Positions 1-64,000 of a DNA stretch of 64,000 nucleotides are shown here, piece after piece. Numbering within the stretch: position 1 is the stretch's first letter; each line of letters starts with the position of its first letter. The DNA comes from Candidatus Omnitrophota bacterium (GTDB taxonomy: Bacteria; Omnitrophota; Omnitrophia; Omnitrophales; Aquincolibacteriaceae): positions 22,958 to 86,957 of the forward strand of contig CAISGE010000015.1 of the NCBI GenBank assembly GCA_903884815.1. Reading direction: 5' to 3'. The position numbers and the translations under genes are program-made. The notes below the pieces were generated by a model, which did not search any database, had not been told where the DNA came from, and worked only from the letters and a program-made list of their open reading frames with translations.

Positions 1-1042
1 TTCCGGTCTGTTCTCCCACGAATGTGACGACCGCGAAGGCACCGAGATTCGAGAAGAGATAAGCCAGCAGGTAGATCAAGACCGCGTCTCTTCCGAGAAC
101 CGAGAAGACGGCCAGGCCCATCAGGATATAGCCGGCCTGAGCGATGCTGGAATAAGCAAGGAAGCGCTTGATGTTGGTCTGGGAGACAGCGGTGATATTG
201 CCGATCGTCATGGTCAGGATGGAAAGAATCACAAGGACGGGACTCCAGACACCCTGAAAGTGCCAGAACGCCAGGTCCAGAACGCGTGTCAGGACCGCGA
301 AGCCGAGCGCCTTGGGCGCGACGGTGAGGAAAGCCGTGACGGGCGTGGGGGCGCCTTCATAAACATCCGGAGCCCACATATGGAACGGGGCCATGGAGAT
401 CTTGAAACCCAGACCGACAAAAAAGAAAAGAACGGCCGTAGCCGCAAGCGGCTTGAGTGACGCCGTAAAAAGGGCGTCTCCGATGACCTTGAGTTCCAGG
501 GATCCCGTCGCTCCGAAGAGTAGCGACATGCCGTAAAGCATGATGGCAGAGCAGACGCTCCCGAAAAGTAGATACTTGATCGCCGCTTCCTTGGACTTCG
601 GGTCATTCTTCAGGAAGCCCACAAGCAGATACGAAAGCAGGGAGACGAACTCCACGCCCAGAAAGATCATAAGGAGGTTGTTGGCGGCCGCGACGGTAAT
701 CAGCGCGAACGCCATAAAAAGGAACATGCCGTAGAATTCGCCTTCATAGCGGTTCCGGAGCGGGGTGTAACCCATCGCGAGGAGAAGCGTGATGCCCGTT
801 GCGGTTAGCGCGATGCACCGGAAAAAATAGGTGAAGGTGTCCAGTTCGAACATGCCAAAGAAAAGGGACATGGGTTTGGCCGGGATCTTGGCCAGACACA
901 GCGCGAGCACGAGGACCAGAAGGCAGAATTCACCGACCAGTTTCTTCTGTTTGACGAAGAAATCCAGAGTCAGCGCCGCGAACGCGCCGCCCAGCAAAAC
1001 CAGTTCGGGGATAAAATGTTTCAAGCTTTCGATAGCGTTCAT
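1..1042 (-). CDS. nuoN: NADH-quinone oxidoreductase subunit N (partial, C-terminus beyond window edge)
   Basis: Own minus-strand translation from ATG near 1042: MNAIESLKHFIPELVLLGGAF...FHMWAPDVYEGAPTPVTAFL, the antiporter-like NuoN signature. Absent from the ORF track because it runs off the window edge. Lies 5 nt after the nuoM stop. Confidence 0.85.
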   Translation of the reverse strand, partial: MNAIESLKHFIPELVLLGGAFAALTLDFFVKQKKLVGEFCLLVLVLALCLAKIPAKPMSLFFGMFELDTFTYFFRCIALTATGITLLLAMGYTPLRNRYEGEFYGMFLFMAFALITVAAANNLLMIFLGVEFVSLLSYLLVGFLKNDPKSKEAAIKYLLFGSVCSAIMLYGMSLLFGATGSLELKVIGDALFTASLKPLAATAVLFFFVGLGFKISMAPFHMWAPDVYEGAPTPVTAFLTVAPKALGFAVLTRVLDLAFWHFQGVWSPVLVILSILTMTIGNITAVSQTNIKRFLAYSSIAQAGYILMGLAVFSVLGRDAVLIYLLAYLFSNLGAFAVVTFVGEQTG

Positions 1043-1047
1043 TCGTT

Positions 1048-2511
1048 TTAAACTTTCAGGGTTTTAAGAAGCGCATCAAGCGTCGGGATCATGTAGTTCA
1101 GGATCATGCTCGGGTAAACGCCGATTACCACGATGAGCACCATCAGAGGCGCGAGCGTTAGGATTTCGACGAACTTGATATCGGTAAGCGAGGCCCATTT
1201 TGGGTTTAGTTTCCCGAGCAGGACGCGCTGGACCATGTAAAGAAGATAGGCCGCCGCGAGGATGATCCCCAGGGTTGAGAGACCGGTCGCCAGTTTTGAG
1301 TATTGGTAAGAGCCGAGCAGGACCAGAAATTCGCTCACGAATCCGCTTAACGCGGGAAGGCCTAGCGAAGCGAGTGCGAAAAAGGTCAGGATGCCCGCGT
1401 AACCCGGCATCTTGGCGCCGAGGCCGCCGAAGCCGTTCATGTCGCGGCTGTGAGAGCGGTCATAAAGGACGCCGACCAGCAAAAAGAGGCCTCCGGTGAT
1501 AGTGCCGTGCGTGAACATCTGGAGCATGGCGCCGCGAAAGCCATTCGCATTCAGGGCGGCGAGCCCCAGCAGGACAAATCCCATGTGGCTGACGCTGGAG
1601 TAGGCGACCATCTTTTTGAAATCTGTTTGGGCGAGAGCGACGAATCCGCCGTAGACGATGCCGATGATGGCCAGAGTTGCCATGGTCGGTTGGAACCAAT
1701 GCGTGGCTTCAGGGAACAACGGATAGCTGAACCGGAAGAACCCGTAGGTACCCATTTTAAGAAGGATGCCGGCCAGGATCACACTGATCGGGGTCGGGGC
1801 TTCGACGTGGGCGTCGGGAAGCCACGTGTGGAACGGGAAGATCGGGACTTTGACGGCGAAGCCAAGGAAAAACGCCATGAAAACGACCTGTTGGAAGATC
1901 AGGCTCCGGGGCATGCCCACGAGCTGGGTGATGTCGAAGGTGTGCGGGGTGGCGGCAAAATAAACGCTAAGGATGCCGAGCAGCATGAAAAGACCGCCCG
2001 CGAGCGTGAAAAGGAAGAACTTGATCGCGGCATATTCGCGTCTCGGGCCGCCCCAGATACCGATCAGAAAATACATGGGAACGAGCACCACTTCCCATAC
2101 CACGTAAAAGAGAAAGAGGTCGAGTGCCAGGAAGCTTGCCATCATGCCGGTCTCAAGCAAGAGGTAAAGGAAAAAATATTCCTTGTGGCGTTCCTTGATA
2201 CTGCCGGAAGCGAGGCACGCGAGGAGTGAAATGATCGCGGTGAGGCCGACCATGGGAAAACTGATCCCGTCCGTGCCGAGAAGGTACTGGACGTTGAATT
2301 GGGGGATCCAGGAGGTCCGTTCCATCATCTGGAATCCGGAGAGTCCCGGTTGGAAGAGCGTCAGGGCGTGACAAACGAGGCCCAGGACGACCGCGGTGGT
2401 CGCGAGGGCGATCCACTTAATGAGCGGAGCGGAGCTTTTCGGCACGAAAAGAATCGTGAACGCGCCGATGAGCGGCGTAAAGATGATCCAGGACAGGATA
2501 TGAGAAGTCAT
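1048..2511 (-). CDS. nuoM: NADH-quinone oxidoreductase subunit M
   Basis: 487 aa, polytopic. WLPDAHVEAPTP motif of complex I antiporter-like subunits. Operon context. Confidence 0.9.
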   Translation of the reverse strand: MTSHILSWIIFTPLIGAFTILFVPKSSAPLIKWIALATTAVVLGLVCHALTLFQPGLSGFQMMERTSWIPQFNVQYLLGTDGISFPMVGLTAIISLLACLASGSIKERHKEYFFLYLLLETGMMASFLALDLFLFYVVWEVVLVPMYFLIGIWGGPRREYAAIKFFLFTLAGGLFMLLGILSVYFAATPHTFDITQLVGMPRSLIFQQVVFMAFFLGFAVKVPIFPFHTWLPDAHVEAPTPISVILAGILLKMGTYGFFRFSYPLFPEATHWFQPTMATLAIIGIVYGGFVALAQTDFKKMVAYSSVSHMGFVLLGLAALNANGFRGAMLQMFTHGTITGGLFLLVGVLYDRSHSRDMNGFGGLGAKMPGYAGILTFFALASLGLPALSGFVSEFLVLLGSYQYSKLATGLSTLGIILAAAYLLYMVQRVLLGKLNPKWASLTDIKFVEILTLAPLMVLIVVIGVYPSMILNYMIPTLDALLKTLKV

Positions 2512-2651
2512 TTAATTCTCCTTTTGAGTGCCATGTGTCATTCTGAGGCCTGATTCTTGCTCTCGCAAGAAAGCATCAGGCCGAAGAATCTCATAGCGAG
2601 ATCCTTCGCCCTAAAGGGCTCAGGATGACCTGAAATAACAAACTCGCTATT
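2512..2651 (-). other. structured nuoL-nuoM intergenic spacer with two or more stable hairpins (one perfect 11-bp stem GACCTGAAATA...TATTTCAGGTC)
   Basis: Read directly. 140 nt inside the operon. Confidence 0.45.
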
Positions 2652-4598
2652 TCAGGTCAGTTTCAATTCCAAAATGATAAAAACAAGAAAACCCAGGAAC
2701 GCGAGCAGAAGATAATTCTGCACCACTCCTGTCTGGAAGCGCTTTGTGACCGAATTCAGGAAGTAGACCGCGGTCCCGAGAAAATTCATGAAGCCGTCCA
2801 CGATATAAGTGTCGATCCACTGTTTGACGCCGCTCAGGAACATCGTGACGCTGGCCGTGCCGTTCACGCCGCCGTCGACCACATTCGCGTCAAAGCCGAA
2901 GAGCAGGCGTCCGAGCGCGTGGAAAGGCTTGATGAGATACGTTACGTAGAACTCGTCAAAATAGAATTTGTTAAATGAAAGACGGTAAAAGGAGGGGAAT
3001 TTCTTCGCGACAGCCGGCGCCCAGGTCGTTTTTTTCAGATACATGACAAAGGCGAGCGTGATTCCGAGCACCGCGACGGCGATCGAGCAGGCCATGACCA
3101 CGGCGGAAGGTTCATATTCCGGATAATGGACCATCTCTGCCATGAATTTCTGGAACCAGTGATGCATGAAAGGAGAGCCGGGGATGCCGATCACCACCGA
3201 GCCGACGGCCAGGCACCAAAGGGGCAAGGTCATCAGGGCCGGAGATTCGTGGGCGTGGACGTCGTGATTGCGCGCCTGGCCGAAGAAGGTCAGGAAAATC
3301 AGACGGAACATATAGAACGCGGTCATGAAAGCGGTGAGAAGCAGGACCCCGAAGACCAGATAATTGCCGGAGCCGAACGCCGAGAGCAGGATCTCATCTT
3401 TGGACCAGAAGCCGGAAAGCGGCGGGATACCTGCCAGGGCGAGGCTCGCGATGATGAACGTGACGGCGGTGTGGGGCATCTTCTTGAAAAGGCCGCCCAT
3501 CTCGCGGATATCTTGAACGTGCGTGCCGTGGATCACGCTGCCCGCGCCAAGGAAGAGCAGGGCCTTAAAGAAAGCGTGCGTGATCAAATGGAAGGTGCCG
3601 GCGCCGAGGCCTGAAAGCCCCATGGCGGTCACCATGTAACCGAGTTGGGAGATCGTCGAGTAGGCGAGGACGCGCTTGATGTCGTTTTGGGTCAGCGCGA
3701 TAAAAGCCGCCATGAATGCCGTGATCGTGCCGATCGCGGTGACGATGGGCAGTACGTTCGGGACCAGCATAAAAAGAGAGAAGGAACGTGCCACGAGGAA
3801 AACGCCGGCCGCCACCATGGTCGCGGCATGGATGAGCGCACTGACAGGCGTCGGACCTTCCATGGCGTCGGGAAGCCACACGTGAAGCGGGAATTGCGCC
3901 GACTTGCCGATAGTGCCGCAGAAAATGAAAAGTGCCGCCATCGAGAGTAGCCCGGTGTTTAAGGCCGTATGGCCGACGTGTCCCGCGAGCAGCGTGTTCA
4001 TTTGAGCGAAGTCGAGCGTGCCGATCGCCGTGAAAAGGGTAAGGAAGCCGAGAAGAAAGCCGATGTCACCGACGCGCGTGGTGAGAAATGCTTTCTTGGA
4101 GGCGTTCGCGGCGGAATCCTTCTCGAAATAGAACCCGATCAAAAGATACGAGCAAAGCCCCATGATCTCCCACGCCATGAAAAAGAGCAGGTAGTTATTC
4201 GAGATCACAAGCGTGAGCATGGCGGACATGAAAAGCGAGACGTAAGCAAAGAACCGGCTGAAGCGCGGGTCGCCGTGCATATAGCCGGTGGCGTAAACCT
4301 GGATCAGGGTGCCGACGATCGTGACCATGAAAAGAAGCGTCGCGGACAGAGGATCCATCAGGTAACCGAACTTGAGAGGTGTGGTGCCGAGCATGAGCCA
4401 GGTAAAATCATTGGCGAAATGCGCGCCGCGGAACACCGCCCAACAGATGGGAAGCGCGATCACGCAGGCCACGGTACTCGTGGCCACCGAGAGCCACGCC
4501 GCGCGCTCTTTTAAGAAACGGGCGCCGAAGAAGATATTCACCACAAATGCGATGAAGGGAAGCACCGGAACCCAGATAAGATGATTGGCGGTTACCAT
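2652..4598 (-). CDS. nuoL: NADH-quinone oxidoreductase subunit L
   Basis: 648 aa. WLPDAMEGPTPVSALIHAATMV motif. Length typical of NuoL. Confidence 0.9.
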   Translation of the reverse strand: MVTANHLIWVPVLPFIAFVVNIFFGARFLKERAAWLSVATSTVACVIALPICWAVFRGAHFANDFTWLMLGTTPLKFGYLMDPLSATLLFMVTIVGTLIQVYATGYMHGDPRFSRFFAYVSLFMSAMLTLVISNNYLLFFMAWEIMGLCSYLLIGFYFEKDSAANASKKAFLTTRVGDIGFLLGFLTLFTAIGTLDFAQMNTLLAGHVGHTALNTGLLSMAALFIFCGTIGKSAQFPLHVWLPDAMEGPTPVSALIHAATMVAAGVFLVARSFSLFMLVPNVLPIVTAIGTITAFMAAFIALTQNDIKRVLAYSTISQLGYMVTAMGLSGLGAGTFHLITHAFFKALLFLGAGSVIHGTHVQDIREMGGLFKKMPHTAVTFIIASLALAGIPPLSGFWSKDEILLSAFGSGNYLVFGVLLLTAFMTAFYMFRLIFLTFFGQARNHDVHAHESPALMTLPLWCLAVGSVVIGIPGSPFMHHWFQKFMAEMVHYPEYEPSAVVMACSIAVAVLGITLAFVMYLKKTTWAPAVAKKFPSFYRLSFNKFYFDEFYVTYLIKPFHALGRLLFGFDANVVDGGVNGTASVTMFLSGVKQWIDTYIVDGFMNFLGTAVYFLNSVTKRFQTGVVQNYLLLAFLGFLVFIILELKLT

Positions 4599-4906
4599 TT
4601 CAGTAAATGAACCTCATCGGCTTGAACAGTTTTGCGGATCCGGTAAAGGGCCAGGACGATCGCGAGGCCCACGGCCGCCGCGGTCGCGGCAAGGGCGATC
4701 ACAAAAAGAGCGAAGATTTGCCCCGTTTCCGGCGAGAGAGACGTGTATTTGGAAAAGGCGATCAGGTTGATATTGGAGGCGTTCACCATGAGCTCGATCG
4801 AGATCAGAATGCCGATGATGTTGCGGCGCACGAGTGCCCCATAGAGACCGATCGCGAAAAGGAGCAAGGAAAAGATCAGAATGTGTTGCAAGGGGATCGC
4901 GATCAT
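4592..4906 (-). CDS. nuoK: NADH-quinone oxidoreductase subunit K
   Basis: 104 aa, 3-TM protein. LISIELMVNASNINLIAF matches NuoK. Overlaps the nuoL start by 7 nt. Confidence 0.85.
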   Translation of the reverse strand: MIAIPLQHILIFSLLLFAIGLYGALVRRNIIGILISIELMVNASNINLIAFSKYTSLSPETGQIFALFVIALAATAAAVGLAIVLALYRIRKTVQADEVHLLKW

Positions 4907-5427
4907 GGCCGTTCCTCCGGAGCATCTTTTTTCGCGATGACCACGGTGCCGATCAGCGCCGCGAGGAGAACAATCGAAATGACCTCAAACGGGAACACAT
5001 ATGTTCCCATCAAGGCTTCGCCGAGGCCCATTGCCGAAGTTTTGGCCTTGAGAGCTGCCTCGGTTACCGGCCAGGGCGTCTTCAGGATCAGGGCGATGAG
5101 TGCCGTCACAAATCCCGCGAGGCCCACGATCGCCGGAAGGCTTTGAGCATTGTTCTGGCGGACGGTCTTGCCCGCGAGATGTTCGGTGAGCATGATCGCG
5201 AAGACCACCAGAGTGATCACACCGCCGACATAGAGCAGGATCTGCACCCCGGCGAGGAATTCCGCCTGAAGTGCGATGTAAATGCCGGCCGTCCCGATCA
5301 GCGCCGCCGCGAGACAAAGCGCGCAGTGGAACAAGTTCCGGAACGTGACAACTCCCAGGGCGAAGACAAGGATTGCTGCCATCACGGCATAAATCCCGAA
5401 TTTTGCGCCAAGTTGTAATAGTTCCAT
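4903..5427 (-). CDS. nuoJ: NADH-quinone oxidoreductase subunit J
   Basis: 174 aa membrane protein between nuoK and nuoH. 4-nt overlap with nuoK. Confidence 0.8.
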   Translation of the reverse strand: MELLQLGAKFGIYAVMAAILVFALGVVTFRNLFHCALCLAAALIGTAGIYIALQAEFLAGVQILLYVGGVITLVVFAIMLTEHLAGKTVRQNNAQSLPAIVGLAGFVTALIALILKTPWPVTEAALKAKTSAMGLGEALMGTYVFPFEVISIVLLAALIGTVVIAKKDAPEERP

Positions 5428-5480
5428 AGCATTTCTTTCTGGAGTTATCCCCGTTTCAAGCGGCGGGGATGACGGTAATA

Positions 5481-6650
5481 CTAATCGGCTAATACGTAAT
5501 TACGTTTTTCTGGGACAAAGACACGATTGAGCTTGACCAGCATATAAAGCATCGCGGCCAGGATCATGATCGAAAAAAGCCATGCCGCGGAAGCCGAAGT
5601 GAACTGCCAGAGCGCTGTCAGCAGAATATTGACCAGCGTCAGCGGCAAAAGGAATTTCCAGGCGAAGGCCATCAAGTGGTCCACGCGAAAGCGGGGGAAC
5701 GTGCCCCGGAACCAGATCATGATACAGATGAGCGCAAGCGTCTTGCCGAAGAACCAGACCCATGACGGAAGGAAGGGACCTTGCCAGCCGCCTAGAAAAA
5801 GGGTCGCGGCGATCCCGCAAAGGGTGAACGCGTTCATGTATTCGGCCATATAAAAGAGCGCGAATTTCATGCCGCTGTATTCCGTGTGAAAACCCGCGAC
5901 GAGTTCGGATTCCGCTTCCGGGAGGTCGAAGGGCGGGCGATTGCACTCAGCGGTGGCGCAAAGGAAAAAGACAATGAATCCCACGATACCCCACGGCGTG
6001 AAGATAAACCAGTTGAGGCCGAAACTTCCGGCCTGGGTCAGGACGATCGTGTTGGTCGAAAGGCTCTGGCTCATCATGATCGCCGGAACGGCGGCCAGGG
6101 TCATGGGGACTTCGTAGGAGATCAACTGCGCGGCGGTGCGCATGCCGCCCAATAGGGAATACTTGTTTCGCGAGGACCAGCTGGCCATAAAGATAGGCAG
6201 AATGGTGATCGAAGAAACGGCAATAAAATAAAGAAAACCAATATTGAGATCGGCGGCCGTCATCTGGCGGCCGAAGGGGACGACGACAAAGATCATAAGG
6301 GCCGGGACCACGGTCATGATCGGGGCGAGGAGATGGATGAGCTTATCCGCGTTCGCGGGCACGATATCTTCTTTCGTGAACATCTTGATGCCGTCGGCGA
6401 TCGGCTGGAGAAGACCCCATATCCCGACGCGGTTCGGGCCGTAGCGGTTCTGGATGCGGCCGATCACTTTGCGTTCGAGAAGCGTCAGATACATCATGAT
6501 CACCGGACCGAGGCAGAGGATCGCGACGCCGCTGATCACGATAGACGCGAGCACGACGATCCAGACCGGCAGGAATTGCCCCAAAAGGGCAAGGATCCAG
6601 GCCTTCGCGGTCACGAAGATCATATCGATGAACGATCCGATGTTTTCCAT
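5481..6650 (-). CDS. nuoH: NADH-quinone oxidoreductase subunit H
   Basis: LLERKVIGRIQNRYGPNRVGIWGLLQPIADGIKMF signature of NuoH. The N-terminus is possibly over-extended; an alternative start is near M10. Confidence 0.9.
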   Translation of the reverse strand: MENIGSFIDMIFVTAKAWILALLGQFLPVWIVVLASIVISGVAILCLGPVIMMYLTLLERKVIGRIQNRYGPNRVGIWGLLQPIADGIKMFTKEDIVPANADKLIHLLAPIMTVVPALMIFVVVPFGRQMTAADLNIGFLYFIAVSSITILPIFMASWSSRNKYSLLGGMRTAAQLISYEVPMTLAAVPAIMMSQSLSTNTIVLTQAGSFGLNWFIFTPWGIVGFIVFFLCATAECNRPPFDLPEAESELVAGFHTEYSGMKFALFYMAEYMNAFTLCGIAATLFLGGWQGPFLPSWVWFFGKTLALICIMIWFRGTFPRFRVDHLMAFAWKFLLPLTLVNILLTALWQFTSASAAWLFSIMILAAMLYMLVKLNRVFVPEKRNYVLAD

Positions 6651-7210
6651 TATTTTATTTCCTGGGGCGGGGGCGGTGTGGCAGCTGCCTTTTTCTTGTC
6701 TTCCGCGGTTTTCCGTTTTTGATCCACGGCCGCGGCCATTGCCGGACGGATCTTTCTGAAATAATCGTTGGAGCGCGCCAGGGCCTCTTTGCCGCGGATC
6801 AGGCTCCGGGGTCCCGCCTGCGAAGTGATCTCAAAGGTATGGTCCATATAGATCGAATCGAAGGGACAGACCTCTTCGCAGATCCCGCAATTCATGCAGA
6901 GACTGTAATCGATGTCAAAGACGGCGGGCTTTCGCGCGGGCTTTCCGGCCGCGTCGGTGGCCATTTCAATATGAATGCACTTGGGCGGGCATTCCCGCTC
7001 ACAGATCCCGCAGGCCACACAGCGGATCTGGTCCGGCGCGCCGTCATAGACAAGAAAGGGGAGGTTGCGGTAATTCTCGGCTAGCTTTTCGCGCTCTTCG
7101 GGATACTGGACGGTGAAGATGCCGCCATTGTCCCGGTCGCGGTAATAAGAAGTCAGGAAATTCTTGAGCGTGACCATCATGCCTTTGAAAACGCCTGCGC
7201 CGAAAATCAT
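6650..7210 (-). CDS. nuoI: NADH-quinone oxidoreductase subunit I (2x[4Fe-4S] ferredoxin-type)
   Basis: Two CxxCxxCxxxCP motifs: [12 protein letters not shown] and [12 protein letters not shown]. Lys-rich C-terminal tail. Confidence 0.9.
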
Positions 7211-8355
7211 CGGTCCGTCTCCCCGAGCACAATGTCAATGCTCCCCAGGATGATGATGGCATCGGCGATCTTTTGGCCGAGGCACATCTCTTCCAAAACG
7301 GTCAGGTTGATGAGGGACGGGGCGCGCACGTGATAGCGCCAGGGTTGCGGCGTGCCGTCGCTGACGACATAAAACCCGAGCTCGCCTTTGGGGGATTCCA
7401 CGCGGCCATAGGCCTCGCCCACCGGCGGCTTGAAATTGCGCGGCATTTTGATGAAAGGGACTGTCTTTTTGTTCAGGATCTCGCCCTGAGGGATCTTGGC
7501 CAGGGCCTGTTCAAGGATCTTCAGACTTTCGCGAATCTCGAGGATGCGGACATAATACCGGTCGTAGACATCGCCCTTTTTCCCGAGCGGGATCTTGAAA
7601 TCAAAACGGTGGTAAATGCTGTAGCCGTCCACTTTGCGAATGTCGTAATTGACGCCGGAGGCGCGAAGCACCGGGCCCGTGATGCCGGCATTGGTCGCGG
7701 TTTCGGGGGAAAGCACGCCGACATTCTGGCAGCGCATGCAGAGGATCTCATTTTTCGAGAGTAGGGTCTCGAATTCTTCGAGGAAGGCCGGGAATTTCGC
7801 GACGATCTGATGGATCGTCGCGAGGTGGAGCGCCGTAAGATCGCGCTTCACGCCGCCGAAGCGGAAATAATTATTCATGAGGCGCGAGCCGGTGACCTCT
7901 TCAAAAAGGTCGAGGATCCTTTCCCGCTCGCGGAATGCATAAAGAAGCGGCGTGAAAAAAGCGCCGAGGTCATTCAACATAAACCCGATCACGGTGATGT
8001 GGTTCACGATACGGGCGAGTTCCGCCATGATGACGCGGAGATATTCCGCCCGTTCCGGGACTTCGAGGCTGGCGAGCTTTTCGACCGTGAGCGCGTAGCC
8101 AAAGTTATTGGCTAGGGCGTTCACGTAATCCAGCCGGTCCGTATAGGGCATGATCGCCGCATAGGGGAGATTCTCCGCGATCTGTTCGTGATTGCGGTGA
8201 AGGTACCCGAAGATCGGCCTCAGGCCCCGGATCTTTTCGCCCTCGGTCTGCACGATCATGCGGAACACGCCGTGGGTAGACGGATGCTGTGGCCCGAAAT
8301 TGATCTCGAGGATATCCGAGCCGTCTAATTTTTTTGTTTCGATGATATTTGGCAT
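7207..8355 (-). CDS. nuoD: NADH-quinone oxidoreductase subunit D (49 kDa)
   Basis: [18 protein letters not shown]-terminal signature, 382 aa. Directly adjacent to nuoI/nuoH with no nuoEFG in between. Confidence 0.9.
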
Positions 8356-8386
8356 AATTTATCTAAGAAATTAACGCTTCCTTGGG

Positions 8387-8462
8387 CACAACGCGCAACG
8401 GTCAACGTTCAACGTCAGGACTCAAATTAAGTACGTTGTGCGTTGCGCGTAGTGCGTTGTGC
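8387..8462. repeat. heptamer-periodic palindromic element (HPE) copy 1, intra-operon nuoC|nuoD
   Basis: Left arm CACAACG CGCAACG GTCAACG TTCAACG, a loop, then right arm CGTTGTG CGTTGCG CGTAGTG CGTTGTGC. Confidence 0.75.
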
Positions 8463-9049
8463 TAGTTTCTTGGTTTTTCCGGCTTTCCAACCAAAGCCCG
8501 TTTTCCTGCAGCGGCGAGTTCTGCCGCTTTTGCCTTCATGTCCTCCGGGATCGCGATCCCCCTGGAGGCTAGCCATGTGATGTCCGCAGCTTCCAGGACG
8601 TCCACATCCTCCTGCTGATAATCTTTGCGCAAAGGGTAGCCTTCGAATCCTTCCCACATGAACAGGCGGCGTGGGTCGGGATGACCTTTATAAATGATGC
8701 CGAAGGTGTCAAAGGCTTCGCGTTCCTGGAGGTTCGCGCTACGGTAAATTGGTACAAGCGACGGGATCTCCGGGTGATTCTTGGGAACGCGGACGCGCAG
8801 CGTGAGGGGCCCACGCTTCAGGGCCATTGAATAAAGGTGATAAACCGATTCCAGAGAGTCCAGATAATCCGCGCCGGTCACCGAGGAAAGATAGTCCAGC
8901 CGGAATTTCGGACTTTGCTTCAGGAAAAGGGCGACGCGCGGCAGATCCTTCGGGTTCTCGAGCAGAAGGGAATTCAGGACGCGGCGGAGTTTCACGTCCG
9001 GCAGTCCCGCATGGAGTTCTTTTTGAACTTCTTCCATAAAGAGAGGCAT
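8462..9049 (-). CDS. nuoC: NADH-quinone oxidoreductase subunit C (30 kDa)
   Basis: FDTFGIIYKGHPDPRRLFMWEGFEGYPLRKDY motif. Start trimmed to internal ATG (MPLFMEEV), 1 nt after the nuoB stop. The track start at 9097 would overlap nuoB by 46 nt. Confidence 0.85.
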   Translation of the reverse strand: MPLFMEEVQKELHAGLPDVKLRRVLNSLLLENPKDLPRVALFLKQSPKFRLDYLSSVTGADYLDSLESVYHLYSMALKRGPLTLRVRVPKNHPEIPSLVPIYRSANLQEREAFDTFGIIYKGHPDPRRLFMWEGFEGYPLRKDYQQEDVDVLEAADITWLASRGIAIPEDMKAKAAELAAAGKRALVGKPEKPRN

Positions 9050-9050
9050 G

Positions 9051-9779
9051 TTAGACGGCTCCCGGAGCGGCGGGCTTGACGGCGGCCGCATGTTCAAGGT
9101 CCGGGGCTTTCAGTTTCTTCCCGATGAGTATCGTGGCACCGTAATGCTCCCGGCGTGGGTCCTTCTTTGCAGGCTGCCACACCTCGGGATTGAATTTCGG
9201 AACGAGCCCATGAGGTCCAAGCTCAGGGATCGGAAATTCCCGCTTGAGGCCCTTTTGATACCATTCTGCTTTCAGAATCTCCTGGGATGCGATCTTTTTT
9301 TGAAGTTCCATGAGTCCGTGAAGCAGCGCCTCGGGCCGCGGGGGACACCCGGGCAAATGAACGTCGACGGGGATGTAGCGGTCGATCCCGCGAAGGACAT
9401 TGTAACCGTCAATAAAAGGACCGCCGGAAATCGCGCAGGCGCCCATGGTAAGAACATATTTTGGTTCGGGCATCTGATTGAAGAGGCGGACGACCTGAGG
9501 AGCCATCTTTTTGGTGACGGTTCCGGAAATGATCATGAGGTCGGCCTGGCGGGGTGAGGCACGGAAGAGCTCGGCGCCGAAGCGGGCAATATCGTAACGG
9601 GCGCAGGCCGCCGCGATCATCTCGAACGCACAGCAGGCCAGCCCGAACTGCATGGGCCATACGGACGATCGGCGTCCCCAATTGTAGAGGAAATCGAGCG
9701 ACGTCCAGATCACGCCTTTTGAGGCGAGTTCGGCGCGCAGCGTTTCATCGACTTCGGTCTTATTTTCTGTGAAGGCCAT
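9051..9779 (-). CDS. nuoB: NADH-quinone oxidoreductase subunit B (20 kDa, Fe-S) with ~70-aa C-terminal extension
   Basis: [12 protein letters not shown]...[10 protein letters not shown]...LPGCPPRPE cysteine motifs. 242 aa versus about 170 typical. Confidence 0.9.
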
Positions 9780-9796
9780 TTTTAGTAAGGAGTCTT

Positions 9797-9858
9797 GAGT
9801 ACGGAGTACGGCGTTTTTTCGTTGCGCGGACCGCCGGTCGCCTTACGCCGTACGAGGT
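9797..9858. repeat. HPE variant (GAGTACG GAGTACG GCG ... CGCCGTACGAG), intra-operon nuoB|nuoA
   Basis: Read directly. Confidence 0.65.
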
Positions 9859-9861
9859 TCA

Positions 9862-10233
9862 TTAATCCCACTCGAGCATTTTCTTTTTCCAGGCGTAGAT
9901 CAGGCCGAACGCGAGGATGGCTATAAAAAGGGCCATTTCCACGAAAGCAAAGAGCCCCAGGCGTTTGAAGGCCACGGCCCAGGGATAGATAAAGATTGTT
10001 TCAATGTCAAAAATGACGAAGATCAGGGCGTAAAGGTAATACTGGACGTGATACTGCATCCAGGGATCACCTTTGGAGGCCAGACCGCACTCATAAGTCG
10101 CCTGTTTGTCGGACGAGGGCTTCTTTGGGGCCATAAGCCAGGCCAATGCCAGAGGCGCAACGGCGAAGATCAGGGCAAAAATGAAAAAAAGGCCCACAAA
10201 TAGGTACTGATAGGAATAGGAGGCACTCGACAT
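9862..10233 (-). CDS. nuoA: NADH-quinone oxidoreductase subunit A
   Basis: 123 aa, 3-TM protein. YECGL...YLYALIFVIFDIE motif. First gene of the operon. Confidence 0.85.
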   Translation of the reverse strand: MSSASYSYQYLFVGLFFIFALIFAVAPLALAWLMAPKKPSSDKQATYECGLASKGDPWMQYHVQYYLYALIFVIFDIETIFIYPWAVAFKRLGLFAFVEMALFIAILAFGLIYAWKKKMLEWD

Positions 10234-10293
10234 AGGGCGGGATTATAGGCAAATCCAGGTCGGGTGTCCAGCAAAGAGGCGGTGCCTGGCCAA

Positions 10294-10404
10294 GCGGGAA
10301 ACGTGGAACCGGGAACGTTGAACGTTTAAAAGGACGGAAAAGGGGACTGTCCCCGTTTTACTTTGTTGATTTGTTTTCCGTTTGTCGTTACCCGTTCCCC
10401 GGTT
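10294..10404. repeat. HPE copy 3 with an embedded terminator-like central hairpin
   Basis: GCGGGAAACG TGGAACC GGGAACG TTGAACG, then AAAAGGGGAC-TGT-CCCCGTTTT, then CCGTTTGTCGTTACCCGTTCCCCGGTT. Confidence 0.7.
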
Positions 10405-10409
10405 TTAAT

Positions 10410-10919
10410 TTAAATTGTGCAGCCTTTCGAGGAGGTTATATCGCCAGGGTTGGCGGGTTCTATCGGTTTGAAGACCATTTGGCATTGCCAATTTATATCA
10501 ACGGAACCATCAAATCCGCCGGAATCATAGCTAACATAATCCCCGGTGTGATCGTTTCTTCCCTCGACCTGGAAGGTAGAGCCAGACACGCTCGCATAGT
10601 ACCGGTACTTCCAATTTTTTGATTTATCAATGCCCGTGAGCCCAAGATCCTGCCAACTCGACTCGTTTTTGTCAAAACCCTCGTCCCAAGGATCCGAACA
10701 AACCTCGAAGACATCTCCCGGGAGTATGTAAGTTCCTTGGAAGTCGTAGTATCTTTCTGCGGCGCGTTTAATGGCGCCGACCATTTGAAGGGCTTCGGCG
10801 GCTTTGGCTTTTTCAGTCTGCATGAGCATGCGGGGTACGATGAGTGACGCCAAAATGGCAATAATGACGACCACGATCAATACTTCAACGAGCGTAAAAC
10901 CTCTCTTCGGATTTTTCAC
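10410..10919 (-). CDS. type IV pilin-like protein (prepilin-type N-terminal cleavage/methylation domain), paralog 1
   Basis: Leader VKNPKRG then FTLVEVLIVVVIIAILASLIVPRM. GTG start with an AGGAG RBS 7 nt upstream. C-terminus ends KGCTI like paralog 6. Confidence 0.75.
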   Translation of the reverse strand: MKNPKRGFTLVEVLIVVVIIAILASLIVPRMLMQTEKAKAAEALQMVGAIKRAAERYYDFQGTYILPGDVFEVCSDPWDEGFDKNESSWQDLGLTGIDKSKNWKYRYYASVSGSTFQVEGRNDHTGDYVSYDSGGFDGSVDINWQCQMVFKPIEPANPGDITSSKGCTI

Positions 10920-11012
10920 AAGATTTCTCCTGAGGAATGACGCGAAACCCCTGTCTGGTGATTCGTCATCCACCTGCTAAAACTGTAGCACGAATTCAGA
11001 AAGGGGGGAGAC

Positions 11013-11091
11013 GGGCGGGAAACGTGGAAGGGTGAACGTTGAACGATTGAAAGAAGCGGGTGATGCCTCCGTTAACCGTTCCCCTTTTTTT
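11013..11091. repeat. HPE copy 4 in the divergent region between pilin paralog 1 and the GT-C-like gene
   Basis: GGGCGGGAAACG TGGAAGG GTGAACG TTGAACG ... CCGTTAACCGTTCCCC T7. Confidence 0.7.
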
Positions 11092-11169
11092 ATAAAAGTA
11101 TTCCCCCCGCGGAAGCTCTTGAGTACAATACCCGCGATTTTCTTTTTCTTAAGGTCACGAAAGGCTCTT

Positions 11170-12726
11170 GTGAAAACCCGACATTTGTTTTTATCTTTAA
11201 TGGCTGCTCTGGTTTACGCCTTCGGTCTCACCCCGACTCTCGACCCGGACATGGGGTGGCATTTGGGGACCGGGGAGTGGATTCTCCAACACGGGTTTCC
11301 GAGGACGGATCCTTTTTCCTTCACCGTGGCCGGCCATTTTTGGACTGCTCACGAATGGCTTTCCGAGGTGATCATGCGTCGCCTGTATGGTTTGGGGGGA
11401 TATCCGGCGATGATGATCTCTTTCGCTCTTGTGGGTGTGCTGGTCTTTGGCCTTGTCTACTGGACCTGTCCCCGGAGGCCGTACATTGCCGGGGCCCTTG
11501 CTTTTTTCGCCCTTCTGACGTCCCGTTTTCTCTGGGGTGCCCGCCCGCAGATCTTCAATGTCCTGATGATGGCCGCCTTTCTTCTGCTGATCCAGGGCGT
11601 GAGAATGCGTCGTTTCCACTGGAAGTTCCTCTACACGCTTCCTTTGCTCGTCATGATCTGGGTAAACCTTCACAGCGGGTACCTGCTTGGGCTTGTGGTG
11701 ATGGTCGCTTTTTTGACGGGAGACCTCTTCCAGATCTTTGTACTCCATTCAGAAGAAGGGACCTTGGGAGAAAAAGGTTTGGCGCATTTTTCGGGAATTT
11801 TAATTTTGTGTCTGGCCGCAGTGGGGATGAACCCTACGGGCTATAAGATCCTTCTCTATCCTTTCGAGACCCTTTCCAGCAAGATCATGCAAACGACCAT
11901 TTTGGAGTGGCAGTCGCCGATCTTTCAGCATTGGAACTACTGGCCTTTTCTCGGCGTGATGTCGCTTGGGGCAGCCGCATTTTTACTTTTTCCGCCCAAA
12001 CGCAATATCGCCAATTTTCTGATCTACGCGGGATCCATGGCTATGGGGCTTTTCGCCCGCAGGCACATCCCTTTTTTCGCGGTCGCTGCGATCCCGATGA
12101 TCGCGCTGGCCGTGAGCGAGGGGTTTCCCGTTCCTGCCTGGGTGAACCGGGGGAGTGATGTTGCTCTGACGCAGACCGCAAGAACGTTCCGCTATCTTTT
12201 GAACGTGTTTTTTGCGATGGTCATTTTGGTGGGTGTCTTTTCCTGGACGGGGTATCGCTTGAATCATAATCCATCCGCGATGGAAAAATCATTTCCGGTC
12301 AAGGCGTTCCAATTTATCAAGGGCAATGGGGCTATTGCCCGGCTCAGGATCTATAATGAGTACGTCTGGGGTGGGTACCTGATCTGGAACGGTTTCCCGG
12401 TTTTCATGGATGGGCGCGCGGACCTTTACGGGGGTAAATTCTTTTTCGATTACCTTTTCGCGCATGATCTGCGGGGAGGGGCGGTAGGCATTACGCGCTA
12501 TCTCGACAGCTATGGTGTCGACGGGATCCTCGTTCCTCCGGGAGGAATTTTGGGGAATGCTTTTCTCTCGAATCCGGAATGGCGGCTTGCCTACCGGGAT
12601 TCCACCGCCGTTTTATTTCTTCGCAAGGTGCCTTTTTCCGTACCTCCCGTGACCCAGAGTCCGGAGCGTTTCTATTCGCCGCTGAAAAGTAATAATCTTG
12701 AGGGGCCGAGGCGCCCTCATTCATGA
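11170..12726 (+). CDS. polytopic membrane protein, GT-C-like (unknown function), paralog A
   Basis: GTG start chosen to align with paralog B (24 aa before the DPDMGWHL loop). Many TM helices. C-terminal soluble domain with NEYVWGGYLIWNGFPVFMDGR. Confidence 0.55.
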   Translation: MKTRHLFLSLMAALVYAFGLTPTLDPDMGWHLGTGEWILQHGFPRTDPFSFTVAGHFWTAHEWLSEVIMRRLYGLGGYPAMMISFALVGVLVFGLVYWTCPRRPYIAGALAFFALLTSRFLWGARPQIFNVLMMAAFLLLIQGVRMRRFHWKFLYTLPLLVMIWVNLHSGYLLGLVVMVAFLTGDLFQIFVLHSEEGTLGEKGLAHFSGILILCLAAVGMNPTGYKILLYPFETLSSKIMQTTILEWQSPIFQHWNYWPFLGVMSLGAAAFLLFPPKRNIANFLIYAGSMAMGLFARRHIPFFAVAAIPMIALAVSEGFPVPAWVNRGSDVALTQTARTFRYLLNVFFAMVILVGVFSWTGYRLNHNPSAMEKSFPVKAFQFIKGNGAIARLRIYNEYVWGGYLIWNGFPVFMDGRADLYGGKFFFDYLFAHDLRGGAVGITRYLDSYGVDGILVPPGGILGNAFLSNPEWRLAYRDSTAVLFLRKVPFSVPPVTQSPERFYSPLKSNNLEGPRRPHS

Positions 12727-12741
12727 GATCCCATTAAATCT

Positions 12742-14241
12742 ATGACGAAGCGATCGATCTTATTCCTGTTTTTCGTGACGGTTCTCTTCTGCCTGGGGTT
12801 GGTGGAGACGGTGGATTCGGACCTTTGGTGGCATTTGAAGGTGGGTGAATCCGTTTTTACCCACGGGATCCCTCGCGTGGATATTTTTTCATTTACGGCG
12901 GTGGGGCAGCGTTTCATTGATCAGGAGTGGTTGTCTGAAGTGCTCCTTTATTTGATGAACGCCTGGGCCGGAATGCCGGGGCTGATGATCTCTTTCGCGT
13001 TTCTTTCGGTGATCACGTTTGGATGCGTCTATTTCACACGGGCCGGTCTCCCGCTAGTGGGGATCCCGATGACGATCCTCGCGTGTTATTCCTCCAAATT
13101 TCTATGGCAAGCCCGGCCGCAGATCTTCAATATTCTCATGCTCGCCGCGTTGCTCTGGCTCCTTCAAGGCGTTCGGGACCGGAAAAGATCCTGGAGATGG
13201 CTTTACGTGCTTCCGGTCTTGTCGCTTTTTTGGGTCAATATGCACAGCGGGAACTTGATGGGGATCGTGGTGATGGCTCTGGTGCTTGCCTGCGATGCTT
13301 TCCAGGGGGGAGTGCTTCATTCGCGGGCTGAAGGTATCCTCCGGGGCGTCGAAATCAAACATTTTGCCGTCGTTTTTTCTCTCTCCGTGCTGGCATCTCT
13401 TTGCAATCCGGTGGGGTATAAGATCTTCGTTTTTCCTCTTCAGACCCTAAGCACTAAAGAGATACAGTCTTTTATCATGGAATGGCAGTCCCATGATTTT
13501 CACAATCCGTTCGCGTGGGGATTCCTGGTGATGCTCGTGGCCGGTGCGATGAGCCTCATGTTATTTCCGAAGAGGTTGGACCTGGCCACCGCGTTTCTGT
13601 ATGCCGGCTCCATGGCCGGAGCGCTCATGTCGCGCCGTCATTCGCCTTTCTTTTCCGTGGTTGCGACTCCCGTGATGATCCAGATGATCTCAAGCGGGAT
13701 CACTTCCGCCCGGTGGCGGGCATTTCTCTCTCTTGAATTCAGTTGGAATTTCCCAAGAGGGGTGCGCTATGGGGTCTTTTCGCTTCTCGCGGGTTTGATC
13801 TTCGTCGGTTCCTTTGTCTGGAGCCAGCACAAGATCGCGGGATATCATCGCTCGATCTCGCAGTATTTTCCCGTGAAGGCGGTGGAGTTGCTCAAGGGGA
13901 GAGGGTACTCCCCAAAAAGGGTCCTCAACGAATATGCCTGGGGCGGGTATTTGATCTGGAACGGTTTTCCTGTTTTTATTGACGGGCGCACGGAGGTCTA
14001 TGGCGCGCAATTTTTCAAGGATTATTTGGACACGATGGGTTCAAGGGAGTTCTCACCCAAGGTTCGGGGACAGTTGGACCGTTGGGGGATTGAGTATTGC
14101 CTTCTCAATGCACGAAGCCCGCTGCGCAATGCCTTGAAAATGACCGGCGAGTGGCAGGAAGTGTATCAAGATGGCTTGTCCAGCATCGTGATCCGAAAAC
14201 CTCTTCCGCCGGGTTCTGCGGTCAAGCCGGAGGGAAAATGA
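12742..14241 (+). CDS. polytopic membrane protein, GT-C-like (unknown function), paralog B
   Basis: Clear paralog of the preceding gene. Shared blocks: DSDLWWHL, QEWLSEV, FLWQARPQIFN, HSGNLMG, NEYAWGGYLIWNGFPVFIDGR. Confidence 0.55.
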   Translation: MTKRSILFLFFVTVLFCLGLVETVDSDLWWHLKVGESVFTHGIPRVDIFSFTAVGQRFIDQEWLSEVLLYLMNAWAGMPGLMISFAFLSVITFGCVYFTRAGLPLVGIPMTILACYSSKFLWQARPQIFNILMLAALLWLLQGVRDRKRSWRWLYVLPVLSLFWVNMHSGNLMGIVVMALVLACDAFQGGVLHSRAEGILRGVEIKHFAVVFSLSVLASLCNPVGYKIFVFPLQTLSTKEIQSFIMEWQSHDFHNPFAWGFLVMLVAGAMSLMLFPKRLDLATAFLYAGSMAGALMSRRHSPFFSVVATPVMIQMISSGITSARWRAFLSLEFSWNFPRGVRYGVFSLLAGLIFVGSFVWSQHKIAGYHRSISQYFPVKAVELLKGRGYSPKRVLNEYAWGGYLIWNGFPVFIDGRTEVYGAQFFKDYLDTMGSREFSPKVRGQLDRWGIEYCLLNARSPLRNALKMTGEWQEVYQDGLSSIVIRKPLPPGSAVKPEGK

Positions 14242-14660
14242 GGGTGGTCGAAGTCGGTTGTGCGATCATTCACAAGAACGGACGGATTTTGATCGCGCAG
14301 AGACATTTACAGGATAGTTTCGGAGGCCTCTGGGAATTCCCGGGAGGCAAGCGGGAAGAGGGCGAAACGATCGAGGCGTGTTTGTCCCGTGAAGCCCAGG
14401 AGGAATTGGGCGTGGGAGTTTATCCCGAGCGCTTGCTGTGCCGGAGAGAGCATGGGAATGAGGACCGCAGGATCTCGCTCTTCTTTTTTTTCTGTAAATG
14501 GGAGAACGGGGCGCCACGGGCGATCGATTGCAAGGATTTCCGCTGGGTGGGTCCGGAGGAGATCCGAAGTTATACTTTCCTTCCCGGGGATCTGGAAGTC
14601 GTGGAGGATCTGATCCTTCACTGGGAAGAGTATTTCAAAACGGCGGAAATGGGCCGATAA
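14238..14660 (+). CDS. NUDIX hydrolase (MutT-like)
   Basis: Nudix box GGKREEGETIEACLSREAQEELGV. ATG overlaps the upstream stop (ATGA). Confidence 0.8.
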   Translation: MRVVEVGCAIIHKNGRILIAQRHLQDSFGGLWEFPGGKREEGETIEACLSREAQEELGVGVYPERLLCRREHGNEDRRISLFFFFCKWENGAPRAIDCKDFRWVGPEEIRSYTFLPGDLEVVEDLILHWEEYFKTAEMGR

Positions 14661-14743
14661 TAGGGAAGTCTCTTGCGCTGAGGGACTGGAGATCTGAAAA
14701 GAAACGCGTTCGATATCAAGTGAAAACTGAGTCCCGGAGAAAA

Positions 14744-16591
14744 ATGCCGCTAAGCAAAATGGTGAAAGATCCAAAAAGTTCAGGGGTGTCGCTCAGGAGG
14801 CACGCCTGGCGCCTGCCGCTTCGCTACAAACTAGCGCTTCCGACGCTTGTGCTGATGCTCGGGGTTGTTATCTTTGTTCTTTTTACCACCTTCTCTGTTT
14901 TTCATGAGATGACGGTGAAATACAAGGAGGCGCGTCTCCAGGCGGTCGCCGAGATCTTCGCGGAGACCCTCAAGATTCCGATGGCCGTGGAGGACCAGTC
15001 CTCTCTCCGGGCTTATATCCAGCTGTTGGCCGAGCAGACCGGGGCCGACGAGGTTTGCCTCCGGCGTGCGGACGGAGAGAAGATCAGCGCCGGCCGTTCC
15101 GGGACAACCCACTTCTCCGACATCTCTTACGCTCAGGATTTCTTCGGAGTCAAAAAAGTCGGAGAAGGCGTTTACGCATCGGTGGTCCCCATTCTGAGTG
15201 AGAAAGAGATCCTCGGGCAGCTCATCATTGTTTTTTCGCGAGGCGATTTCGAACGGGAGCTCCGGGAACTTTTTATCGAGAAATTCTTCATCTCTTTCCT
15301 TTTGGTGACGCTGGTGGCGTTCGCCATCGCTGGCTTTACCTGGCTGGCGATGAAACCGCTCACGGCCCTTCAAAAAACGGCACGTAATATTTTGGCCGGG
15401 GATCTTGAGGCGCGCGCCGATATCCATTCCGCGGATGAGATTCAGGAGCTCGGCGAGGCGTTCAATAAAGTGGTCAGCCGCCTTGTGCAAAGCTTTGAAC
15501 ATTTGCGGGCGCGCACGCAGGCCCTTGAGGAATCCGAGGAGAAATACCGTTCGATCGTCAATAACGTGAGCGATATCATTTTTTCGATCACTCCGGAAGG
15601 TGAGCTTTTGATCTTGAATCGCGGGTTCTCCGGGTATTCGCGCGAAGAGATCCTCGCAGAAGGCCTCCCCCTCTTTTTTTCCATGCATGCCCCTGGCGAG
15701 GCGCAGAAATTCCAGGACGCCCTCGAGACGATCATGCGGACCAAGAAACCCGTGGAGCATTTGAGCACCCAGCAGTTCCACCGACTTCACCACGCCGAGA
15801 TCTATTACCAGACCAATCTCACGCCGGTCGTGGATTATGAAGGGAGCCTGCGCTTGATCCAGGGCGTCATGCGCGACGTCACGGACCTGCGGCATGTGGA
15901 AATGATGAAAGAAACCCTGGTCCGCGATGTGGCCCATGAGCTCAAAACCCCCACCGCGAAATTTATCATGACGCTTCCGTGGCTTGAAAAGCAAATGGAA
16001 AACAATTCCGAAAAAGAGAAATTCATGCCGATCATCAAAATGCTCAGCGAGAACGCCGACCGTCTTATGAGGACCATTTCAAGCATCATGGACCTGTCCA
16101 AAGTCGAGTCCGGCATGTCGGATATCCGAAAGCAGGAGATCGATCTCAACGAAGTGTTACGGCTTGTGGTCGATGATATGAGGCCTTTGATCGAACAGCA
16201 TCATCTGAAGCTCGAGACCCGGTTGAGTTCCGGGCCGCTGAAGATGCTCGGTGATCCGGATATGCTTTACCGGGTTTTTGTCAATCTGATCACGAATGCC
16301 GCGAAGTTCACCCCGGACGGGAGCATCACCGTGACGTCCTCGCTCCGCGGAAATGATCTTTGCGCGGAAGTGACGGATACGGGGATCGGGATTGAACCGG
16401 AGAACCTGCAAAAGATCTTCGAAGCGTTTTTCCAAAAAACGCCTTCGACCCTGGGCATAGGGGTCGGGCTGACGATCTCCAAGGAGATCGTGGCGTTGCA
16501 TGAAGGGGAGATCTGGGCCGAAAGCGGCGGTGCGGGCCAGGGGAGTATTTTCAGGGTTATTTTTCCCTCGTATCCGATGTCCGGCAAATAA
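14744..16591 (+). CDS. sensor histidine kinase (TM, HAMP, PAS, HisKA, HATPase)
   Basis: H-box VAHELKTP. HATPase N/G boxes (ITNAAKFT, DTGIGIEPE, GLGVGL). N-terminal TM segment. Start trimmed to ATG after a GGAG RBS. Confidence 0.85.
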   Translation: MPLSKMVKDPKSSGVSLRRHAWRLPLRYKLALPTLVLMLGVVIFVLFTTFSVFHEMTVKYKEARLQAVAEIFAETLKIPMAVEDQSSLRAYIQLLAEQTGADEVCLRRADGEKISAGRSGTTHFSDISYAQDFFGVKKVGEGVYASVVPILSEKEILGQLIIVFSRGDFERELRELFIEKFFISFLLVTLVAFAIAGFTWLAMKPLTALQKTARNILAGDLEARADIHSADEIQELGEAFNKVVSRLVQSFEHLRARTQALEESEEKYRSIVNNVSDIIFSITPEGELLILNRGFSGYSREEILAEGLPLFFSMHAPGEAQKFQDALETIMRTKKPVEHLSTQQFHRLHHAEIYYQTNLTPVVDYEGSLRLIQGVMRDVTDLRHVEMMKETLVRDVAHELKTPTAKFIMTLPWLEKQMENNSEKEKFMPIIKMLSENADRLMRTISSIMDLSKVESGMSDIRKQEIDLNEVLRLVVDDMRPLIEQHHLKLETRLSSGPLKMLGDPDMLYRVFVNLITNAAKFTPDGSITVTSSLRGNDLCAEVTDTGIGIEPENLQKIFEAFFQKTPSTLGIGVGLTISKEIVALHEGEIWAESGGAGQGSIFRVIFPSYPMSGK

Positions 16592-16622
16592 CGAGGATTG
16601 TCTTTTTTATAGGGGAGGCAGC

Positions 16623-16988
16623 ATGAGCAAGAAAATTTTAATCGTCGAGGATGACAGTGATTTTCAGGATATCTATTCTCTCTTTCTCCGGGGGGAGTCC
16701 TATCAGGTGCTGACGGCAGGTAACGGTCAGGAGGGTCTGGAGGCCCTTGAAAAGGAAACGCCCGATCTGATCATCCTGGACCTTATTATGCCCGTGATGG
16801 ATGGAGAAACCTTTTATGTACGCCTCCGCGAACAGTCCAAGTGGAAATCCATCCCGGTTCTTATCGCCAGCGTGAATGACAAGATGCCTGCCCGCATTAC
16901 AGAACTTGGCGGCATTGCCGGCAATCTCAGGAAGCCTTTCCATATCGATACCCTGCTTGGCAAGATCCATGAGTGTTTGAAAGTGTAG
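16623..16988 (+). CDS. response regulator, stand-alone receiver domain
   Basis: MSKKILIVEDD...DLIILDLIMPVMDG receiver motifs. 121 aa with no output domain. Confidence 0.8.
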   Translation: MSKKILIVEDDSDFQDIYSLFLRGESYQVLTAGNGQEGLEALEKETPDLIILDLIMPVMDGETFYVRLREQSKWKSIPVLIASVNDKMPARITELGGIAGNLRKPFHIDTLLGKIHECLKV

Positions 16989-16995
16989 GGCGAGA

Positions 16996-17066
16996 GGCGT
17001 ACGGAGTACGGCACTACGGCTCACGGGATTTTCGCCGTACACCTTACACCGCACTCCTTACGCGGA
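16996..17066. repeat. HPE variant (GGCGTACG GAGTACG GCACTACG GCTCACG ... CGCCGTACACCTTACACCGCACTCCTTACGCG)
   Basis: Read directly after the response-regulator stop. Confidence 0.65.
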
Positions 17067-17164
17067 TAGACAAATCCCGCGCCCTCGGTTATCATGACTT
17101 CGTGTTTTAATTGTGCGCCTTCCGGAGAGTTCCTTGTCCTATCCCAACTTTGCATTTTAAAAGA

Positions 17165-17391
17165 TAAGGGGTAGTTGGGACGGTCCTGATTTATATTTTA
17201 TTTTTCATAATGGTAATCAGGACAGCCCCAATCACAGCTTCACCTTGATTGATTGGAATTGGGACTGCCCCAATTCCAATTTCGTTAAAATTGATAGGTA
17301 TTGGGACTATCCTTGTCTTTGATTTGTTTCTGGAGGGTGACAAGGATTGCCCCAATTTCCGCTTTGCGGAAATTAATAGGAATTGGGACTA
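17165..17391 (+). promoter_or_regulatory. array of at least 6 ATTGGGAC / GCCCCAAT half-sites forming 3-4 inverted-repeat operators plus other hairpins, upstream of the tandem AsnC-like gene
   Basis: Includes TTGGAATTGGGAC-T-GCCCCAATTCCAA, ATTGGGACTATCCTTGTC...GACAAGGATTGCCCCAAT, ATTTCCGC-TTT-GCGGAAAT, and GGAATTGGGACTATGG at the start codon. Confidence 0.5.
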
Positions 17392-18485
17392 TGGATGAGA
17401 AAGATCGTCTTTTATTGACCCATCTTCAGAGCGGGCTCCCGCTAACGCCCCGGCCTTTTGCCACTTGGGCGGCGAAGCTCGGGACAGACAGCGCCGACCT
17501 GCTGGTGCGCATTCAGCGCCTTAAAAAAGAAGGGACTTTGGGGGGGGTGAAGGCGGTTCTCGACGCGCGCATCTTCCATTACCAAAGCGCTTGGGTTGCG
17601 CTACGGTTTGGCACAGAAGATCTCGCGAGCCGCACAGAAGTCCTTTGGCAGCATCCGGGGGTGACCTACGGCTGCGAGAGGGAGCACGAGTTCAACGTCT
17701 GGCTCTTTATTTCGGCTCCCGAGAATCATGATCTTGAGCTTCATGTCCGTTGCCTTGCAAAGATCTCCGGTGCGGAGAAAGTTCTGTTCCTGCCCGTGCG
17801 GCGTGTGTACAAAGGAACGGATCTTCTCAGTTCTCTGGGCCCCGAAACATTTTCTGAGATGGACGAGCGCTTCGAAAAACGTCAGCCGGGTCATGGGGCG
17901 GAGTTGACGACCGAGGACATCGATATGATACGGCGGCTTCAAGAGCCGTTTCCGCTCACGGATGAACCTTATCAAAAGATCGCTGCGGATCTCGGGATCA
18001 CGGAGTTTCAGGCGATTGAGCAGATGAAGTCTCTTGTCGCGAAAAAATGTCTCAAGAGGATTGGAAGTTTCTTGAAACCTGTTGGGCGGATCGGACAGGA
18101 GCATCAAGCTCCTGCCGAAGCCGTGCTGAAGGATTGGCCTTCAGTGAAAGTCCCGGGAGCCGGGAACCTGGTGGTCTGGCAGATCCCCGAGGAAAAACTG
18201 GAGCGAAGCGGGCCCGAGATCGCCGCATTCCGCGAGGTGATTTACGCGGACCGTCGGCCGGCCTATCCGGAATTCCCGTACTCGCTTTATACGACGATCC
18301 GGGCTGAAACACCCGAGGCCCTTGAATTGATCACAAGACGCATGCAGGACCGGATCGGGAAATGGCCGCACCGGGTGATGGTGACGACCCGGGAGCTTAA
18401 GAAAACCGGGATGAAATACTTTCCGAAAGAATTGGACGCGTGGTGGCAGCAAAACCGGCATATAAATGAGACCGCATTTAACTGA
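17392..18485 (+). CDS. tandem AsnC/Lrp-type HTH domain protein (NirDL/AhbAB-like two-repeat architecture)
   Basis: Two repeats with the D..D..LL..LQ..PL...PF...A..LG pattern: DEKDRLLLTHLQSGLPLTPRPFATWAAKLG, then EDIDMIRRLQEPFPLTDEPYQKIAADLG. Confidence 0.55.
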
Positions 18486-18554
18486 GCGCAACGGTCAACG
18501 CTCAACGTGAAACATTTTTTTAATCGTTGTGCGTTGTGCGTCGTGCGTTGAGCC
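18485..18554. repeat. HPE copy between the AsnC-like gene and thiC
   Basis: GAGCGCAACG GTCAACG CTCAACG TG ... CGTTGTG CGTTGTG CGTCGTG CGTTGAGC. Confidence 0.75.
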
Positions 18555-18570
18555 TGCTTTAAGGAGTATC

Positions 18571-19932
18571 ATGGCTTTTCGAGACGAGTGGTTAGCAAAA
18601 CGAGAAAAAGACACGAACCGTTCGCAGATGCATTATGCCCGGCGGGGGATCGTGACGGAAGAGATGGCTTTTGTGGCGGCCGACGAGAAGCTCTCACCGG
18701 AATTTATCCGCTCCGAGGTTGCGGCGGGGAGGCTCGTGATTTGCGCGAACGTGAATCACCGTGATCTCCGGCCCATGGGGATCGGGATTGGCGTTCGCTG
18801 CAAGATCAACGCGAATCTTGGGAATTCGGCGCTGGGTTCGGACATTCAGGCGGAAGTCGAGAAGGTCGGGCTCGCGGTCCGGTTCGGTGCGGATACAGTC
18901 ATGGATCTTTCGACCGGGAAACAGCTGGATGAGACCCGCGAAGCGATCATTCGCGCGACCATTGTGCCGGTGGGGACGGTGCCGATCTATGAAGCGCTGG
19001 AGCGCGTGAACGGAAAGCCGGAGGCTTTGACCCCCGAGATCATGTTCGAAGTAATCGAGCATCAGGCAAAACAGGGTGTGGATTTCATGACAATCCACGC
19101 TGGGGTGCTCCTGGAACATTTGCCGATGATCGAAACCCGGGTGACGGGCGTCGTGAGCCGGGGCGGGGCAATCCTCGCGAGGTGGTGCAAATTCCATCAG
19201 AAGCAAAATTTTCTTTTCAGCCATTACGATCGTTTGCTTGAGATCTGCAAAAAATACGACGTTACGATCAGCCTCGGGGACGGGATGCGGCCGGGTTGCC
19301 TCGCGGACGCGAGCGACAAGGCTCAGTTCGCGGAGCTTGATGCGCTTGGGGTGCTGACGCTAAAGGCCTGGGAGCAGGACGTGCAGGTGATGGTGGAAGG
19401 TCCGGGGCATGTGCCGATGGACCAGATCCCGATGAATATAGAGCGCCAGATCAAGGTCTGCCACGGAGCGCCTTTTTATGTGCTCGGGCCTCTTGTGACT
19501 GATATTGGAGCCGGCTACGATCACATTACTTCCGCGATCGGTGCTGCGATCGCTGCTCAGGCCGGTGCGGCGATGCTGTGTTACGTGACGCCGTGCGAGC
19601 ATCTGTGTTTGCCGAATCTCGATGATGTGAAGCAAGGCGTGATTGCCTACAAGATCGCAGCGCACGCAGCGGATATTGCGCGGCACCGTCCCGGCGCGCG
19701 CGACCGGGATGACGAAATGGCCCGGGCTCGGTTCGCCTTTGATTGGGAAAAACAGTTTGCTTTGACGCTTGATCCGGAGAATGCGAAAAAAAGGCACGAC
19801 GAAGCGCTTCCCGAGGGCGAGGCAAGGAATGCCGAATACTGTTCTATGTGCGGTGAGGGCTTTTGCGCCATGAATCTTTCGCAATGCCTGACCGATGCCG
19901 GGAAAAAGAAACAGGCTCTGAAGAAAAAATAA
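18571..19932 (+). CDS. thiC: phosphomethylpyrimidine synthase
   Basis: [16 protein letters not shown] and C-terminal [11 protein letters not shown] motifs are diagnostic for ThiC. Confidence 0.9.
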
Positions 19933-19937
19933 CCCCG

Positions 19938-19959
19938 GACACACCGGGTGTGGACAAGG
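19938..19959. repeat. GGACACACCGGGTGTGGACAAGG palindromic motif (copy 1), thiC|ispG
   Basis: Also occurs at 24195 and twice at 33601..33648. Confidence 0.65.
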
Positions 19960-19971
19960 GATGATCGGAAA

Positions 19972-21045
19972 ATGAAAAAACAAAATACGATCCTCAGGAA
20001 AAAAACGCGGGCGGTCAAGGTCGGAAAATTGATCTTGGGGGAGGGTCACCCCATTCGTATCCAGTCCATGACCAAAGTCCACACCAAGGACATTCGCGCG
20101 GTTTTGGAGCAGATCGCGCGGCTGGAGCAAGCGGGTTGCGAGATCGTGCGCTGCGCGTGCCCCGGCGAAGAAGACGTCAAGGCGCTGGGGAAGATCAAGG
20201 CGAAAATCAAGATCCCTCTCGTGGCGGACATTCATTTCAATTACCGGTTCGCCCTGATGGCGATCGATGAAGGTGTGGATAAACTCCGCCTCAATCCCGG
20301 CAATATCGGCGACAAGGATCGCGTGGCCGAAGTCGTGGAAAAAGCAAAGCGTCACCACATCCCGATCCGGATCGGGGTCAATTCCGGCTCGCTTGAAAAA
20401 GATCTGATGGAAAAATACGGGCCCACGCCCGAAGCCTTAGTCGAGAGCGCGCGGCGGCATGTTGCGATCCTTGAGGCGCTGGATTTCCATGACACCGTGA
20501 TCTCGCTCAAGGCGACCGATGTTCCGACCATGATCGAGGCCTATCGTCTCGCGAGCCAAAAATTTGATTATCCTCTTCATCTTGGCGTCACCGAAGCCGG
20601 GACTCTGATGCGGGGCAGTATCTATAACGCGATCGGTGTGGGGACGCTTTTGCAAGAGGGGATCGGTGATACGATCCGCGTGTCACTCACGGCGGATCCG
20701 GTCGAAGAAGTGAGGGTTGCGCGGATGATTCTGGAGTCACTCGACCTTCGCGAAGGCGTGCGCGTCATCTCCTGTCCGACTTGTGGGCGCACCGAGATCG
20801 ATACCGCGAAGCTGGCTCAGGAAGTGGAGGCTCGCGCCATGCGGCTCAAAGGGCCGCTTACGATCGCCGTGATGGGATGCGCGGTCAATGGTCCCGGCGA
20901 AGCCCAGGGTGCGGATTTCGCGATCACCGGCGGCCAGAAAAAGGGCATGATCTACGTCGCCGGGAAACAAGAACGCGTGGTCGACGAAGCGCATCTTGTT
21001 GATGAATTGTTTAAAGAGATCGAGAAAAGACAGGGCAACGGGTAA
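19972..21045 (+). CDS. ispG: 4-hydroxy-3-methylbut-2-enyl diphosphate synthase
   Basis: ISCPTCGRTEID and MGCAVNGPGEA Fe-S motifs. About 357 aa. Confidence 0.9.
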   Translation: MKKQNTILRKKTRAVKVGKLILGEGHPIRIQSMTKVHTKDIRAVLEQIARLEQAGCEIVRCACPGEEDVKALGKIKAKIKIPLVADIHFNYRFALMAIDEGVDKLRLNPGNIGDKDRVAEVVEKAKRHHIPIRIGVNSGSLEKDLMEKYGPTPEALVESARRHVAILEALDFHDTVISLKATDVPTMIEAYRLASQKFDYPLHLGVTEAGTLMRGSIYNAIGVGTLLQEGIGDTIRVSLTADPVEEVRVARMILESLDLREGVRVISCPTCGRTEIDTAKLAQEVEARAMRLKGPLTIAVMGCAVNGPGEAQGADFAITGGQKKGMIYVAGKQERVVDEAHLVDELFKEIEKRQGNG

Positions 21046-21100
21046 CGGGGAATGCAAAACCCGGAATGGCCTTTCGTCCTTCCACGATAGGAATGCTCAA

Positions 21101-22171
21101 ATGGTTACCCTCCAGGATATCCAGCAAAAATTAAAAGCCGGAGAGCGTCTGTCTCTTGAGGACGGGCGCGCGCTTTTTGAAAGCACGGATATCCTCACGA
21201 TCGGCCGGATGGCGCAGGACGTACGGGAGCGTCTGCACGGACGTCGCGCGTTTTATGCTGTGAACCTTCATCTGAATCCCACGAACATTTGTTCCACCCG
21301 CTGCGAATTCTGCGCCTTTTCCCGCGATGCCGGTGCGCTGGATGCTTACGCCTTGACGCTGGACGAGATCGAAAAGAAAGTCCGGACGGCGGTCGAACAA
21401 TTCCAGATCAACGAGGTCCATATCGTCGGCGGTCACAACCCCGCGCTCGGGTTTGACTACTATCTGGAGATGTTGCGCCGGCTAAGGCGTATCGACTCAA
21501 AGATCTTCATCAAAGCCTTCAGCGCGCCGGAGATCGATGATATGGCAAAGCGCGCGGGAATTTCATGGGAGGAAGTTCTGACGCAACTTAAGGGCGCTGG
21601 ATTGAGCGGAATGCCGGGCGGTGGAGCGGAAATTTTTGATCCCGAAGTGCGCGCGAAGCTGTGCCCCGGGAAGATCTCCGGTGAAGAGTGGCTGGGCGTG
21701 CACCGGACCGCACACGGGTTGGGGATCAAAACCAACGCGACTCTGCTTTACGGGCATATCGAAACTGCCGTACATCGTGTGGCCCATCTTTTGAAGTTAC
21801 GGGATCTCCAGGACGAGACCGGTGGGTTTAGCGCCTTTGTGCCGCTTGCCTACCATCCTCAAAACAATGCGCTCAAAGGGGCCCGGGAGACAACCGGTTT
21901 TCTGGATCTAAAAATGATTTCCATTTCGAGGCTTCTTCTTGATAATATCCCTCATATCAAGGCCCACGGATCGGCGACCAATCTCAAATTTATCCAAGCC
22001 GCACTTTCGTTCGGCGCGGATGACATGGGAGGCACCAATCTTCAGGAGCGGGTGATGCATGAAGCGGGGAGCCGTTCGCCGGAGGGATTAGGCGCGGCGG
22101 ACCTTGTTCGGTGTATCCGTGACGCGGGGTACACGCCTTGCCGGGTCGATAGTTCTTATTCAATCGCATAA
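21101..22171 (+). CDS. radical SAM enzyme, MqnE/MqnC/CofH family (futalosine-pathway type)
   Basis: NLHLNPTNICSTRCEFCAFSR CxxxCxxC block typical of the MqnC/MqnE/CofH family. Confidence 0.7.
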   Translation: MVTLQDIQQKLKAGERLSLEDGRALFESTDILTIGRMAQDVRERLHGRRAFYAVNLHLNPTNICSTRCEFCAFSRDAGALDAYALTLDEIEKKVRTAVEQFQINEVHIVGGHNPALGFDYYLEMLRRLRRIDSKIFIKAFSAPEIDDMAKRAGISWEEVLTQLKGAGLSGMPGGGAEIFDPEVRAKLCPGKISGEEWLGVHRTAHGLGIKTNATLLYGHIETAVHRVAHLLKLRDLQDETGGFSAFVPLAYHPQNNALKGARETTGFLDLKMISISRLLLDNIPHIKAHGSATNLKFIQAALSFGADDMGGTNLQERVMHEAGSRSPEGLGAADLVRCIRDAGYTPCRVDSSYSIA

Positions 22172-22189
22172 ACAAAGGACCTTACAACC

Positions 22190-22666
22190 ATGTCCGACAA
22201 AGTGATCTTGACGCAAGAAGGCTACGACAAACTTTATGAGGATCTGATGTTCCTCAAGACGAAGAAGCGCCGCGAGGTCGCGGACCAGCTTGAGAAGGCG
22301 CGGGCTCACGGGGACCTCAGCGAAAACGCCGACTGGGAGACCGCCAAAGAGACGAAGCATCAACTGGAAATCCGTATCGGCCAGTTGGAGCATCGGCTCG
22401 CGAGCGCGCAGATCGTCGCAAAAGGGGATATCGCGCAGGACAAGGTTTATCTGACGGCGAAGGTCAAGGTGAAGAATCTGAAAAGCGGCGATACCTTTGA
22501 TTACATCCTTGTTTCTCAGGACGAGGCGAATTTTGACGAGGGCAAGATCTCGGTCACCTCACCCATTGGCCGTGGACTTCTTGGGAAGTCTCTGAACGAG
22601 GTTGCTGAGATTCAGGTTCCTGTCGGTAAAATCCAACTCAAAATCATGGAGATAAACTATGAATAA
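22190..22666 (+). CDS. greA: transcription elongation factor GreA
   Basis: LTQEGYDKL...DLSENADWETAKE coiled-coil N-terminal domain plus FKBP-like C-terminal domain. 158 aa. Confidence 0.9.
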   Translation: MSDKVILTQEGYDKLYEDLMFLKTKKRREVADQLEKARAHGDLSENADWETAKETKHQLEIRIGQLEHRLASAQIVAKGDIAQDKVYLTAKVKVKNLKSGDTFDYILVSQDEANFDEGKISVTSPIGRGLLGKSLNEVAEIQVPVGKIQLKIMEINYE

Positions 22667-23474
22667 AATGCTGACGTTCTTTACCGCGCCCATCACCGCT
22701 CTTTTTTCTCCGTCCGTTTACCGGGATGCCGCCAAGAGTTCTCCGGCGCGCGGCGTGCTTTATTCGCTTTATCTCGCAGGCCTTTCGTGTGTTCTCGTCA
22801 TGATGGTGGTTTCGGTGAAGATCATGCCCCAGGCGGACGCGTTCGCGGGTTGGATCAAAACAAGTATGCCGGCTCTTCTCTGGACACCTGCGGGACTCAG
22901 CCTCGAGAATGGTAAGACCACCGCCGAGCTCCAACACCCCAAGTACGGCATGATCGCACTTTTTGATATGACGAAGACCTCGGCGACGGAAGCGGACATG
23001 GGAAAAGCCTATCTCCTCGTGACGTCGCAAAAAGTTTATATCCGGAAGGCACCGGGGCAGGTCGAGGAGCGGGACATTACGGGCGCCGGTATGCGTTCAA
23101 ATCAGTCGCTTCCGCCCAAGGTTCGTATTGACGGAGGGATCGCGGAGAAGCTTTATCAGAATCTTAAGAAGGCGCTGGCGTTCGCGCTGCCGTTCATGAT
23201 CCTGATTTTGTCGCTCGTGTTTTTCCTCGTCATGAATCTCTTTTACTCCTTGGCGGGACTTCTTTTCAACAAGATGCGCAAGGACAAGCTTGGCTACGGG
23301 GCGATCTTTAATCTCACCTGCTTCGCGATGACGGCATCGTTCACGCTGACCTGGCTCAAAGTCCTGATCCCTGTGCCGGCTTTCCCCGGGACATTTGGCT
23401 TGAATGTTCTTGTGACGCTCCTCTATATGTACTTCGCCTTCAAGATCACGGATTCAAAGCCCGAAGTCATTTAA
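22659..23474 (+). CDS. hypothetical membrane protein
   Basis: 271 aa with several TM segments and no recognised motif. 8-nt overlap with greA. Confidence 0.5.
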   Translation: MNKMLTFFTAPITALFSPSVYRDAAKSSPARGVLYSLYLAGLSCVLVMMVVSVKIMPQADAFAGWIKTSMPALLWTPAGLSLENGKTTAELQHPKYGMIALFDMTKTSATEADMGKAYLLVTSQKVYIRKAPGQVEERDITGAGMRSNQSLPPKVRIDGGIAEKLYQNLKKALAFALPFMILILSLVFFLVMNLFYSLAGLLFNKMRKDKLGYGAIFNLTCFAMTASFTLTWLKVLIPVPAFPGTFGLNVLVTLLYMYFAFKITDSKPEVI

Positions 23475-23483
23475 ACAAAATAA

Positions 23484-23525
23484 AAGGGGACAGGCAGTTA
23501 TTTGATGCCTGTCCTCTTTTATTAT
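23484..23525 (+). terminator. rho-independent terminator (GGGGACAGGCA hairpin family)
   Basis: AAAAGGGGACAGGCAGTTATTTGATGCCTGTCCTCTTTTATT, 9 nt after the stop. Confidence 0.7.
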
Positions 23526-23725
23526 TTCAACAGACTACCTACCCCGTACTACCTACCGTTTTTCAAATCGTGCAACCTGTCGCAGATTTGTCTCCATCTA
23601 TAACAGGGGGTATGGGCTTAAATGTGTTCCAACATTGCCAAAGGTCATCCCCTGAGTAGTATTGCAGATAAGGATAAGGCGAGGGGTCTGTGTCGATTTT
23701 TGCGGTAACTTTGAACGTTTCGTCG

Positions 23726-24070
23726 TTAAAGGCCGCATACCGATACGTCCAAACTTATTGTCTTTTCTATGCCGGTAAGCCCAAGATCGGCCCAACTAGC
23801 CTCATTAGAGTCTTGAGAATCATCCGTGGGATGCGAAACAATTATTGTTGCTCCATCTTGAAGTATATTGGGAAGCAGATAGGTTCCATGGAAGTCGTAG
23901 TATCTTTCCGCTGCGCGCTTCATGGCGCCCACCATTTGAAATGCTTCGGCGGCTTTGGCTTTTTCGGTTTGCATCAGCATGCGCGGCACGATAAGCGATG
24001 CCAGGATAGCGATGATCACGACCACGATCAATACCTCGACAAGCGTGAATCCTCTTTGCCTGTTTTTCAT
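23726..24070 (-). CDS. type IV pilin-like protein, paralog 2 (C-terminally truncated, probably frameshifted)
   Basis: MKNRQRG then FTLVEVLIVVVIIAILASLIVPRM. Only 114 aa versus 166-187 for the paralogs. A +2-frame ORF (23598..23795) continues downstream. Confidence 0.6.
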   Translation of the reverse strand: MKNRQRGFTLVEVLIVVVIIAILASLIVPRMLMQTEKAKAAEAFQMVGAMKRAAERYYDFHGTYLLPNILQDGATIIVSHPTDDSQDSNEASWADLGLTGIEKTISLDVSVCGL

Positions 24071-24194
24071 AAGCTTCCTCCTTGGGAATGACGCAAAATT
24101 ACTATCTAGAGATTCGTCATTTACCCAAGAAAACTATAGCATATGTTCGGAGGGTGGGGGCCGGAAGGCGAGGACGCCAGGGACGTTCTCCCTA

Positions 24195-24210
24195 TACACA
24201 CCGGGTGTGG
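24195..24210. repeat. TACACACCGGGTGTGG palindromic motif (copy 2)
   Basis: Read directly. Confidence 0.6.
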
Positions 24211-24220
24211 CAATGCTGTA

Positions 24221-25114
24221 CTACAAGCTGGATTCGCTGGCAAGGGTGGCGGGGAGTTTTATTTCGCGCCGGGTTTCGAAGTAGGAAATGAGCGAGCCGC
24301 TTCCCACGATCAGGACAATGCCGGTCGCCGTGACCCAGGTGATGGCATCCCCCCAGAGCATCCATCCGTAAAAGAACGATAGCACCGGATGAAGATACGA
24401 GAACGGCGTGACGAGATAGGCGGGCGCCCGTCGCAGGGCCGTGGTCATCCAGATCTGTCCGAAAAAGGAAAAGATCACCACGCCTGCCACAAGCCCCCAG
24501 GTCCCAAGATCCGGCCACTTCCATCCTTGGAGAAAGAAAAGCGATCCCGCGGTCGAGATCAGCGTAAAATAAAAGATCACCGTGTAGGGCGATTCTCGGT
24601 GGCGGATGGTGCGGATCGAAAGGTACGCGAAGGCCGCGAAAATGGAGGAGAGGAGCGCCAGCCACATGGCGGGGCTCCACGCCACGTTGGAGTGCGCGTT
24701 TAGCAGCACCACTCCCGCGAAAGACAGCAGGATCAAAAAACAAAGCGAGAGGCTCGGACGTTCCTTCAGGATGAAGATCGAGAAGATCACGGTGAAGATC
24801 GGGGCTGTGTAGTTGAGCATGATCGCGAGGCCGAGGTCGAGTTTCGAGATCGTATAGAAATGCAGGATCAGGGCCGCGAAGCCGCAGAGGCCTCGCGCCG
24901 TCAGCTTGAAGCGCTCGGAGCCCCAAAGGGACACTTTTTTATTCCATATGACGGGAAGCACCATCAGAAGGCCGAAGAAGCTCCGGAAGAAAACGATCTG
25001 GAAAGGGGAGATGGACGCGCTGGCATATTTGACGCAAAGCGCCATCCCGGAAAAGCAGAGCGCGCTCTGGGTCATGAGCCGGATGCCGGAGAGATAAAGT
25101 TTAGAGCGTTTCAT
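24221..25114 (-). CDS. EamA/DMT-family transporter
   Basis: 10-TM protein with two EamA-like halves. Start trimmed to MKRSKLY. Confidence 0.7.
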   Translation of the reverse strand: MKRSKLYLSGIRLMTQSALCFSGMALCVKYASASISPFQIVFFRSFFGLLMVLPVIWNKKVSLWGSERFKLTARGLCGFAALILHFYTISKLDLGLAIMLNYTAPIFTVIFSIFILKERPSLSLCFLILLSFAGVVLLNAHSNVAWSPAMWLALLSSIFAAFAYLSIRTIRHRESPYTVIFYFTLISTAGSLFFLQGWKWPDLGTWGLVAGVVIFSFFGQIWMTTALRRAPAYLVTPFSYLHPVLSFFYGWMLWGDAITWVTATGIVLIVGSGSLISYFETRREIKLPATLASESSL

Positions 25115-25120
25115 TTTTTT

Positions 25121-25196
25121 CGTACAACGAGAAACGGGCAACGTGCAACGTTAAAGCCGAAGCTTTTTCGTTGTCCGTTGAACATCGTACGTTGAC
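25121..25196. repeat. HPE copy between the ADH stop and the EamA start
   Basis: CGTACAACG AGAAACG GGCAACG TGCAACG ... CGTTGTC CGTTGAA CATCGTA CGTTGAC. Confidence 0.75.
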
Positions 25197-26234
25197 CTAG
25201 GTTTTTAGAATGATTTTGCCGAAATTTTCGCGAGCGGCCATGCGGTTAAGGGCCTTGCGCGCTTCCCGGAGAGGGAACACTTGATCGAGCACGGGTTTCA
25301 GACGGCCGTCCTGGATGCGGCGGACAACCCGCTTGAGTTCGTCGATGCCGCCCATGTAGGAACCCGTGATCGAGATCTGATGGGTGTAAAGATAACGCAG
25401 GTCAAAGCTGACGGTACGCCCGGCGGTGGCGCCGCAGGTCACGATCCGTCCCCGTTTTTTAAGGCACAGAACGCTTTTGGTGAAGGTCTCCCCGCCGATA
25501 TGCTCAAAGAGGACGTCGACTCCCTGGCTTTTCGTGAAGCGCATGACCTCACTGTGGAAATCCTTCAGCCGATAGTTGATCACGTGATCCGCGCCGAGGG
25601 CTTTGGCGCGCTGGACTTTTTCCTCGCTTCCCACGGTGGTGATGACGTGGGCGCCGAGAAGCTTTGCGATCTGGATCGCCGCGCTTCCGATGCCACTTCC
25701 GGCGGCATGGATCAGGACGGTTTCCTTTTTCTGGAGCGCCGCGTGCGTGACGAGGATATGCCAGGCCGTGAGGAAGACAAGCGGTACCGCGGCCCAGGAT
25801 TCCATGCCGAGTTTTCCGGGGACGGGGATAATGTTCCGTGCCGGGACTTTGACGTATTCAGCGAAGCCGCCGTTATTCTGGAACCCGATGATCTCATACT
25901 TTGCGCAGAGGCTGTCCCATCCCGATTCGCAGTAGGCGCATGTCCCGCATGAAATACCGGGTGCAACGATGACAGGCTGGTGGAGCGGGATGCCGTGAGC
26001 TTTCTTGCCTTTTTCGACGACTTCGCCCGCGATATCACAGCCGAGTATATGGGGCATGCTGATCTTGATGCCGGGCATGCCCCCGAGTACCCAAAGGTCC
26101 AAATGATTCAGCGCGCAGGCCTTGACCTTGACCAGAACATCTTTTTTCCCAAGCTCCGGGATCGGGACATAAGCTTCTTCAAGCTCTGCCGTCGTGCCGT
26201 GTTTTTTAAAAATGACCGCTTTCATTTTTGCCAT
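25197..26234 (-). CDS. Zn-dependent alcohol dehydrogenase / MDR-family oxidoreductase
   Basis: GCDIAGEVV, CGTCAYCESG and GxGxxG (HAAGSGIGS) motifs. Confidence 0.85.
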   Translation of the reverse strand: MAKMKAVIFKKHGTTAELEEAYVPIPELGKKDVLVKVKACALNHLDLWVLGGMPGIKISMPHILGCDIAGEVVEKGKKAHGIPLHQPVIVAPGISCGTCAYCESGWDSLCAKYEIIGFQNNGGFAEYVKVPARNIIPVPGKLGMESWAAVPLVFLTAWHILVTHAALQKKETVLIHAAGSGIGSAAIQIAKLLGAHVITTVGSEEKVQRAKALGADHVINYRLKDFHSEVMRFTKSQGVDVLFEHIGGETFTKSVLCLKKRGRIVTCGATAGRTVSFDLRYLYTHQISITGSYMGGIDELKRVVRRIQDGRLKPVLDQVFPLREARKALNRMAARENFGKIILKT

Positions 26235-26379
26235 GAGAGGTCACCTGATTGGATCTGTAGGGCAGGTTTAAACCTTCCCTAGGGTTTTCAAAAAAATCAT
26301 AAATTACTTATTGGATCGGATTATAGCGGAAAGCGAGAAGGCTTACAATGTCGGGCGCGGGGCTGTTATAATCCACGCT

Positions 26380-27039
26380 ATGCGAGAGACATTACGTTCG
26401 AAAAAGAAACGCGTGCGCGCCATTTTTAGAATCCTGGGAAAGACCTATCCGGACTCTCAATGTGCCCTTTATTTTAAGACGCCGTGGGAACTCCTCGTCG
26501 CGACGATTCTTTCCGCCCAGTGTACGGACAAGCGAGTGAATCAGGTGACGCCGGCGCTTTTCAAGAGATATCCCGACATCCGTGCCTTCGTGGCCGCCGA
26601 TCTCTTCGGAGTCGAGGAGATCGTTCGCAGTACGGGTTTTTACAGGAACAAGACCAAGAACATCTTAGGAGCGGCACGGGCGGTGCTCGCGCGATTCGGT
26701 GGGGAAGTGCCGTCCCGCATGGAGGATCTGGTGACGATCCCGGGCGTCGGCCGGAAGACGGCCAATGTGATCTTGGGGAACGCGTATGGCATTCCCGGGA
26801 TCCCGGTGGACACACATATGATCCGTATCAACCGGCTCTTGGGCCTGACGCTTCACAAGGATCCCGTAAAGATCGAGCGGAATCTGATGGAGCTTGTGCC
26901 TCGCAAGGACTGGACCGTTTACTCGCATCGCATTATCCACCATGGCCGCGCCTGCTGTGTCGCCCGGCGCCCCGATTGTATAAAGTGCGAGATCCGGAAA
27001 TTGTGTCCTTCAGCAAAAAAAGTGGACGGAAAAACCTAA
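26380..27039 (+). CDS. nth: endonuclease III
   Basis: HhH-GPD motif (LVTIPGVGRKTANVIL) plus the C-terminal 4Cys cluster CxxxxxxCxxC..C. Confidence 0.9.
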   Translation: MRETLRSKKKRVRAIFRILGKTYPDSQCALYFKTPWELLVATILSAQCTDKRVNQVTPALFKRYPDIRAFVAADLFGVEEIVRSTGFYRNKTKNILGAARAVLARFGGEVPSRMEDLVTIPGVGRKTANVILGNAYGIPGIPVDTHMIRINRLLGLTLHKDPVKIERNLMELVPRKDWTVYSHRIIHHGRACCVARRPDCIKCEIRKLCPSAKKVDGKT

Positions 27040-27188
27040 AGGAAAGTGCTCGAGGTTCCGAAAATCTGTAGGAGACCACAAGAGAGGAGCGCTTCGGAAA
27101 AGAAAAGCGTGAGCTTCTATTGCGCTTTTCATTCCTGGCGACTTAGGCTATCATGACTGCACATTTTATTTTTGAGGGAGAAAAAAAT

Positions 27189-27560
27189 ATGGCCCAGAAA
27201 AAGATCCTGTTCATAGACGACGAGCCGGTGGTGCTGACGCTGATGAAGAACCGTCTCGTGTCGAGGGATTTTCTAGTCGAGACCGCGGCGGACGGCGCGA
27301 CTGGTTTGGCCAAGGCCAAAACGTGGCAACCCGACCTTATTTTATTGGATATTGCCATGCCGGGTTTGGATGGCTATGAGATCTGCCGCTCCCTCAAAGA
27401 AATGAACGCGACAGCAGACATCCCGGTGATCCTCTTTACCGCGATGCAGGACGCCCAGCTTGACGTTCTCGCCAAATCAGCCGGTGCCGCGCGAGTGATA
27501 CGCAAACCTTTCGTCGATCAGGTTTTTCAGGCTATCGACCAGATCCTTGGCCCTCAATAA
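27189..27560 (+). CDS. response regulator, stand-alone receiver domain
   Basis: KILFIDDEP...DLILLDIAMPGLDG receiver motifs. 123 aa. Confidence 0.8.
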   Translation: MAQKKILFIDDEPVVLTLMKNRLVSRDFLVETAADGATGLAKAKTWQPDLILLDIAMPGLDGYEICRSLKEMNATADIPVILFTAMQDAQLDVLAKSAGAARVIRKPFVDQVFQAIDQILGPQ

Positions 27561-27725
27561 CAAAAGGGCGACACCCTTTTTGTCCTTCGGCACACAGATT
27601 CTATTGATCGCCGATATCCCTCTTTTTTCCTTTCCCGGCCTTATGGACACAGGCCTGTGTTCAGTGTATATTACAGCTCCGTTGCGACACGATTTTCACC
27701 GCCATCTTCCAGAAGGAGCCATTTC

Positions 27726-28055
27726 ATGAGCAAAGAAAAAGTTCTGACCGACGCAAACTTCCAGAAAGAAGTACTTGAGTCCCCACTGCCCGTCCTTCTT
27801 GATTTCTGGGCGGAGTGGTGCGGTCCCTGCCGGATGCTCGGTCCCGTGATTGAAAAGATCGCCGCCGCGAACGCCGGGCGCATCGTTGTCGGAAAAATGA
27901 ACGTGGATGAGAATCCGGCCACGCCGCAGAAGTACGGGGTGCAGGGCATCCCCACGGTGATTTTCTTCAAAGGTGGGGAAGTCGCGAAGCAACTGGTAGG
28001 CTACCAGGCCCAAGACAAGATCCAGAAGGCCATCGACGAGCTTTTCCCGAAATAA
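27726..28055 (+). CDS. trxA: thioredoxin
   Basis: WAEWCGPCRM active site. 109 aa. Confidence 0.9.
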   Translation: MSKEKVLTDANFQKEVLESPLPVLLDFWAEWCGPCRMLGPVIEKIAAANAGRIVVGKMNVDENPATPQKYGVQGIPTVIFFKGGEVAKQLVGYQAQDKIQKAIDELFPK

Positions 28056-28068
28056 GGTGACGGTCACT

Positions 28069-28114
28069 AAAAGGGGGACAGGCAGTCACTTAATGCCTGT
28101 CCCCTTTTTTTTAT
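28069..28114 (+). terminator. rho-independent terminator (GGGGACAGGCA hairpin family)
   Basis: AAAAGGGGGACAGGCAGTCACTTAATGCCTGTCCCC followed by T10. Confidence 0.8.
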
Positions 28115-28150
28115 TTGAAAGTCATTTCAGATGAGAATCTCCTCCCCTTT

Positions 28151-29113
28151 ATGAAAGAACGCCGCATCGGAAAAACAAACCTGCGCGTTTCGGAGATTGG
28201 CTTTGGCGGCTGGCCCATCGGCGGCGGCAGTTACGGCCCGGTCGATGATGCCGCTTCCCTTGATGCCCTCGACGCGGCTTGGGATTCCGGGATTAATTTT
28301 TTCGATACGGCGGACGTGTACGGCGAAGGCCACAGCGAAGAACTTCTCGGGACGTTCCTCAAGACCAAACGCCGCGAACAGGCCGTGATCGCCACCAAGG
28401 GCGGCTGGGACTTTTACCACGGCGCCCACGTCAAGAATTTCACTCCGGAGCATCTCCGGAACGCTTGCGAAAATAGTCTGAAACGCCTCGGGGTCGAGAC
28501 GATCGATCTCTATCAGCTGCATAATCCCTCGCTGGAAATGATCCGCAAAAAAGAGATCGTGAACGTGCTTTCATTGCTGAAAAAAGAAGGCAAGATCCGC
28601 TATATCGGGATGTCGGTCCACACAGAAGTCGAGGCCTTTGCGGCGCTGCAAGACCCCCGGGTCTCCGCGATCCAGATCATTTTCAATCTTATGGACCAGC
28701 GCATGGTGGAGCGTGTTTTTCCAGAGGCCGACAAGCAGAATGCGGGGATCATCGTCCGTGAGCCGCTTGCTTCGGGGATGCTGAGCGGGGACTATTTGCC
28801 TTCCCATGAGTTTCCTAAAGATGATCATCGCCGTCGCTGGCTTCCAGCCAAGAGAGAAGCGGATTGGCAGAAGGTTAAGTGTCTTCAGAATGCTCTGAAA
28901 GACAAAAAGATCCCGCTCACGCAGGCGGCGCTGGAGTTTATTCTCTCATTCGATGTGGTCTCTTCGGCGATCCCCGGCGCGAAAACACGGACTCAGGTTC
29001 TTGCGAACGCCGCGGCTTCGCTCGCTCCGGAGCTTGAACGGGAGGATATCGACCGTTTGGAGACCCTTTACGCGCAGGAGCAGATCTTCCGGCAAGGTAT
29101 GAACCCGAAATGA
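28151..29113 (+). CDS. aldo/keto reductase
   Basis: IGFGGW...FFDTADVYGEG...LYQLHNP AKR motifs. Confidence 0.85.
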   Translation: MKERRIGKTNLRVSEIGFGGWPIGGGSYGPVDDAASLDALDAAWDSGINFFDTADVYGEGHSEELLGTFLKTKRREQAVIATKGGWDFYHGAHVKNFTPEHLRNACENSLKRLGVETIDLYQLHNPSLEMIRKKEIVNVLSLLKKEGKIRYIGMSVHTEVEAFAALQDPRVSAIQIIFNLMDQRMVERVFPEADKQNAGIIVREPLASGMLSGDYLPSHEFPKDDHRRRWLPAKREADWQKVKCLQNALKDKKIPLTQAALEFILSFDVVSSAIPGAKTRTQVLANAAASLAPELEREDIDRLETLYAQEQIFRQGMNPK

Positions 29114-30324
29114 AAAAATTTCGTATCCTTTTTATTTTCCTTATTTTTATCGGCGTCCTGGCCCTCACGTATGGCCGTCTTCTCGGAATGGCCGCGGAAC
29201 CTTTTCTGGAAAAGCTCATGACCGATGCTTTTGACATGCCGGTGGATGTCGATGGCATGCGGATCTATCCTTTGACCGGTATCGTGAAAATTTCGAAGAT
29301 CGAATTTTTGAATCCCGCGGGATTCCGTCGCAAGGATCAGTTCACTGCCAGAGGGATCACTCTTTTGTTGGATCTCTCGGTACTCAAGAACAAATTAATC
29401 CGGATCCGCAAGGCCCATTTCAAAGAAATCGTGTTCGCGATCGAAAGCTACATGACCCCGAAGGGCTCCCGGAACAATGTTTGGCTCTGGTATCATCACA
29501 TGGGTCTGGACAAGGACGATCCGCCGATCCCCCCACGCGCGATGCCGCATCCTGATAATGTGGGCGAGGATTCCTGGCGCGTTCAGATCAACCGTCTGGA
29601 TATGGATAACGGAACGGTCATTTTTGATGACCGACGCGAGCCTGAAGAGCAGCAATGGATCTTTGAGCATCTCCGCGGTTACTGGACCGGCTTTGATTTT
29701 CTTTCGGACTACACCAGTCCGACCTTCACTGAGACCATCCAGTTGGAAGGTACGTTCGGGTCCAATCCTCCGGCCCGTTTCACCGGAGGAGGTCCTTGTC
29801 AATTTGCGGACGGGGACAATTTTAATGTTGATGTCGCGATCACCGGCGGTTCCATCTCGGAATACGAGTTTCTGATGGCGGGGATCCCCGGCGAAGTGAC
29901 CCGCGGGACTTTTGATCTCAAATCGCATCTTCTTGTTGTGGAAAGCGATCTGAAGTCCGAGCATCGGCTGACGCTCAAGGATATGAAACTGGCGTCCCCG
30001 ACTACGACCCAGAAGCTCTTGAAGTATCCCTTTGGAGCACTGCAGCTTTTCTTGGAGGAGCAAAAGGCGGTGGAGCTGGATATTCGTGTCGATGGTTATA
30101 TCGGGGATCCCAAATTCCGCATGGGCCGCGCTTTCACAAAGGCATTCCAAAAGGCCCTGCTTGCCAAAGCCAAGGCGGGGGTTAAGGGCACGGTCAAGAT
30201 CGCCACAGACACGCCTTTCCAGGTCGCGAACGGTCTGACGAAGATCGGTTCGATCCTGGCGGAGCCGTTCACACGCAAAGATAAGGCGGCCGTTCCTGCC
30301 GCCGGAGGGAAATCCAATGGTTGA
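29110..30324 (+). CDS. hypothetical protein with N-terminal signal anchor (AsmA-like?)
   Basis: 404 aa. N-terminal TM segment then a mostly beta/soluble body. 4-nt overlap with the AKR gene. Confidence 0.4.
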   Translation: MKKFRILFIFLIFIGVLALTYGRLLGMAAEPFLEKLMTDAFDMPVDVDGMRIYPLTGIVKISKIEFLNPAGFRRKDQFTARGITLLLDLSVLKNKLIRIRKAHFKEIVFAIESYMTPKGSRNNVWLWYHHMGLDKDDPPIPPRAMPHPDNVGEDSWRVQINRLDMDNGTVIFDDRREPEEQQWIFEHLRGYWTGFDFLSDYTSPTFTETIQLEGTFGSNPPARFTGGGPCQFADGDNFNVDVAITGGSISEYEFLMAGIPGEVTRGTFDLKSHLLVVESDLKSEHRLTLKDMKLASPTTTQKLLKYPFGALQLFLEEQKAVELDIRVDGYIGDPKFRMGRAFTKAFQKALLAKAKAGVKGTVKIATDTPFQVANGLTKIGSILAEPFTRKDKAAVPAAGGKSNG

Positions 30325-31228
30325 AACTAAAGTGGGTCATGTTGCGATTATCGGAAGGCCCAATGTCGGGAAATCCACACTCTTGAATTATCTGGTGGGA
30401 GAGAAACTGGCCGGGACTTCCGCCAAGCCGCAGACCACACGCGACGTGATCCGCGGGATCCTCACTGTTCCCGACGGTAGCGCGTACCAAAGCCCTTACG
30501 CGGGGCAGATCATCTTTCTCGATACCCCCGGTGTTCACCGGCCGAAGGACGCTCTGGGCGAGGGGATGGTGCGCGAAGTCCATCAGTCGCTTTCCGACGC
30601 CGAGCTTCTTTACTGGATGGCGTACCCGAAGCCCCTGGGGGACGTGGAACGGGCGATCCTGGAATGGGTCAAGGATCTTTCCATCCCCGTCTTCTGTGTG
30701 ATCAATCAGATTGATCGTTTCCCCAAGGACGATCTTCTCCGGGCGCTGGATTCCTTCCAGCAAGCCTATGCCTTTAAGGAATATATCCCGATCAGCGCGA
30801 AGACCGGCGAGAATGTCAAGGTGTTGGTCCAGCAGACGCTTCAGTATCTTCCCGCGGGGGAGTTCATTTATCCGGAGGACCAGCTCTCCGACCAAAATAT
30901 CCGCTTTCATGTCCAGGAGTTGATCCGCGAAAAACTTTATCATTTCCTAGGCGAGGAATTGCCTTACGACGGAGCGGTGCGCATCGATGAATTCAACGAA
31001 GAGGCGAAGATCACCCGCATTCACGCGACGATCGTCGTTGAGCGCGATTCCCAGAAAGCGATCGTGATCGGCGCGGGCGGCGAGAAGATCAAGCAGATCG
31101 GCACGGCCGCGCGCATCGATATCGAGAGATTCCTGGGAAAAAAGGTTTTCCTCGAGCTTTGGTGCAAGCCGATCCCCGGGTGGAAAAGCAATATCCGCTT
31201 TCTCCGCGAGAATCAGCAGCGCTCCTAA
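30317..31228 (+). CDS. era: GTPase Era
   Basis: G1 GRPNVGKST, G3 DTPG, G4 NQID, plus C-terminal KH domain. 303 aa. Confidence 0.9.
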   Translation: MVETKVGHVAIIGRPNVGKSTLLNYLVGEKLAGTSAKPQTTRDVIRGILTVPDGSAYQSPYAGQIIFLDTPGVHRPKDALGEGMVREVHQSLSDAELLYWMAYPKPLGDVERAILEWVKDLSIPVFCVINQIDRFPKDDLLRALDSFQQAYAFKEYIPISAKTGENVKVLVQQTLQYLPAGEFIYPEDQLSDQNIRFHVQELIREKLYHFLGEELPYDGAVRIDEFNEEAKITRIHATIVVERDSQKAIVIGAGGEKIKQIGTAARIDIERFLGKKVFLELWCKPIPGWKSNIRFLRENQQRS

Positions 31229-31237
31229 CCCGCAACA

Positions 31238-31262
31238 ATTCCGGGAATTCAATTCCCGGAAT
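31238..31262. repeat. perfect palindrome ATTCCGGGAATT-C-AATTCCCGGAAT (copy 1 of 3), between convergent era and pfk
   Basis: Read directly. The same palindrome occurs at 51956 and 61508. Confidence 0.8.
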
Positions 31263-31274
31263 GAGTCGGGTGCT

Positions 31275-32468
31275 TTAAAGGGAAGCGAATTCCGGCAGGT
31301 TCTTTCCGAGAAGGGGAAGGGCGTATTCGGCGAAGGCGGGGCGGATCATGGTCTTGGCCGCGTCGAAATATTCTTCGGTGAGATAACGTTCCCGGTTGGG
31401 AATCTTTTCAAGCGGCACCGGTGCGTAGGTGATCGCGTACTTCTTTCCCGGTTTTCTTTTAAATCCCACCATGACTCGGGACATTCCCTCAAGCGCCCAC
31501 TTCACCGCGTAAGCTCCCGCCTGATAGGCTTCTTGCTGATCCGTTTTTGAAATATAGCCCATGGACATGCGCTGGATGGTGCCGGGTTTGTCAAAGCGGG
31601 CGCGAACGCCGAGATGTTTTTCCAGGATCGCGGCGAGGCGCGCGGCTGTCCCTTCCACGTATTTGTGGCCGAAGGGGTCGGTGGTGATGCCTCCGACTTT
31701 CCGTCCGATCCTGTTCCCGCCGTGGTCGCGTATGGTTTCCGAAATGACGATAATGCAGTAGCCGACGGATTGCAGGACAGCCTCGGTCCTTTTGAGGAAG
31801 GCGGTCTCGTTGAAAGGTACTTCCGGGATTAGCAGGATATGCGGCGCGTCCTCGGGGGATTTTTTAAGGAGCGCGGAGGCCGCGACGATCCATCCGGAGT
31901 TTCGGCCCATAAGCTCGATGATCTTGACGGGGTCCACGTTTTTCATGGCCTTGGTGTCCAGGGCCGCTTCCTGCGTGCTGATCGCCGCGAATCGAGCCAC
32001 CGAGCCGAAGCCGGGGCAGTGGTCGGTTTCCATTAAGTCATTGTCGATGGTCTTCGGGATATGGATCACGCGAAGCGGATAGTGGTCCTTTTCCGCTGCG
32101 TTCGCGATCTGGAGGCTGGTGTTGGCCGTGTCATTCCCGCCGATCAGAAACAGATAGCGGACATTGTTTTTTTTGAGCGCCAGGAGCACGCGCTTTTCAT
32201 CGCCCGGTTTCATTTTGTAGCGGGAGGAGCCGAGCGCGGCAGAGGGAGAATTCGCAACGGCCTTCATGAACTTTGAGGATTTGGCTTTGAGGTCAATGAA
32301 CGAGCCGCTCAGGATTCCTTCGATGCCGTTCCGGGAGCCGAGGATGCCCGTGATCTGGGGACAGGCACGGGCCGTTTCCACGACGCCGGCGAGGCTCTGA
32401 TTGATGACCGCCGTACATCCTCCCGATTGAGCAACGACCGCTTTTCCTTTAAGAGATGGATTTATCAT
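31275..32468 (-). CDS. pfk: 6-phosphofructokinase (PfkA family, likely PPi-dependent type)
   Basis: AVVAQSGGCTAVINQSL N-terminus, GGNDT, and PKTIDND catalytic motif. Confidence 0.85.
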   Translation of the reverse strand: MINPSLKGKAVVAQSGGCTAVINQSLAGVVETARACPQITGILGSRNGIEGILSGSFIDLKAKSSKFMKAVANSPSAALGSSRYKMKPGDEKRVLLALKKNNVRYLFLIGGNDTANTSLQIANAAEKDHYPLRVIHIPKTIDNDLMETDHCPGFGSVARFAAISTQEAALDTKAMKNVDPVKIIELMGRNSGWIVAASALLKKSPEDAPHILLIPEVPFNETAFLKRTEAVLQSVGYCIIVISETIRDHGGNRIGRKVGGITTDPFGHKYVEGTAARLAAILEKHLGVRARFDKPGTIQRMSMGYISKTDQQEAYQAGAYAVKWALEGMSRVMVGFKRKPGKKYAITYAPVPLEKIPNRERYLTEEYFDAAKTMIRPAFAEYALPLLGKNLPEFASL

Positions 32469-32528
32469 AAGATTTGGTTAGTATAACCCGAAGCAAAATC
32501 GAAGACTAGGATAAACCTTTGGGAGTAG

Positions 32529-33665
32529 ATGATGAAAACGAGCGTGATCCGAAAATCGGACGCGAAGATATGGCGGGCAAAGCTCACGGCGCCTTTCCGC
32601 ACGGCCAAGGGTCAGCATGACCTGCTTGAGAACGTCCTTTTCTCGATCGAACTTTCGGATGGCGTCCGGGGATACGGTGAGGCCGCGGTCGCGACGCATA
32701 TCACCGGGGAAACCGTTCCGGAAACGCTCCGGAATTTAAAGGAAGCTGCCCGTGCAATGCCGGGGCGGAGTCTCACGGGATTTCCGGAGATCGCTGAAGC
32801 GTTCCGGGAGAAGTTCGGGAAAAACAAATGCGCGCTAGCGGCGCTGGAGATGGCGCTTCTTGACGCGGCGGCTCGAGTCAAAAAGATGCCGCTTTGGCGG
32901 GTTTTCGGGAGTCGGCTCAGAACGCTTCGCACCGATATGACGGTGGTGCTCGGTTCTGTTCCGGAAGCGGAGGCAGCCGTTCAGGATATTTTGCGCCGGG
33001 GGATACGGTCGTTTAAAGTCAAGATCGGCCGGGATTTTGATTTGGACCTCAAGAGGGTTGTCGCGATCACGACGATCGCAAAACGCTTCCCGATTTATCT
33101 CGATGCGAATCAGGGGTTCACGGCGGTTCAGACGCTGAAATTCCTGAAAGAACTCACGAAGCTCAAGATCCAGCCGGCTTTGATTGAACAGCCGGTGCCG
33201 AAGGGCGATTGGGACGGTCTCAAGAAGGTGACGCGAGAAGGCGGAGTGCTGGTTTGCGCCGATGAAAGTGCGGGTTCCCTCGAGGATGCGAAGCGGATTA
33301 TCCTGGAGAAGGCTGCCGGAGCTATCAATATCAAATTTACGAAGACGGGCCTGCTTGAGGCCTATGAGATCGCGCATCTCGCGAAACGCCACGGGATCAA
33401 GTTGATGATCGGGACGATGATGGAAACGCCGCTCGCGGTCACGGCGGCGGCGCATCTGGCGGCGGGCCTCGGGGGTTTCGATTTTATCGATCTCGATGCG
33501 CCATTCTTTATGGCCGAGGCCGTGACACGTGGTCATTTCGTCACGCGCTCGGGCGTTTATGATCTTGGCAAGGTCAAAGCCGGGATCGGTGTTACTCCTC
33601 TGTACACACCGGGTGTGTGCATCGTGGGACACACCCGGTGTGTACAAGGGGCGAGCAAGACATGA
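32529..33665 (+). CDS. enolase-superfamily enzyme (MR/MLE; dipeptide epimerase / o-succinylbenzoate synthase-like)
   Basis: KVKIG...DANQG...EQP...ADES...MIGTMMET metal-ligand pattern. The 3' end reads through two tandem palindromes. Confidence 0.75.
   Translation: MMKTSVIRKSDAKIWRAKLTAPFRTAKGQHDLLENVLFSIELSDGVRGYGEAAVATHITGETVPETLRNLKEAARAMPGRSLTGFPEIAEAFREKFGKNKCALAALEMALLDAAARVKKMPLWRVFGSRLRTLRTDMTVVLGSVPEAEAAVQDILRRGIRSFKVKIGRDFDLDLKRVVAITTIAKRFPIYLDANQGFTAVQTLKFLKELTKLKIQPALIEQPVPKGDWDGLKKVTREGGVLVCADESAGSLEDAKRIILEKAAGAINIKFTKTGLLEAYEIAHLAKRHGIKLMIGTMMETPLAVTAAAHLAAGLGGFDFIDLDAPFFMAEAVTRGHFVTRSGVYDLGKVKAGIGVTPLYTPGVCIVGHTRCVQGASKT
33601..33648. repeat. two tandem ACACACCGGGTGTG-type palindromes forming a 17-bp-stem hairpin at the 3' end of the enolase-family gene
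   Basis: TGTACACACCGGGTGTGTGCATCGTGGGACACACCCGGTGTGTACAAGG. Confidence 0.65.
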
Positions 33666-34810
33666 TTCAGAATCCTTGGGCCATTCTCCTGGTTCTGATC
33701 CTGATCGAGGGGCTTATCCTTTTCCTTTCCGAGGGTACCCGGACGAAAAAGTTCTTCAAGTTCCCGCCGCCGCTTTTCTGGATCTATTTCCTGCCGATGA
33801 TTGTTTCGAGTCTTGGTCTTATCCCTCAGCAGCACGCCATTTATCCGAAGATCACCGCCGCCGTCCTTCCCGCGGGACTCATCCTACTTTTGATCGCGAC
33901 CGACTTTAAGGCGATTCTGAAGCTCGGGCGGCCGGCGCTTCTCATGATGTTCACGGGATCGGCGGGGATCATGATCGGCGCGCCGCTCGTGGTGGCGTTT
34001 TTCAAACCCTGGCTGCCCGCGGACGCGTGGTCGGGATTCGGGGCACTCTCGGCCTCCTGGATTGGCGGCAGCGCGAACATGGTGGCGGTGAGAGAAGCGA
34101 TCCACACGCCTGACGCCGTCTTTTTCCCGATGATCGTGGTGGATACCGTGGTGGCTTATTCGTGGATGGGCGTTTTGATCCTGCTGGAAGGTTTTCAGAA
34201 GAAATATGATACATGGAACCGTTCGGACTGCGGCATGGTGGAAGAACTTGCCCGGAAAACCGCGCTGGCGGAAGCGGGTTCCCAGAAATCTGACGCGCGA
34301 TACCTGCCGCTTATTGTGGCCGTGGCGTTCGGCGGAGCGTGGATCTCAAACGCTCTCGCGGGGATTCTCGGGGATGGGTCTTTTGCGTGGACGATCATTC
34401 TGGCCTCGACGATTGGAATCCTTCTTTCGTTCACACGCTTAAGGAAACTCGAACGCCACGGGGCTTCACGGATCGGTTATTTATTCCTTTTCCTGGTTCT
34501 GACCTCAATCGGTGCGCGGGCGAGTCTCTCGGGGATTTGGTCTGCTCCGGTACTGATCCTGGCTGGGGTGGTGCTGGTTCTCATTCACGCGTCATTCCTC
34601 TTTATCGTTTCTCGTGTCGCGCGTATCCCGCTTTGCCTCGCCGCGACCGCGAGCCAAGCGAATATCGGGGGCCCCGCCTCAGCGCCGATCGTCGCTGCGG
34701 CTTATGTGCCCGCGCTCGCGCCGGTCGGATTGCTTCTGGGGATACTCGGGAATGTGATGGGAACGTATCTGGGGCTTGTGACAAGTTGGCTTTGCAAGTG
34801 GGTTGGATGA
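33662..34810 (+). CDS. DUF819-like polytopic membrane protein
   Basis: 382 aa, ~10 TM segments. Start trimmed to MIQNPWAILL. Confidence 0.5.
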   Translation: MIQNPWAILLVLILIEGLILFLSEGTRTKKFFKFPPPLFWIYFLPMIVSSLGLIPQQHAIYPKITAAVLPAGLILLLIATDFKAILKLGRPALLMMFTGSAGIMIGAPLVVAFFKPWLPADAWSGFGALSASWIGGSANMVAVREAIHTPDAVFFPMIVVDTVVAYSWMGVLILLEGFQKKYDTWNRSDCGMVEELARKTALAEAGSQKSDARYLPLIVAVAFGGAWISNALAGILGDGSFAWTIILASTIGILLSFTRLRKLERHGASRIGYLFLFLVLTSIGARASLSGIWSAPVLILAGVVLVLIHASFLFIVSRVARIPLCLAATASQANIGGPASAPIVAAAYVPALAPVGLLLGILGNVMGTYLGLVTSWLCKWVG

Positions 34811-34813
34811 AAC

Positions 34814-34890
34814 CGCGGGCAAGGGGGAACGGGGAACGCCAAACGTTTTAGATATTGTTCACAGTTTGCCGTTGCCCTTCGTTTTTTATT
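34814..34890. repeat. HPE copy between convergent genes
   Basis: GCGGGCAAGG GGGAACG GGGAACG CCAAACG ... GTTTGCCGTTGCCCTTCG T6. Confidence 0.65.
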
Positions 34891-35659
34891 TCTTCTTCGA
34901 TTTCGTGTGAACCGCTTCCGCGATTATCTTGTGTATCGCCTGCCGGTTCCTTTGCTGGATTTCCCTCACGTTCTTCTGAGCTTTTTTGAGCGCGGCCTGT
35001 TTCTCTCTGCGCTCCTGAGGATCTTTGGCGGCTTTCAGATCTGTCTGAAGCTGGAGGATATCCCTTTTGAGGCTGCTTACGGTCATGGAGATCGTTCCGC
35101 CTTCCGTGATCACCGCGGTGGAGGCGGAAGTCATCGATGAGCCGACGCCTGCCGGAAGATCACCCGCTGTAAGATCTCCCAGAACCAGGGATACATTCTC
35201 GCTGATGTTGATCGTGACCCCTTCGGGGATGCGTAGGGTATCAGAAGCCAGGACGCCTTGTCCCTTGATCTCTAAAATGCCGTTCGCAGGGAGCTTGTCG
35301 AGAGCGCTCTGGATGTCGTCGTGGATATCGATGACAGTATGAGGAGAAAGGGTTTCAATTCCTTTTGGCCCGACCGTGGGGGTCGACTTTACGGCATATT
35401 CCATCCCAATGCTTGGGGTTTCAGCCTGCTCAGGTCTGACCATCTCCGTGCCTTCTATTGTGGAAGGTGAAAGAGGGGATTCCTGGGTATCATAATTGGA
35501 TGTAGACGGCCCCGCCTTCTTTTCCGCAGCCGGAACGGCTCGGAGCATTGAATCTCCCTTCGCGGGTGCGGGTGATGTATCCGCCGCCCAGCCGGTAAGG
35601 CTGAGGCTCGTCGAGAGCATTGCCGTCATTATCACAGCCAAAAAAACGATTTTTTTCAT
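34886..35659 (-). CDS. secreted hypothetical protein
   Basis: Signal peptide MKKIVFLAVIMTAMLSTSLSLTGWA. Lys-rich, coiled-coil-like C-terminus. Confidence 0.5.
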   Translation of the reverse strand: MKKIVFLAVIMTAMLSTSLSLTGWAADTSPAPAKGDSMLRAVPAAEKKAGPSTSNYDTQESPLSPSTIEGTEMVRPEQAETPSIGMEYAVKSTPTVGPKGIETLSPHTVIDIHDDIQSALDKLPANGILEIKGQGVLASDTLRIPEGVTINISENVSLVLGDLTAGDLPAGVGSSMTSASTAVITEGGTISMTVSSLKRDILQLQTDLKAAKDPQERREKQAALKKAQKNVREIQQRNRQAIHKIIAEAVHTKSKKK

Positions 35660-36094
35660 TCGAAACTCCTTTTACTTATATCTTATAAAGAATATCTTAA
35701 GTCAAGGCTAACCCATGGAACGGTTTATTGCAAGGCCTCGATGTGATTTTTTTGGGGGGGTATAGCTGAGATATACGCATTTTAAAGTGGTTTAAGGAGC
35801 GGGACTTTCGTGGATATGGGTCAGGTGCGTCATCTGGGCGCAACGGGGGGGCTGGCTTGAGATTCTTCCGCAAAATACGCTTCAAGATGACAACCGGTAC
35901 TTGGAAGGTTAAATTTTTGCAAGGCCACTGTCTGAACGAGAGGGAAGGAACGCGTGGCTGAATGAGAGGCCCCGGTATGAGACCTGGGAGCTATCGGGAT
36001 GCGGTCCTCTAAAACAACGCCCCGGAGTTTTCTTTAAAATCCGAAGGAAACGAAAACTCCACAAGAGTTCATAGAAATGTCGGCCGTCTGCTTA

Positions 36095-36592
36095 TTAATC
36101 AACCCGGCAGGGATTTGAAGCATTGTCGGTTGCAAGAAGCCCTAAACAAGAATAGGAGGGGGCATTAGAACCGACAACACTCAAAGACATGTAAGCATAC
36201 GTTAAAGGGTCGCTGCTCGGATATGACATGAATACGAGGGTATAGGCGGTCGACGTAGAAGTGAGAGAATAGTAAAAATCTCTCGATTGTTGCATGTCAC
36301 TGTTAGAGATTCCGGCGGGCTGGAAGTCACCGGAGATTTGACCAGCACTGTTCGAACTATAACTTATGAACGGCGGAAAATACCACGCGCTGGCGGTCGG
36401 AAACTGGCCTGTTCTGTCATATTTACCGTCCAGGGTTCGTCTCATGAGGCCGATCATTTGGAAGGCGGCCCCGATTTTGGCCCTTCCAATTTGGCTGGTC
36501 ATGCGCGGCACGATCACCACGGCGAGAGTGGTAATGATGACGAGCACGATCAATATCTCCACCAGAGTGAAACCCTTTTTCATGTCTCTCAT
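36095..36592 (-). CDS. type IV pilin-like protein, paralog 3
   Basis: MRDMKKG then FTLVEILIVLVIITTLAVVIVPRM. Track start 36610 is a TTG artefact; the ATG follows a GGGAGAG RBS. Confidence 0.75.
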   Translation of the reverse strand: MRDMKKGFTLVEILIVLVIITTLAVVIVPRMTSQIGRAKIGAAFQMIGLMRRTLDGKYDRTGQFPTASAWYFPPFISYSSNSAGQISGDFQPAGISNSDMQQSRDFYYSLTSTSTAYTLVFMSYPSSDPLTYAYMSLSVVGSNAPSYSCLGLLATDNASNPCRVD

Positions 36593-36761
36593 GTCTCTCT
36601 CCCTTTTCAAAAGAAGTCTCTCGGCCCGCTCAAATCATCGCCGTGGTCCCACTAGAACTGTAACACATATCCGCGGAATTGGGGGCGGCGACTGTCCTTA
36701 AATCAAGACGGGGAATCGGCGCTTTAATGTTCCAATACCCACGATTTGAAGCACGGCTTGA

Positions 36762-36989
36762 TCACCTCGCCAGGCGCTGTCTCTCTTTCAGGAGCATTTC
36801 CTTCATCTCCTGAGGCAATTTTTCAAAATCCGGAGGAAGGGGCGGCAGGCCTTTCGCGATCTCCTCGCGCGTTCTCGGGTCCCGGTGCTTCGCCGTGAAA
36901 TGCGGCATAAGCGCGAAGAGCAGCGCGCAAACGCAGACACCCAGGATCACCCATTTTTTTACGGAAACTCCCTCAAAGTTCTCAGTCAT
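36762..36989 (-). CDS. small single-TM membrane protein (75 aa) between pilin paralogs
   Basis: MTENFEGVSVKKWVILGVCVCALLFALMPHF. A degenerate copy lies after the next pilin. Confidence 0.4.
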   Translation of the reverse strand: MTENFEGVSVKKWVILGVCVCALLFALMPHFTAKHRDPRTREEIAKGLPPLPPDFEKLPQEMKEMLLKERQRLAR

Positions 36990-37005
36990 GACCGTCGTCT
37001 CCTGT

Positions 37006-37518
37006 TTAGCTGAGGTCGCATGGATTTGCAGAGCTCGAGTAAGTAACAAGCCCGCTACACATATAGGTGGTAACGATATTGCCGCTCGAAAAAACCGACC
37101 CGGCGCCCACGGAAGCATACGTTGAAGGGTCGTATGAGCCCGCGGTGGAGAAGGAGATCGAACTGCTTGAGGTGGTAGACGAAAAATTAAAGTTAAAATT
37201 TTTGATTTGCTGAACGTCGTAGTTCGACACCCCCAGGACTAGAAAGTTGCCCGAGCTGGAGCTGGCATGATCAATCCCGCCCGAATCCGTGTATGCCGGA
37301 AACCAAGTCGCGGCGCCGGAAGGTGGATAGTACCCATGCGTGCTGGCATAGTTTGCAAGGTTGCGTCTCATGATCCCGAATAGCTGCATGGGTTGCGCGA
37401 GTTTGGCCCTTGCGATTTGGCTGGTCATGTGCGGTACGATCATCGCTGCGAGAGTGGAAATGATGACGATCACGATCAATACCTCCACCAGAGTGAAACC
37501 CTTTTTCATGTCTCTCAT
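37006..37518 (-). CDS. type IV pilin-like protein, paralog 4
   Basis: MRDMKKG then FTLVEVLIVIVIISTLAAMIVPHM. Ser/Thr-rich C-terminal half. Confidence 0.75.
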   Translation of the reverse strand: MRDMKKGFTLVEVLIVIVIISTLAAMIVPHMTSQIARAKLAQPMQLFGIMRRNLANYASTHGYYPPSGAATWFPAYTDSGGIDHASSSSGNFLVLGVSNYDVQQIKNFNFNFSSTTSSSSISFSTAGSYDPSTYASVGAGSVFSSGNIVTTYMCSGLVTYSSSANPCDLS

Positions 37519-37689
37519 GTCTTTCTCCCTTTTCAAAAAAGGCTTTCCGCCTTCTCAAATCATCGTCGTGCTCCCATTAAAACTGTAACACATATCCGCG
37601 GAATTGGGGGCGTCGGCTCTCCTTAAATTAAGACGGAGGATCGGCGCTTTGATGCCCCCATTCCTATCAGCCGAAGCATTGCTTGATCG

Positions 37690-37800
37690 GTTTGCTACGT
37701 GGTGAACTGCGGCATAGGCGCGAAGACCAGCGTGCAAACGCAGACACCCAGGATTACCCATTTTTTCACGAAAACTCCCTCAAAGTTCTCAGGCTTGACC
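37690..37800 (-). pseudogene. decayed duplicate of the 75-aa small membrane protein gene (start ATG->AAG, premature stop)
   Basis: About 90% nucleotide identity with 36880..37000. Translates VKPENFEGVFVKKWVILGVCVCTLVFAPMPQFTT then stop. Confidence 0.45.
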
Positions 37801-37812
37801 GCCGTCTCCTGT

Positions 37813-38334
37813 TTAGATAATCTCGCAGCGAGAAGAATCATTTTTGGCGTAAGTAAAAAGCCCGCTACACATAGCGGAAGTGTTCATGCTACTGGTAATG
37901 GGGTTAAACCAAGTTGAGACGCCCATGTAAGCGTATGCTGGATCACCCCACGGGGCTACGGAATAGAAGGAGAGCCAGCTGGATGTGGAGGAACTGGAAA
38001 AAGAAAAGTTAAAATCGTTGATTTTCTGCATGTCGTTGTTGGAAACCCCCAGGACTAGAAAGTTGCCCGAGCTGGAGCTGCCATGATAAGTCCCGCCCGA
38101 ATCCGTGTACGCCGCAGAATAAGACGCGGAGCCGGAAGTCGGATAGTACCCATGCGCCGTGTAATAGGTTTCAAGGTTGCGTTTCATGATGCCGAATAGC
38201 TGTGTGGGTTCCGCGAGTTTGGCCTTTGCGATTTGGCCGGTCATGCGCGGCACGATCGCTGCGGCGAGAATGGCAATGATGACGAGCACGACCAATACCT
38301 CCACAAGCGTGAAACCCTTCTTCATGTTTTTCAT
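37813..38334 (-). CDS. type IV pilin-like protein, paralog 5
   Basis: MKNMKKG then FTLVEVLVVLVIIAILAAAIVPRM. Track start 38667 is an over-extension; ATG at 38334 follows a GGAG RBS. Confidence 0.75.
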   Translation of the reverse strand: MKNMKKGFTLVEVLVVLVIIAILAAAIVPRMTGQIAKAKLAEPTQLFGIMKRNLETYYTAHGYYPTSGSASYSAAYTDSGGTYHGSSSSGNFLVLGVSNNDMQKINDFNFSFSSSSTSSWLSFYSVAPWGDPAYAYMGVSTWFNPITSSMNTSAMCSGLFTYAKNDSSRCEII

Positions 38335-38617
38335 AGCACTTCTCCTTTCAAAAGAAGACCAGACTGCTCTTCCGATCATCATCGTCAACCACCCGCAATA
38401 ACTATAGCACATATCCGGAGAATGGGGGGGGAGGCGGGTAACGGAATCAAGGGGGTTATTCGGCTCCCCCGGGCCTCGATCCTTCCAGTACCGGACACTC
38501 TCCGGAGTCCCTGGCACTGGAACTTCTTCGGAAGACGGGGTATTGCGAAGGGGGTTATTCCGCATTTCCCGTTTCCCGTTCACCCTTCGTTTCGATTGTG
38601 CTACAATCCCGCTCCTT

Positions 38618-39238
38618 ATGAAGAAAAAACATCCCGCAATCAAAGCCGTGATTTTCGACCTCGGCAACGTGCTTGTGAATTACGACGTCGAAAAGGCGGC
38701 GAAGCGGTTTTCGGCCGCGTCCGGGCTTTCGACTCGTGAGATATGGAAGCGTTTCTTCCTTTCCCGGTTCGAGCAGGCCTTTACGCGTGGCGATATTTCG
38801 ACCCGCGAGTTCCATCGGAGCGCCTGCGAAACGCTCGGCGTTTCCATTCCGCTGAAGGTCTTCAGCCATTACTGGAACGATATCTTCTGGGAGAATCCGG
38901 GGATGGAGAGGCTGCTCGTCCGGATCAAGAAGCATTACCCGCTTTATCTGATCTCAAATACGAACGCTCTTCACTATAACCACATCAAGAAGCATTTTAA
39001 ACTGCTCCGCCATTTCGACCGGAAATTCCCATCGCATGAAGTCGGTGCGCGCAAGCCCGATCTTCGGATCTACCGACGTGTCCTCAAAAAAATCGGTCTC
39101 CGCCCCGAAGAAACCGTTTTTATCGACGACATGAAAAGCTTTATCCTCGGCGCCCGCAAGGTTGGCATGCACGCCATCCGCTTCAAGGGCCGTCTGGCCC
39201 TCCTCAAGTCCCTTCGCAAGCTCGGCATACGTTTTTAA
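38618..39238 (+). CDS. HAD-superfamily hydrolase (subfamily IA)
   Basis: Motif I VIFDLGNV. Motif II LISNT. C-terminal FIDD. Confidence 0.8.
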   Translation: MKKKHPAIKAVIFDLGNVLVNYDVEKAAKRFSAASGLSTREIWKRFFLSRFEQAFTRGDISTREFHRSACETLGVSIPLKVFSHYWNDIFWENPGMERLLVRIKKHYPLYLISNTNALHYNHIKKHFKLLRHFDRKFPSHEVGARKPDLRIYRRVLKKIGLRPEETVFIDDMKSFILGARKVGMHAIRFKGRLALLKSLRKLGIRF

Positions 39239-39334
39239 TCTCTCTCTTCTTTGATAGGGAAAGGTTTCGATCAGAATATAAAATATAATGATAATAATAT
39301 TGATTATAAATGAATTTTGTGGTATTCTTTCGAA

Positions 39335-39859
39335 ATGGAGAGACAGCCGCTGACAACCCAGAAAATAGCCGCCTCGATTTATCTGATCCGGGGATGCAAA
39401 GTTATGTTGGATTCCGACCTGGCGGTCCTCTACGGTGTAGAGACGAAATATCTTAAAAGGCAGGTGAAGCGGAATCTGGAGAGATTTCCTCCAGATTTTT
39501 TGTATCGCTTGACTAAAAAAGAAGTGGCGGCTCTAAGGTGCCAAATTGGCACCTTAGACAGTCCTGGGCGTGGTCAATACAGCAAGTATCTTCCTTATGC
39601 CTTCACGGAGCATGGGATTCTGATGCTCTCCAGCGTCTTGAGTAGCCAGAAGGCCATTCAGGTCAATATCGCGATCATGAGGGTGTTCGCGCGGATCCGG
39701 CAGGTGCTGATTGAAAATAAAGATCTGGCACTACACATGGAAAGGCTGGAGCGCCATGTCGAGCGGCACGGAAAAGATATCCGCTCTCTGTTTGATTTTG
39801 TGGAACGCATCCTCGCGATCGACGAGAAGCCCAAGGGGCCCATTGGTTTTCACCCTTAG
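39335..39859 (+). CDS. ORF6N-domain protein (KilA-N-related, phage/antirepressor-associated domain)
   Basis: IRGCKVMLDSDLAVLYGVETKYLKRQVKRNLERFPPDF matches the ORF6N domain. Preceded by an AT-rich ~80-nt stretch. Confidence 0.65.
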   Translation: MERQPLTTQKIAASIYLIRGCKVMLDSDLAVLYGVETKYLKRQVKRNLERFPPDFLYRLTKKEVAALRCQIGTLDSPGRGQYSKYLPYAFTEHGILMLSSVLSSQKAIQVNIAIMRVFARIRQVLIENKDLALHMERLERHVERHGKDIRSLFDFVERILAIDEKPKGPIGFHP

Positions 39860-39874
39860 CTGCAGGGAATCCAA

Positions 39875-40720
39875 ATGGCAAACCTGTTGAGGACCGCACT
39901 GCTTCTGACGATTCTGATCGTTCTTGTGGTGGTCATAGGCTACGCTTTAGGTGGAAACAGTGGGATCCTTGTGGGCCTTGGTCTGGCGTGTCTGATGAAT
40001 CTGAGCCTCTTCTGCGCGAGCGGCAGGATCGTGTTGGCGATGCACCGGGCGCTGCCCTTGACGGAGGATGAGGCACCGGAGGTTTTTGAGATCGTCAAAC
40101 AGCTTTCTGCGAAGGCGGGTATTCTGGGACCGCGCCTTTTTCTGTTGCCGTCCGCTTCCGCGAATGTTTTTGCGACAGGGCGCGATGCCAAGCATTCTGT
40201 CATCGCGGTGACGCACGGACTTGTGGGCCTCCTCAACAGGGAAGAATTGTCCGGTGTTCTGGGACATGAACTGTCCCATATTCTGAACCGGGACAGCCTG
40301 CTGGCTTCCGTTGTGGCGACTCTGGCCGGCGCGCTTAGTCTGATCGCCTCGATGTTTCGGGGTTCTTTTTCCTGGGGTGGGGAGAGGGACGAGAGAGACC
40401 ATGATAACCCGTTGCCGCTTCTTTTCTTCGCAGTTGTCATGCCTTTCGTCGCGATCTTGATCCGGCTTGCGATCTCGCGTGCGCGAGAATACCAAGCCGA
40501 CGAGTGCGGAGCGCGGCTCTGCGGAAATCCGCTTTATCTTGCGAGTGCGCTGAGAAAAATGGAAGCCTTCTCTTCTCGATTTCCTTTGCGCGATGTTTCG
40601 CCCGCCACGGCGCATCTTTTTATTCTGACTCCGCTTCCCCGTAAACGATGGGCCTCTCTTTTCAATACGCATCCTCCCTTGGAAGAGCGCATGGCCCGCC
40701 TTGAGGGACTGTCACTTTAA
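39875..40720 (+). CDS. htpX: HtpX-family M48 Zn metalloprotease
   Basis: HEXXH = HELSHI. TM segments. 281 aa. Confidence 0.85.
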   Translation: MANLLRTALLLTILIVLVVVIGYALGGNSGILVGLGLACLMNLSLFCASGRIVLAMHRALPLTEDEAPEVFEIVKQLSAKAGILGPRLFLLPSASANVFATGRDAKHSVIAVTHGLVGLLNREELSGVLGHELSHILNRDSLLASVVATLAGALSLIASMFRGSFSWGGERDERDHDNPLPLLFFAVVMPFVAILIRLAISRAREYQADECGARLCGNPLYLASALRKMEAFSSRFPLRDVSPATAHLFILTPLPRKRWASLFNTHPPLEERMARLEGLSL

Positions 40721-40851
40721 AATCTTCGGGGGTCACGTCTATACTTGACAGAAATAAAAGACCGTGGAGAATACCCGCTTCTCAGATCTCGTTTTTGGCG
40801 TCAAATGCACTCCTGTTCTTTTATGTTCCATTTTCTCAGAGGGAAAAATAA

Positions 40852-41397
40852 ATGATACCCACCAACAAGTTTTTGAAGCTTACGGGAATTTTGCTCCTTT
40901 TGGGGGGTGTGGTTCTGGCCAGCGGTTGCGGGCAGGTTGCTTCCGAGAAGGCCCTGGAGGATGGAGCGGTTCTTGAGAAAAATGGAAAGCTTGCCGCGGC
41001 CATGGCCGAATACAACCGAGCGGCCGAGTTGAGTCCCGACAACACGAACGCTTATTATTACCGGGCGATGCTCTATCAAAAGCAAGGGAATCTGGATGCC
41101 GCGCTCGCGGATTATAACAAGATCATTGAGCTTAAGCCCGATTACAGTGATCCTTATTACGGTCGCGGCACTATCTACGACAGTAAGGGACAAAGAGACA
41201 AGGCCATTGCTGAGTACACCAAGGCTCTGGAGAATAATGTCAATAACACCCTGGCTTATTTCAAGCGCGCGAAGGCCTATGAGGCTAAGGGGGAGTACCG
41301 GAAGGCGCTCGAGGACGCTCAAAAAGCCAAGGTGCTTGGAGCTGCTGTAAAGGACGACTTCCTAAGACAACTCGAAGCGGGTGCGGCAGGACGGTGA
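40852..41397 (+). CDS. TPR-repeat lipoprotein
   Basis: Lipobox LLLGGVVLASGC. Four or more TPR units (AYYYRAMLYQKQGNLDAALADYNKIIEL...). Confidence 0.7.
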   Translation: MIPTNKFLKLTGILLLLGGVVLASGCGQVASEKALEDGAVLEKNGKLAAAMAEYNRAAELSPDNTNAYYYRAMLYQKQGNLDAALADYNKIIELKPDYSDPYYGRGTIYDSKGQRDKAIAEYTKALENNVNNTLAYFKRAKAYEAKGEYRKALEDAQKAKVLGAAVKDDFLRQLEAGAAGR

Positions 41398-41454
41398 GCT
41401 AGGGTCCCACCTCATTGTAGAGCGCCCGAGTCTCTCAAGGGGGATGAAGGGCGC

Positions 41455-41526
41455 TGGGGAAGGGGAAACAGCCAACGTGGAACGCCGGGCGGGAAACAAA
41501 TTATTTATCGTCACCCGTTCTCCGAT
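41455..41526. repeat. HPE copy between the TPR gene and pilin paralog 6 (convergent)
   Basis: GGGGAAGG GGAAACA GCCAACG TGGAACG CCGGGCG GGAAAC ... CGTCACCCGTTCTCCG. Confidence 0.6.
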
Positions 41527-41533
41527 ATCAGTT

Positions 41534-42007
41534 TTAAATCGTGCAGCCTTTTGTGGACATGTTAGGATCGCTGTCGGGCTCAACGGCTTTGAATACTTCA
41601 AAGCAAATCCAGATCCCGGAGCCGTTGGCATCCACGTAAGCTAGCCAATTGGTAGCGGTCTCGTCGTACGCTTGGACTGAGAGGTAGCTATGAAAACCAT
41701 AGTACACATATTTCCACGCTTTTGATTTCTCAATACCCGTAAGCCCCAGATCCGCCCAATCGCCCAGAGGAGTCCCCCAAGGGTCCGACTGAATATAAGT
41801 TCCGCTGGGAGCGTCATAACTTCCGTGAAAGTCGTAGTATCTTTCCGCGGCGCGCTTGATGGCGCCGATCATCTGGATAGCCTCGGCGGCTTTTGCTTTT
41901 TCGGTCTGCATGAGCATGCGCGGGACGATAAGCGAGGCGAGGATGGCGATAATAACGACCACGATCAGAACCTCAACGAGGGTGAAGCCCTTTTTTTGAT
42001 TTTTCAC
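41534..42007 (-). CDS. type IV pilin-like protein, paralog 6
   Basis: VKNQKKG then FTLVEVLIVVVIIAILASLIVPRM. GTG start after an AGGAG RBS. Ends KGCTI. Confidence 0.75.
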   Translation of the reverse strand: MKNQKKGFTLVEVLIVVVIIAILASLIVPRMLMQTEKAKAAEAIQMIGAIKRAAERYYDFHGSYDAPSGTYIQSDPWGTPLGDWADLGLTGIEKSKAWKYVYYGFHSYLSVQAYDETATNWLAYVDANGSGIWICFEVFKAVEPDSDPNMSTKGCTI

Positions 42008-42064
42008 AGTTCCTCTCCTTATTCGGGATGATACAGTAACACCTGATATTGCTTCGTCATTCAC

Positions 42065-42105
42065 TTGAAAAAACTATAGCATATATTCGGAGAGTTGGGG
42101 GTGGC
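42065..42105 (-). promoter_or_regulatory. conserved pilin promoter/leader element with extended -10 (TGCTATAGT), copy at paralog 6
   Basis: Gene orientation: CCCCCAACTCTCCGAATATATGCTATAGTTTTTTCAA. Near-identical elements at ~10977, 24092, 36640, 37565 and 38385. Confidence 0.5.
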
Positions 42106-42198
42106 AGCGAAGCGGGAGCTGAAAGCATTGACGGTAAGGGGGGGAGCGGTTAAAATACGGCCGCTTTTAAAACCATCACCCATTAAGGAGAAATAAAA

Positions 42199-42510
42199 AT
42201 GGCTTATGTTATTACAGAGAAATGCCACGGCGAACGTTACGGTCTTTGCGCCGGGGTTTGCCCCGTCGAAGCGATCTTCCCGGGGACTTATCAGGGGAAA
42301 GATTTCATGGTGATCGATCCGGCGCTTTGTATTTCCTGCGGCGCGTGCGCGGCGGAATGTCCCGTGGGCTCGATCGTTGAGTCTGAAGATATGGATGCGG
42401 CCTACGCCAAGATCAACGCCGAACTTGCTGACAAGTTCCGGTCCAATCCCAAGGTGACGCCTCGCTCGAAGGATGAGGCCCCCAAGAAAGCCGGAAATAC
42501 GCTGAAATAA
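42199..42510 (+). CDS. 2x[4Fe-4S] ferredoxin
   Basis: CAGVCPVEA and CISCGACAAECP. 103 aa. Confidence 0.8.
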   Translation: MAYVITEKCHGERYGLCAGVCPVEAIFPGTYQGKDFMVIDPALCISCGACAAECPVGSIVESEDMDAAYAKINAELADKFRSNPKVTPRSKDEAPKKAGNTLK

Positions 42511-42609
42511 AAAAATACGTTGGAGTATTCCTTGCTTGCCTCCCCCGGGACCCGGGGGAGGCAAGCTTGTCTTTGAAGGTTCATCACCGTTATCGATAAG
42601 GAACTCGAG

Positions 42610-43197
42610 ATGTCCTCCGCTTCCGGCTGCAAAGATCCCACCATCCTGGAACAGGCTCTCAAGGAATATGCCGCAGATCTTGCCGCCGAGAACTCCGCCA
42701 TCCGGGTCGTGATGCGAGGCTTGTCTTTGGTCGGAATCGGCATTCGCCCTGTCTTGGACCACCTGATCTTCCGCACTGTTCACCTCAAGGAAAGAGCGCG
42801 TGAATTTATGGAGTTGGGGTATGAGAGGGATCTTACGGCCAAAGTTCTTGAGCATCGGGGACACGGCGTCGAGGTCCTTCGGCGAGGATGCGCGCCGGCG
42901 ATCCTGGTTGAACATCCCCGTGAAAAGGCTGGATTAGATTGGGTGTCCCATTTCGGGGATAAAACCCCCTATGTGATGGCCATTCGGGTGGACGATATCG
43001 AAGATGCGGCGTTCCATCTAGAGAAGCAGGCGGTGGCTTTTTTAAGGCCTCCGGCCGGGAAACACGGGGACATTCTTCGTGAGATCGCCACAGTTCCCAA
43101 TATGAAGGACGCCCGTCCCGCAAGTTATCTTGTTTTGGTCGAACGGCACGCCGGCGATTCGCGTTTTTACGCGCCGGATTTTTGGATCAACGCTTAA
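42610..43197 (+). CDS. hypothetical protein, VOC/glyoxalase-like fold suspected
   Basis: DHLIFRT...YVMAIRVDDIEDAAFHL resembles VOC beta-alpha-beta-beta-beta modules. Weak. Confidence 0.35.
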   Translation: MSSASGCKDPTILEQALKEYAADLAAENSAIRVVMRGLSLVGIGIRPVLDHLIFRTVHLKERAREFMELGYERDLTAKVLEHRGHGVEVLRRGCAPAILVEHPREKAGLDWVSHFGDKTPYVMAIRVDDIEDAAFHLEKQAVAFLRPPAGKHGDILREIATVPNMKDARPASYLVLVERHAGDSRFYAPDFWINA

Positions 43198-43215
43198 GGT
43201 TTCAAGGGGTACATC

Positions 43216-44217
43216 ATGATCATCGGACTGACAGGGAAGAATGGATCCGGAAAAGGGGAGGTCGCGGCTTTTCTGAAAGATCGCGGTTTTCACTATTACT
43301 CGCTCTCCGACGCGATACGAGATGAGGCCAAGAAACGCGGGCTGGAGATCACGCGCGATGTGCTCATCGCTCTGGGCAACGAGCTCCGTGAAAAAGAAGG
43401 ACCGGGCTCCCTGGCCGAGCGCATCTTCGCGAAATTGGATCCTGAAAAACACTATGTGATCGATTCCATCCGCCATCCTTCCGAGATCCAGGCTTTTCGT
43501 CGCCGTAATGATTTCACGCTCTTTCGCGTCTATGCTCCCGAAAGGTTGCGCTTTGAGCGTCTCAAGCAGCGCGGCCGCGAGAACGACCCCAAGGTGTGGG
43601 AAGATTTTCTGGCGCTTGAGGCCAAGGAAGCCAAAAGCGAAAGTAAAACCGACCAGCAACTCGATCAGGCGATCGCGCTCGCCGACATTCAGATCGATAA
43701 CAACGGTCCTCTGAAAGATATCCATGAGAAAGTAAAGAAGATCCTCCTGGAGCTTTCCCAAAAGGCGCCGCGGCCGGGTTGGGACGAATATTTCATGAAT
43801 ATCGCGAAGGTCGTGGCGATGCGCTCCAATTGCATGAAGCGGCGTATTGCGGCGGTGATCGTGAAGGACAAGCGCATCATCTCGACCGGCTACAACGGAA
43901 CGCCCCGCGGGATCAAGAACTGCAGCGACGGCGGCTGTCCGCGCTGCAACGCGATCGACGCGTCCGGCAAGGATCTCGGAGAATGCCTTTGCTCGCATGG
44001 GGAGGAGAACGCGATCGTGCAGGCGGCCTATCACGGTGTGAGTCTCAAGGGCGCCACGCTTTATACGACTTTTTCACCCTGTCTCATGTGCACCAAGATG
44101 ATCATCAATGCCGGGATTGCCGAATTGGTTTACCAGGGGAATTACCCCTTCCTGGAGCTTTCTCTCAAACTGCTTGAGCAGGCCAGTGTGACGGTCCGCA
44201 AGATCCCTTCCTCCTGA
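43216..44217 (+). CDS. fusion protein: N-terminal P-loop nucleotide kinase domain + C-terminal dCMP/cytidine deaminase domain
   Basis: Walker A GLTGKNGSGKGE. Deaminase zinc motifs CSHGEENAI (H/C-A-E) and PCLMC. Confidence 0.7.
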   Translation: MIIGLTGKNGSGKGEVAAFLKDRGFHYYSLSDAIRDEAKKRGLEITRDVLIALGNELREKEGPGSLAERIFAKLDPEKHYVIDSIRHPSEIQAFRRRNDFTLFRVYAPERLRFERLKQRGRENDPKVWEDFLALEAKEAKSESKTDQQLDQAIALADIQIDNNGPLKDIHEKVKKILLELSQKAPRPGWDEYFMNIAKVVAMRSNCMKRRIAAVIVKDKRIISTGYNGTPRGIKNCSDGGCPRCNAIDASGKDLGECLCSHGEENAIVQAAYHGVSLKGATLYTTFSPCLMCTKMIINAGIAELVYQGNYPFLELSLKLLEQASVTVRKIPSS

Positions 44218-44228
44218 CAGGAACCCCC

Positions 44229-45395
44229 ATGACCCTTCCCGAAAAGATCGTTCGCGCAAGTTTCGGGCTCAAGGGCATCGTTCAGCACCAACTCGATCAG
44301 AGCTATCACAGCCCTCTCATCGACAAGATCCGCGCTGAAGGATTTTCGATGAAGATGGGCCGCCTTGAGATCCATCTCGCGAAGGAATTCGGATTTTGTT
44401 ACGGCGTGGAACGCGCGGTGCAGTATGCCTACGAAACGCGGGCGCGTTTTCCTGATCGCCGTATCTTTCTCACCAATGAGATCATCCACAACCCCCGTGT
44501 GAACGCAGAGCTTCAGGGAATGGGCGTCCAGATCCTAAAGGATGACGCCTCCCATGCCGGGATCACGGAAAAGGATGTGGTGATCATGCCGGCCTTTGGC
44601 GTTACGGTCGAGGCGCTGCGGGAATTCCAGAAAAAGAACTGCGTCATCGTGGACACCACCTGCGGGTCGGTGATGAGCGTCTGGCGCCGGGTGGAGGCCT
44701 ACAGCGGTGACGGTTTCACCTCTGTCATTCACGGGAAATACGATCACGAGGAGACGCGGGCGACTTGTTCGCGGGCGGCGAAATATGTGGTGGTGAAGGA
44801 TAAAGCGCAGGCGGAGTTAGTTTGCCAAACGATCAAGGGGCTCGTCGCTCGGGGCTCATTCCTTGAAAGCTTCAAAGATGCCTGCTCGCCGGATTTTGAT
44901 CCGGACAAGGATCTCGGAAAGATCGGTTTCGCGAATCAGACGACGATGCTTTCGCGCGAATCGATCGAGATCTCGGATCTTCTTCGCGCCGCGCTCCGGG
45001 CCCGCTACGGCGAGACCGGGCTTGAGTCTCGTTTTCGCCATTTTGATACGATCTGCTCGGCAACGCAGGACCGGCAGGACGCCATTCGCGAACTCGGCGA
45101 GAAGCATATGGATGTGATCCTTGTGATCGGCGGTTACCGGTCGAGCAATACCGGGCATCTGGTCGAGCTTGCCTCCGAGTTCTGCCCTGCCTTTCATGTT
45201 GAAGACGCATCCTCGCTCATTTCAAGTGACAAGATCCGGCACAAGAAGACGGGGGCGCAGGATATTCTCGAGACCGTGAGTTGGCTTCAGAAAAAGGGGA
45301 TGGACCCACTCAGGGTCGGCGTCACCGCCGGGGCGTCCACGCCGAACCGGGTGGTTGAGGAAGTTATCCAGCGCCTGATCGACATTGCGAACTGA
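44229..45395 (+). CDS. ispH: 4-hydroxy-3-methylbut-2-enyl diphosphate reductase
   Basis: GFCYGVERAV, IIHN, DTTCGSV, NQTTM, ICSATQDRQ, SSNTGHL, GVTAGASTP blocks. Confidence 0.85.
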   Translation: MTLPEKIVRASFGLKGIVQHQLDQSYHSPLIDKIRAEGFSMKMGRLEIHLAKEFGFCYGVERAVQYAYETRARFPDRRIFLTNEIIHNPRVNAELQGMGVQILKDDASHAGITEKDVVIMPAFGVTVEALREFQKKNCVIVDTTCGSVMSVWRRVEAYSGDGFTSVIHGKYDHEETRATCSRAAKYVVVKDKAQAELVCQTIKGLVARGSFLESFKDACSPDFDPDKDLGKIGFANQTTMLSRESIEISDLLRAALRARYGETGLESRFRHFDTICSATQDRQDAIRELGEKHMDVILVIGGYRSSNTGHLVELASEFCPAFHVEDASSLISSDKIRHKKTGAQDILETVSWLQKKGMDPLRVGVTAGASTPNRVVEEVIQRLIDIAN

Positions 45396-45416
45396 ATAGA
45401 CCTCTCGGAGAACCCC

Positions 45417-45962
45417 ATGGCACTCATTGAACTTATGCAGAGAAGGCGGAGCGTTCGGAGATATTCGGCCCGGCCGGTATCGCGCGAAGATGTTCTGAAA
45501 TGCCTGGAAGCGGCGCGGCTTGCCCCGTCGGCGTGCAATTCCCAGCCGTGGCATTTTATCGTGATCGATGAACCGGCGCTTAAAGACCGTATCTCGGAAC
45601 GGATCTTTTCCGGTCTTTATTCGATGAATAAATTCGCTGGAGAAGCGCCGGTGCTCGTTGCGGTGGTCTCGGAAAAAGAGAATTTTCTTGCTTCGTTCGG
45701 AGGGCAGGTCCGGGACACGAGTTATTGCCTCGTGGATATCGGTATCGCCTGCGAGCATTTCATCCTGCAAGCTCAAGAGCTTGGAATCGGCAGCTGCTGG
45801 ATCGGCTGGTTTGATGAAGGGGCTTTAAAAAAGGAGCTCAAAATTCCCAAGAATAAAAAGATCGATATCGTAATCTCGCTGGGCTACCCCGCGGAGGATA
45901 AGATCGTGCCCAAACAGAGGCGATCCACAGAAGAGATGAGCTCTTTCAATAAGTATCGTTAG
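45417..45962 (+). CDS. nitroreductase-family protein
   Basis: RRSVRRY...APSACNSQPWHFIVI motif. Confidence 0.8.
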   Translation: MALIELMQRRRSVRRYSARPVSREDVLKCLEAARLAPSACNSQPWHFIVIDEPALKDRISERIFSGLYSMNKFAGEAPVLVAVVSEKENFLASFGGQVRDTSYCLVDIGIACEHFILQAQELGIGSCWIGWFDEGALKKELKIPKNKKIDIVISLGYPAEDKIVPKQRRSTEEMSSFNKYR

Positions 45963-45985
45963 TCATTTTTAAAAAGGAGAAATTT

Positions 45986-46198
45986 GTGAAAAAAAAGATG
46001 ATTTATTTTTTCTTGGTTCTTTTCGTTTTGGTTTTGGTCGGGACGCCGGTGCTTTTTGCCAAAGGAGATGATTCCTTGATCTCCGAAGAGGGATCGGGAC
46101 CTACGCTTGACCCAGGCACCGGTGGTTGGATCTTCAAGCCCTGCGGGAGTGGTGGTCGATCAGGACGATACGGGGGAAGCAGATCCTTCGGCTTTTGA
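45986..46198 (+). CDS. small secreted Gly-rich peptide (frame uncertain after residue ~50)
   Basis: Signal peptide MKKKMIYFFLVLFVLVLVGTPVLFA. An alternative acidic frame continues to 46289. Confidence 0.3.
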   Translation: MKKKMIYFFLVLFVLVLVGTPVLFAKGDDSLISEEGSGPTLDPGTGGWIFKPCGSGGRSGRYGGSRSFGF

Positions 46199-46308
46199 AG
46201 GCGATTCAGGAGCAACCCCTGGGGAACGGGCTCCGGAGGAGGTTCCGATGTCGGATTCGCCCGTCGATGCCGGAATGGCCGTTCGGTAGAATTTAATTAC
46301 AAGGGACA

Positions 46309-46354
46309 AAAAAAGGGGGACAGGCATTAAGTGACTGCTTGTCCCCTTTTTTTT
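46309..46354. terminator. bidirectional rho-independent terminator (GGGGACAGGCA family; inverted copy of the 28069 hairpin)
   Basis: A7 GGGGGACAGGCATTAAGTGACTGCTTGTCCCC T8. Its loop is the reverse complement of the 28069 loop. Abuts the efp stop. Confidence 0.75.
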
Positions 46355-46925
46355 AAGCGCGGCCGTCAACTTCTCCGGTTTCAGTGTTGACGCGCAGCAC
46401 TGTTCCGATGTCGGCATAAAGAGGTGCGTTGACTTCCATTCCGGTCTCGAGAGTTGCCTTTTTGGTCGAGCGGCCTGAGATCGAAGCTCCTTTGAGCGAA
46501 GGATCGGTTTCCGTGATGGCAAGCTCCACATAGACTGGAAGTTCCAGGGAAACGACGGTCCCGTTAAGTTTCAGCGCCAGCATTTCCTGATTTTCTTTCA
46601 GATAGAGCTTTTGTTCCCCGAGTTTCTCCGCCGTTAGCATGAACTCCTCGTAGGCGACGTTGTCCATGAAGTGATATTCATTCCCGGTGATGTATTGGAA
46701 TACGGCCGGGACTTTCTCCACGTCGGGCACATTGAATTTTTCGCTCGTCTTGAAGGTTTTGTCGAGCACTGCGCCATTCAGCAGATTCCGGACCTTGGCC
46801 TTGCACATGGTGGAGGCTCCCCGCGCCGAGGGTGTCGCGAAGGTGACATCGATGACGTAAAAAGGCTGTCCGTCGACTTCAATGTAAAGTTTCTTTTCCA
46901 GTTCGTTGGCCGAGATCTGCGCCAT
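46353..46925 (-). CDS. efp: elongation factor P
   Basis: About 190 aa, three beta-domains. KAKVRNLLNGAVLDKTF block. Start trimmed to MAQISANEL. Confidence 0.9.
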   Translation of the reverse strand: MAQISANELEKKLYIEVDGQPFYVIDVTFATPSARGASTMCKAKVRNLLNGAVLDKTFKTSEKFNVPDVEKVPAVFQYITGNEYHFMDNVAYEEFMLTAEKLGEQKLYLKENQEMLALKLNGTVVSLELPVYVELAITETDPSLKGASISGRSTKKATLETGMEVNAPLYADIGTVLRVNTETGEVDGRA

Positions 46926-47348
46926 AACCTTCCTTTCCGGATAGGGGTGCCATGGTTTGAATGAAGTGTGCGGCATTCTATACGATAACTTCCCTCCGTG
47001 AAAGTCCTTCTCTTGTGCGTTAACGACCGCTGAAAGCTAGAAATCTCGTCGGATCTTTTGCGGGATCGCACGCGTAAAGCAATGTTGGGCGCCAGTTTTC
47101 GCGCGCAAAAGGCGAAAGATTTTTTTAGTGATTTTCGGGCGCGCTCATAATTTGTATAGGGAGAAAAGTTTCTTCAGCTTTTTAGTATCTCAGAGGGGCA
47201 TAAAAGTTCATGGATGGGTACATGTGTTCAAAGAAGTTGACGGAAAATATAAATGACAAAGATTGCTATATTTTTTCTGGCCTAAGGCTCTTGTAAATGC
47301 TTGATAAGAATGTTAGGCGTTTTAGTGGACGGCAGAACGAAATTAATA

Positions 47349-47546
47349 ATGGAACAGAAAATTATGAAAAACAGAAAAACGCAGATCGAAGCAAGCAATG
47401 GAAGCTACAACCCGGAAATGTTTCCTTGCCGCTCAGGGGACGCCGCGAAAAAATATCTGACGAACTCATCTCTTAGCTGGAGCCCCGCAAACGCATCCGC
47501 CGTTTCGGGGCAATTCAAATTCTCAAAGGGGGCTCGAAAAAAATGA
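47349..47546 (+). CDS. small basic ORF (65 aa) translationally coupled (ATGA) to the giant gene; may not be real
   Basis: MEQKIMKNRKTQIEASNGSYNPEMF... Stop overlaps the start of the 1394-aa gene. AT-rich codon usage. Confidence 0.25.
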   Translation: MEQKIMKNRKTQIEASNGSYNPEMFPCRSGDAAKKYLTNSSLSWSPANASAVSGQFKFSKGARKK

Positions 47547-50500
47547 AGACCATCCAGGCAAATAAAGTCATCGCGATCACGGTCGCGCTCAGTCTGGCAT
47601 TTTTCCAGATCGTCCCTGCCGGACTTGCCGCGGGGAAGACTAATCCCAGCGATTTGACTGCCCAGACGGGTGTGTCCGGTTCCGTTGATCCACTGGCCAA
47701 AACACAGGTGACGACACCGGCCGTGATTCCCGCCAATTTTTTGATGCACACAGGAGGGATTACTAAGGCGACCCCAACGACGATCCCGACGGCTGCCACC
47801 GTTGCCACGAATCTGTCGAGCAGGATCCCGGCTACGATCCGGGATTATGTCACGAAAGTTCAGGCCTTAGGATTCAAGGTAGAGGTAAGCGCGATCGCTA
47901 AAACTCAACCTCCGCAATATATCGTCAAGATGACTGATACGAAAAACTATGCCGTCACGCCGGTGGGGAACGTGAAAAGCGCCAGCATCACTCTGTTTGC
48001 CGACAGCACAGGGACTCTGCAGGTCCTTACGGAAAAGATCACCGTGACTTGCTACAGCGCCAAAGGCGGAGACACCCAGGTGAATGGCGAGCTTCTCTAT
48101 GAGGGCCTCCGGCAAATATCGGCCCAGCCCGCGTTCACCATGCTTCAGGTCAAAGTATCCAATAGCACAACCTCGGGCATGATGGTGACTTACCAGGGCT
48201 ATCAATACACGATCCAGCAGAGCAAGGACAAAAAGGTCACGACGGTCACTCCGATGATGCCCCTCGCCGTGACGAATCATATTACCTCGCTTCAGAATGC
48301 TGCGACCGGTTATACCGTGACCGCGGCTTACATCCCGGGGACTCATCCGCCGCAGTACCAGGTCGATGTCTCGGATAACAAGGCGTACTATGTTGCCCCG
48401 GTAGGGCCACTTTATGCGATGAGCTATATCCTCAGAGGCGACGGAATCGTGGACTCGAAATCCGTTTCGGCTGCGTATTACGGAATCCAGGATGACGCGA
48501 AAGTCGTCGGCCCGCTGCTTTACGAGGCGATGGGCGTCTGCCCCGAGGGACAGATATGCAAGATGGTGGCGACGAGTCCGATCGACCTTCTGAAGACACT
48601 GACGACGATCAGCGTTACAAAGGTCGAGACAAGCCCGATCTACACGGTCCATTTCACAACCACAGACGGAAAGTATTACAAGACCTACCGCGACGCGGCC
48701 GGGAAAGTGATCGTGATTGATGAAGTGGAGGCTTTACGCGCCCAGATTATGGCAAGCACCACGGCGGAGATCGTAAAGGTCATGGCCGAGCTCGCGGATC
48801 ATGAGGCAAAGCTTGCGCTTCAGCTTGCGGAATGGGAAAAGAATGTCACCCAACTGAAAGCGGATCTTGCGGCGGGGCGGGGGAACGCGGACGCAATCAG
48901 CGGGGCGGTCACGAGCTATCTGGATCAGGCAGGCGTCAGCGATGCTCTGAAAAATGAGATTCAGGGATATCTGACAAGGAGCGGAAGCTTGCTTGACGGG
49001 CTTAATGCCGCTGAAGAACAGTACGCGGCCTTTTTGAAGACGGGGGCCCGGACGACCGGGCTCGCGATAGACAACGCGAAGGCCTATCTTGCGGCTCTCC
49101 AGAATCACGAGGGGAAGGTCTCGGCCGCAAAAACAACCGAGGAATTAGCGTTGCTGACAGACCTGCCCGCCCGGAGGGCGCGGATGCCCAAAACAGTGAT
49201 GCCTCCTCCGGTGGAGGACCCGCGACTTGCTCTGAATGCGCTCGTCGAGGAAGGGAAGCTGTTAAAAGAAAAGCTGGAGGCCCTTCCGCCTCTCGCGGTC
49301 CGGGTGTTTTCGGCCCAGCTGAATACACTGCTGAACCCGGCCGGTGCAAAGAGCTTCAATATCACGGAACCGGCATTGCAGGCTGACGGGACTTATCTCG
49401 TAACCGTCAGCGACGACATTTCTCACTTGATCACGCCAACAAGTGGTTTTGAGAAAATGAGTTTCAACGTTGACGTGACGGGCAAGCTCATCCCCGCTTC
49501 GCTCGATGCTTCCTATTACGGCATCAAGCAAGTGGTCGACGGACAGCTGCTTTATGAAGGGATGAAGCTTATGGAAGAAACAGGAACCCCGGAGGGTGCG
49601 GAGGTCCGTGTCCTGGCCCGGATGGCGGCAGTCAGTGTCATCGCGGTGGTTGGTGACGCGATCTCTTTTTCTCTGACTGGAAAATATTACAAAATTTTCC
49701 GAGATGCGAATGAGCAGGTGAAGCTTGAAGCGGTGCAGACTCCGGTTACCCCGAAAATCTCTGATCAGCCCACTGGAAATCCAGAGCCGCCTCCCGCTCC
49801 GCCCGAGAGTAGTGTGGATGTTGCCACGATGCCTTTTGGGGACGGGGCAGTGGCGATCGTCAAGATCACCGATTTCCCAAGCAACAATGTTTCTTATTTC
49901 GCGAAGATCAGGGACACGAATGGCGTGGTGATCAAACAATATCAGATCGATCGCGGGGACTATACGCCTTCCGTCAGTAATTCTTCTTACGGAACTTATT
50001 ACACCTTGGCATTCAAAACCGTGGATGGAACCAGGGTCACGGTCCAACAGCTCTCAACAAGCACACCGAGCAGCACCATCGATGAAATGACCGTCGTCAA
50101 TTTCACAGGGATCGGGGATGTGTACGTCACGCAAAGTTATTCGCTCTCCCCTCAAGGACAGTGGGTCGAAACCTCTTACTCCCCAAGTTATTTTAAGACA
50201 GAAAGTGTCTGGAGTTCCAGATATAGCAGTTTGGTAAGCGTGCAATCGACTTACGTCATGGGGCCCAACGGTCTCGTCGTGAGGAACAAGAGCATCTATC
50301 CTTATTCCTATCCGGGCGGTGTTTTCACGTATCCGTTTATTCAGGAGATTACCTATGTGAATGGAGTCGCAGCCCGCGCCTCTATTTACGGATCGAATGC
50401 AACTTCGCCGGCCAATTACCTTTATTTCGACGGGTCGAAGGTCTCCGTGACCCTGGCAAGCGGTGCGCGGCAAGACTATCTCCTGAGTTCGCCGTCCATA

Positions 50501-51727
50501 GTGGAGGATTCCGAAGGTTTTGTGACGATCTCCGCGGACACAACGGTGAACGGCAAGAATTACAAGATTCAATTTGATAATGCCGGCGAGATTACGCTTT
50601 ACGAATACCCGGTTTTCGGGATTTCGGCATCCACCAAGCTCGGAGGAGCGGCCAATCTTTGGGTGAATGTCGGCGGGGATGGGAACGCAACCGTAGTCCT
50701 GGACGGCAACACCTACGCAGGGATCTTTGATCCGGTCACTAGATCGGTCTTTCTCTCCATCCCCGTCACTGGTGATGTACCCGCGCGCGAAATTTTCTTT
50801 GATTTCGAGAATGTGGACGGCGTGTACAGTCTGGTTTCTCTCTGGGATGCGACACTTTATTCAGCTTCCCTTGAAAGTGATCATGTTTATATGTTTAGGA
50901 GGGGTGAGGTGGTCCAGACGGTAGAGACGGAGGAATATTATTGGTACTTGTACACAAACAGCGTCCTGGAAGGCCAAGTTCTCCCATTGGGCGCGTATAA
51001 GTATGTGGATTCGATCACAGGCCGGAATGTATCCGGATCCATATTGTTGGTAAGTTCCGGAGACATCGCGCTGCCCCCCCCGACACTTCCCGATCAGGAG
51101 AACCTCCAGATCGTTCCGGACCCCTCGGGAGAAGGCTACCAGATCGAAGGGTCGGGTGTCATGGCCGGAGAGTCTTACGAGATCACGGGCCACGCCAGCG
51201 GAACGGATCCGGAAATGATCGGTATCCTGCTGACTTTTCGAGATGCCCAGGGACGTGTTGATCGGGAGGTCATGGAAATGCGAAGGCGAAGTGATGCGTC
51301 ATCCGAAGTGAACTATAATGAGATAATTTACTCGTTACCTACGGATATGACTTTCGAAGCAAGGCCCGCGACTGTCCCTTCCCCTGGCACAATTTCCCAG
51401 GATTATTCCGGAAATGTGCCTGTGTCAACCTGCGCTATATGTACGATTTCCACCGAAATACACGTCGCGGGCGGCTTTTGGGATCCCGTGGATGACTCAG
51501 TGCCAAAACATTCGAGACTTCCGTTTGGGATGCGTAATCCTCTTACCCCGGAACAAAGGCGTGCGGGCCGGGAAGAGTTTTACAAACTGCCCCTCAGAGT
51601 AGTGGCCGGACCTGTCGTCACCGTTGTCGAAGCCTGTCAAGCCGTAAAATCCGGATATAAACAAGCTGCATCGTTTTTTATGAGTGTATTGAAAGAAGCT
51701 GTGCAGAGCCCCACGCTCATTCCCTAA
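47543..51727 (+). CDS. giant secreted protein (1394 aa) with a novel ~90-aa module repeated three times, a central coiled coil, and Ser/Thr/Tyr-rich beta C-terminal half
   Basis: Signal peptide MKTIQANKVIAITVALSLAFFQIVPAGLAA. Repeat signature PPQY...YYG...G.LLYEGM at aa ~101-190, 247-330 and ~585-671. AAGGGGG RBS. Confidence 0.7.
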   Translation: MKTIQANKVIAITVALSLAFFQIVPAGLAAGKTNPSDLTAQTGVSGSVDPLAKTQVTTPAVIPANFLMHTGGITKATPTTIPTAATVATNLSSRIPATIRDYVTKVQALGFKVEVSAIAKTQPPQYIVKMTDTKNYAVTPVGNVKSASITLFADSTGTLQVLTEKITVTCYSAKGGDTQVNGELLYEGLRQISAQPAFTMLQVKVSNSTTSGMMVTYQGYQYTIQQSKDKKVTTVTPMMPLAVTNHITSLQNAATGYTVTAAYIPGTHPPQYQVDVSDNKAYYVAPVGPLYAMSYILRGDGIVDSKSVSAAYYGIQDDAKVVGPLLYEAMGVCPEGQICKMVATSPIDLLKTLTTISVTKVETSPIYTVHFTTTDGKYYKTYRDAAGKVIVIDEVEALRAQIMASTTAEIVKVMAELADHEAKLALQLAEWEKNVTQLKADLAAGRGNADAISGAVTSYLDQAGVSDALKNEIQGYLTRSGSLLDGLNAAEEQYAAFLKTGARTTGLAIDNAKAYLAALQNHEGKVSAAKTTEELALLTDLPARRARMPKTVMPPPVEDPRLALNALVEEGKLLKEKLEALPPLAVRVFSAQLNTLLNPAGAKSFNITEPALQADGTYLVTVSDDISHLITPTSGFEKMSFNVDVTGKLIPASLDASYYGIKQVVDGQLLYEGMKLMEETGTPEGAEVRVLARMAAVSVIAVVGDAISFSLTGKYYKIFRDANEQVKLEAVQTPVTPKISDQPTGNPEPPPAPPESSVDVATMPFGDGAVAIVKITDFPSNNVSYFAKIRDTNGVVIKQYQIDRGDYTPSVSNSSYGTYYTLAFKTVDGTRVTVQQLSTSTPSSTIDEMTVVNFTGIGDVYVTQSYSLSPQGQWVETSYSPSYFKTESVWSSRYSSLVSVQSTYVMGPNGLVVRNKSIYPYSYPGGVFTYPFIQEITYVNGVAARASIYGSNATSPANYLYFDGSKVSVTLASGARQDYLLSSPSIVEDSEGFVTISADTTVNGKNYKIQFDNAGEITLYEYPVFGISASTKLGGAANLWVNVGGDGNATVVLDGNTYAGIFDPVTRSVFLSIPVTGDVPAREIFFDFENVDGVYSLVSLWDATLYSASLESDHVYMFRRGEVVQTVETEEYYWYLYTNSVLEGQVLPLGAYKYVDSITGRNVSGSILLVSSGDIALPPPTLPDQENLQIVPDPSGEGYQIEGSGVMAGESYEITGHASGTDPEMIGILLTFRDAQGRVDREVMEMRRRSDASSEVNYNEIIYSLPTDMTFEARPATVPSPGTISQDYSGNVPVSTCAICTISTEIHVAGGFWDPVDDSVPKHSRLPFGMRNPLTPEQRRAGREEFYKLPLRVVAGPVVTVVEACQAVKSGYKQAASFFMSVLKEAVQSPTLIP

Positions 51728-51955
51728 CAGCCGAGCGTGAATTAACAGAACTCCGTCGGGGAAGTTCTGCGCAGCGTCGCACAGAGTTGATTTATAAGCA
51801 CCCTCAAACGATGGTCCCAAACAGAGAGCGCCCAGAGCGGCTGCCAGCCCCATGGCAAGCGTCCCCCAGGACGTTACTCGCGCCCGGGGCTCTTGCCACC
51901 GGCGAACTCAAGGCCTTCCAATCCGAAATCCTCCGCTTCTCCGGTGCACCCCGCC

Positions 51956-51982
51956 AATTCCGGGAATTGAATTCCCGGAATT
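51956..51982. repeat. perfect palindrome AATTCCGGGAATTGAATTCCCGGAATT (copy 2 of 3)
   Basis: Read directly. Flanked by CCAAT/ATTGG. Confidence 0.8.
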
Positions 51983-52053
51983 GATTGGTGGAGGGGATGG
52001 GGTTATAATGCGCGCGGATTCAAAACCACATTCATCCACGAAAGGAAAATATC

Positions 52054-52323
52054 ATGCGTAAACTTGTGATCGCGTTTTTTTCTTTAACGCTTATGGCGGG
52101 CAGTACGATGGCCTATGCCGCCGTTGATTGTACGAAAGATAACCCGGTCGATCAGGCGGGGGATTGGTTCGCGACGCTCGGCAAGAAGGGGATCGAGAAG
52201 GATCAGGTCCTGTCCGCGCGCAAAGGCGATCGCGTCATCGCCTGTACCAAGCGGGAAGCGGATAAGGCCATGAAGGCCGCTGGAAAAGCCGGCAATGGCA
52301 TGAAAAAGAAGCTCGGGTTCTAA
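52054..52323 (+). CDS. small secreted protein (89 aa)
   Basis: Signal peptide MRKLVIAFFSLTLMAGSTMAYA. Two Cys. Lys-rich. Confidence 0.45.
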   Translation: MRKLVIAFFSLTLMAGSTMAYAAVDCTKDNPVDQAGDWFATLGKKGIEKDQVLSARKGDRVIACTKREADKAMKAAGKAGNGMKKKLGF

Positions 52324-52415
52324 AGCCGAGGATCTCGTCTCCGATAAGTCCTTAAAAATGGCCTGGTCCAAAAGACCGGGCCATTTTTGTGAGCGGCGCC
52401 TGTCAGGCGGAAGTG

Positions 52416-55145
52416 CTATTTGCAACTCGGATTTTTTCTCTCAGTCATCGGGTCGCCGGTTTTTTCAATGGGGCCCTTGAGATCCGTGACTTGCGCGGGC
52501 GCTAGAAGGAGCGACCCCAGCTCGAAGTCCGCGTAAGGGTCAGAGACAGCGATATAGTTGAAGGTGTAGCGGATATAGGGAGGGATGGGGATCTCGTAGA
52601 TATGCCACTCCCGGTCCGGGGGGATAACGAGCGGGATCTTTTCCCCGAGGAGTTGGTCGGATTCATGTTTTAGTTCGATATGGAAGCATTGGCAGGCATT
52701 GTCCGTGGCGTTGCGGACTTTGATATAGATATACCGGAATTTCGAAAGATTCGTGTAAGGAATATACCCGCCGCGCCATCCCGAGCCGCCCGAAAAGCGG
52801 TAGGTCCCACGCAGCGCGTCCCTCTGGAAGGGAAGGTCGCCGTGGCTTAAGCGCCAGTACCGGATCAATTCCAGTTCCGTGTCATCCTGGGGATTATTCT
52901 TGTAGGGCGGTTCCGGAACGTCCGTGAACGGGAATTTTTTATAGAGGGCGATCTCTTTGAGAACGATCGTCCCTTCGCGGCCGCCCCGGCTCATTTCACC
53001 CAACAGGTAGCGCGGATCATGGATCGCCACCGAAATATAGTTGAAAGGCTTGTCATCCGATTCCGGGATTGGCGTGATTCTCTCTACGAAAGTCTTCCAT
53101 TTTCCATCCTGAGAGATTCGTCCCGGTTTGGCGGTATTCACGACCACGGTGGCAAGGGTGATGTCGTCACTTTTGATCTCAAGCTCGTAGATGCCAGGGG
53201 GATTGAGAAGCGGCAGAGTGAGCATCACATAGCGCATGTCCGCGATGCGAACGGCCTTGTCCACATAGGTTCCCCGGAAAGCCCACTGGTCAAAGTAGGC
53301 GTAATAAGCCGGGATCTCGAATTCGAATTGAAAGGGTTGGCCCGGCTGGATATCCTGCTCGAGCGTTTTCTGGCCGACGGAGCGGACATTTTTTCCGTGC
53401 AAATGTCCCGGCTGAAGATGGGCGATCACATCATAGATCTCGCCAGCATCGGGTGGTTTCTGGAAATTGACCTGGATCACCTCTTCGGGAGGCGCGGGAA
53501 ATGGCTTGGAGGGGAAAAAAATCGGCCGATTATCGCGCGTCGCCATCATTTGCTTGTACTTCGCGTGCATGAGATCGATCAGCTTGACGTTCATGGGGAT
53601 CCCGGTTCCGGGAACGGTGCGTTCGCGGAGGTATTTATTGATCTCGTCGACCACGCCTCCGCTGGAGGCCAGGAGGGTCATGCCCTTGGCGTCGGCGGTG
53701 AAAATGTCCGCATAGCCGTCCCGGCCCACGGATTCATAACCGCCGTACGGCGTGAGGAAATTTTTAAAAGCGTAGAACTTGATCAGCCAGGACGCACCCA
53801 CGGAAGGGGAGATCAGCATTGCCATGGCGGTCGCGAAAAGCACGGCCACGTCGGTCCTGTCCACTTTTTCATACGCGATCGAGTCGATCCCCATCTGTCG
53901 ATAGATCCCTTTGGGGTCATAAGCCGTGCTGATGAAACCCGGGAGGTGGTTTCTGTGGGCGTGGTCCGCTTGGGCGTAGAGATAATTTTGATAAAGCGGT
54001 GCAAGGGCCGATTCCATGAAAGGAAGGTAAGCGAGGGCCCAGTGCTCATGGAAGGAGGCCCGGAATCCCGCGAGGGTCGTGATCTTTTCCCCCGATTCGG
54101 TGATGTATTCGATCGTGGGGATTTCCAAGTTGTCCCAGGCCTCTTCCGGGATTTGGCCGTGAAGCACACCCCACAGCACGGCGAGGGTTCCCTCGAACAT
54201 GTCGTTTAGGTAGTAAGTCTTATCCCCGCTCCATTCGCGCGCTTCGGTGTCATATTGAATGGTGCCGTGAAGTAGCTTGAGCTTTGGATCGTAGAATTTT
54301 TTGTAGCTTTGCCCGTGAAGGAACTTTTGGGCCATGCTCGCGATCTTGCGGAGCTCCGGGTCACTTGAGTCCTCAAAAGCGGCGACGACGGCGGCCAGCG
54401 CCCAGGTCATTTGGCCGTTATCAAGCGAAGGGACTTTGGTGGAGGCCGGCGCAATCGTTCCGTTCGGACGGATGTCGACCCAAGGGAGAAATCCGCCGTA
54501 GTCGGGATATTTTTCGGAATAGTTCAAAAGAGTTCTGAGGGTCTGTCTCAACTTGACGGTAGCTTCTTCGGGGGTGATCTTTACCTGGCGAAGATAGGGA
54601 TTTTTCTGAATGATCTTCATAAGAAAAGGGATCATGAGAGAAAGCTTTGAGGCAGCGGTATAATTGCCGACCTCGCTGAGCAGGTTCTCCTTAAGCCGTA
54701 TCCGGATATGGTCATAAGGCATCCCGGTATGAGAGTCCATGCCGATACCCGCCTGAAAGTAAGCGGCCTCGGAGGGGATCAGTGTTTCTTCCAGAAAAAG
54801 ACGCGCGACATCGGAAAGCGGCTGGGTCTGGCTAAGGGTGTAAAAGTCTGGCTCCGAGACAATATAATCGGGCTCTCCCGTCAAGACCTCTTGCGGGCCC
54901 CGGATCATATTGGGCGGTAAGGGGCCTCGCAGCACGAGGGAGCCGGGTTTGTAATAGAGGGGCGCTGGTTTTTTCTCAGATGGCGCTCCGGGGGCTTCCT
55001 GTGTTGAGGGCTTGGGCAAGGGGATCTCCGGAGGTACGTCCAGGGTTGTATCCTTGGAGGGGGCGGCCCATCCGGTGGGAACATTCAATAGGAGGCTTGC
55101 GACAATCCAAAGACAGATTATTTTTTTTGGGTGTTTTTGGGCCAT
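52416..55145 (-). CDS. large secreted protein (909 aa), possible (alpha/alpha)6 glycoside-hydrolase-like domain
   Basis: Signal peptide MAQKHPKKIICLWIVASLLLNVPTGWA. Central region rich in W/Y, reminiscent of six-hairpin glycosidases. Weak. Confidence 0.45.
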   Translation of the reverse strand: MAQKHPKKIICLWIVASLLLNVPTGWAAPSKDTTLDVPPEIPLPKPSTQEAPGAPSEKKPAPLYYKPGSLVLRGPLPPNMIRGPQEVLTGEPDYIVSEPDFYTLSQTQPLSDVARLFLEETLIPSEAAYFQAGIGMDSHTGMPYDHIRIRLKENLLSEVGNYTAASKLSLMIPFLMKIIQKNPYLRQVKITPEEATVKLRQTLRTLLNYSEKYPDYGGFLPWVDIRPNGTIAPASTKVPSLDNGQMTWALAAVVAAFEDSSDPELRKIASMAQKFLHGQSYKKFYDPKLKLLHGTIQYDTEAREWSGDKTYYLNDMFEGTLAVLWGVLHGQIPEEAWDNLEIPTIEYITESGEKITTLAGFRASFHEHWALAYLPFMESALAPLYQNYLYAQADHAHRNHLPGFISTAYDPKGIYRQMGIDSIAYEKVDRTDVAVLFATAMAMLISPSVGASWLIKFYAFKNFLTPYGGYESVGRDGYADIFTADAKGMTLLASSGGVVDEINKYLRERTVPGTGIPMNVKLIDLMHAKYKQMMATRDNRPIFFPSKPFPAPPEEVIQVNFQKPPDAGEIYDVIAHLQPGHLHGKNVRSVGQKTLEQDIQPGQPFQFEFEIPAYYAYFDQWAFRGTYVDKAVRIADMRYVMLTLPLLNPPGIYELEIKSDDITLATVVVNTAKPGRISQDGKWKTFVERITPIPESDDKPFNYISVAIHDPRYLLGEMSRGGREGTIVLKEIALYKKFPFTDVPEPPYKNNPQDDTELELIRYWRLSHGDLPFQRDALRGTYRFSGGSGWRGGYIPYTNLSKFRYIYIKVRNATDNACQCFHIELKHESDQLLGEKIPLVIPPDREWHIYEIPIPPYIRYTFNYIAVSDPYADFELGSLLLAPAQVTDLKGPIEKTGDPMTERKNPSCK

Positions 55146-55258
55146 GAAAGTCCGTTTCCCTATGTTGAGAGATTCGAATTTTATCATGAGGCAAAGATCC
55201 GCGGGGGAAAACAATTTTTTCAGAATAAACCTCTCGATGGGGTAGAATCCATGGGCGC

Positions 55259-55287
55259 GGAACTTTTTGAGAGATGTTGAGGTCTAA
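55259..55287 (+). promoter_or_regulatory. ECF-type promoter GGAACTT-N17-TCTAA upstream of the ECF sigma gene (autoregulatory)
   Basis: Read directly. ATG 25 nt downstream. Confidence 0.6.
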
Positions 55288-55311
55288 GTTTTCAAGATCG
55301 GGAGAATATCC

Positions 55312-55959
55312 ATGCAAGAGATCGAGCGGGAACTGATCGTCAGGGCGGGGGAGGGGGACGCGGGAGCATTCCGGGAGATTTACCGGCGGGCGGCTGGGTA
55401 TGTCTACACCTTGGCGTACCGGGTCGTGAATACCAAGCCTGACGCGGAGGAAGTGACGCAAGATGTGTTCCTGAAGATACACCGGAGTCTTGGTTCTTTC
55501 AAGTTTGAGGCAGCGTTCAAAACCTGGCTTTACCGGATTACGCTCAATACGGCGCTGAATCACGCGAAGAAAAGAAGTCGCGTGACGCAACGCGAAGTCG
55601 AAGAAGTGTTTGAGGATCCGGCTACCGTGACCCAAGCCGATGCCAGGAAAGGTCTCGAAGCGGATGATACGGGGGTGCAATTGAAGGCTCTGCTTGATCA
55701 GCTGAATCCCGACCAAAGGGCTTGCATTGTTTCGCGGGAGATCGAAGGGATGGATTATCAGGGGATTGCCCGAAGTCTTGGGATCAACATCAATACGGTC
55801 CGTTCGAGGCTCAAAAGAGCCCGCGAGACCTTGATGGCCCTCGGGCAGACCCAATTCTCCATCGAAAAAAATGAAGGTCAATTGGGTCAGCCCTGGCAAC
55901 CTTCAGTGAAAAGAAGAGAGAAGCCAGGACAAAAGGAGGTAGTGAGTCATGGACTGTAA
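55312..55959 (+). CDS. ECF (RpoE-like) sigma-70 family sigma factor
   Basis: Region 2 DVTQDVFLKIHRSLGSF...WLYRITLN. Region 4 HTH. 215 aa. Confidence 0.85.
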   Translation: MQEIERELIVRAGEGDAGAFREIYRRAAGYVYTLAYRVVNTKPDAEEVTQDVFLKIHRSLGSFKFEAAFKTWLYRITLNTALNHAKKRSRVTQREVEEVFEDPATVTQADARKGLEADDTGVQLKALLDQLNPDQRACIVSREIEGMDYQGIARSLGININTVRSRLKRARETLMALGQTQFSIEKNEGQLGQPWQPSVKRREKPGQKEVVSHGL

Positions 55960-56446
55960 AAAATTGAAGGACCGTCTTTTGACGGATTATCTCGACAAGG
56001 AGCTTGGAGCGATTGAGCGCGCGAGTGTGGACGGACACCTGGCCGGATGCTCGGCGTGCCGGGGGTTCTTTCGGAATCTTCAAGAGAGTGCTGTTGCGCC
56101 GTTTAAAGGGGTTCCAGAGATCCAACCGGATGAGATCGTTTGGCGCCGCATCCAAGAACAGATTGCGGCGGAAAGTGCGCATGCTTCGGGTGGATTTTGG
56201 GGACTTGTGGATCTTTTAGTATCCCGCTTTCCGTTACCCGTTCCCATGATGCGTGTGGCTTTCGTTACAGCGCTTGTTCTGGTGACTGTGGTGCTCGCGA
56301 GGTGGCCGTCCGGGTCTATACATCCGGCTTATGCCTACGTGGAAGAGCAGATGACGTTCATGAACGAATTGGGTGCCGGCAATACCGAGCTCATGAACGG
56401 AGAGCTGAAGGATTACGAGACTACTTATGAAGAAATAGGCCGTTAA
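55949..56446 (+). CDS. anti-sigma factor (ZAS-type, single TM)
   Basis: HLAGCSACRGFF zinc-binding anti-sigma motif. TM at ~aa 85-105. 11-nt overlap with the sigma gene. Confidence 0.7.
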   Translation: MDCKKLKDRLLTDYLDKELGAIERASVDGHLAGCSACRGFFRNLQESAVAPFKGVPEIQPDEIVWRRIQEQIAAESAHASGGFWGLVDLLVSRFPLPVPMMRVAFVTALVLVTVVLARWPSGSIHPAYAYVEEQMTFMNELGAGNTELMNGELKDYETTYEEIGR

Positions 56447-56447
56447 A

Positions 56448-56476
56448 GGAACTTTTGAATTTAATCTGGGGTCTAA
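56448..56476 (+). promoter_or_regulatory. second ECF-type promoter GGAACTT-N17-TCTAA upstream of the Spy/CpxP-like gene
   Basis: Identical -35/-10 and spacer length as at 55259. Confidence 0.6.
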
Positions 56477-56500
56477 CCAAGTAAAAGGGAGGGAATCAAA

Positions 56501-57016
56501 ATGGAAAACAAACTCACGAAGCTCATAGCGGTTTTAGCAGTTCTTGGGTTGATGGCGACGGGGCCTTTGGCCTATGCCGGATCCGAGGGAGAAGGTCAGA
56601 CGAGTGGAAAAAGCTGGGGACACGGTAAGGGGCAGAGCCCGGATTTTTTCAAGGAATTGAATCTGACCGCGGAGCAGAAGGAAAAGTTGAAGGCCCAGCG
56701 CGAAGGGAAAAAAGATGAGCGTAAGGCACTGCGCGAGCAGATGAAGACGAAAATGCAGGCGCTTCACGAAGCCATCTCCAAGCCGGCGACGAAACGCGCA
56801 GATGTGAACGGGCTTGTCGGCGAGGTGAACGCGATCAAGGGGCAGATGTTCGCCCAGAAGATCGACGGTATTTTCGCGATGAAAGAGGTTTTGACGCCCG
56901 AGCAGTTCGCGAAAATGCAGGCGCAGCACAAGGCTCGGATGGACAAGATGCAAGACGGGAAGGGCAGGCATCAAGGGGGATCTGAAGGCGAGGAACCCGA
57001 GATGGAGAAAAACTAG
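56501..57016 (+). CDS. periplasmic Spy/CpxP-family (LTXXQ motif) protein
   Basis: Signal peptide. Two LTxxQ motifs (LTAEQKEKL, LTPEQFAKM). Confidence 0.7.
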   Translation: MENKLTKLIAVLAVLGLMATGPLAYAGSEGEGQTSGKSWGHGKGQSPDFFKELNLTAEQKEKLKAQREGKKDERKALREQMKTKMQALHEAISKPATKRADVNGLVGEVNAIKGQMFAQKIDGIFAMKEVLTPEQFAKMQAQHKARMDKMQDGKGRHQGGSEGEEPEMEKN

Positions 57017-57030
57017 ATCCGGATCTTGCG

Positions 57031-57067
57031 TTTGACACCCGGCGGCGAGCATGGCCCCGGGTGTCAA
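57031..57067 (+). terminator. hairpin TTGACACCCGG-N14-CCGGGTGTCAA after the Spy-like gene
   Basis: Perfect 11-bp inverted repeat. Related to the ACACCGGGTGT palindromes. Confidence 0.5.
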
Positions 57068-57137
57068 CCCGTGTTTTAGGATGCTTTCTGAAGGGCTTTC
57101 CCGGTGAATTCCAAACAAATCTTTTTTGTCATGCCTC

Positions 57138-58829
57138 ATGGAGAAACCCGTGTTCAAACTTAAGCCTGTCCCTGAGGACCTGCTGTTTCTTTCGTTGATC
57201 TTGGGTGCCGCGGTCCTCATGGCGTGGCCGTTGTTTAGCAATAGCCTCCTCGATGCTCACGATTCGATCGCTTATTATTCAAAAGCTGTCGCCGTCCATC
57301 AGTCCTGGCGAGAGGGCGATTTCCTGGCACGCTGGTCCCCCCATATCAACCAGGGGTACGGCTACCCCAACCTCAATTTCTACTCGCCTCTTTTTTTCTA
57401 CATTGCGGCAAGCTGCATGTTCTTTTTTCCTTTGGTTCTGGGTTTCCACGTTGCGATCTTTGTCTGCCTTTTCCTTTCAGGCGTTTCGATGTATTTCTTT
57501 GCCCGGGAGCTATGGGGCAGACAGGGAGGGTTGTTGTCTTCGGTCGCGTATCTTTTTGCGCCCTATCATGCGTTAGATATTTATATGCGCGCTGCAGTGG
57601 GAGAGGCGACAGCCTTTATTTTTTTTCCGCTGATCTTGTTGGCTTTTTACCGTCTTTCCCGGGGCGTCGTGCTGCGCGATATCCTGATCGGGGTGTTCGG
57701 CGTTGCAGGGCTTTTTCTTTCTCATCCGCTGGCCACTTTCATTTTTCTCCCGTGGGCCGTCGGTTACGGCCTTTTCCTTTGGGCGGCGGCGGGGCGTTTT
57801 GAGGTACGGAAGCTGATGGCGATGGGTTTTGTTTTTGGAGGAGCTCTTTGGGTGACTGCCTATTTTGTACTTCCCTCCATGCTTGAGCAGCCATTCGTTC
57901 ATATTGAAAGATTTCTTAACATTGATTATCGGGAAAATTTTCTTCGTCTGGGGCATGTCTTCTATGCTCCGTGGAAGTTCCGGGGAGCAAGTGCTCGGGA
58001 AGCAATCGTTCCCGGCGAGGTCCATTTATTGGCGGTGTTGGTTCTTCTCCTGTTCTGGAGGAGGATCGTCCTGACAGTGAAAGGAGCCGGACGGCAGATG
58101 CTTTTTTTCCTTGCACTTTTTATCCTGGCGATCTTTTTTACCTTACCCGTGTCTGCCCCGTGCTGGAGGATCATCCCGAAGCTGGCTTATGTGCAATTCC
58201 CATGGCGATTTATGATGCTGGCGGCGCTCTCGCTCTCTTTTTTGTCAGGAGGTGTTATTTGCTTGTTCTCGCCTCGCTTGCGCAAGGTCGCCTTGTTTCT
58301 TGGCTGCATTCTGTTCATTTGTTTCAATCTTTCTTACTGCAGGGTTTTTTATTTGAAGATCCATGAAACGAGATCCACGGAGGCGTATGTCAGGACATTG
58401 AAATCTCATGAATCGGGTGGATTTGTACCGAAGTGGGTTGAAAATGGCAGGATCCTGTCTCCCGCTAAAAAAGTGCAGGTCACCCGCGGGGAGGCGCAGG
58501 TCGTGGAGGAGGGGGGCAGCCCTCTTGACAGACGCTTTCATGTGACCGCCGCGACGCTCGCAACCTTGTGTTTTTATTCCTATTATTTCCCGGGGTGGGA
58601 GGTTTTTGTGAATGGCAGGGCCACAGAGATCTATCCGTCGAATCCTTTTGGCTTGATCCTTTTCAAGGTGCCCCCTGGAGATTCCTCCGTGAGGGTGCAT
58701 TTTGGGACCACTCCTGTCAGGCAATGGGGCGAGATCCTCTCGCTATCTTCGGTGCTCTTCCTGGCGCTGATCATGATCTTCCGGAAAAGAGTCGATGCCT
58801 GGCTGGCCGGCGGCGCCCCTCCTATGTAA
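57138..58829 (+). CDS. polytopic membrane protein, GT-C-like (unknown function)
   Basis: About 13 TM segments, a C-terminal periplasmic beta-domain, then a final TM. Track start 57126 is TTG; ATG at 57138. Confidence 0.5.
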   Translation: MEKPVFKLKPVPEDLLFLSLILGAAVLMAWPLFSNSLLDAHDSIAYYSKAVAVHQSWREGDFLARWSPHINQGYGYPNLNFYSPLFFYIAASCMFFFPLVLGFHVAIFVCLFLSGVSMYFFARELWGRQGGLLSSVAYLFAPYHALDIYMRAAVGEATAFIFFPLILLAFYRLSRGVVLRDILIGVFGVAGLFLSHPLATFIFLPWAVGYGLFLWAAAGRFEVRKLMAMGFVFGGALWVTAYFVLPSMLEQPFVHIERFLNIDYRENFLRLGHVFYAPWKFRGASAREAIVPGEVHLLAVLVLLLFWRRIVLTVKGAGRQMLFFLALFILAIFFTLPVSAPCWRIIPKLAYVQFPWRFMMLAALSLSFLSGGVICLFSPRLRKVALFLGCILFICFNLSYCRVFYLKIHETRSTEAYVRTLKSHESGGFVPKWVENGRILSPAKKVQVTRGEAQVVEEGGSPLDRRFHVTAATLATLCFYSYYFPGWEVFVNGRATEIYPSNPFGLILFKVPPGDSSVRVHFGTTPVRQWGEILSLSSVLFLALIMIFRKRVDAWLAGGAPPM

Positions 58830-58842
58830 GCGCGTTCGTAAC

Positions 58843-58872
58843 GCCCGCTTCTCATTGTGGGCGTTTTTTGTT
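58843..58872 (+). terminator. rho-independent terminator AACGCCCGC-loop-GTGGGCGTT-T6
   Basis: Read directly, 14 nt after the stop. Confidence 0.7.
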
Positions 58873-58886
58873 ATGATACGCCCCCT

Positions 58887-59669
58887 ATGCAGACCTTATC
58901 CCTCAGACAGAACAATATTTTGCGTGGTGTCATCGAAACGCATATCGAAACGACCCAACCCGTGGGGTCCCGTTCGATCGCCGAGAAATATGCCACCTCC
59001 TTTTCTCCCGCGACCATCCGGAACGAAATGGGAGCCCTGGAAGAAATGGGTTATCTTTCACATCCCCACACTTCGTCCGGCCGCCTTCCCACAGACTGCG
59101 GCTATCGTTATTATCTGGATCATACGCCTTTCGAAGATCATTCCGAGGAGTCCCTCAGCCGTCTCAAAAAAGAGCTCGTCCCCGCGGCAAGCCCTCAAAT
59201 GTTGGAGGAGTTCCTCGACCATGTTTCTCTGCTTTTGTCCTCTTTATCCCAGGAAGTTGGATTGACCCTGATGCCCGGCGCGGAAGCGAAGACGTCTTCA
59301 AAGTCGGGCAGGACCCGGCTTGCTTTACAGGGACTCCCTTATATCCTTGAAAAGCCTGAATTCCAGGATGTTCGGAAAGTCCGGAATTTGCTGGGCGTGT
59401 TCGAGGAAAAAGTGACGCTTACCCAATGGGTGCTGACGCACGTTGATTCCGAGCATGTTTCGGTCTCGGTAGGCCACGAGCACTCGCAAGAGGCTTTGGA
59501 AGATTGCTCGATCGTGGCGGCGCGTTATGACGCCGGGGAAAACCGCCGCGGCGTGATCGCGATCCTGGGGCCCAAGCGCATGGCGTACCGGCAGATCATC
59601 CCGCTGGTTTCGCGCATGGCAGTTGTGGTAGGCCATATGTTTGAACGAATGGAGCCCGAAATCTTATGA
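58887..59669 (+). CDS. hrcA: heat-inducible transcription repressor HrcA (short form)
   Basis: N-terminal wHTH LRGVIETHIETTQPVGSRSI. Followed by grpE and dnaJ. Confidence 0.75.
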   Translation: MQTLSLRQNNILRGVIETHIETTQPVGSRSIAEKYATSFSPATIRNEMGALEEMGYLSHPHTSSGRLPTDCGYRYYLDHTPFEDHSEESLSRLKKELVPAASPQMLEEFLDHVSLLLSSLSQEVGLTLMPGAEAKTSSKSGRTRLALQGLPYILEKPEFQDVRKVRNLLGVFEEKVTLTQWVLTHVDSEHVSVSVGHEHSQEALEDCSIVAARYDAGENRRGVIAILGPKRMAYRQIIPLVSRMAVVVGHMFERMEPEIL

Positions 59670-60325
59670 GTCATCACCACAAGAAAAATCATCACGAAAA
59701 ACAGGACGAAGGGAAAAAGATGGCGGAGGACGGCAAGGTCGAGGATGCCGCGGCTTCGCAAAATGGCGGAAAAGTAGAAGTTCCGGCGCAGGAATACGAG
59801 GCGCTTAAGAAGAAGGTCGAAGAGCTTGAAGGCTTGCGAGAAAAATTCTTACTTGCGGCGGCGGATTTCGAGAACGCGAAGAAACGGAACGCGCGCGACA
59901 AAGAAGATTTTATCAAGTTCAGCCAGGAACGGATCCTGAGGGAACTGATCCCCGTTCTGGATAATTTTGAAAGGGCGGTCGGTCACGCGACGACGGCTTC
60001 CGCGAGCGCGACCTCGTATGAGGCGCTGCTGCAGAATTTGAAGACGCTGCTTTCGGGGGTAGAGAGAGTGCAGAAGCAGTTTACCGATGCTCTCAAGTTG
60101 CACGGTCTCAAAAGGGTCGAGACTGCCGGGCAGATGTTCAACCCGCATTTCCACGAAGTGGTTGCCCATGTGCCTGAGGAAGGACCGGAAGATCAGATCG
60201 TCGATGAACTTGAACCGGGCTACACCCTTCATGACCGTCTCCTCCGGGCCGCCAAGGTCCGCGTTCGTGTATCGCCCCAGCCTCAAACGCCCGCTTCCGA
60301 GGAGAAGCAGGAAGAAATCACTTAA
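59666..60325 (+). CDS. grpE: nucleotide exchange factor GrpE
   Basis: FENAKKRNARDKED...ILRELIPVLDNFERA...HEVVAHVP GrpE blocks. Confidence 0.85.
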   Translation: MSHHHKKNHHEKQDEGKKMAEDGKVEDAAASQNGGKVEVPAQEYEALKKKVEELEGLREKFLLAAADFENAKKRNARDKEDFIKFSQERILRELIPVLDNFERAVGHATTASASATSYEALLQNLKTLLSGVERVQKQFTDALKLHGLKRVETAGQMFNPHFHEVVAHVPEEGPEDQIVDELEPGYTLHDRLLRAAKVRVRVSPQPQTPASEEKQEEIT

Positions 60326-60328
60326 AAC

Positions 60329-60396
60329 GCGCTCAACGTGCAACGGGCAACGCACAAAAAAAGAATGTTGCGCGCAGATCGTTGAGCGTTGCGCGA
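60329..60396. repeat. HPE copy between grpE and dnaJ (where dnaK usually sits)
   Basis: GCGCTCAACG TGCAACG GGCAACG CAC ... GTTGCGCGCAGATCGTTGAGCGTTGCGCG. Confidence 0.75.
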
Positions 60397-60409
60397 TTCC
60401 GAAGGAATT

Positions 60410-61501
60410 ATGGCAAAACGCGATTACTATGAAGTGTTGGGTGTGACCAAGGCGTCGGACAGCGAGACGATCAAGAAAAGCTACCGCAAGCTTGCCTTGC
60501 AGCATCATCCTGACCGCAATCCCGGAAATCACGCCGCGGAAGAGAAATTTAAGGAAGCCGCGGAAGCCTACGCCGTCCTCAGCGATCCGGACAAGCGAGC
60601 CCGCTACGACCAGTACGGGCACAGCCTGGGAGGTCAGGGCTTCTCCGGTTTCGAAGGTTTCGAGGATGCCTTTGGCGGCTTCAGCGATATCTTCGGCGAT
60701 CTTTTTGAGGGTTTTTTCGGAGGCGATGGCGGAAGACGCCGCGGTCGCGGGCAGCGGGGTGCCGATCTGGAATACACGGTGGAGCTCGAGCTCGCCGAAG
60801 TTCTCACGGGAAAGACCTTTGATCTGGAAATTCCGCGCAAGGAAACCTGCATTGAATGCCAGGGCACGGGCGCGGAAAAAGGTTCTCGGAAAACGACATG
60901 CTCCGATTGCGGGGGGCGCGGCGAGGTTCGGGTTTCCCAAGGGTTTTTCACGATCCGCAGGACCTGCCCGAGATGCCACGGGGAGGGAGAGTCGATCGAG
61001 AAACCCTGCCAGACTTGTCGCGGAGAAGGTCGCGTCCGGAAAACACGCAAGCTTCAGGTGAAGATCCCAGCCGGGATCGAGCACGGTTCCAAACTTCGTG
61101 TGACGGGAGAGGGCGAGGCGGGACAGGGCGGCGGATCACGCGGCGATCTTTACATCCCGGTGTTGATCAAAAAGAATAAGACCTTCGAGCGGCAGGGGCA
61201 TGACATTTATTGTGAGGTGCTGATCCCGTACACGGTGGCGGTGTTGGGCGGCGAAGTGGAAGTTCCGACACTGACCGGGAAAACGCGGCTTGAGGTTTCA
61301 AGTGGAACTCCGGCCGGCAAGGTGCTTAAGATCAAGGGCGAGGGTGTTCCGGCCTTCGGCATGGAGGAGCGCCGCGGGGACCAATATGTGAAAGTGGATA
61401 TTGAGATCCCGACCAAACCCAGCAAGATCGAGCGCGAGCTCCTGGAGAAATTGGCAGCCGAGCGCAAAGAAAAGATCAGCGGCAAAAAAAGTTTCTTTTA
61501 A
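60410..61501 (+). CDS. dnaJ: chaperone DnaJ
   Basis: J-domain with HPD ([12 protein letters not shown]). G/F region. Four CxxCxGxG repeats. Confidence 0.9.
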
Positions 61502-61507
61502 CCCGAT

Positions 61508-61537
61508 CAATTCCGGGAATTGAATTCCCGGAATTAG
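61508..61537. repeat. perfect palindrome CAATTCCGGGAATTGAATTCCCGGAATTAG (copy 3 of 3) after the dnaJ stop
   Basis: Read directly. Confidence 0.8.
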
Positions 61538-61558
61538 TAGGGTGGGGGAGGATGTGCT

Positions 61559-61990
61559 ATGGAATATTTTGATTATAAATATCGGGTGATTTACGCGGAT
61601 ACGGACCAGATGGGGATCACCTATTACGCGAACTACCTCAAGTGGTTCGAGGCGGGTCGCAATGAATATTTCCGGACGCTGGGATTTCCCTACACGGAAT
61701 GCGAGAAAAAGGGGATCTACCTGCCGGTCGCGGAAGCGCATGTGAATTATCTTTCGCCGTCCACCTACGACGATGACATTATCGTGAGGACCAGTGTCGC
61801 GGAGATCGGGAACAGCACGCTGCGCTTTGAATACCAGGTGATGAACGCGAAGACCCATGTCGTGGTCGCGACGGGATCGACGCTCCATGTGTTCGTGAAC
61901 AAGGCGATGAAACCCTGCCGCGTTCCCGAGGAGATCAAGGCGGTCGTGAAAGAGCACGTGCTTCTCAAAAAGAGATGCCGGTGTAAATGA
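61559..61990 (+). CDS. acyl-CoA thioesterase, YbgC/4HBT family
   Basis: YRVIYADTDQMGITYYANYLKWFEAGRNEYF hotdog-fold thioesterase motif. Confidence 0.8.
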   Translation: MEYFDYKYRVIYADTDQMGITYYANYLKWFEAGRNEYFRTLGFPYTECEKKGIYLPVAEAHVNYLSPSTYDDDIIVRTSVAEIGNSTLRFEYQVMNAKTHVVVATGSTLHVFVNKAMKPCRVPEEIKAVVKEHVLLKKRCRCK

Positions 61991-62063
61991 GACGCGTTCA
62001 ACGCGCAACGCACAACGTGAAAGCTTGAAAAAGCCGTTGAGCGTTGACCGTTGCGCGTTGTGC
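61991..62063. repeat. HPE copy between the thioesterase and gpsA
   Basis: GACGCGTTCAACG CGCAACG CACAACG TG ... CGTTGAG CGTTGAC CGTTGCG CGTTGTGC. Confidence 0.75.
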
Positions 62064-62101
62064 CAGTGAATGTGAGAATGCCTCGAAAAGGAAAGACCAA
62101 G

Positions 62102-63139
62102 ATGCCTAAGAATATAAGAGTATCCGTGATCGGCGATGGCGGTTGGGGGACGGCGCTTGCGCTCGTGAATCTTCGACGCGGGAATGACGTCATGATCTGG
62201 TCTGCCTTCCCAGAATACGCCAAAGTTCTCATGAAAAAACGCGAGAACGTCAAATTTCTGCCCGGCGTGAAACTGCCGAAAGCCCTGTGCGTGACGTCCG
62301 ATCTTAAAGAAGCCGTGGTATTCGGCGATGTGCTGGTGCTGGCCGTGCCGTCGCAATTCCTCCGGCATGTCCTCCTGAAACTGAAAGGTCTTCCGTATCA
62401 GAAAAAGATCCTGGTCAGCACTGCCAAGGGGATCGAGAAAAAAACGTGCCTGCGGCCCTCCCAGATTATCCGTGAGGTGCTTGGGCAAAAGGTTCGGATC
62501 GTCGCGCTCTCCGGTCCTTCTCACGCCGAAGAAGTCGCGCGGAATATCCCGACGCTCGTGGTCGCGGCCTCAGACGATGCCGCCAGCGCAAAATGCGTTC
62601 AGGAATATTTCCGTGATCCGAAATTCCGTGTCTATGTCCAGAAGGATGTGACGGGCGTGGAGCTCGGAGGCGCGCTCAAGAACGTGATCGCGATCGCCGC
62701 GGGGGTCTGTGACGGCCTCCAGTTCGGGGACAACACCAAGTCAGGACTTCTCACGCGCGGCATTTATGAAATGGTGCGCCTCGGCGTTAAAATGGGCGCG
62801 AGCCCGGATACCTTCTTCGGGCTTTCCGGGATCGGCGATCTGATCACGACCTGTTTCTCCAAGCACGGCCGCAACCTTTTTGTCGGCCGCGAGCTCGGGA
62901 AAGGCCGCAAGATCAAAAAGATCCTGGGCGGGATGGAAATGGTCGCGGAAGGTGTCGATACGGCTTTAAGCGCGCATCAGCTCTGCGAACGTGTGGGGCT
63001 CGACCTGCCGATCCTGCGTGAAGTTCACAGTATGCTCTACAAGCACAAGACCCCGGCCGCAGCCGTTGCCTCGCTTCTTTCCCGAACGCCTTACGACGAG
63101 TGGAAGGCGTTCGACCTCACCTCTCCCAAGCGGAAATAA
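62102..63139 (+). CDS. gpsA: NAD(P)H-dependent glycerol-3-phosphate dehydrogenase
   Basis: VIGDGGWGTALA Rossmann fold. GLSGIGDLITTC and KNVIAIAAG blocks. Confidence 0.9.
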   Translation: MPKNIRVSVIGDGGWGTALALVNLRRGNDVMIWSAFPEYAKVLMKKRENVKFLPGVKLPKALCVTSDLKEAVVFGDVLVLAVPSQFLRHVLLKLKGLPYQKKILVSTAKGIEKKTCLRPSQIIREVLGQKVRIVALSGPSHAEEVARNIPTLVVAASDDAASAKCVQEYFRDPKFRVYVQKDVTGVELGGALKNVIAIAAGVCDGLQFGDNTKSGLLTRGIYEMVRLGVKMGASPDTFFGLSGIGDLITTCFSKHGRNLFVGRELGKGRKIKKILGGMEMVAEGVDTALSAHQLCERVGLDLPILREVHSMLYKHKTPAAAVASLLSRTPYDEWKAFDLTSPKRK

Positions 63140-63184
63140 AAAAGGCCGATTCCTTTTCACATCGAAGGAACGGCCTTTTTTTAT
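63140..63184 (+). terminator. rho-independent terminator AAGGCCGATTCCTT-loop-AAGGAACGGCC-T7
   Basis: Read directly after the gpsA stop. Confidence 0.75.
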
Positions 63185-63244
63185 GTTGCCTATCGCAAAG
63201 CTAGCTTTATCCACCTACCACATACTACCGACTGTGTGAGGCTT

Positions 63245-64000
63245 TTACGCCACCTTCGGCATCTCGATCGACGGTCCTTCGTCGACCTTGCCGCCCACGC
63301 GCGGGAACAGATCATCCCACTTGAGTGTTAAGCTGATCGTGAATCCCTGAGAGTACGTTGTGTACGTTCCGTCTACCGAAGAATTAGAGAGCGAAGGGTT
63401 CTCAGCGATGCTGTTATTGATGCGTCGTCTGAAATAGAACGAGTTGTAATAGCAGAGGTCCAGGACAAGATATTTGTTGATGTTGTAACCAGCTCCCATG
63501 GATAGAGCTAAATGGTTAGCGTCCGGGACTGCGGGAGTGAAATGGTCTTTCGGTATTGGCGTCCAATAGAACCAGCTTCCACCCCTCAGCGTTAAATTCT
63601 TTGTCAGCTTATGGCTTGCGCCCAATTGTAGGCCGTAGCCATCCCTCCAGTCTTTATCCGAGCCGGAGGAATTTCCAACACCATCCAGGATCGTATTGTT
63701 CCAGACTCCAGGCGCCGGATCAGCCGGAACTCTAAGGCGTTTGTGCACCGACCAGTGTGTCCAGGTGAAATCTGCCTCATAATGCGTTTTTTCTGTTGGC
63801 TGGAAGGCATAAGCCCAGGTCATATTCATGGGCAGATTGACTTTGGTGTGAACGCCTGTCTCGAAATCACTGGGTCCCCACAATGTGCTGGCCCCTTCGA
63901 CCTTTACCTGGCCTCTCGCCTTCACAACCACCGGGCCTCGGACGTAATAGCCGAGGCGATGTTTCGGAGTGAGCTTGAGCAGCGTGCCGAGTTGCCATCC
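63245..64000 (-). CDS. outer-membrane beta-barrel protein, FadL/OmpP1-like (5' partial, continues past window end)
   Basis: The frame stays open to 64000 upstream of the annotated M. Alternating aromatic beta-strand pattern. Ends with a C-terminal aromatic residue region. Confidence 0.5.
   Translation of the reverse strand, partial: GWQLGTLLKLTPKHRLGYYVRGPVVVKARGQVKVEGASTLWGPSDFETGVHTKVNLPMNMTWAYAFQPTEKTHYEADFTWTHWSVHKRLRVPADPAPGVWNNTILDGVGNSSGSDKDWRDGYGLQLGASHKLTKNLTLRGGSWFYWTPIPKDHFTPAVPDANHLALSMGAGYNINKYLVLDLCYYNSFYFRRRINNSIAENPSLSNSSVDGTYTTYSQGFTISLTLKWDDLFPRVGGKVDEGPSIEMPKVA

Follow-up and report, generated by a model that had tools for sequence, protein, structure and literature searches.

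Short, structured repeats of several kinds are interspersed in bacterial genomes. The REP and BIME elements of Enterobacteria and the RAYT-associated REPINs of Pseudomonas are short imperfect palindromes, mostly intergenic, present in many copies and frequently transcribed as part of an operon. Single copies, pairs and regular arrays with fixed linkers are all found, and the elements are inherited vertically over long periods at orthologous sites, with variation in the stem sequence and preservation of the pairing; the family described here shares all these traits. BOX elements of Streptococcus pneumoniae have the organization boxA-boxB(n)-boxC, with modules of ~45-60 nt, one type of which forms tandem series of variable length; they are stably folding sequences close to the starts and ends of genes and can alter the expression of their neighbours. 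The Correia/NEMIS MITEs of Neisseria are small, non-autonomous elements with terminal inverted repeats that are located near genes, are co-transcribed with them and sometimes supply promoters or processing sites. Series of operators are also known for regulators of the Lrp/AsnC type, such as the E. coli Lrp sites and the Ss-LrpB boxes, the Lrp consensus being AT-rich and 15 bp long.

The locus that we compare with these systems lies in a 64-kb stretch of Omnitrophota DNA (hereafter, the window). A fused AhbA-AhbB/NirDL-like gene (17391..18485, + strand; 364 aa) opens a conserved operon that also contains thiC, ispG and an mqnE-like gene, and is preceded by a cluster of 8-mers. The original prediction explained this cluster either by cooperative autoregulation by an Lrp-like protein or by the nested insertion of miniature inverted-repeat elements at a hot spot. 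The dense inverted-repeat 8-mers are indeed located where that prediction had placed them, 5' of the gene: four copies of (A/G)TTGGGAC (GTTGGGAC at 17174; ATTGGGAC at 17258, 17300 and 17382) and three of GCCCCAAT (17225, 17267 and 17349) fall within 215 bp, where chance would give ~0.06, with all seven on the + strand and in strict alternation. Across the window the 8-mers are not over-represented (17 matches to TTGGGRC on both strands, versus 21.6 expected from shuffles); their clustering is far beyond chance, with 7 of the 17 within 17175-17389, where the expectation is ~0.06.

The near-perfect 27-nt palindrome that had been noticed is present, with arms at 17252-17263 and 17269-17280 that are complementary at 12 of 12 positions, and so are the two further hairpins, one with arms GTCCTGATT/AATCAGGAC at 17183-17191 and 17215-17223 and the other, AATTTCCGC-TTT-GCGGAAATT, at 17354-17374. 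Half-sites are spaced by ~42 and 84 bp. Other parts of the description have to be amended. The 8-mers are not exact complements, as they pair with a constant A.C mismatch on the + strand, equivalent to G.U on the - strand. The last ATTGGGAC does not overlap the start codon: it ends at 17389 and is followed by a single T and the ATG at 17391. Finally, the natural parse of the region is not three or four palindromic operators but six tandem hairpin modules of ~42 nt each. Three contigs encoding the identical protein are also identical over the upstream 421 bp and are thus uninformative on strain variation.

The modules, which we denote H0, H1, U1, U2, H2 and U3, fill the region that separates the ATG from a conserved promoter and leader. 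The promoter-like site, TAGACA-N17-TATCAT (17067..17095, + strand), is the sole sigma-70-like match in 16900-18650 and is conserved, including the spacer, before the orthologous gene across Omnitrophota; the block (A/T)(A/G)GACAAATCC..CTCGGTTATCATG is found in nearly all orthologous loci. It is followed by the ancestral short leader (17096..17140, + strand), as delineated from the upstream regions of 20+ orthologues, with the conserved block CCTTCCGGAG at 17118-17127. In repeat-free relatives, this leader directly joins the ATG, the typical form being ...CCTTCCGGAGGTCCTTTAAAACAGCTCCT-ATGGATGAAAAA. In the window, the array intervenes, 45-295 nt downstream of the promoter-like site.

All six modules are on the + strand. 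H0 (17141..17181) is an H-type hairpin with the stem TCCCAACT/AGTTGGGA and a 23-nt T-rich loop whose end is GGGGTA; it gives a weak covariance-model match at 17144-17178, and in its orthologue at locus L035 both sides of the stem are changed (ATCCAAAC/GTTTGGAC). H1 (17182..17224), also H-type, combines the stem GTCCTGATT/AATCAGGAC with a 23-nt T-rich loop whose end is AATGGT, lies within a match to covariance model R1 (17179-17266, 89.4 bits) and shows a compensatory change in L035 (GCCCTGATT/AATCAGGGC). U1 (17225..17266) is a U-type hairpin of the form GCCCCAAT-N25-ATTGGGAC-T, and its subtype, 'CTCAGC..TTCGATTGATTGG', is also found in L035, L003, L056, L097, L115 and L120. U2 (17267..17307; inner stem CAATTT/AAATTG; model match 17270-17304, 27.4 bits), likewise U-type, has orthologous copies in L035, L003, L042 and L004, and together with the 3' arm of U1 makes up the 27-nt palindrome. 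The H-type hairpin H2 (17308..17348) lies within the R1 match at 17305-17390 (91.6 bits) and has the commonest H stem of the family, ATCCTTGTC/GACAAGGAT, with orthologues in L042, L043 and L047. The U-type hairpin U3 (17349..17390; inner stem AATTTCCGC/GCGGAAATT) contains an SD-like AGGA at 17378-17381, and its 3' arm ends 1 nt before the ATG; relatives retain GCCCCAA at about -42 and TTGGGAC at -8.

In most orthologous loci, the promoter is followed by a leader of ~55 nt and the ATG, with no repeats. The array-bearing loci (the window, L035, L042/L047, L003 and L004) comprise a single clade and carry differing subsets of the same six modules; L039, a member of this clade, has none. The number of modules and their order differ freely from one close relative to the next and, judging from the orthologous sequences, modules have been lost differentially within the clade. 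Comparison of an empty site with a filled one (...TCCTATGGATG versus ...TCCTA[TCCCAAC...TTGGGA]CTATGGATG), together with the dispersal of the family described below, leads us to infer that these elements have been mobile. The last module occupies exactly the same position relative to the ATG in orthologues with 60-72% protein identity, which could mean a locus-specific function beyond that of a passive repeat.

A scan of metagenome contigs with the pattern GCCCCAAT-N25-ATTGGGACT matched at least 118 stretches, and 80 loci, mostly on taxonomically unassigned contigs, were analysed. Among the matches listed, these loci contain 94 matches, about 90 of them with a full H+U architecture. Model R1, built from dispersed copies and one window copy, identifies about 115 copies in the 491 kb of the 80 loci, with up to 3-4 separate sites per contig of 10-14 kb. 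The window itself holds two repeat sites, the second (55847..55934, - strand; R1 43.8 bits, E = 2.4e-9) consisting of an H hairpin and a variant second hairpin, GACCCAAT...ATTGGGTC, antisense between the gene for an ECF sigma factor and that for its anti-sigma factor. Seven extra sites away from the ahbAB-like gene were detected in Omnitrophota MAG loci (L003, L005, L008, L010, L014 and L023), and no R1 copies in the non-Omnitrophota loci searched. The genomic surroundings of the copies are diverse: the neighbours are housekeeping genes unrelated to one another, 118 flanking ORFs matching 144 Pfam families (ATP synthase, GTPases, ClpB, trigger factor, PRPP synthetase and others). Of 88 arrays, 77 fall outside long ORFs, and copies also lie within operons or 3' of a gene. 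The copies show no preferred orientation with respect to the genes next to them (co-directional sense, 12; antisense, 11; divergent, 5; convergent, 4).

An H module has a variable 9-bp stem and a T-rich loop of ~23 nt that mostly ends in (A/G)TGGT; a U module consists of GCCCCAAT, a small inner hairpin and ATTGATARGNATTGGGAC. Dispersed copies usually take the form of an H+U unit (~84 nt), a third module type, AGYCCCATTAACC...GGAGAATGGGAC, belongs to the family, and there is no fixed A-B-C order. In L056 and L116, three near-identical 84-nt H+U copies stand in tandem, which demonstrates local duplication. Modules of an array run head-to-tail on one strand, and the array looks like a set of inverted repeats because each module is a hairpin. 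Base-pair covariation is extensive, with 13 of 22 pairs and 299 cells changed on both sides and 89.9% of the cells paired (94% in the 9-bp H stem, 87% in the 5-bp U inner stem); none of 500 shuffles reached the observed score, and all slid controls collapsed. What is conserved in the modules is structure, not sequence.

The dispersal, the covariation and the mostly array-free orthologues jointly indicate an interspersed repeat family similar to REP, BIME, BOX and MITE elements. We estimate the probability at roughly 85% that the cluster consists of six modules of such a hairpin-forming Omnitrophota family, arrayed in tandem, rather than of operators for the protein encoded next to it. The prediction of miniature inverted-repeat elements thus holds for the dispersed, modular and hairpin-forming character of the family, with the difference that the units are arranged in tandem rather than nested.

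Cooperative autoregulation, whereby the tandem AsnC/Lrp-type protein would bind the ATTGGGAC-N-GCCCCAAT palindromes and repress its own operon, appears highly improbable. The protein does contain two AsnC-type HTH domains, the spacing of the half-sites corresponds to whole numbers of helical turns, and a non-enzymatic role is conceivable because both HxYxR motifs lack their His and Tyr; furthermore, PMC4145669 cites a report of a DNA-binding NirL homologue. However, the same modules occur at about 90 other metagenome sites, next to unrelated genes, with an AhbAB-like protein encoded in only 1 of the 80 loci (among the matches listed), and recur at the second site in the window. Most orthologous operons lack the motif despite encoding the same protein subfamily behind an intact promoter. 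Where present, the modules are ~40-290 nt downstream of the only promoter-like site, and their variable parts are conserved as base pairs, a covariation that protein-DNA recognition would not need. The original prediction would have been abandoned had the motif occurred nowhere else; the motif turned out to be widespread, and this counts against operators rather than for them.

Comparison with the known systems helps to define the repeat family. As in Lrp/AsnC operator arrays, several regularly spaced, partly palindromic sites precede a gene for an AsnC-type HTH protein; unlike such operators, the sites are not promoter-specific, are not conserved in orthologues, are located downstream of the promoter and do not resemble the AT-rich 15-bp Lrp consensus. 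The modules differ from BIMEs and REPINs, which alternate in orientation, in being arranged head-to-tail in one orientation, and from REP-type elements generally in forming hairpins with long (~23 nt) T-rich loops that are not G+C-rich. There is no universal GTAG/CGTC tag, GTAG being confined to H subtypes in which the 3' stem begins with AG, and the 25 Pfam families most frequent in the 118 flanking ORFs include neither a RAYT nor any other transposase or recombinase. The likeness to BOX elements lies in the modular, interspersed organization, the tandem amplification of one module type, the stable folding and the proximity to the starts and ends of genes; unlike BOX, the family shows no similarity in sequence, has no fixed module order and belongs to a different phylum. 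With Correia/NEMIS MITEs it shares gene-proximal location, filled and empty orthologous sites and terminal inverted repeats (GCCCCAAT...ATTGGGAC in U; the 9-bp inverted arms in H). Nevertheless, its arrays grow by tandem duplication and not by nested insertion, and we know of no parent insertion sequence with the same ends.

Under the repeat-family reading, units would multiply locally through tandem duplication and be lost through deletion between repeated ends. In the ancestor of a single subclade, the array would have been inserted into the 5' leader, precisely at the CTA|TG start-codon junction, and been reshuffled since then. When transcribed, it would add ~250 nt of strongly folding 5' UTR to the ahbAB-like-thiC-ispG-mqnE operon, and the hairpins might modulate mRNA stability or translation, by analogy with REP/BIME and BOX elements. 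The last U module would be the present ribosome-binding region, with AGGA (-13..-10) in an unpaired bulge and the stem ending at -2.

These features could also be taken to indicate a dedicated cis-regulatory leader RNA (a thermometer, a protein-binding leader or a riboswitch-like element) that evolved for this operon and occludes or releases the ribosome-binding site on the sense strand. The array lies within the predicted 5' UTR, and the leader is predicted to fold well (-102 kcal/mol, z = -4.0). The last hairpin, which carries AGGA and ends at -2, keeps its position in relatives, and GCCCCAATTCCAAT (17267-17280) can pair either with 17252-17265 or, alternatively, with 17376-17389, including the SD-like AGGA. 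Moreover, the Rfam search of the whole window detected no TPP riboswitch at thiC. Set against this are the absence of the array from most orthologues, the free variation of module number and order in close relatives, the lack of an Rfam match, and the occurrence of modules equally often antisense to flanking genes, within operons and downstream of genes; the evidence fits secondary co-option of a repeat rather than origin as a dedicated riboregulator, and we regard the latter as decidedly improbable. A sense-strand riboregulator as the origin of the array was rejected because the copies are neutral in their orientation to genes.

Co-option of this kind is suggested by copies at other genes. 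Nine non-redundant U copies abut the ATG of a long ORF in five independent genes (ahbAB-like, Usp, GT2, lipid A acyltransferase and Mfd). All nine have AGG at -13..-11, compared with 19 of 101 other copies, which suggests recruitment as a ribosome-binding region. A more far-reaching and rather unlikely possibility is that the U module is a portable translation-initiation or control cassette and that, independently, the AhbAB-like protein may have acquired a new function. A hairpin-recognising, possibly single-strand (RAYT/IS200-like) mechanism would target CTR and set the 3' end at CTA|TG, and the host would use the AGG bulge and the terminal stem as a ribosome-binding region at five or more unrelated genes, including this operon; the protein, with its YxCxR/YxDxR motifs and its fixed place in an operon that encodes three Fe-S enzymes (ThiC, IspG and the MqnE-like protein), might be a regulator, a chaperone or a decarboxylase of another substrate. 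H+U units are flanked by CTR on both sides (42 A/A, 16 G/G and 4 discordant, p = 2e-11), and in the 42 A/A and 16 G/G cases the base that starts the H stem is the same as the base after GGGACT. The flanking CTR could be a short target duplication. However, it lies in the hairpin stem and covaries with its partner, such that it may be element sequence and not duplicated target, and lineage-linked element sequence may explain the CTR...CTR association equally well.

Compatible with the repeat-family explanation, albeit improbable, is the use of the dispersed copies as sites for a global DNA- or RNA-binding protein (nucleoid-associated, IHF/gyrase-like or Lrp-like), with the GCCCCAAT/ATTGGGAC arms as the recognition element and host use maintaining the family. 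The 8-mers and their A.C (G.U) asymmetry are kept in all three local hairpins and in the relatives with 60-72% identity, and the inner stems vary; in the metagenome copies the 8-mers were fixed by the search pattern, so that these are uninformative on arm conservation. No result singles out such a protein, and the arms do vary in related modules (ATCCCAAC/GTTGGGAT in H0-type modules; GACCCAAT/ATTGGGTC in the second window copy), and since these changes are compensatory they indicate base pairing, not a fixed site for a protein.

As predicted, the adjacent protein has two AsnC-like HTH repeats in one chain, as in NirDL and AhbAB: it comprises two NirdL-like_HTH domains (PF22451) and two AsnC_trans_reg2 domains (PF17805), thus sharing the fused two-repeat architecture of NirDL, with HTH and ferredoxin-like (RAM-type) repeats in tandem, and aligns over its full length with 4CH7. 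The NCBIfam scores for AhbA (143 bits, cut-off 140) and AhbB (134.6 bits, cut-off 125) are both just above the cut-offs. In AhbA/AhbB, His115(AhbA) is an iron ligand, His98 and Tyr100 of AhbB are the proposed acid/base residues, and Arg102 of AhbB is catalytic (PMC4145669). Unlike the siroheme decarboxylases AhbA/AhbB and NirDL (PDB 4CZD/4UN1, 4CH7), the window protein has HxYxR replaced in both halves, by Y93-G-C95-E-R97 (93-97) and Y285-A-D287-R-R289 (285-289). Only the Arg of each motif is kept (R97, R289), and the replaced residues align with His115(AhbA) and with His98 and Tyr100 of AhbB. Retention of all AhbA/AhbB catalytic residues would have spoken for siroheme decarboxylase activity; instead, the His and Tyr are missing from both halves, and the YxCxR/YxDxR replacement is conserved throughout the Omnitrophota clade, with HxYxR retained in more distant homologues.

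The gene neighbourhood, too, is as originally described, with ThiC, IspG and an MqnE-like radical SAM protein encoded next to the gene in the window. In orthologous loci, it is invariably thiC, ispG and the mqnE-like gene that come after it, not ahbC/ahbD or nir genes. We detected no AhbC, AhbD or heme d1 pathway protein in the operon neighbourhood or in individual scans of 26 window proteins, and the 25 most frequent families in an NCBIfam scan of 49 window ORFs include only complex I and pseudopilin. The sequence evidence suggests that this AhbAB-like subfamily, flagged here as a side result, should probably not be annotated as siroheme decarboxylase.

The repeat family is apparently undescribed for Omnitrophota. 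Rfam yielded no matches at the gathering score in the whole window, and only chance-level ones at E <= 1 in 16950-18600, the CRISPR-DR58 match scoring 22 bits against a 38-bit threshold (E = 0.22). We also considered a CRISPR array and rejected it, given that there are no spacers and no cas genes and that the DR58 match is at chance level. In viral contigs, the U pattern matched once, in unrelated sequence without the conserved interior of the module. Our search of the Omnitrophota/Omnitrophica literature on REP, MITE, REPIN, RAYT and palindromic repeats found no description of these repeats, and they are unmentioned in a survey of the phylum (PMC10066038).

Recognition of the array as part of a repeat family removes a tempting but wrong annotation, namely Lrp-type autoregulation via palindromic operators, and documents a previously unreported, abundant and modular family of hairpin repeats in an uncultivated phylum whose small genomes had not been expected to be rich in repeats of this kind. 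The family provides a candidate example of repeats recruited as ribosome-binding leaders and a useful marker for binning and strain typing. Its copies also cause spurious ORFs and errors in gene starts, a case in point being the sigma factor ORF at 55312-55959, which runs through a repeat copy.

The region preceding the ahbAB-like gene (17391-18485, +), which encodes a tandem AsnC/Lrp-type HTH protein, is best parsed as six head-to-tail hairpin modules of ~42 nt, all on the + strand and belonging to two types, H and U: H0 (17141-17181; stem TCCCAACT/AGTTGGGA), H1 (17182-17224; stem GTCCTGATT/AATCAGGAC), U1 (17225-17266; GCCCCAAT-N25-ATTGGGAC-T), U2 (17267-17307; GCCCCAAT-N25-ATTGGGAC), H2 (17308-17348; stem ATCCTTGTC/GACAAGGAT) and U3 (17349-17390), with a 3' end one nucleotide upstream of the ATG. 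H modules combine a 9-bp stem of variable sequence with a T-rich loop of ~23 nt that usually ends in (A/G)TGGT, and U modules run from GCCCCAAT through a small inner hairpin to ATTGATARGNATTGGGAC. Two 8-mers, ATTGGGAC (17258, 17300 and 17382, with the variant GTTGGGAC at 17174) and GCCCCAAT (17225, 17267 and 17349), alternate strictly, every copy on the + strand; their pairing includes a constant A.C mismatch on this strand that is G.U on the - strand. The motif positions of the original prediction were recovered in the sequence, as were its 27-nt palindrome and two further hairpins, and the clustering is pronounced: 7 of the 17 TTGGGRC matches in the 64 kb fall within 215 bp, where ~0.06 are expected, with neither 8-mer over-represented window-wide. 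The last half-site had been described as overlapping the start codon; the final 8-mer ends at 17389 and the ATG begins at 17391, so that it abuts the codon. Each of the proposed palindromic operators is a junction at which a module's 3' arm meets the 5' arm of its downstream neighbor.

The modules are not private to the ahbAB-like gene. Searching public metagenome contigs for GCCCCAAT-N25-ATTGGGACT returned at least 118 stretches; among the matches listed, which represent 80 loci, about 90 of 94 show the whole architecture, with an H hairpin or another U module preceding each U module, and the AhbAB-like protein is encoded at only one of these loci (L047). R1, a covariance model built from dispersed copies and one window copy, matches both H+U pairs of the array (89 and 92 bits) and a second window site at 55847-55934 (-; 44 bits, E = 2e-9). 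It also finds seven sites away from the ahbAB-like gene in Omnitrophota MAG loci, no sites in the loci examined from other phyla and, across the metagenome loci listed, about 115 copies, with at most four separate sites per 10-kb contig. The copies are flanked by unrelated genes of housekeeping function, whose 118 ORFs span 144 Pfam families. Relative to these genes the copies show no preferred orientation (co-directional cases, 12 sense and 11 antisense; 5 divergent and 4 convergent), and on this ground a dedicated sense-strand riboregulator is rejected as the origin of the array.

The stems of the dispersed units covary strongly. Across 82 aligned H+U units, pairing holds in 89.9% of cells and both sides have changed in 13 of 22 pairs (299 cells); the covariation score was reached by none of 500 shuffles and collapses in every slid control. 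The search pattern fixes the outer U stem, which is therefore uninformative in this respect. Among the H+U units of the metagenome loci (L045-L124), the H stem begins with the same base that follows GGGACT at the other end of the unit (A/A in 42, G/G in 16, discordant in 4; p = 2e-11), so the units are flanked by CTR...CTR. At the ahbAB-like locus, the A of the ATG comes from the right-hand CTA, and only one CTA is present at empty orthologous sites. These flanks resemble either a duplicated 3-bp target or a pair of cleavage sites; lineage-linked variation of the element accounts for them equally well, because this base also covaries with its partner in the stem. Two metagenome arrays (L056, 1532-1829; L116, 3510-3807) have the form H-U1-U2-(H-U2)x2 and contain three almost identical 84-nt H+U2 periods in tandem that differ by single bases, which shows that arrays grow by tandem duplication and indicates that here the duplication was recent.

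The organism belongs to Candidatus Omnitrophota; among genome representatives, which do not include the source genome, the best match is 64% identical. The gene order ahbAB-like, thiC, ispG, mqnE-like radical SAM (17391-22171 in the window) is kept in all Omnitrophota relatives examined (L001, L035, L039, L042 and L043); the products of the last three genes are all Fe-S enzymes. The sole promoter-like site in 16900-18650, TAGACA-N17-TATCAT (17067-17095), is kept before the orthologous gene throughout Omnitrophota, spacer included, in the form (A/T)(A/G)GACAAATCC..CTCGGTTATCATG, together with the following CCTTCCGGAGG leader (17067-17130; also L003-L020 and L035-L043). This nucleotide-level conservation is seen despite orthologue protein identities of just 50-70%. 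Most orthologues have a repeat-free leader of ~55 nt (...AGCTCCT-ATGGATGAAAAA), and the array is thus an insertion of ~250 nt into the 5' UTR, bounded by ...TCCTA|TCCCAAC on the left and ...GGGACTA|TGG on the right. The leader RNA has a predicted folding energy of -102 kcal/mol (z = -4.0).

Arrays at the ahbAB-like gene occur in few loci, which form one clade in the protein tree, and their composition varies from H0 H1 U1 U2 H2 U3 in the window to H0 H1 U1 U2 in L035 (72% protein identity), H0 U2 H2 U3 in L042/L043/L047 (69%), U1 U2 in L003 (63%) and H0 plus others in L004 (60%). Every array-bearing orthologous locus has GCCCCAA at about -42 and TTGGGAC at -8. L039 (72%), within this clade, lacks the array and has a shortened leader, consistent with deletion. 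Between the window and L035, both sides of the stem have changed in H1 (GTCCTGATT/AATCAGGAC versus GCCCTGATT/AATCAGGGC) and in H0 (CCCAAC/GTTGGG versus CCAAAC/GTTTGG).

One reading in the original prediction was that of operators through which an Lrp-like protein regulates its own gene; this reading is not supported, because the sites are not specific to this promoter, orthologues do not conserve them, their position is downstream of the promoter, and it is their pairing that is conserved rather than their sequence. The promoter block is a better candidate regulatory site than the repeats, possibly for the HTH protein itself. The other proposal, that of miniature repeat elements inserted at a hot spot, was right as to kind: the six modules are a local cluster of repeats from a family that is interspersed, modular and hairpin-forming. 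The closest known systems in kind are REP/BIME/REPIN elements, pneumococcal BOX elements and bacterial MITEs, although the alternating orientation of BIME/REPIN is lacking here. A description of the family was found neither in Rfam nor in the searchable literature; the kind of element to which it belongs is well known.

Secondary use of the repeats at the ahbAB-like locus is possible. In nine non-redundant U copies, ...GGGACT directly precedes the ATG of a long ORF; these represent five independent genes (ahbAB-like, Usp-domain, GT2 glycosyltransferase, lipid A acyltransferase and mfd). AGG is present at -13..-11 in 9/9 of these copies versus 19/101 others (chance ~2e-4 when only independent genes are counted). 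Folding of U3 is predicted to leave AGGA unpaired in a bulge and to end the terminal stem at -2. We infer that the last U module would form the ribosome-binding region and that initiation may depend on opening of its stem.

The AhbAB-like protein is a separate lead. Its N-terminal half matches NCBIfam AhbA (143 bits, cut-off 140), its C-terminal half matches AhbB (134.6 bits, cut-off 125), and it aligns over its full length with NirDL (PDB 4CH7). Sirohaem decarboxylases have a conserved HxYxR in each half, with His115(AhbA) as the iron ligand and His98, Tyr100 and Arg102 as the proposed catalytic residues of AhbB, where R102A is inactive (PMC4145669). In the window protein, these motifs are replaced by Y93-G-C-E-R97 (YGCER, 93-97) and Y285-A-D-R-R289 (YADRR, 285-289). 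Only the Arg of each motif is kept; the protein is AhbAB-like in its fold and lacks a defining catalytic feature. The replacement extends to all Omnitrophota orthologues down to ~40% identity, and more distant homologues have HxYxR. As originally noted for the neighborhood, no ahbC, ahbD or nir genes were found among the neighbors, nor among the other window proteins scanned individually. This protein is probably not a canonical siroheme decarboxylase.

In other lineages, the leader of the operon contains different, unrelated insertions (L006, 2600-2975; L012, 5700-6000; L030, 5700-6000; L035, 1790-1900); in L012, palindromes of the GTGACAGTCACTTTGGGTGACTGTTAC type are found within the leader and also upstream of the promoter. 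Repeats insert in this leader generally, which makes it a hot spot. The gap between thiC and the preceding gene is only ~75 nt (18486-18561); there is no TPP riboswitch before thiC, and no Rfam family reached its gathering score at any place in the 64-kb window. Long imperfect hairpins lie 3' of the response-regulator gene (16985-17061) and of the ahbAB-like gene (18486-18545), with arms of 3-4 tandem 7-8-mers each, such as CGTACGG AGTACGG CACTACGG ... CCGTACA CCTTACA and GCGCAACG GTCAACG CTCAACG ... CGTTGTG CGTTGTG CGTCGTG. L003, L004, L005, L023 and L035 have hairpins of the same style and place with other sequence; these may be terminators of unusual build.

A third module type, a hairpin of the form AGYCCCATTAACCTTT..(T-rich)..GATGGAGAATGGGACTTG with GGAG in the loop, is often found 3' of U (L051, L053, L062, L067, L076, L080, L103 and L124), and the window copy at 55847-55934 has a hairpin of this type as its second. 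In antisense orientation, this copy separates an ECF sigma factor gene (ORF 55312-55959) from its zf-HC2 anti-sigma gene (ORF 55949-56446). The sigma factor ORF reads through the repeat and, given that Sigma70 region 4 stops at residue 174 of the 215, its final ~37 codons are repeat-derived; they are a genuine C-terminal extension or else an annotation trap.

Follow-up and report, generated by a model that had tools for sequence, protein, structure and literature searches.

A dispersed palindrome of palindromes at gene ends in an uncultured Omnitrophota bacterium, possibly a REP-like repeat

The stretch of DNA analysed here (64,000 nucleotides, GCA_903884815.1 CAISGE010000015.1:22958-86957; hereafter, the window) comes from the MAG of an uncultured freshwater Omnitrophota bacterium, an affiliation that also appears in the names of the homologues. 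It contains a 27-base core, ATTCCGGGAATT[S]AATTCCCGGAAT, in exactly three copies that start at positions 31238, 51957 and 61510. The identical cores lie at non-homologous sites, in spacers that begin at or shortly after a stop codon: between the convergent genes era and pfk, downstream of an ORF of 1394 amino acids, and between dnaJ and a 4HBT thioesterase gene (era, PFK, DnaJ and the thioesterase were assigned by Pfam). Each core is nested in a stem-loop of ~44 nt with an outer ACCC/GGGT clamp. A sister family, in which AATTCC-S-GGAATT is replaced by CACACC-S-GGTGTG within the same architecture, is represented in the same genome and in another Omnitrophota MAG (L002). The features of the two families in the window are as follows.

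31228-31271, copy 1 stem-loop: ACCCG-CAAC-(AATTCCGGGAATT C AATTCCCGGAATg)-AGT-CGGGT
51947-51990, copy 2 stem-loop: CACC-CCGC-(C AATTCCGGGAATT G AATTCCCGGAATT G)-ATT-GGTG
61501-61543, copy 3 stem-loop: ACCC-GATC-(AATTCCGGGAATT G AATTCCCGGAATT)-AGTA-GGGT
33601-33646, sister-family doublet with perfect arms of 18 nt: TGTA-CACACCGGGTGTG-T-N10-A-CACACCCGGTGTG-TACA
19940-19952, single sister-family unit, CACACCGGGTGTG, in the 15-nt spacer between thiC and ispG (gcpE)
24197-24209, single sister-family unit, CACACCGGGTGTG, 12 nt beyond the end of EamA (stop codon at 24221-24223, minus strand)

The scan for copies used the pattern ATTCCGGGAATTNAATTCCCGGAAT, which was matched without mismatches at 31238-31262 (centre C), 51957-51981 (centre G) and 61510-61534 (centre G); a tolerance of up to 3 mismatches added no site elsewhere in the window, and 100 dinucleotide-preserving shuffles gave 0 matches (chance expectation of 0 against the 3 seen). 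The original prediction of a palindrome dispersed over three gene ends, with the same arms, a centre of C or G, and the gene contexts named above, is thus borne out. The predicted coordinates hold for copy 1 and required adjustment for the other two: the perfect palindrome is 25 nt long in copy 1 (31238-31262), where the outermost base is changed from T to G, 29 nt long in copy 2 (51955-51983), and 27 nt long in copy 3 (61509-61535, not 61508-61537). Two details of the description were incorrect, namely, the presence of two EcoRI-like GAATTC half sites, in place of which each core copy contains one full GAATTC, and the CCAAT...ATTGG flanks of copy 2, where there is no clean extension: the arm grows by a single base (C/G) and is followed by a shifted CACC/GGTG helix.

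The 13-nt arm, AATTCC-S-GGAATT, is palindromic by itself in each copy, and the core can also be read as two tandem 13-bp palindromes with a period of 14 bp (the unit patterns of the two families are AATTCCSGGAATT and CACACCSGGTGTG). Neither CCSGG nor GAATTC is under-represented, which gives no hint of a restriction system directed at them. Copy 1 is found unchanged in three independent assemblies, which rules out an assembly artefact in this case. Degenerate core copies, with up to 8 mismatches, were not detected in the window together with an additional 10 kb of the same genome, and a covariance model (search space of 243 kb) found none in the window; the 10 kb, which extend one side of the window, contain no core copy, so that the count for the source genome is three in ~74 kb. 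A weak match of the covariance model in one relative, L024, is due to chance because it falls within a coding sequence that is conserved at the protein level.

In all three copies, an outer G+C helix (ACCCG/CGGGT, CACC/GGTG and ACCC/GGGT, respectively) lies 4-5 nt outside the core, and RNA folding predicts, with this clamp, hairpins of -22 to -29 kcal/mol on either strand; the palindromic core alone yields -15.6 kcal/mol, and a single 13-nt unit about 0 kcal/mol. Copy 1 (-24.3 and -24.2 kcal/mol on the two strands; z of -4.7 and -4.1) occupies the entire 46-nt spacer between the stop codons of era (31226-31228) and pfk (31275-31277, minus strand). The stop codon of the 1394-aa ORF precedes copy 2 (-29 kcal/mol) by 229 nt. 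At its 3' end, this copy shares bases with the -35 hexamer TTGATT (51981-51986) of a promoter-like site that includes a 17-nt spacer and TATAAT (52004-52009), is the best in the 45-64 kb interval (score 10/12), and belongs to a conserved gene for a secreted protein of 89 amino acids (52054-52323). Copy 3 (-26.8 kcal/mol), which closes the hrcA-grpE-dnaJ operon, shares its first base with the last of the dnaJ stop codon (61499-61501); 15 nt separate its end from the thioesterase ATG (61559), and it is followed by a Shine-Dalgarno-like run, GGGGGAGGA. Accordingly, one of the spacers is convergent, two are co-directional and none is divergent, a distribution like that of REPs. Copies that form part of longer divergent sequences had been named in advance as a reason to reject the observation; this applies in part, in that each copy is embedded in a stem-loop of ~44 nt, yet the stem-loops remain short repeats rather than diverged longer elements.

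Among the sister-family sites, the doublet starts at the ancestral stop-codon position of an MR_MLE gene, the ORF of which now runs through the element and gains 19 codons, and it stops just short of the DUF819 start (33662); at this junction, the relative L022 has an extra cellulase gene. The unit in the thiC-ispG spacer is flanked by TAA-CCCCGGA and GACAAGGG, and the one downstream of EamA adjoins an N_methyl gene that is missing in L020 and L022.

The comparison with relatives covered ~150 kb of syntenic DNA (L010-L024, 75-90% protein identity), in which there is no copy of the core. Directly after era, the relatives have Zip and prfC, prfC, or a panE-like gene, and the element alone occupies this position in the window genome. 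Upstream of the 89-aa gene, the neighbour also differs between the window genome and the relatives, and the palindrome is absent from the orthologous promoters in L016 and L018, as well as from the dnaJ/thioesterase junctions of the relatives. In most relatives, the dnaJ and thioesterase genes overlap, with 1-4 nt shared in L012, L016 and L018; in L010, they are separated by 37 nt that include a diverged single-unit hairpin with the same outer CCC/GGG clamp, which is matched by the covariance model (E of 4e-4 to 6e-3). The copies thus mark places where the gene order or spacing departs from that in the relatives.

Scans of genome, metagenome and viral contig collections, from which the source genome is absent, with TTCCSGGAATTNAATTCCSGGAA produced matches in only one Omnitrophota MAG (L002), one JGI metagenome contig (L004), and one Oscillospiraceae variant (L001, the same as L003); the arms of the latter are not unit palindromes, and with ~0.14 chance matches expected, it may be a coincidence. 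The doublet occurs once in the whole L002 MAG (exact-match scan of contigs), in addition to a single AATTCC-family unit at 5882, and once in L004, 16 nt past the stop codon of a SulP gene and with a fully paired outer helix. The 27-nt core is unchanged across the different genomes. BLAST matches of the element in plasmids and phages did not rise above chance level, there were 0 Rfam matches in the whole window at the family gathering thresholds, and nothing relevant was found in the literature on the element sequence or on palindromes in Omnitrophota.

With about an even chance of being correct, the reading that we prefer is that the three copies represent a lineage-specific, dispersed palindromic repeat, similar to REP, that acts as a transcript-end or intercistronic hairpin. 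REP/BIME elements and REPINs are mobilised by RAYT (TnpA-REP) transposases of the Y1 family. The REPs are short (20-40 nt), species-specific palindromes located in extragenic transcribed spacers after genes, which lack target-site duplications, comprise several families per genome, often form inverted pairs, and fold into hairpins at mRNA 3' ends (PMC2817692, PMC3733652, PMC8266576). They usually number >100 copies per genome (PMC2817692) and are tagged at one end by the tetranucleotide GTAG or CGTC (PMC3733652). A cognate RAYT gene with REPs on its flanks is expected somewhere in such a genome. The element described here resembles the REP/BIME/REPIN group in its position (extragenic, after the 3' ends of genes, at era/pfk, between the 1394-aa ORF and the 89-aa gene, and between dnaJ and the thioesterase gene), size, capacity to form a stem-loop (perfect over 25-29 nt), lineage specificity, and the lack of a target-site duplication, with no direct repeats bordering the 27-nt core or the wider 44-nt stem-loop. 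The REP, however, is an imperfect, tagged palindrome, whereas the present core is perfect and untagged, with arms that are themselves palindromic and a unit of 13 nt that is shorter than a REP; the flanks vary by copy, GTAG is found beside copy 3 only (on the 3' side), and CGTC is absent. Membership among the REPs is therefore unproven, given the missing tag and the coverage of ~74 kb, which applies to both the copy count and the search for the cognate enzyme. Three copies in 74 kb do not prove a high genome-wide number, and L002, the only other whole MAG with the doublet, yielded it once. No RAYT, Ssn or transposase gene was detected in the window by Pfam and a motif scan, and the Pfam annotation of the window and the adjacent loci includes neither Y1_Tnp nor any other transposase.

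Under the REP-like reading, the unit of spread would be the ~44-nt stem-loop, that is, the 27-nt perfect core, consisting of two 13-nt palindromic units, together with the ACCC/GGGT clamp. This unit would be copied into new gene-end spacers by a DNA-level process without duplication, possibly through conversion between copies or through a hairpin-specific enzyme, of the RAYT/IS200 or Ssn type, acting in trans. In transcripts, the element would form a symmetrical 3' hairpin which, having no U-run, probably does not release RNA polymerase unaided; the hairpin would pause the polymerase, block 3' exonucleases or act as a processing site. As a result, era and pfk would have defined transcript ends, the 89-aa gene promoter would be insulated against read-through, and dnaJ would be uncoupled from the thioesterase gene, its translationally coupled partner in the relatives. 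Canonical T-run terminators are present at four of the seven convergent junctions of the genome, so that the palindrome is a different device. The role of a hairpin leaves the palindromic arms unexplained, and single units of ~0 kcal/mol persist (at 5882 in L002, and at 19940 and 24197 in the window). This symmetry at the level of the unit hints at a protein partner, and the identity of the 27-nt core across genomes fits one that is sequence-specific.

The main rival of the REP-like reading, although unlikely, is that the copies are tandem duplex sites for a dimeric DNA-binding protein, be it a regulator, a nucleoid-associated protein or a chromosome-organising protein. One dimer would occupy each 13-bp palindrome, two sites 14 bp apart would bind a tetramer, and the 27-nt palindrome would be an automatic by-product of adjoining two palindromic sites. 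Such an arrangement accommodates a unit that is palindromic alone but adds nothing to RNA folding, as well as the single units and the constancy of the core; it does not need the outer ACCC/GGGT complementarity, and the analysis yielded no candidate protein. Centre-to-centre, the 14-bp spacing is repeated in the window, in L002 (both families) and in L004, and in the latter, the central bases are G and G, which breaks the overall palindrome yet keeps both units intact, as a protein site would allow; the two families, however, differ at three of the six half-site positions. With regard to location, five of the six unit sites in the window have a gene starting no more than 130 nt downstream and copy 2 abuts the -35 hexamer of a strong promoter-like site, but it is the only copy to touch a promoter: copy 1 fills a spacer that has no promoter, with convergent stop codons on both sides, and the relatives have no site in the promoter of the 89-aa gene or at the dnaJ/thioesterase junction. 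An identity of 27/27 is also rare among regulator sites. The operator that was among the original suggestions is thus weakened by the convergent spacer, the 100% identity and the relatives, and is kept alive by the palindromic 13-bp unit and the -35 box at copy 2. Tandem palindromic operators to which pairs of dimers bind, such as the controller C-protein boxes of restriction-modification systems and QacR IR1, likewise comprise two adjacent short palindromes ~14-15 bp apart that resemble a single long one. Those operators, however, serve one promoter beside the gene of their own regulator and are conserved with it, whereas the present copies are dispersed, missing in the relatives and, in one case, located between convergent genes. 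Because copy 3 closes the hrcA-grpE-dnaJ operon, the HrcA operator CIRCE (TTAGCACTC-N9-GAGTGCTAA) was considered as well; even when up to 3 mismatches are allowed, it has no match in the window, and the sequence of the palindrome is unrelated.

It is quite unlikely that the 13-bp CCSGG-centred palindrome (AATTCC-S-GGAATT and, in the sister family, CACACC-S-GGTGTG) is the site of a dedicated, undescribed nuclease or recombinase of some Omnitrophota that inserts or converts units precisely at stop codons and promotes gene loss and gain there, although this would explain the location of every copy at a synteny breakpoint, the palindromic arms, and the unchanged 27-mer in unrelated Omnitrophota genomes. 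More generally, recombination sites or rearrangement scars (recombinase or nuclease sites, or copy-to-copy hotspots) behind the local gain and loss of genes, with each copy marking the junction that such an event left, appear very unlikely. All AATTCC copies and two of the three sister-family sites do lie where the gene order or content deviates from that of the close relatives, namely, the missing prfC after era, the new dnaJ/thioesterase spacer, the different upstream neighbour of the 89-aa gene, the missing cellulase gene after MR_MLE, where the element begins exactly at the old stop codon, and the extra N_methyl gene at 24197. However, any lineage-specific insertion counts as a difference, about one-third of the spacers in the region are breakpoints anyway, and other breakpoints are free of palindromes, for example, that of the missing CHASE2-GGDEF gene near 27.0-27.2 kb. 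The 13-bp inverted arms recall recombinase half-sites, but the 1-nt centre is too small for the 2-bp or 6-8-bp crossover of the known serine and tyrosine recombinases, and there is no recombinase gene nearby.

Only a small probability can be assigned to the explanation that the copies are U-less intrinsic terminators that share their sequence, for example, through conversion among terminators, and involve neither mobility nor a protein partner. Each copy follows a gene with no canonical terminator and is the sole stable hairpin there, its symmetry could serve both convergent genes, and the canonical terminators of this genome are likewise a repeated sequence family (GGGGACAGGCA...). As in Rho-independent terminators, a G+C-containing hairpin directly follows the stop codon and is symmetrical at the convergent junction; the U-run that such terminators possess is missing. 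The originally noted absence of a T-run holds for all copies and, as found here, for both strands, in contrast to the A-run/hairpin/T-run architecture of the canonical terminators elsewhere in the window, and the copies are not listed by the terminator scan, which excludes the canonical intrinsic type. Moreover, copy 3 is located within what the relatives maintain as a coupled operon, copy 2 lies 229 nt beyond the stop codon, and the palindromy of the units is left unexplained. The suggested transcript-end structure is supported with respect to the strong hairpin in transcribed spacers directly after stop codons, but not with respect to the U-run.

MITEs consist of terminal inverted repeats around an internal sequence, generate target-site duplications, and are typically 50-500 bp long. 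The insertion element proposed initially is supported inasmuch as the repeat is dispersed and lineage-specific, but at 27-44 nt it is far too short for a MITE, and the proposed check for flanking target-site duplications found none.

If the REP-like reading is correct, a repeat family of the REP kind, none of which was found described in the candidate phylum Omnitrophota, would be added to this group, with an unusual build, a palindrome of palindromes. The copies would mark recent structural change, such as the loss of prfC after era and the uncoupling of dnaJ from the thioesterase gene, and could serve as strain markers and as probes of operon re-punctuation in uncultured bacteria. On present evidence, the element is real, yet of a fairly ordinary class; this is a modest finding that indicates no new kind of system.

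The element is also reminiscent of dRS3/NTS and Ssn-related motifs (SRM), dispersed hairpin repeats with ATTCCC...GGGAAT arms that cluster around variable genes, have been linked to rearrangement, and depend on both sequence and structure for recognition. The Neisseria dRS3/NTS and SRM are cut as ssDNA by GIY-YIG Ssn nucleases, and the ssn gene (GIY-YIG, cd10448) is flanked by repeats of the SRM pattern HGTCWYN(0-2)YYVSBRHN(0-5)WNVSBRGN(0-2)RNCYNB (PMC11893778). The three copies are not matched by this regular expression, and a crude GIY...YIG motif scan, a weak test, found no plausible ORF for a small GIY-YIG nuclease. Compared with SRM, the AATTCC element has neither the CGTC head nor an orientation, and its loop is 1-3 nt, rather than 3-8 nt. 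The sole match to the SRM pattern in the window is an SRM-like hairpin at 5441-5474 on the minus strand, which is an element distinct from the AATTCC repeat and is present also in L002 and L020.

The palindrome is real and better defined than in the original prediction. A pattern search of the window with ATTCCGGGAATTNAATTCCCGGAAT returned exactly three matches, all without mismatches; there was no additional match in the window at up to three mismatches, none in 100 dinucleotide-preserving shuffles, and no degenerate copy at up to eight mismatches in the window or a further 10 kb of its genome. The feature can be considered genuine because copy 1 is the same in three independent assemblies (ENA, NCBI and a MEGAHIT assembly). 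The cores located by the pattern search and the corresponding stem-loops are:

31238-31262, copy 1 core, centre C; full stem-loop 31228-31271, outer helix ACCCG/CGGGT
51957-51981, copy 2 core, centre G; full stem-loop 51947-51990, outer helix CACC/GGTG
61510-61534, copy 3 core, centre G; full stem-loop 61501-61543, outer helix ACCC/GGGT

The originally predicted three occurrences, identical arms with a varying centre base and lack of a T-run all hold, the last from direct reading of the sites. The predicted perfect palindromes of 25-30 nt are there as well, their actual lengths being 25, 29 and 27 nt for copies 1, 2 and 3, and the two EcoRI-like GAATTC half sites are in fact one GAATTC site per copy. 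Target-site duplications, also raised in the original prediction, are absent around both the 27-nt core and the ~44-nt stem-loop at all three sites.

Each 13-nt arm, AATTCC-S-GGAATT (S = C or G), is palindromic by itself, so that the 27-mer can equally be described as two tandem 13-bp palindromes with a 14-bp period. Outside the core, at a distance of 4-5 nt, every copy has a short G+C helix, and the elements are thus ~44-nt stem-loops. Windows of 59 nt have predicted RNA folding energies between -24 and -29 kcal/mol (z-scores from -3 to -4.7); for copy 1, the predicted fold is the same from either strand. For the core alone, the predicted energy is -15.6 kcal/mol; the alternative with two small hairpins yields +0.1 and a single unit 0 kcal/mol, so the arm-level symmetry has no role in folding. 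The window has five short-centred palindromes whose perfect arms reach 12 nt or more, and in each the centre is exactly 1 nt. Besides the three copies, two long perfect palindromes of odd length with a 1-nt centre are located at 39532-39558, within an ORF6N-domain gene (TCTAAGGTGCCAA-A-TTGGCACCTTAGA), and at 42534-42566, within an unannotated 284-aa ORF (GCTTGCCTCCCCCGGG-A-CCCGGGGGAGGCAAGC).

The contigs come from stratified-lake metagenomes, and the DnaJ and Era homologues with 84-85% identity are named Candidatus Omnitrophota. The genes era and pfk converge, and copy 1 takes up all 46 nt between their stop codons. Copy 3 follows hrcA-grpE-dnaJ: its first base is the final one of the dnaJ stop codon, and 15 nt separate its end from the downstream 4HBT thioesterase start. 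Copy 2 lies 229 nt downstream of the 1394-aa ORF, and its last bases form the -35 element of TTGATT-N17-TATAAT; this is the highest-ranking promoter-like site of the 45-64 kb region and precedes a conserved gene for an 89-aa secreted protein. The palindrome is not the usual terminator of this organism because the genome employs canonical A-run/hairpin/T-run terminators, at four of the seven convergent junctions and elsewhere, as do the relatives. The canonical bidirectional terminators comprise a repeated sequence family (A-run, GGGGACAGGCA, 9-nt loop, TGCCTGTCCCC, T-run) common to the window genome and a related species, with the following members:

23479-23523, window
28069-28109, window
46309-46352, window
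4850-4878, L010, a syntenic locus from a relative

No CIRCE element (TTAGCACTC-N9-GAGTGCTAA) was found at up to three mismatches in the whole 64 kb, despite the presence of the hrcA-grpE-dnaJ operon at 58857-61501.

In ~150 kb of syntenic DNA from relatives (DnaJ 76-89% and Era 87-90% identical), the AATTCCSGGAATT unit does not occur. The dnaJ and thioesterase genes overlap by 1-4 nt in L012, L016 and L018 and, as judged from gene coordinates alone, in a further contig. A spacer separates them only in the relative closest at this junction, L010/L011; it is 37 nt long, and its small hairpin, CCC..CCGATTT-CAG-GAATCGG..GGG, is a different one. When the five known copies were used to build a covariance model, the model matched this hairpin with E-values of 4e-4 to 6e-3 and aligned it as a single-unit version within the same outer clamp, so the spacer is older than the split of the window and L010 species. 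Either the window sequence has been homogenised with the remaining copies, or the version in L010 has decayed. Downstream of era, the relatives carry Zip and prfC (L020), prfC (L022) or a panE-like gene (L024), and the window genome has the palindrome alone, followed by convergent pfk; the era-pfk interval spans 10921-13302 in L020, with prfC (RF3) and the Zip transporter gene, and 10909-12673 in L022, with prfC, and neither gene is found at 31229-31274 in the window. The 89-aa gene in L016 and L018 has another upstream neighbour, without the palindrome.

When 185,579 species genomes and the JGI metagenomes were scanned for the exact pattern, very few matches came up. In another Omnitrophota MAG (L002), one doublet, a single unit and a partial unit are all downstream of rpoN; the 600-nt spacer 3' of this gene holds, at 5840-6000, an AACACC doublet, an AATTCC single, an AATTCC doublet and a partial unit, several elements packed together in a manner resembling a BIME-like cluster. 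In a JGI metagenome contig (L004), a doublet is located 16 nt past the stop codon of a SulP gene, with a fully paired outer extension (ACCCTTCT/AGAAGGG(C)) and centres G and G, which break the overall palindrome and leave both units intact. A variant in an Oscillospiraceae genome (L001/L003), with arms that are not unit palindromes, may be a coincidence. No match to the element beyond chance level came from viral contigs, plasmids, phages or Rfam, and a literature search on it and on Omnitrophota palindromes found nothing relevant.

The same build recurs in a sister family, CACACC-S-GGTGTG, represented in the window by:

19940, single unit, thiC-ispG spacer
24197, single unit, after the EamA gene
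33601-33646, pair, at the end of the MR_MLE gene

The start of the pair coincides exactly with the ancestral MR_MLE stop codon, and the ORF of this gene now runs through the pair, with 19 extra codons; at this junction, L022 has an additional cellulase gene. In L002, AACACC-S-GGTGTT occurs twice, with a 1-nt spacer, directly beside the AATTCC units, so the two genomes share two CCSGG-centred families.

Compared with the published properties of REPs (PMC2817692, PMC3733652, PMC8266576), the element fits a dispersed intergenic palindromic repeat that would work like a REP element, because the copies are identical at non-homologous sites and absent from close relatives, are located in transcribed spacers at gene ends, of which one is convergent and none is divergent, and combine an outer complementary clamp and parallel families with the lack of target-site duplications. 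REP membership is putative: unlike REPs, the element lacks the GTAG/CGTC tag. The most likely reading is a known kind of element, represented here by a new family whose nested architecture is unusual. Such an element might spread by a hairpin-specific DNA process and, in RNA, could act as a U-less 3' hairpin that blocks exonucleases, causes pausing or marks a site of processing; the era and pfk transcripts would then end at it, the promoter of the 89-aa gene would be insulated and dnaJ would be uncoupled from the thioesterase gene. The main rival, that the copies are duplex binding sites of a dimeric protein, is unlikely although it would account for the unit-level palindromy, the survival of single units, the constant 14-bp spacing and the identity across genomes; it is at odds with the convergent location of copy 1, the 27/27 identity of the copies, the orthologous promoters without the site and the outer helix. 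That the copies are recombination sites or scars, as their coincidence with synteny breakpoints might suggest, is quite improbable given that a 1-nt centre is unsuited to known recombinases and that other breakpoints have no copies.

Identity with the Ssn-related motif/Neisseria hairpin repeats (SRM/NTS) was rejected for the AATTCC copies by motif comparison (PMC11893778). Separate CGTC/TGTC-tagged hairpins, such as CGTCATCCCCGCCGCTTGAAACGGGGATAAC, are close to the Neisseria NTS repeat (PMC11893778) and occur in the window (5441-5474, minus strand, nuoH-nuoJ spacer), L002 (2760-2789) and L020 (near 16419, minus strand); the first two match the published Ssn-related motif, and the third was found through similar sequence. 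The single motif match in the window, versus 0.5 expected, is not above chance alone, but similar sequences are present in three Omnitrophota genomes.

Hairpins with CAACG runs and CGTTG in the other arm are located in the nuoC-nuoD (8386-8455), grpE-dnaJ (60330-60388) and thioesterase-gpsA (61999-62060) spacers. In the grpE-dnaJ spacer of the relatives, hairpins at the same place use CCACG/CGTGG in L010 and L018 and still other pentamers in L012 and L014, so the structure is conserved with covarying arms; this pattern is suggestive of an intercistronic RNA with a function in the heat-shock operon. Three clustered inverted repeats with TTGGGAC...GCCCCAAT motifs, at 17166-17356, lie upstream of and overlap the start of a NirDL/AsnC-type regulator gene (17301-18485). 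Across the whole window, there is no avoidance of CCSGG or GAATTC, GATC is ~3-fold over-represented (707 observed versus 241 expected), and CTAG is ~9-fold under-represented (27 versus 242).

Follow-up and report, generated by a model that had tools for sequence, protein, structure and literature searches.

A tandem array of three type IVa-like pilin genes with a co-duplicated small membrane-protein gene in an uncultured Omnitrophota bacterium

On the minus strand of the window (the whole 64,000-nt stretch of DNA analysed here, from a Candidatus Omnitrophota bacterium), positions 36095 to 38430 hold three complete type IV pilin genes, pil5, pil4 and pil3. A small membrane-protein gene, here called S, lies behind pil4, and a damaged copy of it, psiS, lies behind pil5. 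This layout raises the questions of how the array grew and what a small gene is doing among the pilins. An earlier note had listed the pilins, their promoter elements and the 75-aa ORF, all of which were found in place on the minus strand (Table 1), and had read the locus as a recent tandem duplication of a cassette. The region is a tandem array of three paralogous type IVa-like pilin genes in the order pil5, pil4, pil3, each preceded by its own conserved promoter-like element. It was not an assembly artefact, since an ENA scaffold matched over 10.2 kb at 100% identity and the same arrangement was seen in independent JGI and ENA contigs.

Table 1. Features of the pilin array, in window coordinates and in minus-strand order
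Feature	Position	Strand	Description
pil5 upstream element	38335..38430	-	promoter-like; from alignment of six pilin upstream regions
pil5	37813..38334	-	173 aa, type IV pilin-like; PF07963 and TIGR02532
psiS	37692..37812	-	inactivated S copy after pil5; SD retained
pil4 upstream element	37519..37691	-	promoter-like; -10-like box TGTTACAGTT at 37581-37590
pil4	37006..37518	-	170 aa, type IV pilin-like, chimera; PF07963 and TIGR02532
S	36762..36989	-	intact 75-aa ORF, predicted single-pass membrane protein
pil3 upstream element	36593..36761	-	promoter-like; -10-like box TGTTACAGTT at 36656-36665
pil3	36095..36592	-	165 aa, type IV pilin-like; PF07963 and TIGR02532
Probable third S vestige	36047..36094	-	5' end of S, almost erased; collinear with S from the pilin stop
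Terminator-like hairpin	36010..36060	-	array end; centroid structure, z-score not significant

All three pilins begin with a short basic leader that ends in Gly and is followed by Glu at +5, either MRDMKKG/FTLVE or MKNMKKG/FTLVE, the latter in pil5. The PF07963 N_methyl model scored 25-34 bits on them (cutoff 21.2) and TIGR02532 scored 27-35 bits (cutoff 16.3). Each C-terminus carries two Cys residues 13-14 residues apart, which, from the sequence only, might form a disulfide loop (D-region). The length of 173 aa for pil5 was also that of the gene call in contig L001. An AF2 model of pil4 (pLDDT 78.7) had a long N-terminal helix (residues 7-58) and a four-stranded sheet (105-111, 115-122, 132-141 and 144-153), and its top Foldseek matches in the PDB were PilE (5vxx, probability 0.99) and the PAK pilin (1oqw, TM 0.52/0.58). 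The fold predicted for pil4 is the pilin fold. Among NCBIfam equivalog models, the best-scoring one was GspG (TIGR01710), with which the array pilins share a class III signal peptide and the N-terminal helix. GspG identity was rejected: the scores (38-45 bits) were far below the cutoff of 88.85 bits, and only profile positions 1-62 of 134 matched. Type IVa pilins were indicated instead by the C-terminal Cys pair and by the structural matches to PilE and PAK. A scan of 20 large ORFs of the window gave no match to a pilus-assembly or prepilin-peptidase family (PilB/C/D/M-Q included).

The element ahead of pil5 combines a C-tract with an extended -10-like box (TGCTATAGTT at 38400-38409); its leader is about 70 nt long, and AGGAG serves as the predicted ribosome-binding site. 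The elements of pil4 and pil3 are 81-89% identical to each other. The motif ACACATATCCGSGGAATKGGGG occurred three times in the array, with 0.00 occurrences expected. Within the window the element was found only upstream of the six pilin genes (6 matches against 0.09 expected), and with the form TGYTAYAGTT it is a putative promoter specific to pilin genes there. At the other end of the array, the terminator-like hairpin reads GGAGUUUUC...GAAAACUCC followed by GUUGUUUU, and JGI contig L003 (sample 3300012411), which covers 37567-36003 of the window, ends close past it. A general scan for promoters and terminators gave matches no commoner than in shuffled sequence. One terminator-like match inside the pil5 coding sequence was discarded, as it was not conserved in pil4. 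A riboswitch or attenuator was considered and dropped, as neither a shared nor a significant structure emerged when the leaders of the six pilins and the hairpin behind pil3 were folded (best z about -2.1). Rfam yielded no credible RNA family, either for the locus at a permissive E-value or for the window as a whole at gathering thresholds.

Similarity between the units extended over their whole length, far beyond chance in sequence comparison. BLAST aligned positions 36886-37610 with 37693-38429 (76.7% over 742 nt, E=2e-154); a second alignment paired 36432-36763 and 37358-37688 (83%, E=2e-97). The segment that contains the start of S (36886-37020) and its counterpart (37693-37827) were 87% identical over 135 nt, well above the roughly 70% that had been named as the lower limit for the duplication claim. 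Thus the small gene and a pilin had indeed been duplicated, but the unit was not the one proposed in the earlier note. The order is promoter, pilin, S, and not S before pilin, because S starts 16 nt past the pil4 stop with its own AGGAG 9 nt ahead of the ATG, and follows a pilin or a pilin remnant in all related lineages. The pil4-S spacer, when scanned, showed no terminator; its 16 nt hold just the SD. Furthermore, the duplication boundaries fall inside the pilin ORFs.

The boundaries were located from the mosaic structure of pil4. Its upstream region and codons 1-30 resemble pil3, while the likeness from codon 32 onward, S included, is to the pil5 unit. A scan of informative sites placed the breakpoint at codons 30-32 (37422/37414; Fisher p=2e-21). 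Upstream of 37422, the sites supported unit 3 over unit 5 by 52:8; the ratio changed to 10:79 from 37414 to 37195, and was 11:62 over the pilin 3' end and S. pil4 is a hybrid of pil3 in its 5' part and pil5 in its 3' part. The two halves had diverged from their sources to a similar extent, with dS of 0.10 between pil3 and pil4 over codons 1-30, and 0.11-0.15 between pil4 and pil5 over codons 31-105. Since S and psiS also differ by 12.4%, a single event fits. Outside these blocks pil3 is the most diverged of the three, and the dS of its body reached about 1 or more against both pil4 and pil5. A similar mosaic was present in lineage L006, where a 314-nt block (pilin 3' end and S) was 96.5% identical and the pilin core 30-68%.

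The copy after pil5 is a pseudogene. Its coding-equivalent part is identical to S at 92 of 105 nt (87.6%), close to the 90% previously estimated. The start codon was lost (ATG to AAG at 37794-37796) and K34 became an in-frame TAG (37695-37697), as the earlier note had recognized. It had missed a deletion of about 118 nt at the 3' end, after which homology picks up exactly at the S stop codon (GATCAAGC). The S-family HMM still matched the psiS translation (E=5.6e-12). A 48-aa ORF that overlaps psiS (P0010, 37695-37841) has no SD. S orthologues are full-length, so the form of 75-80 aa is ancestral and psiS was derived from it by deletion.

Two further observations went beyond the earlier note: the membership of S in a family, described below, and a probable third S vestige directly after pil3. 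The latter is identical to S at 33 of 48 nt, with ATG changed to ATT. Its alignment score was reached by none of 1000 shuffles and none of 1902 genomic chunks; with longer targets, it equalled the maximum of the null. The support from sequence is therefore moderate, and the segment is probably what is left of an S gene.

These features can be combined into a simple history. An older array would have consisted of pil5, S and pil3, with a further S behind pil3 that was later lost. Within the conserved stretch that codes for the N-terminal helix (alpha1-N), a single unequal crossover by non-allelic homologous recombination may then have produced, in the same step, the hybrid pil4 and a second copy of the intervening S-promoter segment. 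The upstream S copy would subsequently have decayed by loss of the start, gain of a stop and the 118-nt deletion, presumably because one S copy was enough. Finally, a block of about 135 nt, which encodes some of the beta-sheet in the globular domain of the pilin, has diverged far beyond its flanks, perhaps by segment replacement, slippage or selection.

The reading of the earlier note was simpler: a recent tandem duplication of an S-pilin cassette, simple decay of one S, and divergence of the pilin C-termini by diversifying selection. The duplication and the pseudogene are real. However, a simple cassette duplication does not account for unit boundaries within pilin genes and a chimeric pil4. 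Nor does the event appear recent, as divergence between the duplicated blocks is about 12-15% (dS 0.10-0.15) and the public contigs examined showed no variant of the array arrangement.

The part of this reading that concerns selection could be examined in the pilins themselves. The C-terminal parts were, as claimed, the most diverged segment, with the C-terminal third at 56% nucleotide identity compared with 85-88% in its flanks. In addition, dN/dS between pil4 and pil5 was 1.1-1.6 over codons 31-105, as diversifying selection would predict. In the variable block (codons about 106-150 of pil4; 37060-37194), however, dN/dS was 0.77 and dS was itself raised to 0.78. This combination does not match point-mutational positive selection. 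Segmental replacement, low-complexity slippage or relaxed constraint fit the variable block as well as selection does. Overall, we consider the recent-duplication reading unlikely. The same block does not agree with the single-crossover history either, which predicts a dS of about 0.13 over codons 106-150. Besides the one crossover, this block requires either another event or a misalignment of the low-complexity sequence.

Mosaic blocks, a breakpoint in the conserved 5' coding region, and a hypervariable block between conserved flanks, seen here and again in L006, also recall the antigenic or phase variation of Neisseria pilE/pilS, in which gene conversion between cassettes occurs at high frequency. 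Among the public contigs, all 41 with S encode an identical S protein, and essentially the same neighbouring genes were present on the 17 that were read. A cluster of four pil4 sequences contained one amino-acid variant, and the remaining differences concerned the called start only. Judged from these contigs, the population is essentially clonal and the array state looks fixed. Moreover, none of the three copies is a silent cassette, as all of them have an SD and the promoter element and encode a complete N-terminus, and the recombination tracts are old (10-15% divergence). An antigenic-variation system is therefore very unlikely here. The array is ordinary gene-family evolution.

The product of S has a single hydrophobic segment (residues 13-31), and its AF2 model contained a TM helix (5-32) and a C-terminal helix (60-74). 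The N-terminal M-x-E-N, the TM helix, and a PLPPxF[DE]K motif with a basic C-terminal helix are conserved in the family. The net charge was 0 in the N-flank and +2 in the C-flank of S, and counts of K and R gave about +4 in orthologues. The basic C-terminal part with PLPPxF[DE]K is probably on the cytoplasmic side, according to these charges and the model.

S had no match in Pfam or NCBIfam, nor in the PDB when searched with the S-family profile, and a word-indexed search returned S itself only. The differences between S and psiS also look neutral (3 synonymous and 10 non-synonymous codon changes). These results might suggest that S is a chance ORF in the spacer between pilins, and its remnant duplicated non-coding DNA. 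Exhaustive HMMER and profile searches, however, recovered full-length orthologues with 39-55% identity in at least five other lineages. The SD ahead of S is conserved, and psiS is the derived, deleted form. Against orthologues, dN/dS spanned 0.05-0.38, with values of 0.05 for L013 vs L016, 0.18 for L012 vs L013 and 0.08 for L005 vs L012; the first pair differed by 17 synonymous and 3 non-synonymous changes. Such strong purifying selection refutes a chance ORF in practice, and we give that reading almost no credence. S is a real gene under purifying selection and part of a small conserved family. Its orthologues were confined to a handful of related uncultured bacteria, with none in Pseudomonadota. 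The 241-aa protein P0012, with GLPPLPP repeats, was rejected as a match of low-complexity motifs. Species-representative genomes were also scanned with pil4 and the neighbouring M48 peptidase, which gave no relative except a 42% match in Streptosporangium.

In every lineage found, what directly precedes S is a pilin gene or the remnant of one. L006 has a tandem of two pilin-S pairs, while L007, L012 and L013 have one pilin-S pair; the distance from pilin to S is 17 nt in L006 and L007 and 170-180 nt in L012 and L013. In two sets of lineages (L009, L008 and L005; L016 and L017), DivIC is followed by the last codons of a pilin (VIGCTI and stop) and then by S. The locus order in several relatives is eno, DivIC, (pilin), S, a secreted protein and ilvBNC. 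The 257-aa protein Y downstream of the array (34886-35659) was found to be unrelated to protein X, the secreted protein that follows S in these relatives.

This shared locus opens the possibility that S has a role outside the pilus, for example in the cell envelope or division, and hitch-hikes because a pilin was inserted ancestrally between ftsB/divIC and S. Purifying selection on S persists in lineages where the adjacent pilin has been deleted, and neither S nor S remnants were found behind the three other pilins of the window. Together with the missing family match, these facts mean that the link between S and pili could be purely positional. On the other hand, S moved and was duplicated with pilins in two lineages, this one and L006, at different genomic sites. 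In both, S starts 16-17 nt past the pilin stop, a spacing that implies co-transcription. Where pilins were deleted, their tail was left before S, and in L009 the pilin promoter element was retained ahead of S as well. We regard a non-pilus role as possible, at less than even odds.

The function that we favor for S, by analogy, is that of a trans-acting, pilin-associated accessory or regulatory factor of the inner membrane. S may represent a new family of bitopic proteins of about 75-80 aa, coupled to type IV pilin genes and acting in trans on an expanded pilin repertoire, in a group of uncultured bacteria whose habitat is probably anoxic lakes. One sample label, BUCK21, probably points to the stratified-lake metagenomes described in PMC8121793. 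The specific proposal of such a family is tentative. It would explain the placement of S behind a pilin promoter, the decay of a redundant copy and the survival of S past deletion of the pilin. If it is true, S might contribute to pilin stability, membrane sorting or assembly priming, or exert feedback on the shared pilin promoter. As one explanation, an array of promoter-pilin-S modules, with the crossover history and the S role proposed here, is likely to be correct.

The locus preserves a clean natural record of the growth of a pilin gene family, in which a crossover hybrid, a copied spacer gene and the decay of a redundant copy can all be recognized. What is new is a previously undescribed small, conserved membrane-protein gene behind pilins in several uncultured lineages. 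S and the promoter element common to six pilins offer handles on pilus regulation and assembly in organisms rich in pilin genes. Current understanding is not overturned, as tandem pilin paralogues and pilin-linked accessory genes were already known.

Compared with Neisseria pilE/pilS, the array likewise contains mosaic pilins that arose from recombining linked copies, and its variable blocks too lie between conserved flanks. It differs in having no silent, promoterless, 5'-truncated cassettes and, in the public contigs, no population-level variability.

Cassettes of a pilin and an accessory gene are known from Pseudomonas aeruginosa, in which pilA is accompanied by tfpO, tfpW/X, tfpY or tfpZ, and from Dichelobacter (fimA-fimB). 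As in these type IVa cassettes, the gene for an inner-membrane protein comes right after the pilin and moves along with it. TfpY-like proteins are regulated together with the pilin and work in pilus assembly but stay out of the fibre (PMC11841053). TfpX, TfpY and TfpZ, at 170-245 aa, combine three N-terminal TM helices with a beta-rich domain in the periplasm (PMC11841053). In TfpX/Y/Z/FimB-like cassettes a Rho-independent terminator separates the pilin from the accessory gene. In contrast, S has 75 aa, one TM helix and no globular domain, and the 16-nt spacer between pil4 and S has no terminator. By comparison with these family descriptions, S was rejected as a TfpY/TfpX/TfpZ/FimB-type protein on size and number of TM helices. 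The parallel is one of position alone, not of homology.

A likeness in architecture is also seen with tandem paralogues of major pilins, which are known to arise by duplication and unequal crossover, as in pilA1/pilA2 of cyanobacteria. Here too the adjacent copies are complete, the conserved coding region of the N-terminal helix served as recombination substrate, and the globular domains diverged. Unlike arrays of the pilA1/pilA2 type, each copy in the present array carries an identical pilin-specific promoter element, and a co-duplicated small gene records the history of the array by its differential decay.

Six ORFs of the window, each on the minus strand, had a basic leader and G|FTLVE, the signature of type IV prepilins. 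Three of them lay adjacent at 36095-38430 in the transcription order pil5, pil4, pil3. Pairwise identity among the three was 43-58%, and each had a C-terminal Cys pair spaced 13-14 residues apart. The AF2 model of pil4 (pLDDT 78.7) combined a long N-terminal helix with a four-stranded sheet; its closest PDB neighbours were gonococcal PilE and PAK pilin. Because of their family matches, the Cys pairs and the pil4 model with its neighbours, pil3, pil4 and pil5 are predicted to be type IVa major-pilin-like paralogues and no GspGHIJK-type set. GspG was rejected as their identity, the model score being far under its cutoff. Elsewhere, a truncated pilin of ~110 aa, perhaps a pseudogene and perhaps a short pilin, retained the N-terminal helix and promoter element and lacked the β-sheet part. 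With nuo genes, thiC, ispG, ispH, pfk and an mqnC-like radical SAM gene, the window is ordinary chromosomal DNA.

Features of the window and of related public contigs (L numbers)
Feature	Position	Strand	Remark
pil5	37813-38334	minus	PF07963 and TIGR02532 matches
pil4	37006-37518	minus	PF07963 and TIGR02532 matches
pil3	36095-36592	minus	PF07963 and TIGR02532 matches
S	36762-36989	minus	75 aa, one hydrophobic segment
TGYTAYAGTT	10981-10990, 24132-24141, 36656-36665, 37581-37590, 38400-38409, 42072-42081	minus	
Truncated pilin	23726-24070	minus	
1394-aa ORF	47543-51727		no Pfam match at E <= 1e-5
932-aa ORF	52416-55214		no Pfam match at E <= 1e-5
564-aa ORF	11032-12726		no Pfam match at E <= 1e-5
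499-aa ORF	12742-14241		no Pfam match at E <= 1e-5
284-aa ORF	42061-42915		no Pfam match at E <= 1e-5
pilin-deleted locus, L009	1158-1489		
pilin-deleted locus, L016	1603-1871		
post-S secreted protein, L013	943-2043		
post-S secreted protein, L009	1976-3139		
post-S secreted protein, L012	1478-2476		

Each pilin was preceded by an element consisting of a C-tract, 17 nt, TGYTAYAGTT, a ~70-nt leader and AGGAG. TGYTAYAGTT is an extended -10-like box lying ~80 nt upstream of the start codon in all six cases, and 17 nt upstream of it a C-run takes the place of a TTGACA-like -35. The box occurred six times in 64 kb (0.09 expected), only before the six pilins. The element also preceded the L012 pilin and persisted at the L009 locus, which has lost its pilin. 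It resembles a promoter or regulator site for a pilin regulon, and as a predicted pilin-specific promoter element it would be modestly new. Folding of the pilin leaders revealed no structure both shared and significant. The pil4 and pil5 leaders had short GC hairpins plus a U-run just ahead of the SD (37530-37550 and 38357-38377, minus; e.g. AAGGCGGAAAGCCUUUUUUG); the pil1 and pil2 leader hairpin differed (AUGACG...CGUCAU). The promoter element of the pilin at 41534-42064 lay within the final codons of the 284-aa ORF, which ended just ahead of this pilin.

S, the intact gene for a single-pass membrane protein, started 16 nt past the pil4 stop and was preceded by AGGAG. A word-indexed search with S returned S itself as the sole match. 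Exhaustive searching with HMMER, together with a profile search and a scan of metagenomes, recovered a small family (75-94 aa, 39-55% identity) conserving M-x-E-N, the TM helix, PLPPxF[DE]K and then a basic helix. The dN/dS of orthologues was 0.05 for L013 vs L016 (dS 0.40, dN 0.02), 0.18 for L012 vs L013 (dS 0.53, dN 0.10) and 0.08 for L005 vs L012 (dS 2.57, dN 0.19). S is a real conserved gene whose orthologues evolve under purifying selection. It had no match in Pfam, NCBIfam or PDB, and its AF2 model contained the TM helix and a C-terminal helix. S may function in pili; an unannotated mini-protein family apparently linked to pilins would be modestly new.

Among relatives, L006 had a tandem [pilin-S][pilin-S] with both S copies intact, and L007, L012 and L013 had pilin-S. 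In L009/L008/L005 and L016/L017, S followed DivIC, and the pilin body once located between divIC/ftsB and S was deleted. A remnant of its last codons (..VIGCTI*) persisted before S, which was still under strong purifying selection in these lineages. Because of these genomic contexts, promoter-pilin-S is the predicted ancestral module, from which either partner could be lost. The loss of the pilin with S kept is the reciprocal of the events in the window. In several relatives the gene 3' of S and before ilvBNC encoded a 330-390-aa secreted protein without a Pfam match, in which a Pro/Ala-rich linker leads into a C-terminal domain that is conserved. Comparison showed this protein to be unrelated to the 257-aa secreted protein encoded beyond the array in the window (34886-35659).

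The region after pil5 contained psiS, the inactivated second copy that the earlier note had described. Identity to S was 87% over 135 nt, well above the 70% below which that note would have counted as refuted, and its observation is confirmed. The coding-equivalent part was identical at 92/105 nt, with 3 synonymous and 10 non-synonymous codon changes. The start was lost (ATG to AAG), K34 became an early stop (TAG), and ~118 nt of the 3' end was deleted, homology picking up exactly at the S stop codon. A 48-aa ORF overlapping psiS is listed in public protein sets (P0010); no ribosome-binding site was found before it. The sequence directly 3' of the pil3 stop was collinear with the S start (33/48 nt identical, ATG to ATT) and is a probable third vestige of S. 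In one test its alignment score exceeded that of every shuffle and of every random genomic chunk, and the maximum of a larger null equalled it. A hairpin and T-run followed this vestige. L003, a 1565-nt JGI contig (sample 3300012411), was 100% identical to 37567-36003; its start lay 15 nt past the pil4 -10-like box and its end just beyond this hairpin and T-run. Such boundaries would suit a candidate pil4-S-pil3 transcript assembly.

Identity along units 3-5 (each pilin with its upstream element and following S or S copy) was mosaic. In a breakpoint scan, sites differing between units 3 and 5 were scored for which one unit 4 matched. From its upstream region through codon 30 (to 37422), 52 sites matched unit 3 and 8 matched unit 5; the counts were 10 and 79 for 37420-37195, and 11 and 62 for the pilin 3' end and S. 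The best breakpoint fell at 37422 to 37414 (Fisher p 2e-21, uncorrected for the scan along the sequence), within codons 30-32 and thus inside the pilin gene, away from the duplication boundaries proposed earlier. Divergence was similar across the duplicated blocks: dS was 0.10 for pil3-pil4 codons 1-30 and 0.11-0.15 for pil4-pil5 codons 31-105, and S and psiS differed by 12.4%. These values speak against the recent duplication that had been claimed. The match pattern and block divergence are those predicted by a single unequal crossover between pil3 and pil5 within an older array, pil5-S-pil3, which would have produced the hybrid pil4 and a duplicated spacer (S plus promoter). L006 repeated the pattern, with a 314-nt block (pilin 3' end and S) 96.5% identical and a pilin core of 30-68%.

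The exception was 37060-37194 (codons ~106-150), where unit 4 resembled neither neighbour (27 vs 29 sites). The cause may be a segment acquired from a different donor, slippage where the sequence is S/T-rich, or an error of alignment. Between pil4 and pil5, this part had dS 0.78 and dN 0.60; a dN/dS of 0.77 at such dS does not demonstrate positive selection, and the earlier claim of diversifying selection on the C-terminal domains needs correcting. The earlier evolutionary reading was broadly right: cassette duplication and decay stand, and its gene order does not, since the module is promoter-pilin-S.

The sample label points to stratified lakes as a possible source of the metagenomes. A 149-kb ENA scaffold matched 10.2 kb of the window at 100% identity, the exact S protein occurred on 41 contigs, and the single pil4 variant found differed by one residue. 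The arrangement looks fixed in the population, and an assembly artefact was dismissed. The biology here is ordinary turnover of a gene family.

A pilE/pilS-type variation locus was rejected, as every copy is complete with a promoter of its own and the one-residue pil4 change was the only variant seen. Among known systems, the type IVa pilin-accessory gene cassette comes closest to pilin plus S. In that cassette, TfpX/Y/Z proteins of 170-245 aa span the membrane with three TM helices and have a periplasmic domain; their genes are set off from the pilin by a terminator (PMC11841053). S differs in size, TM count, periplasmic domain and terminator, the features that define the family being absent; because position is the sole shared feature, S is placed outside the TfpX/Y/Z family.
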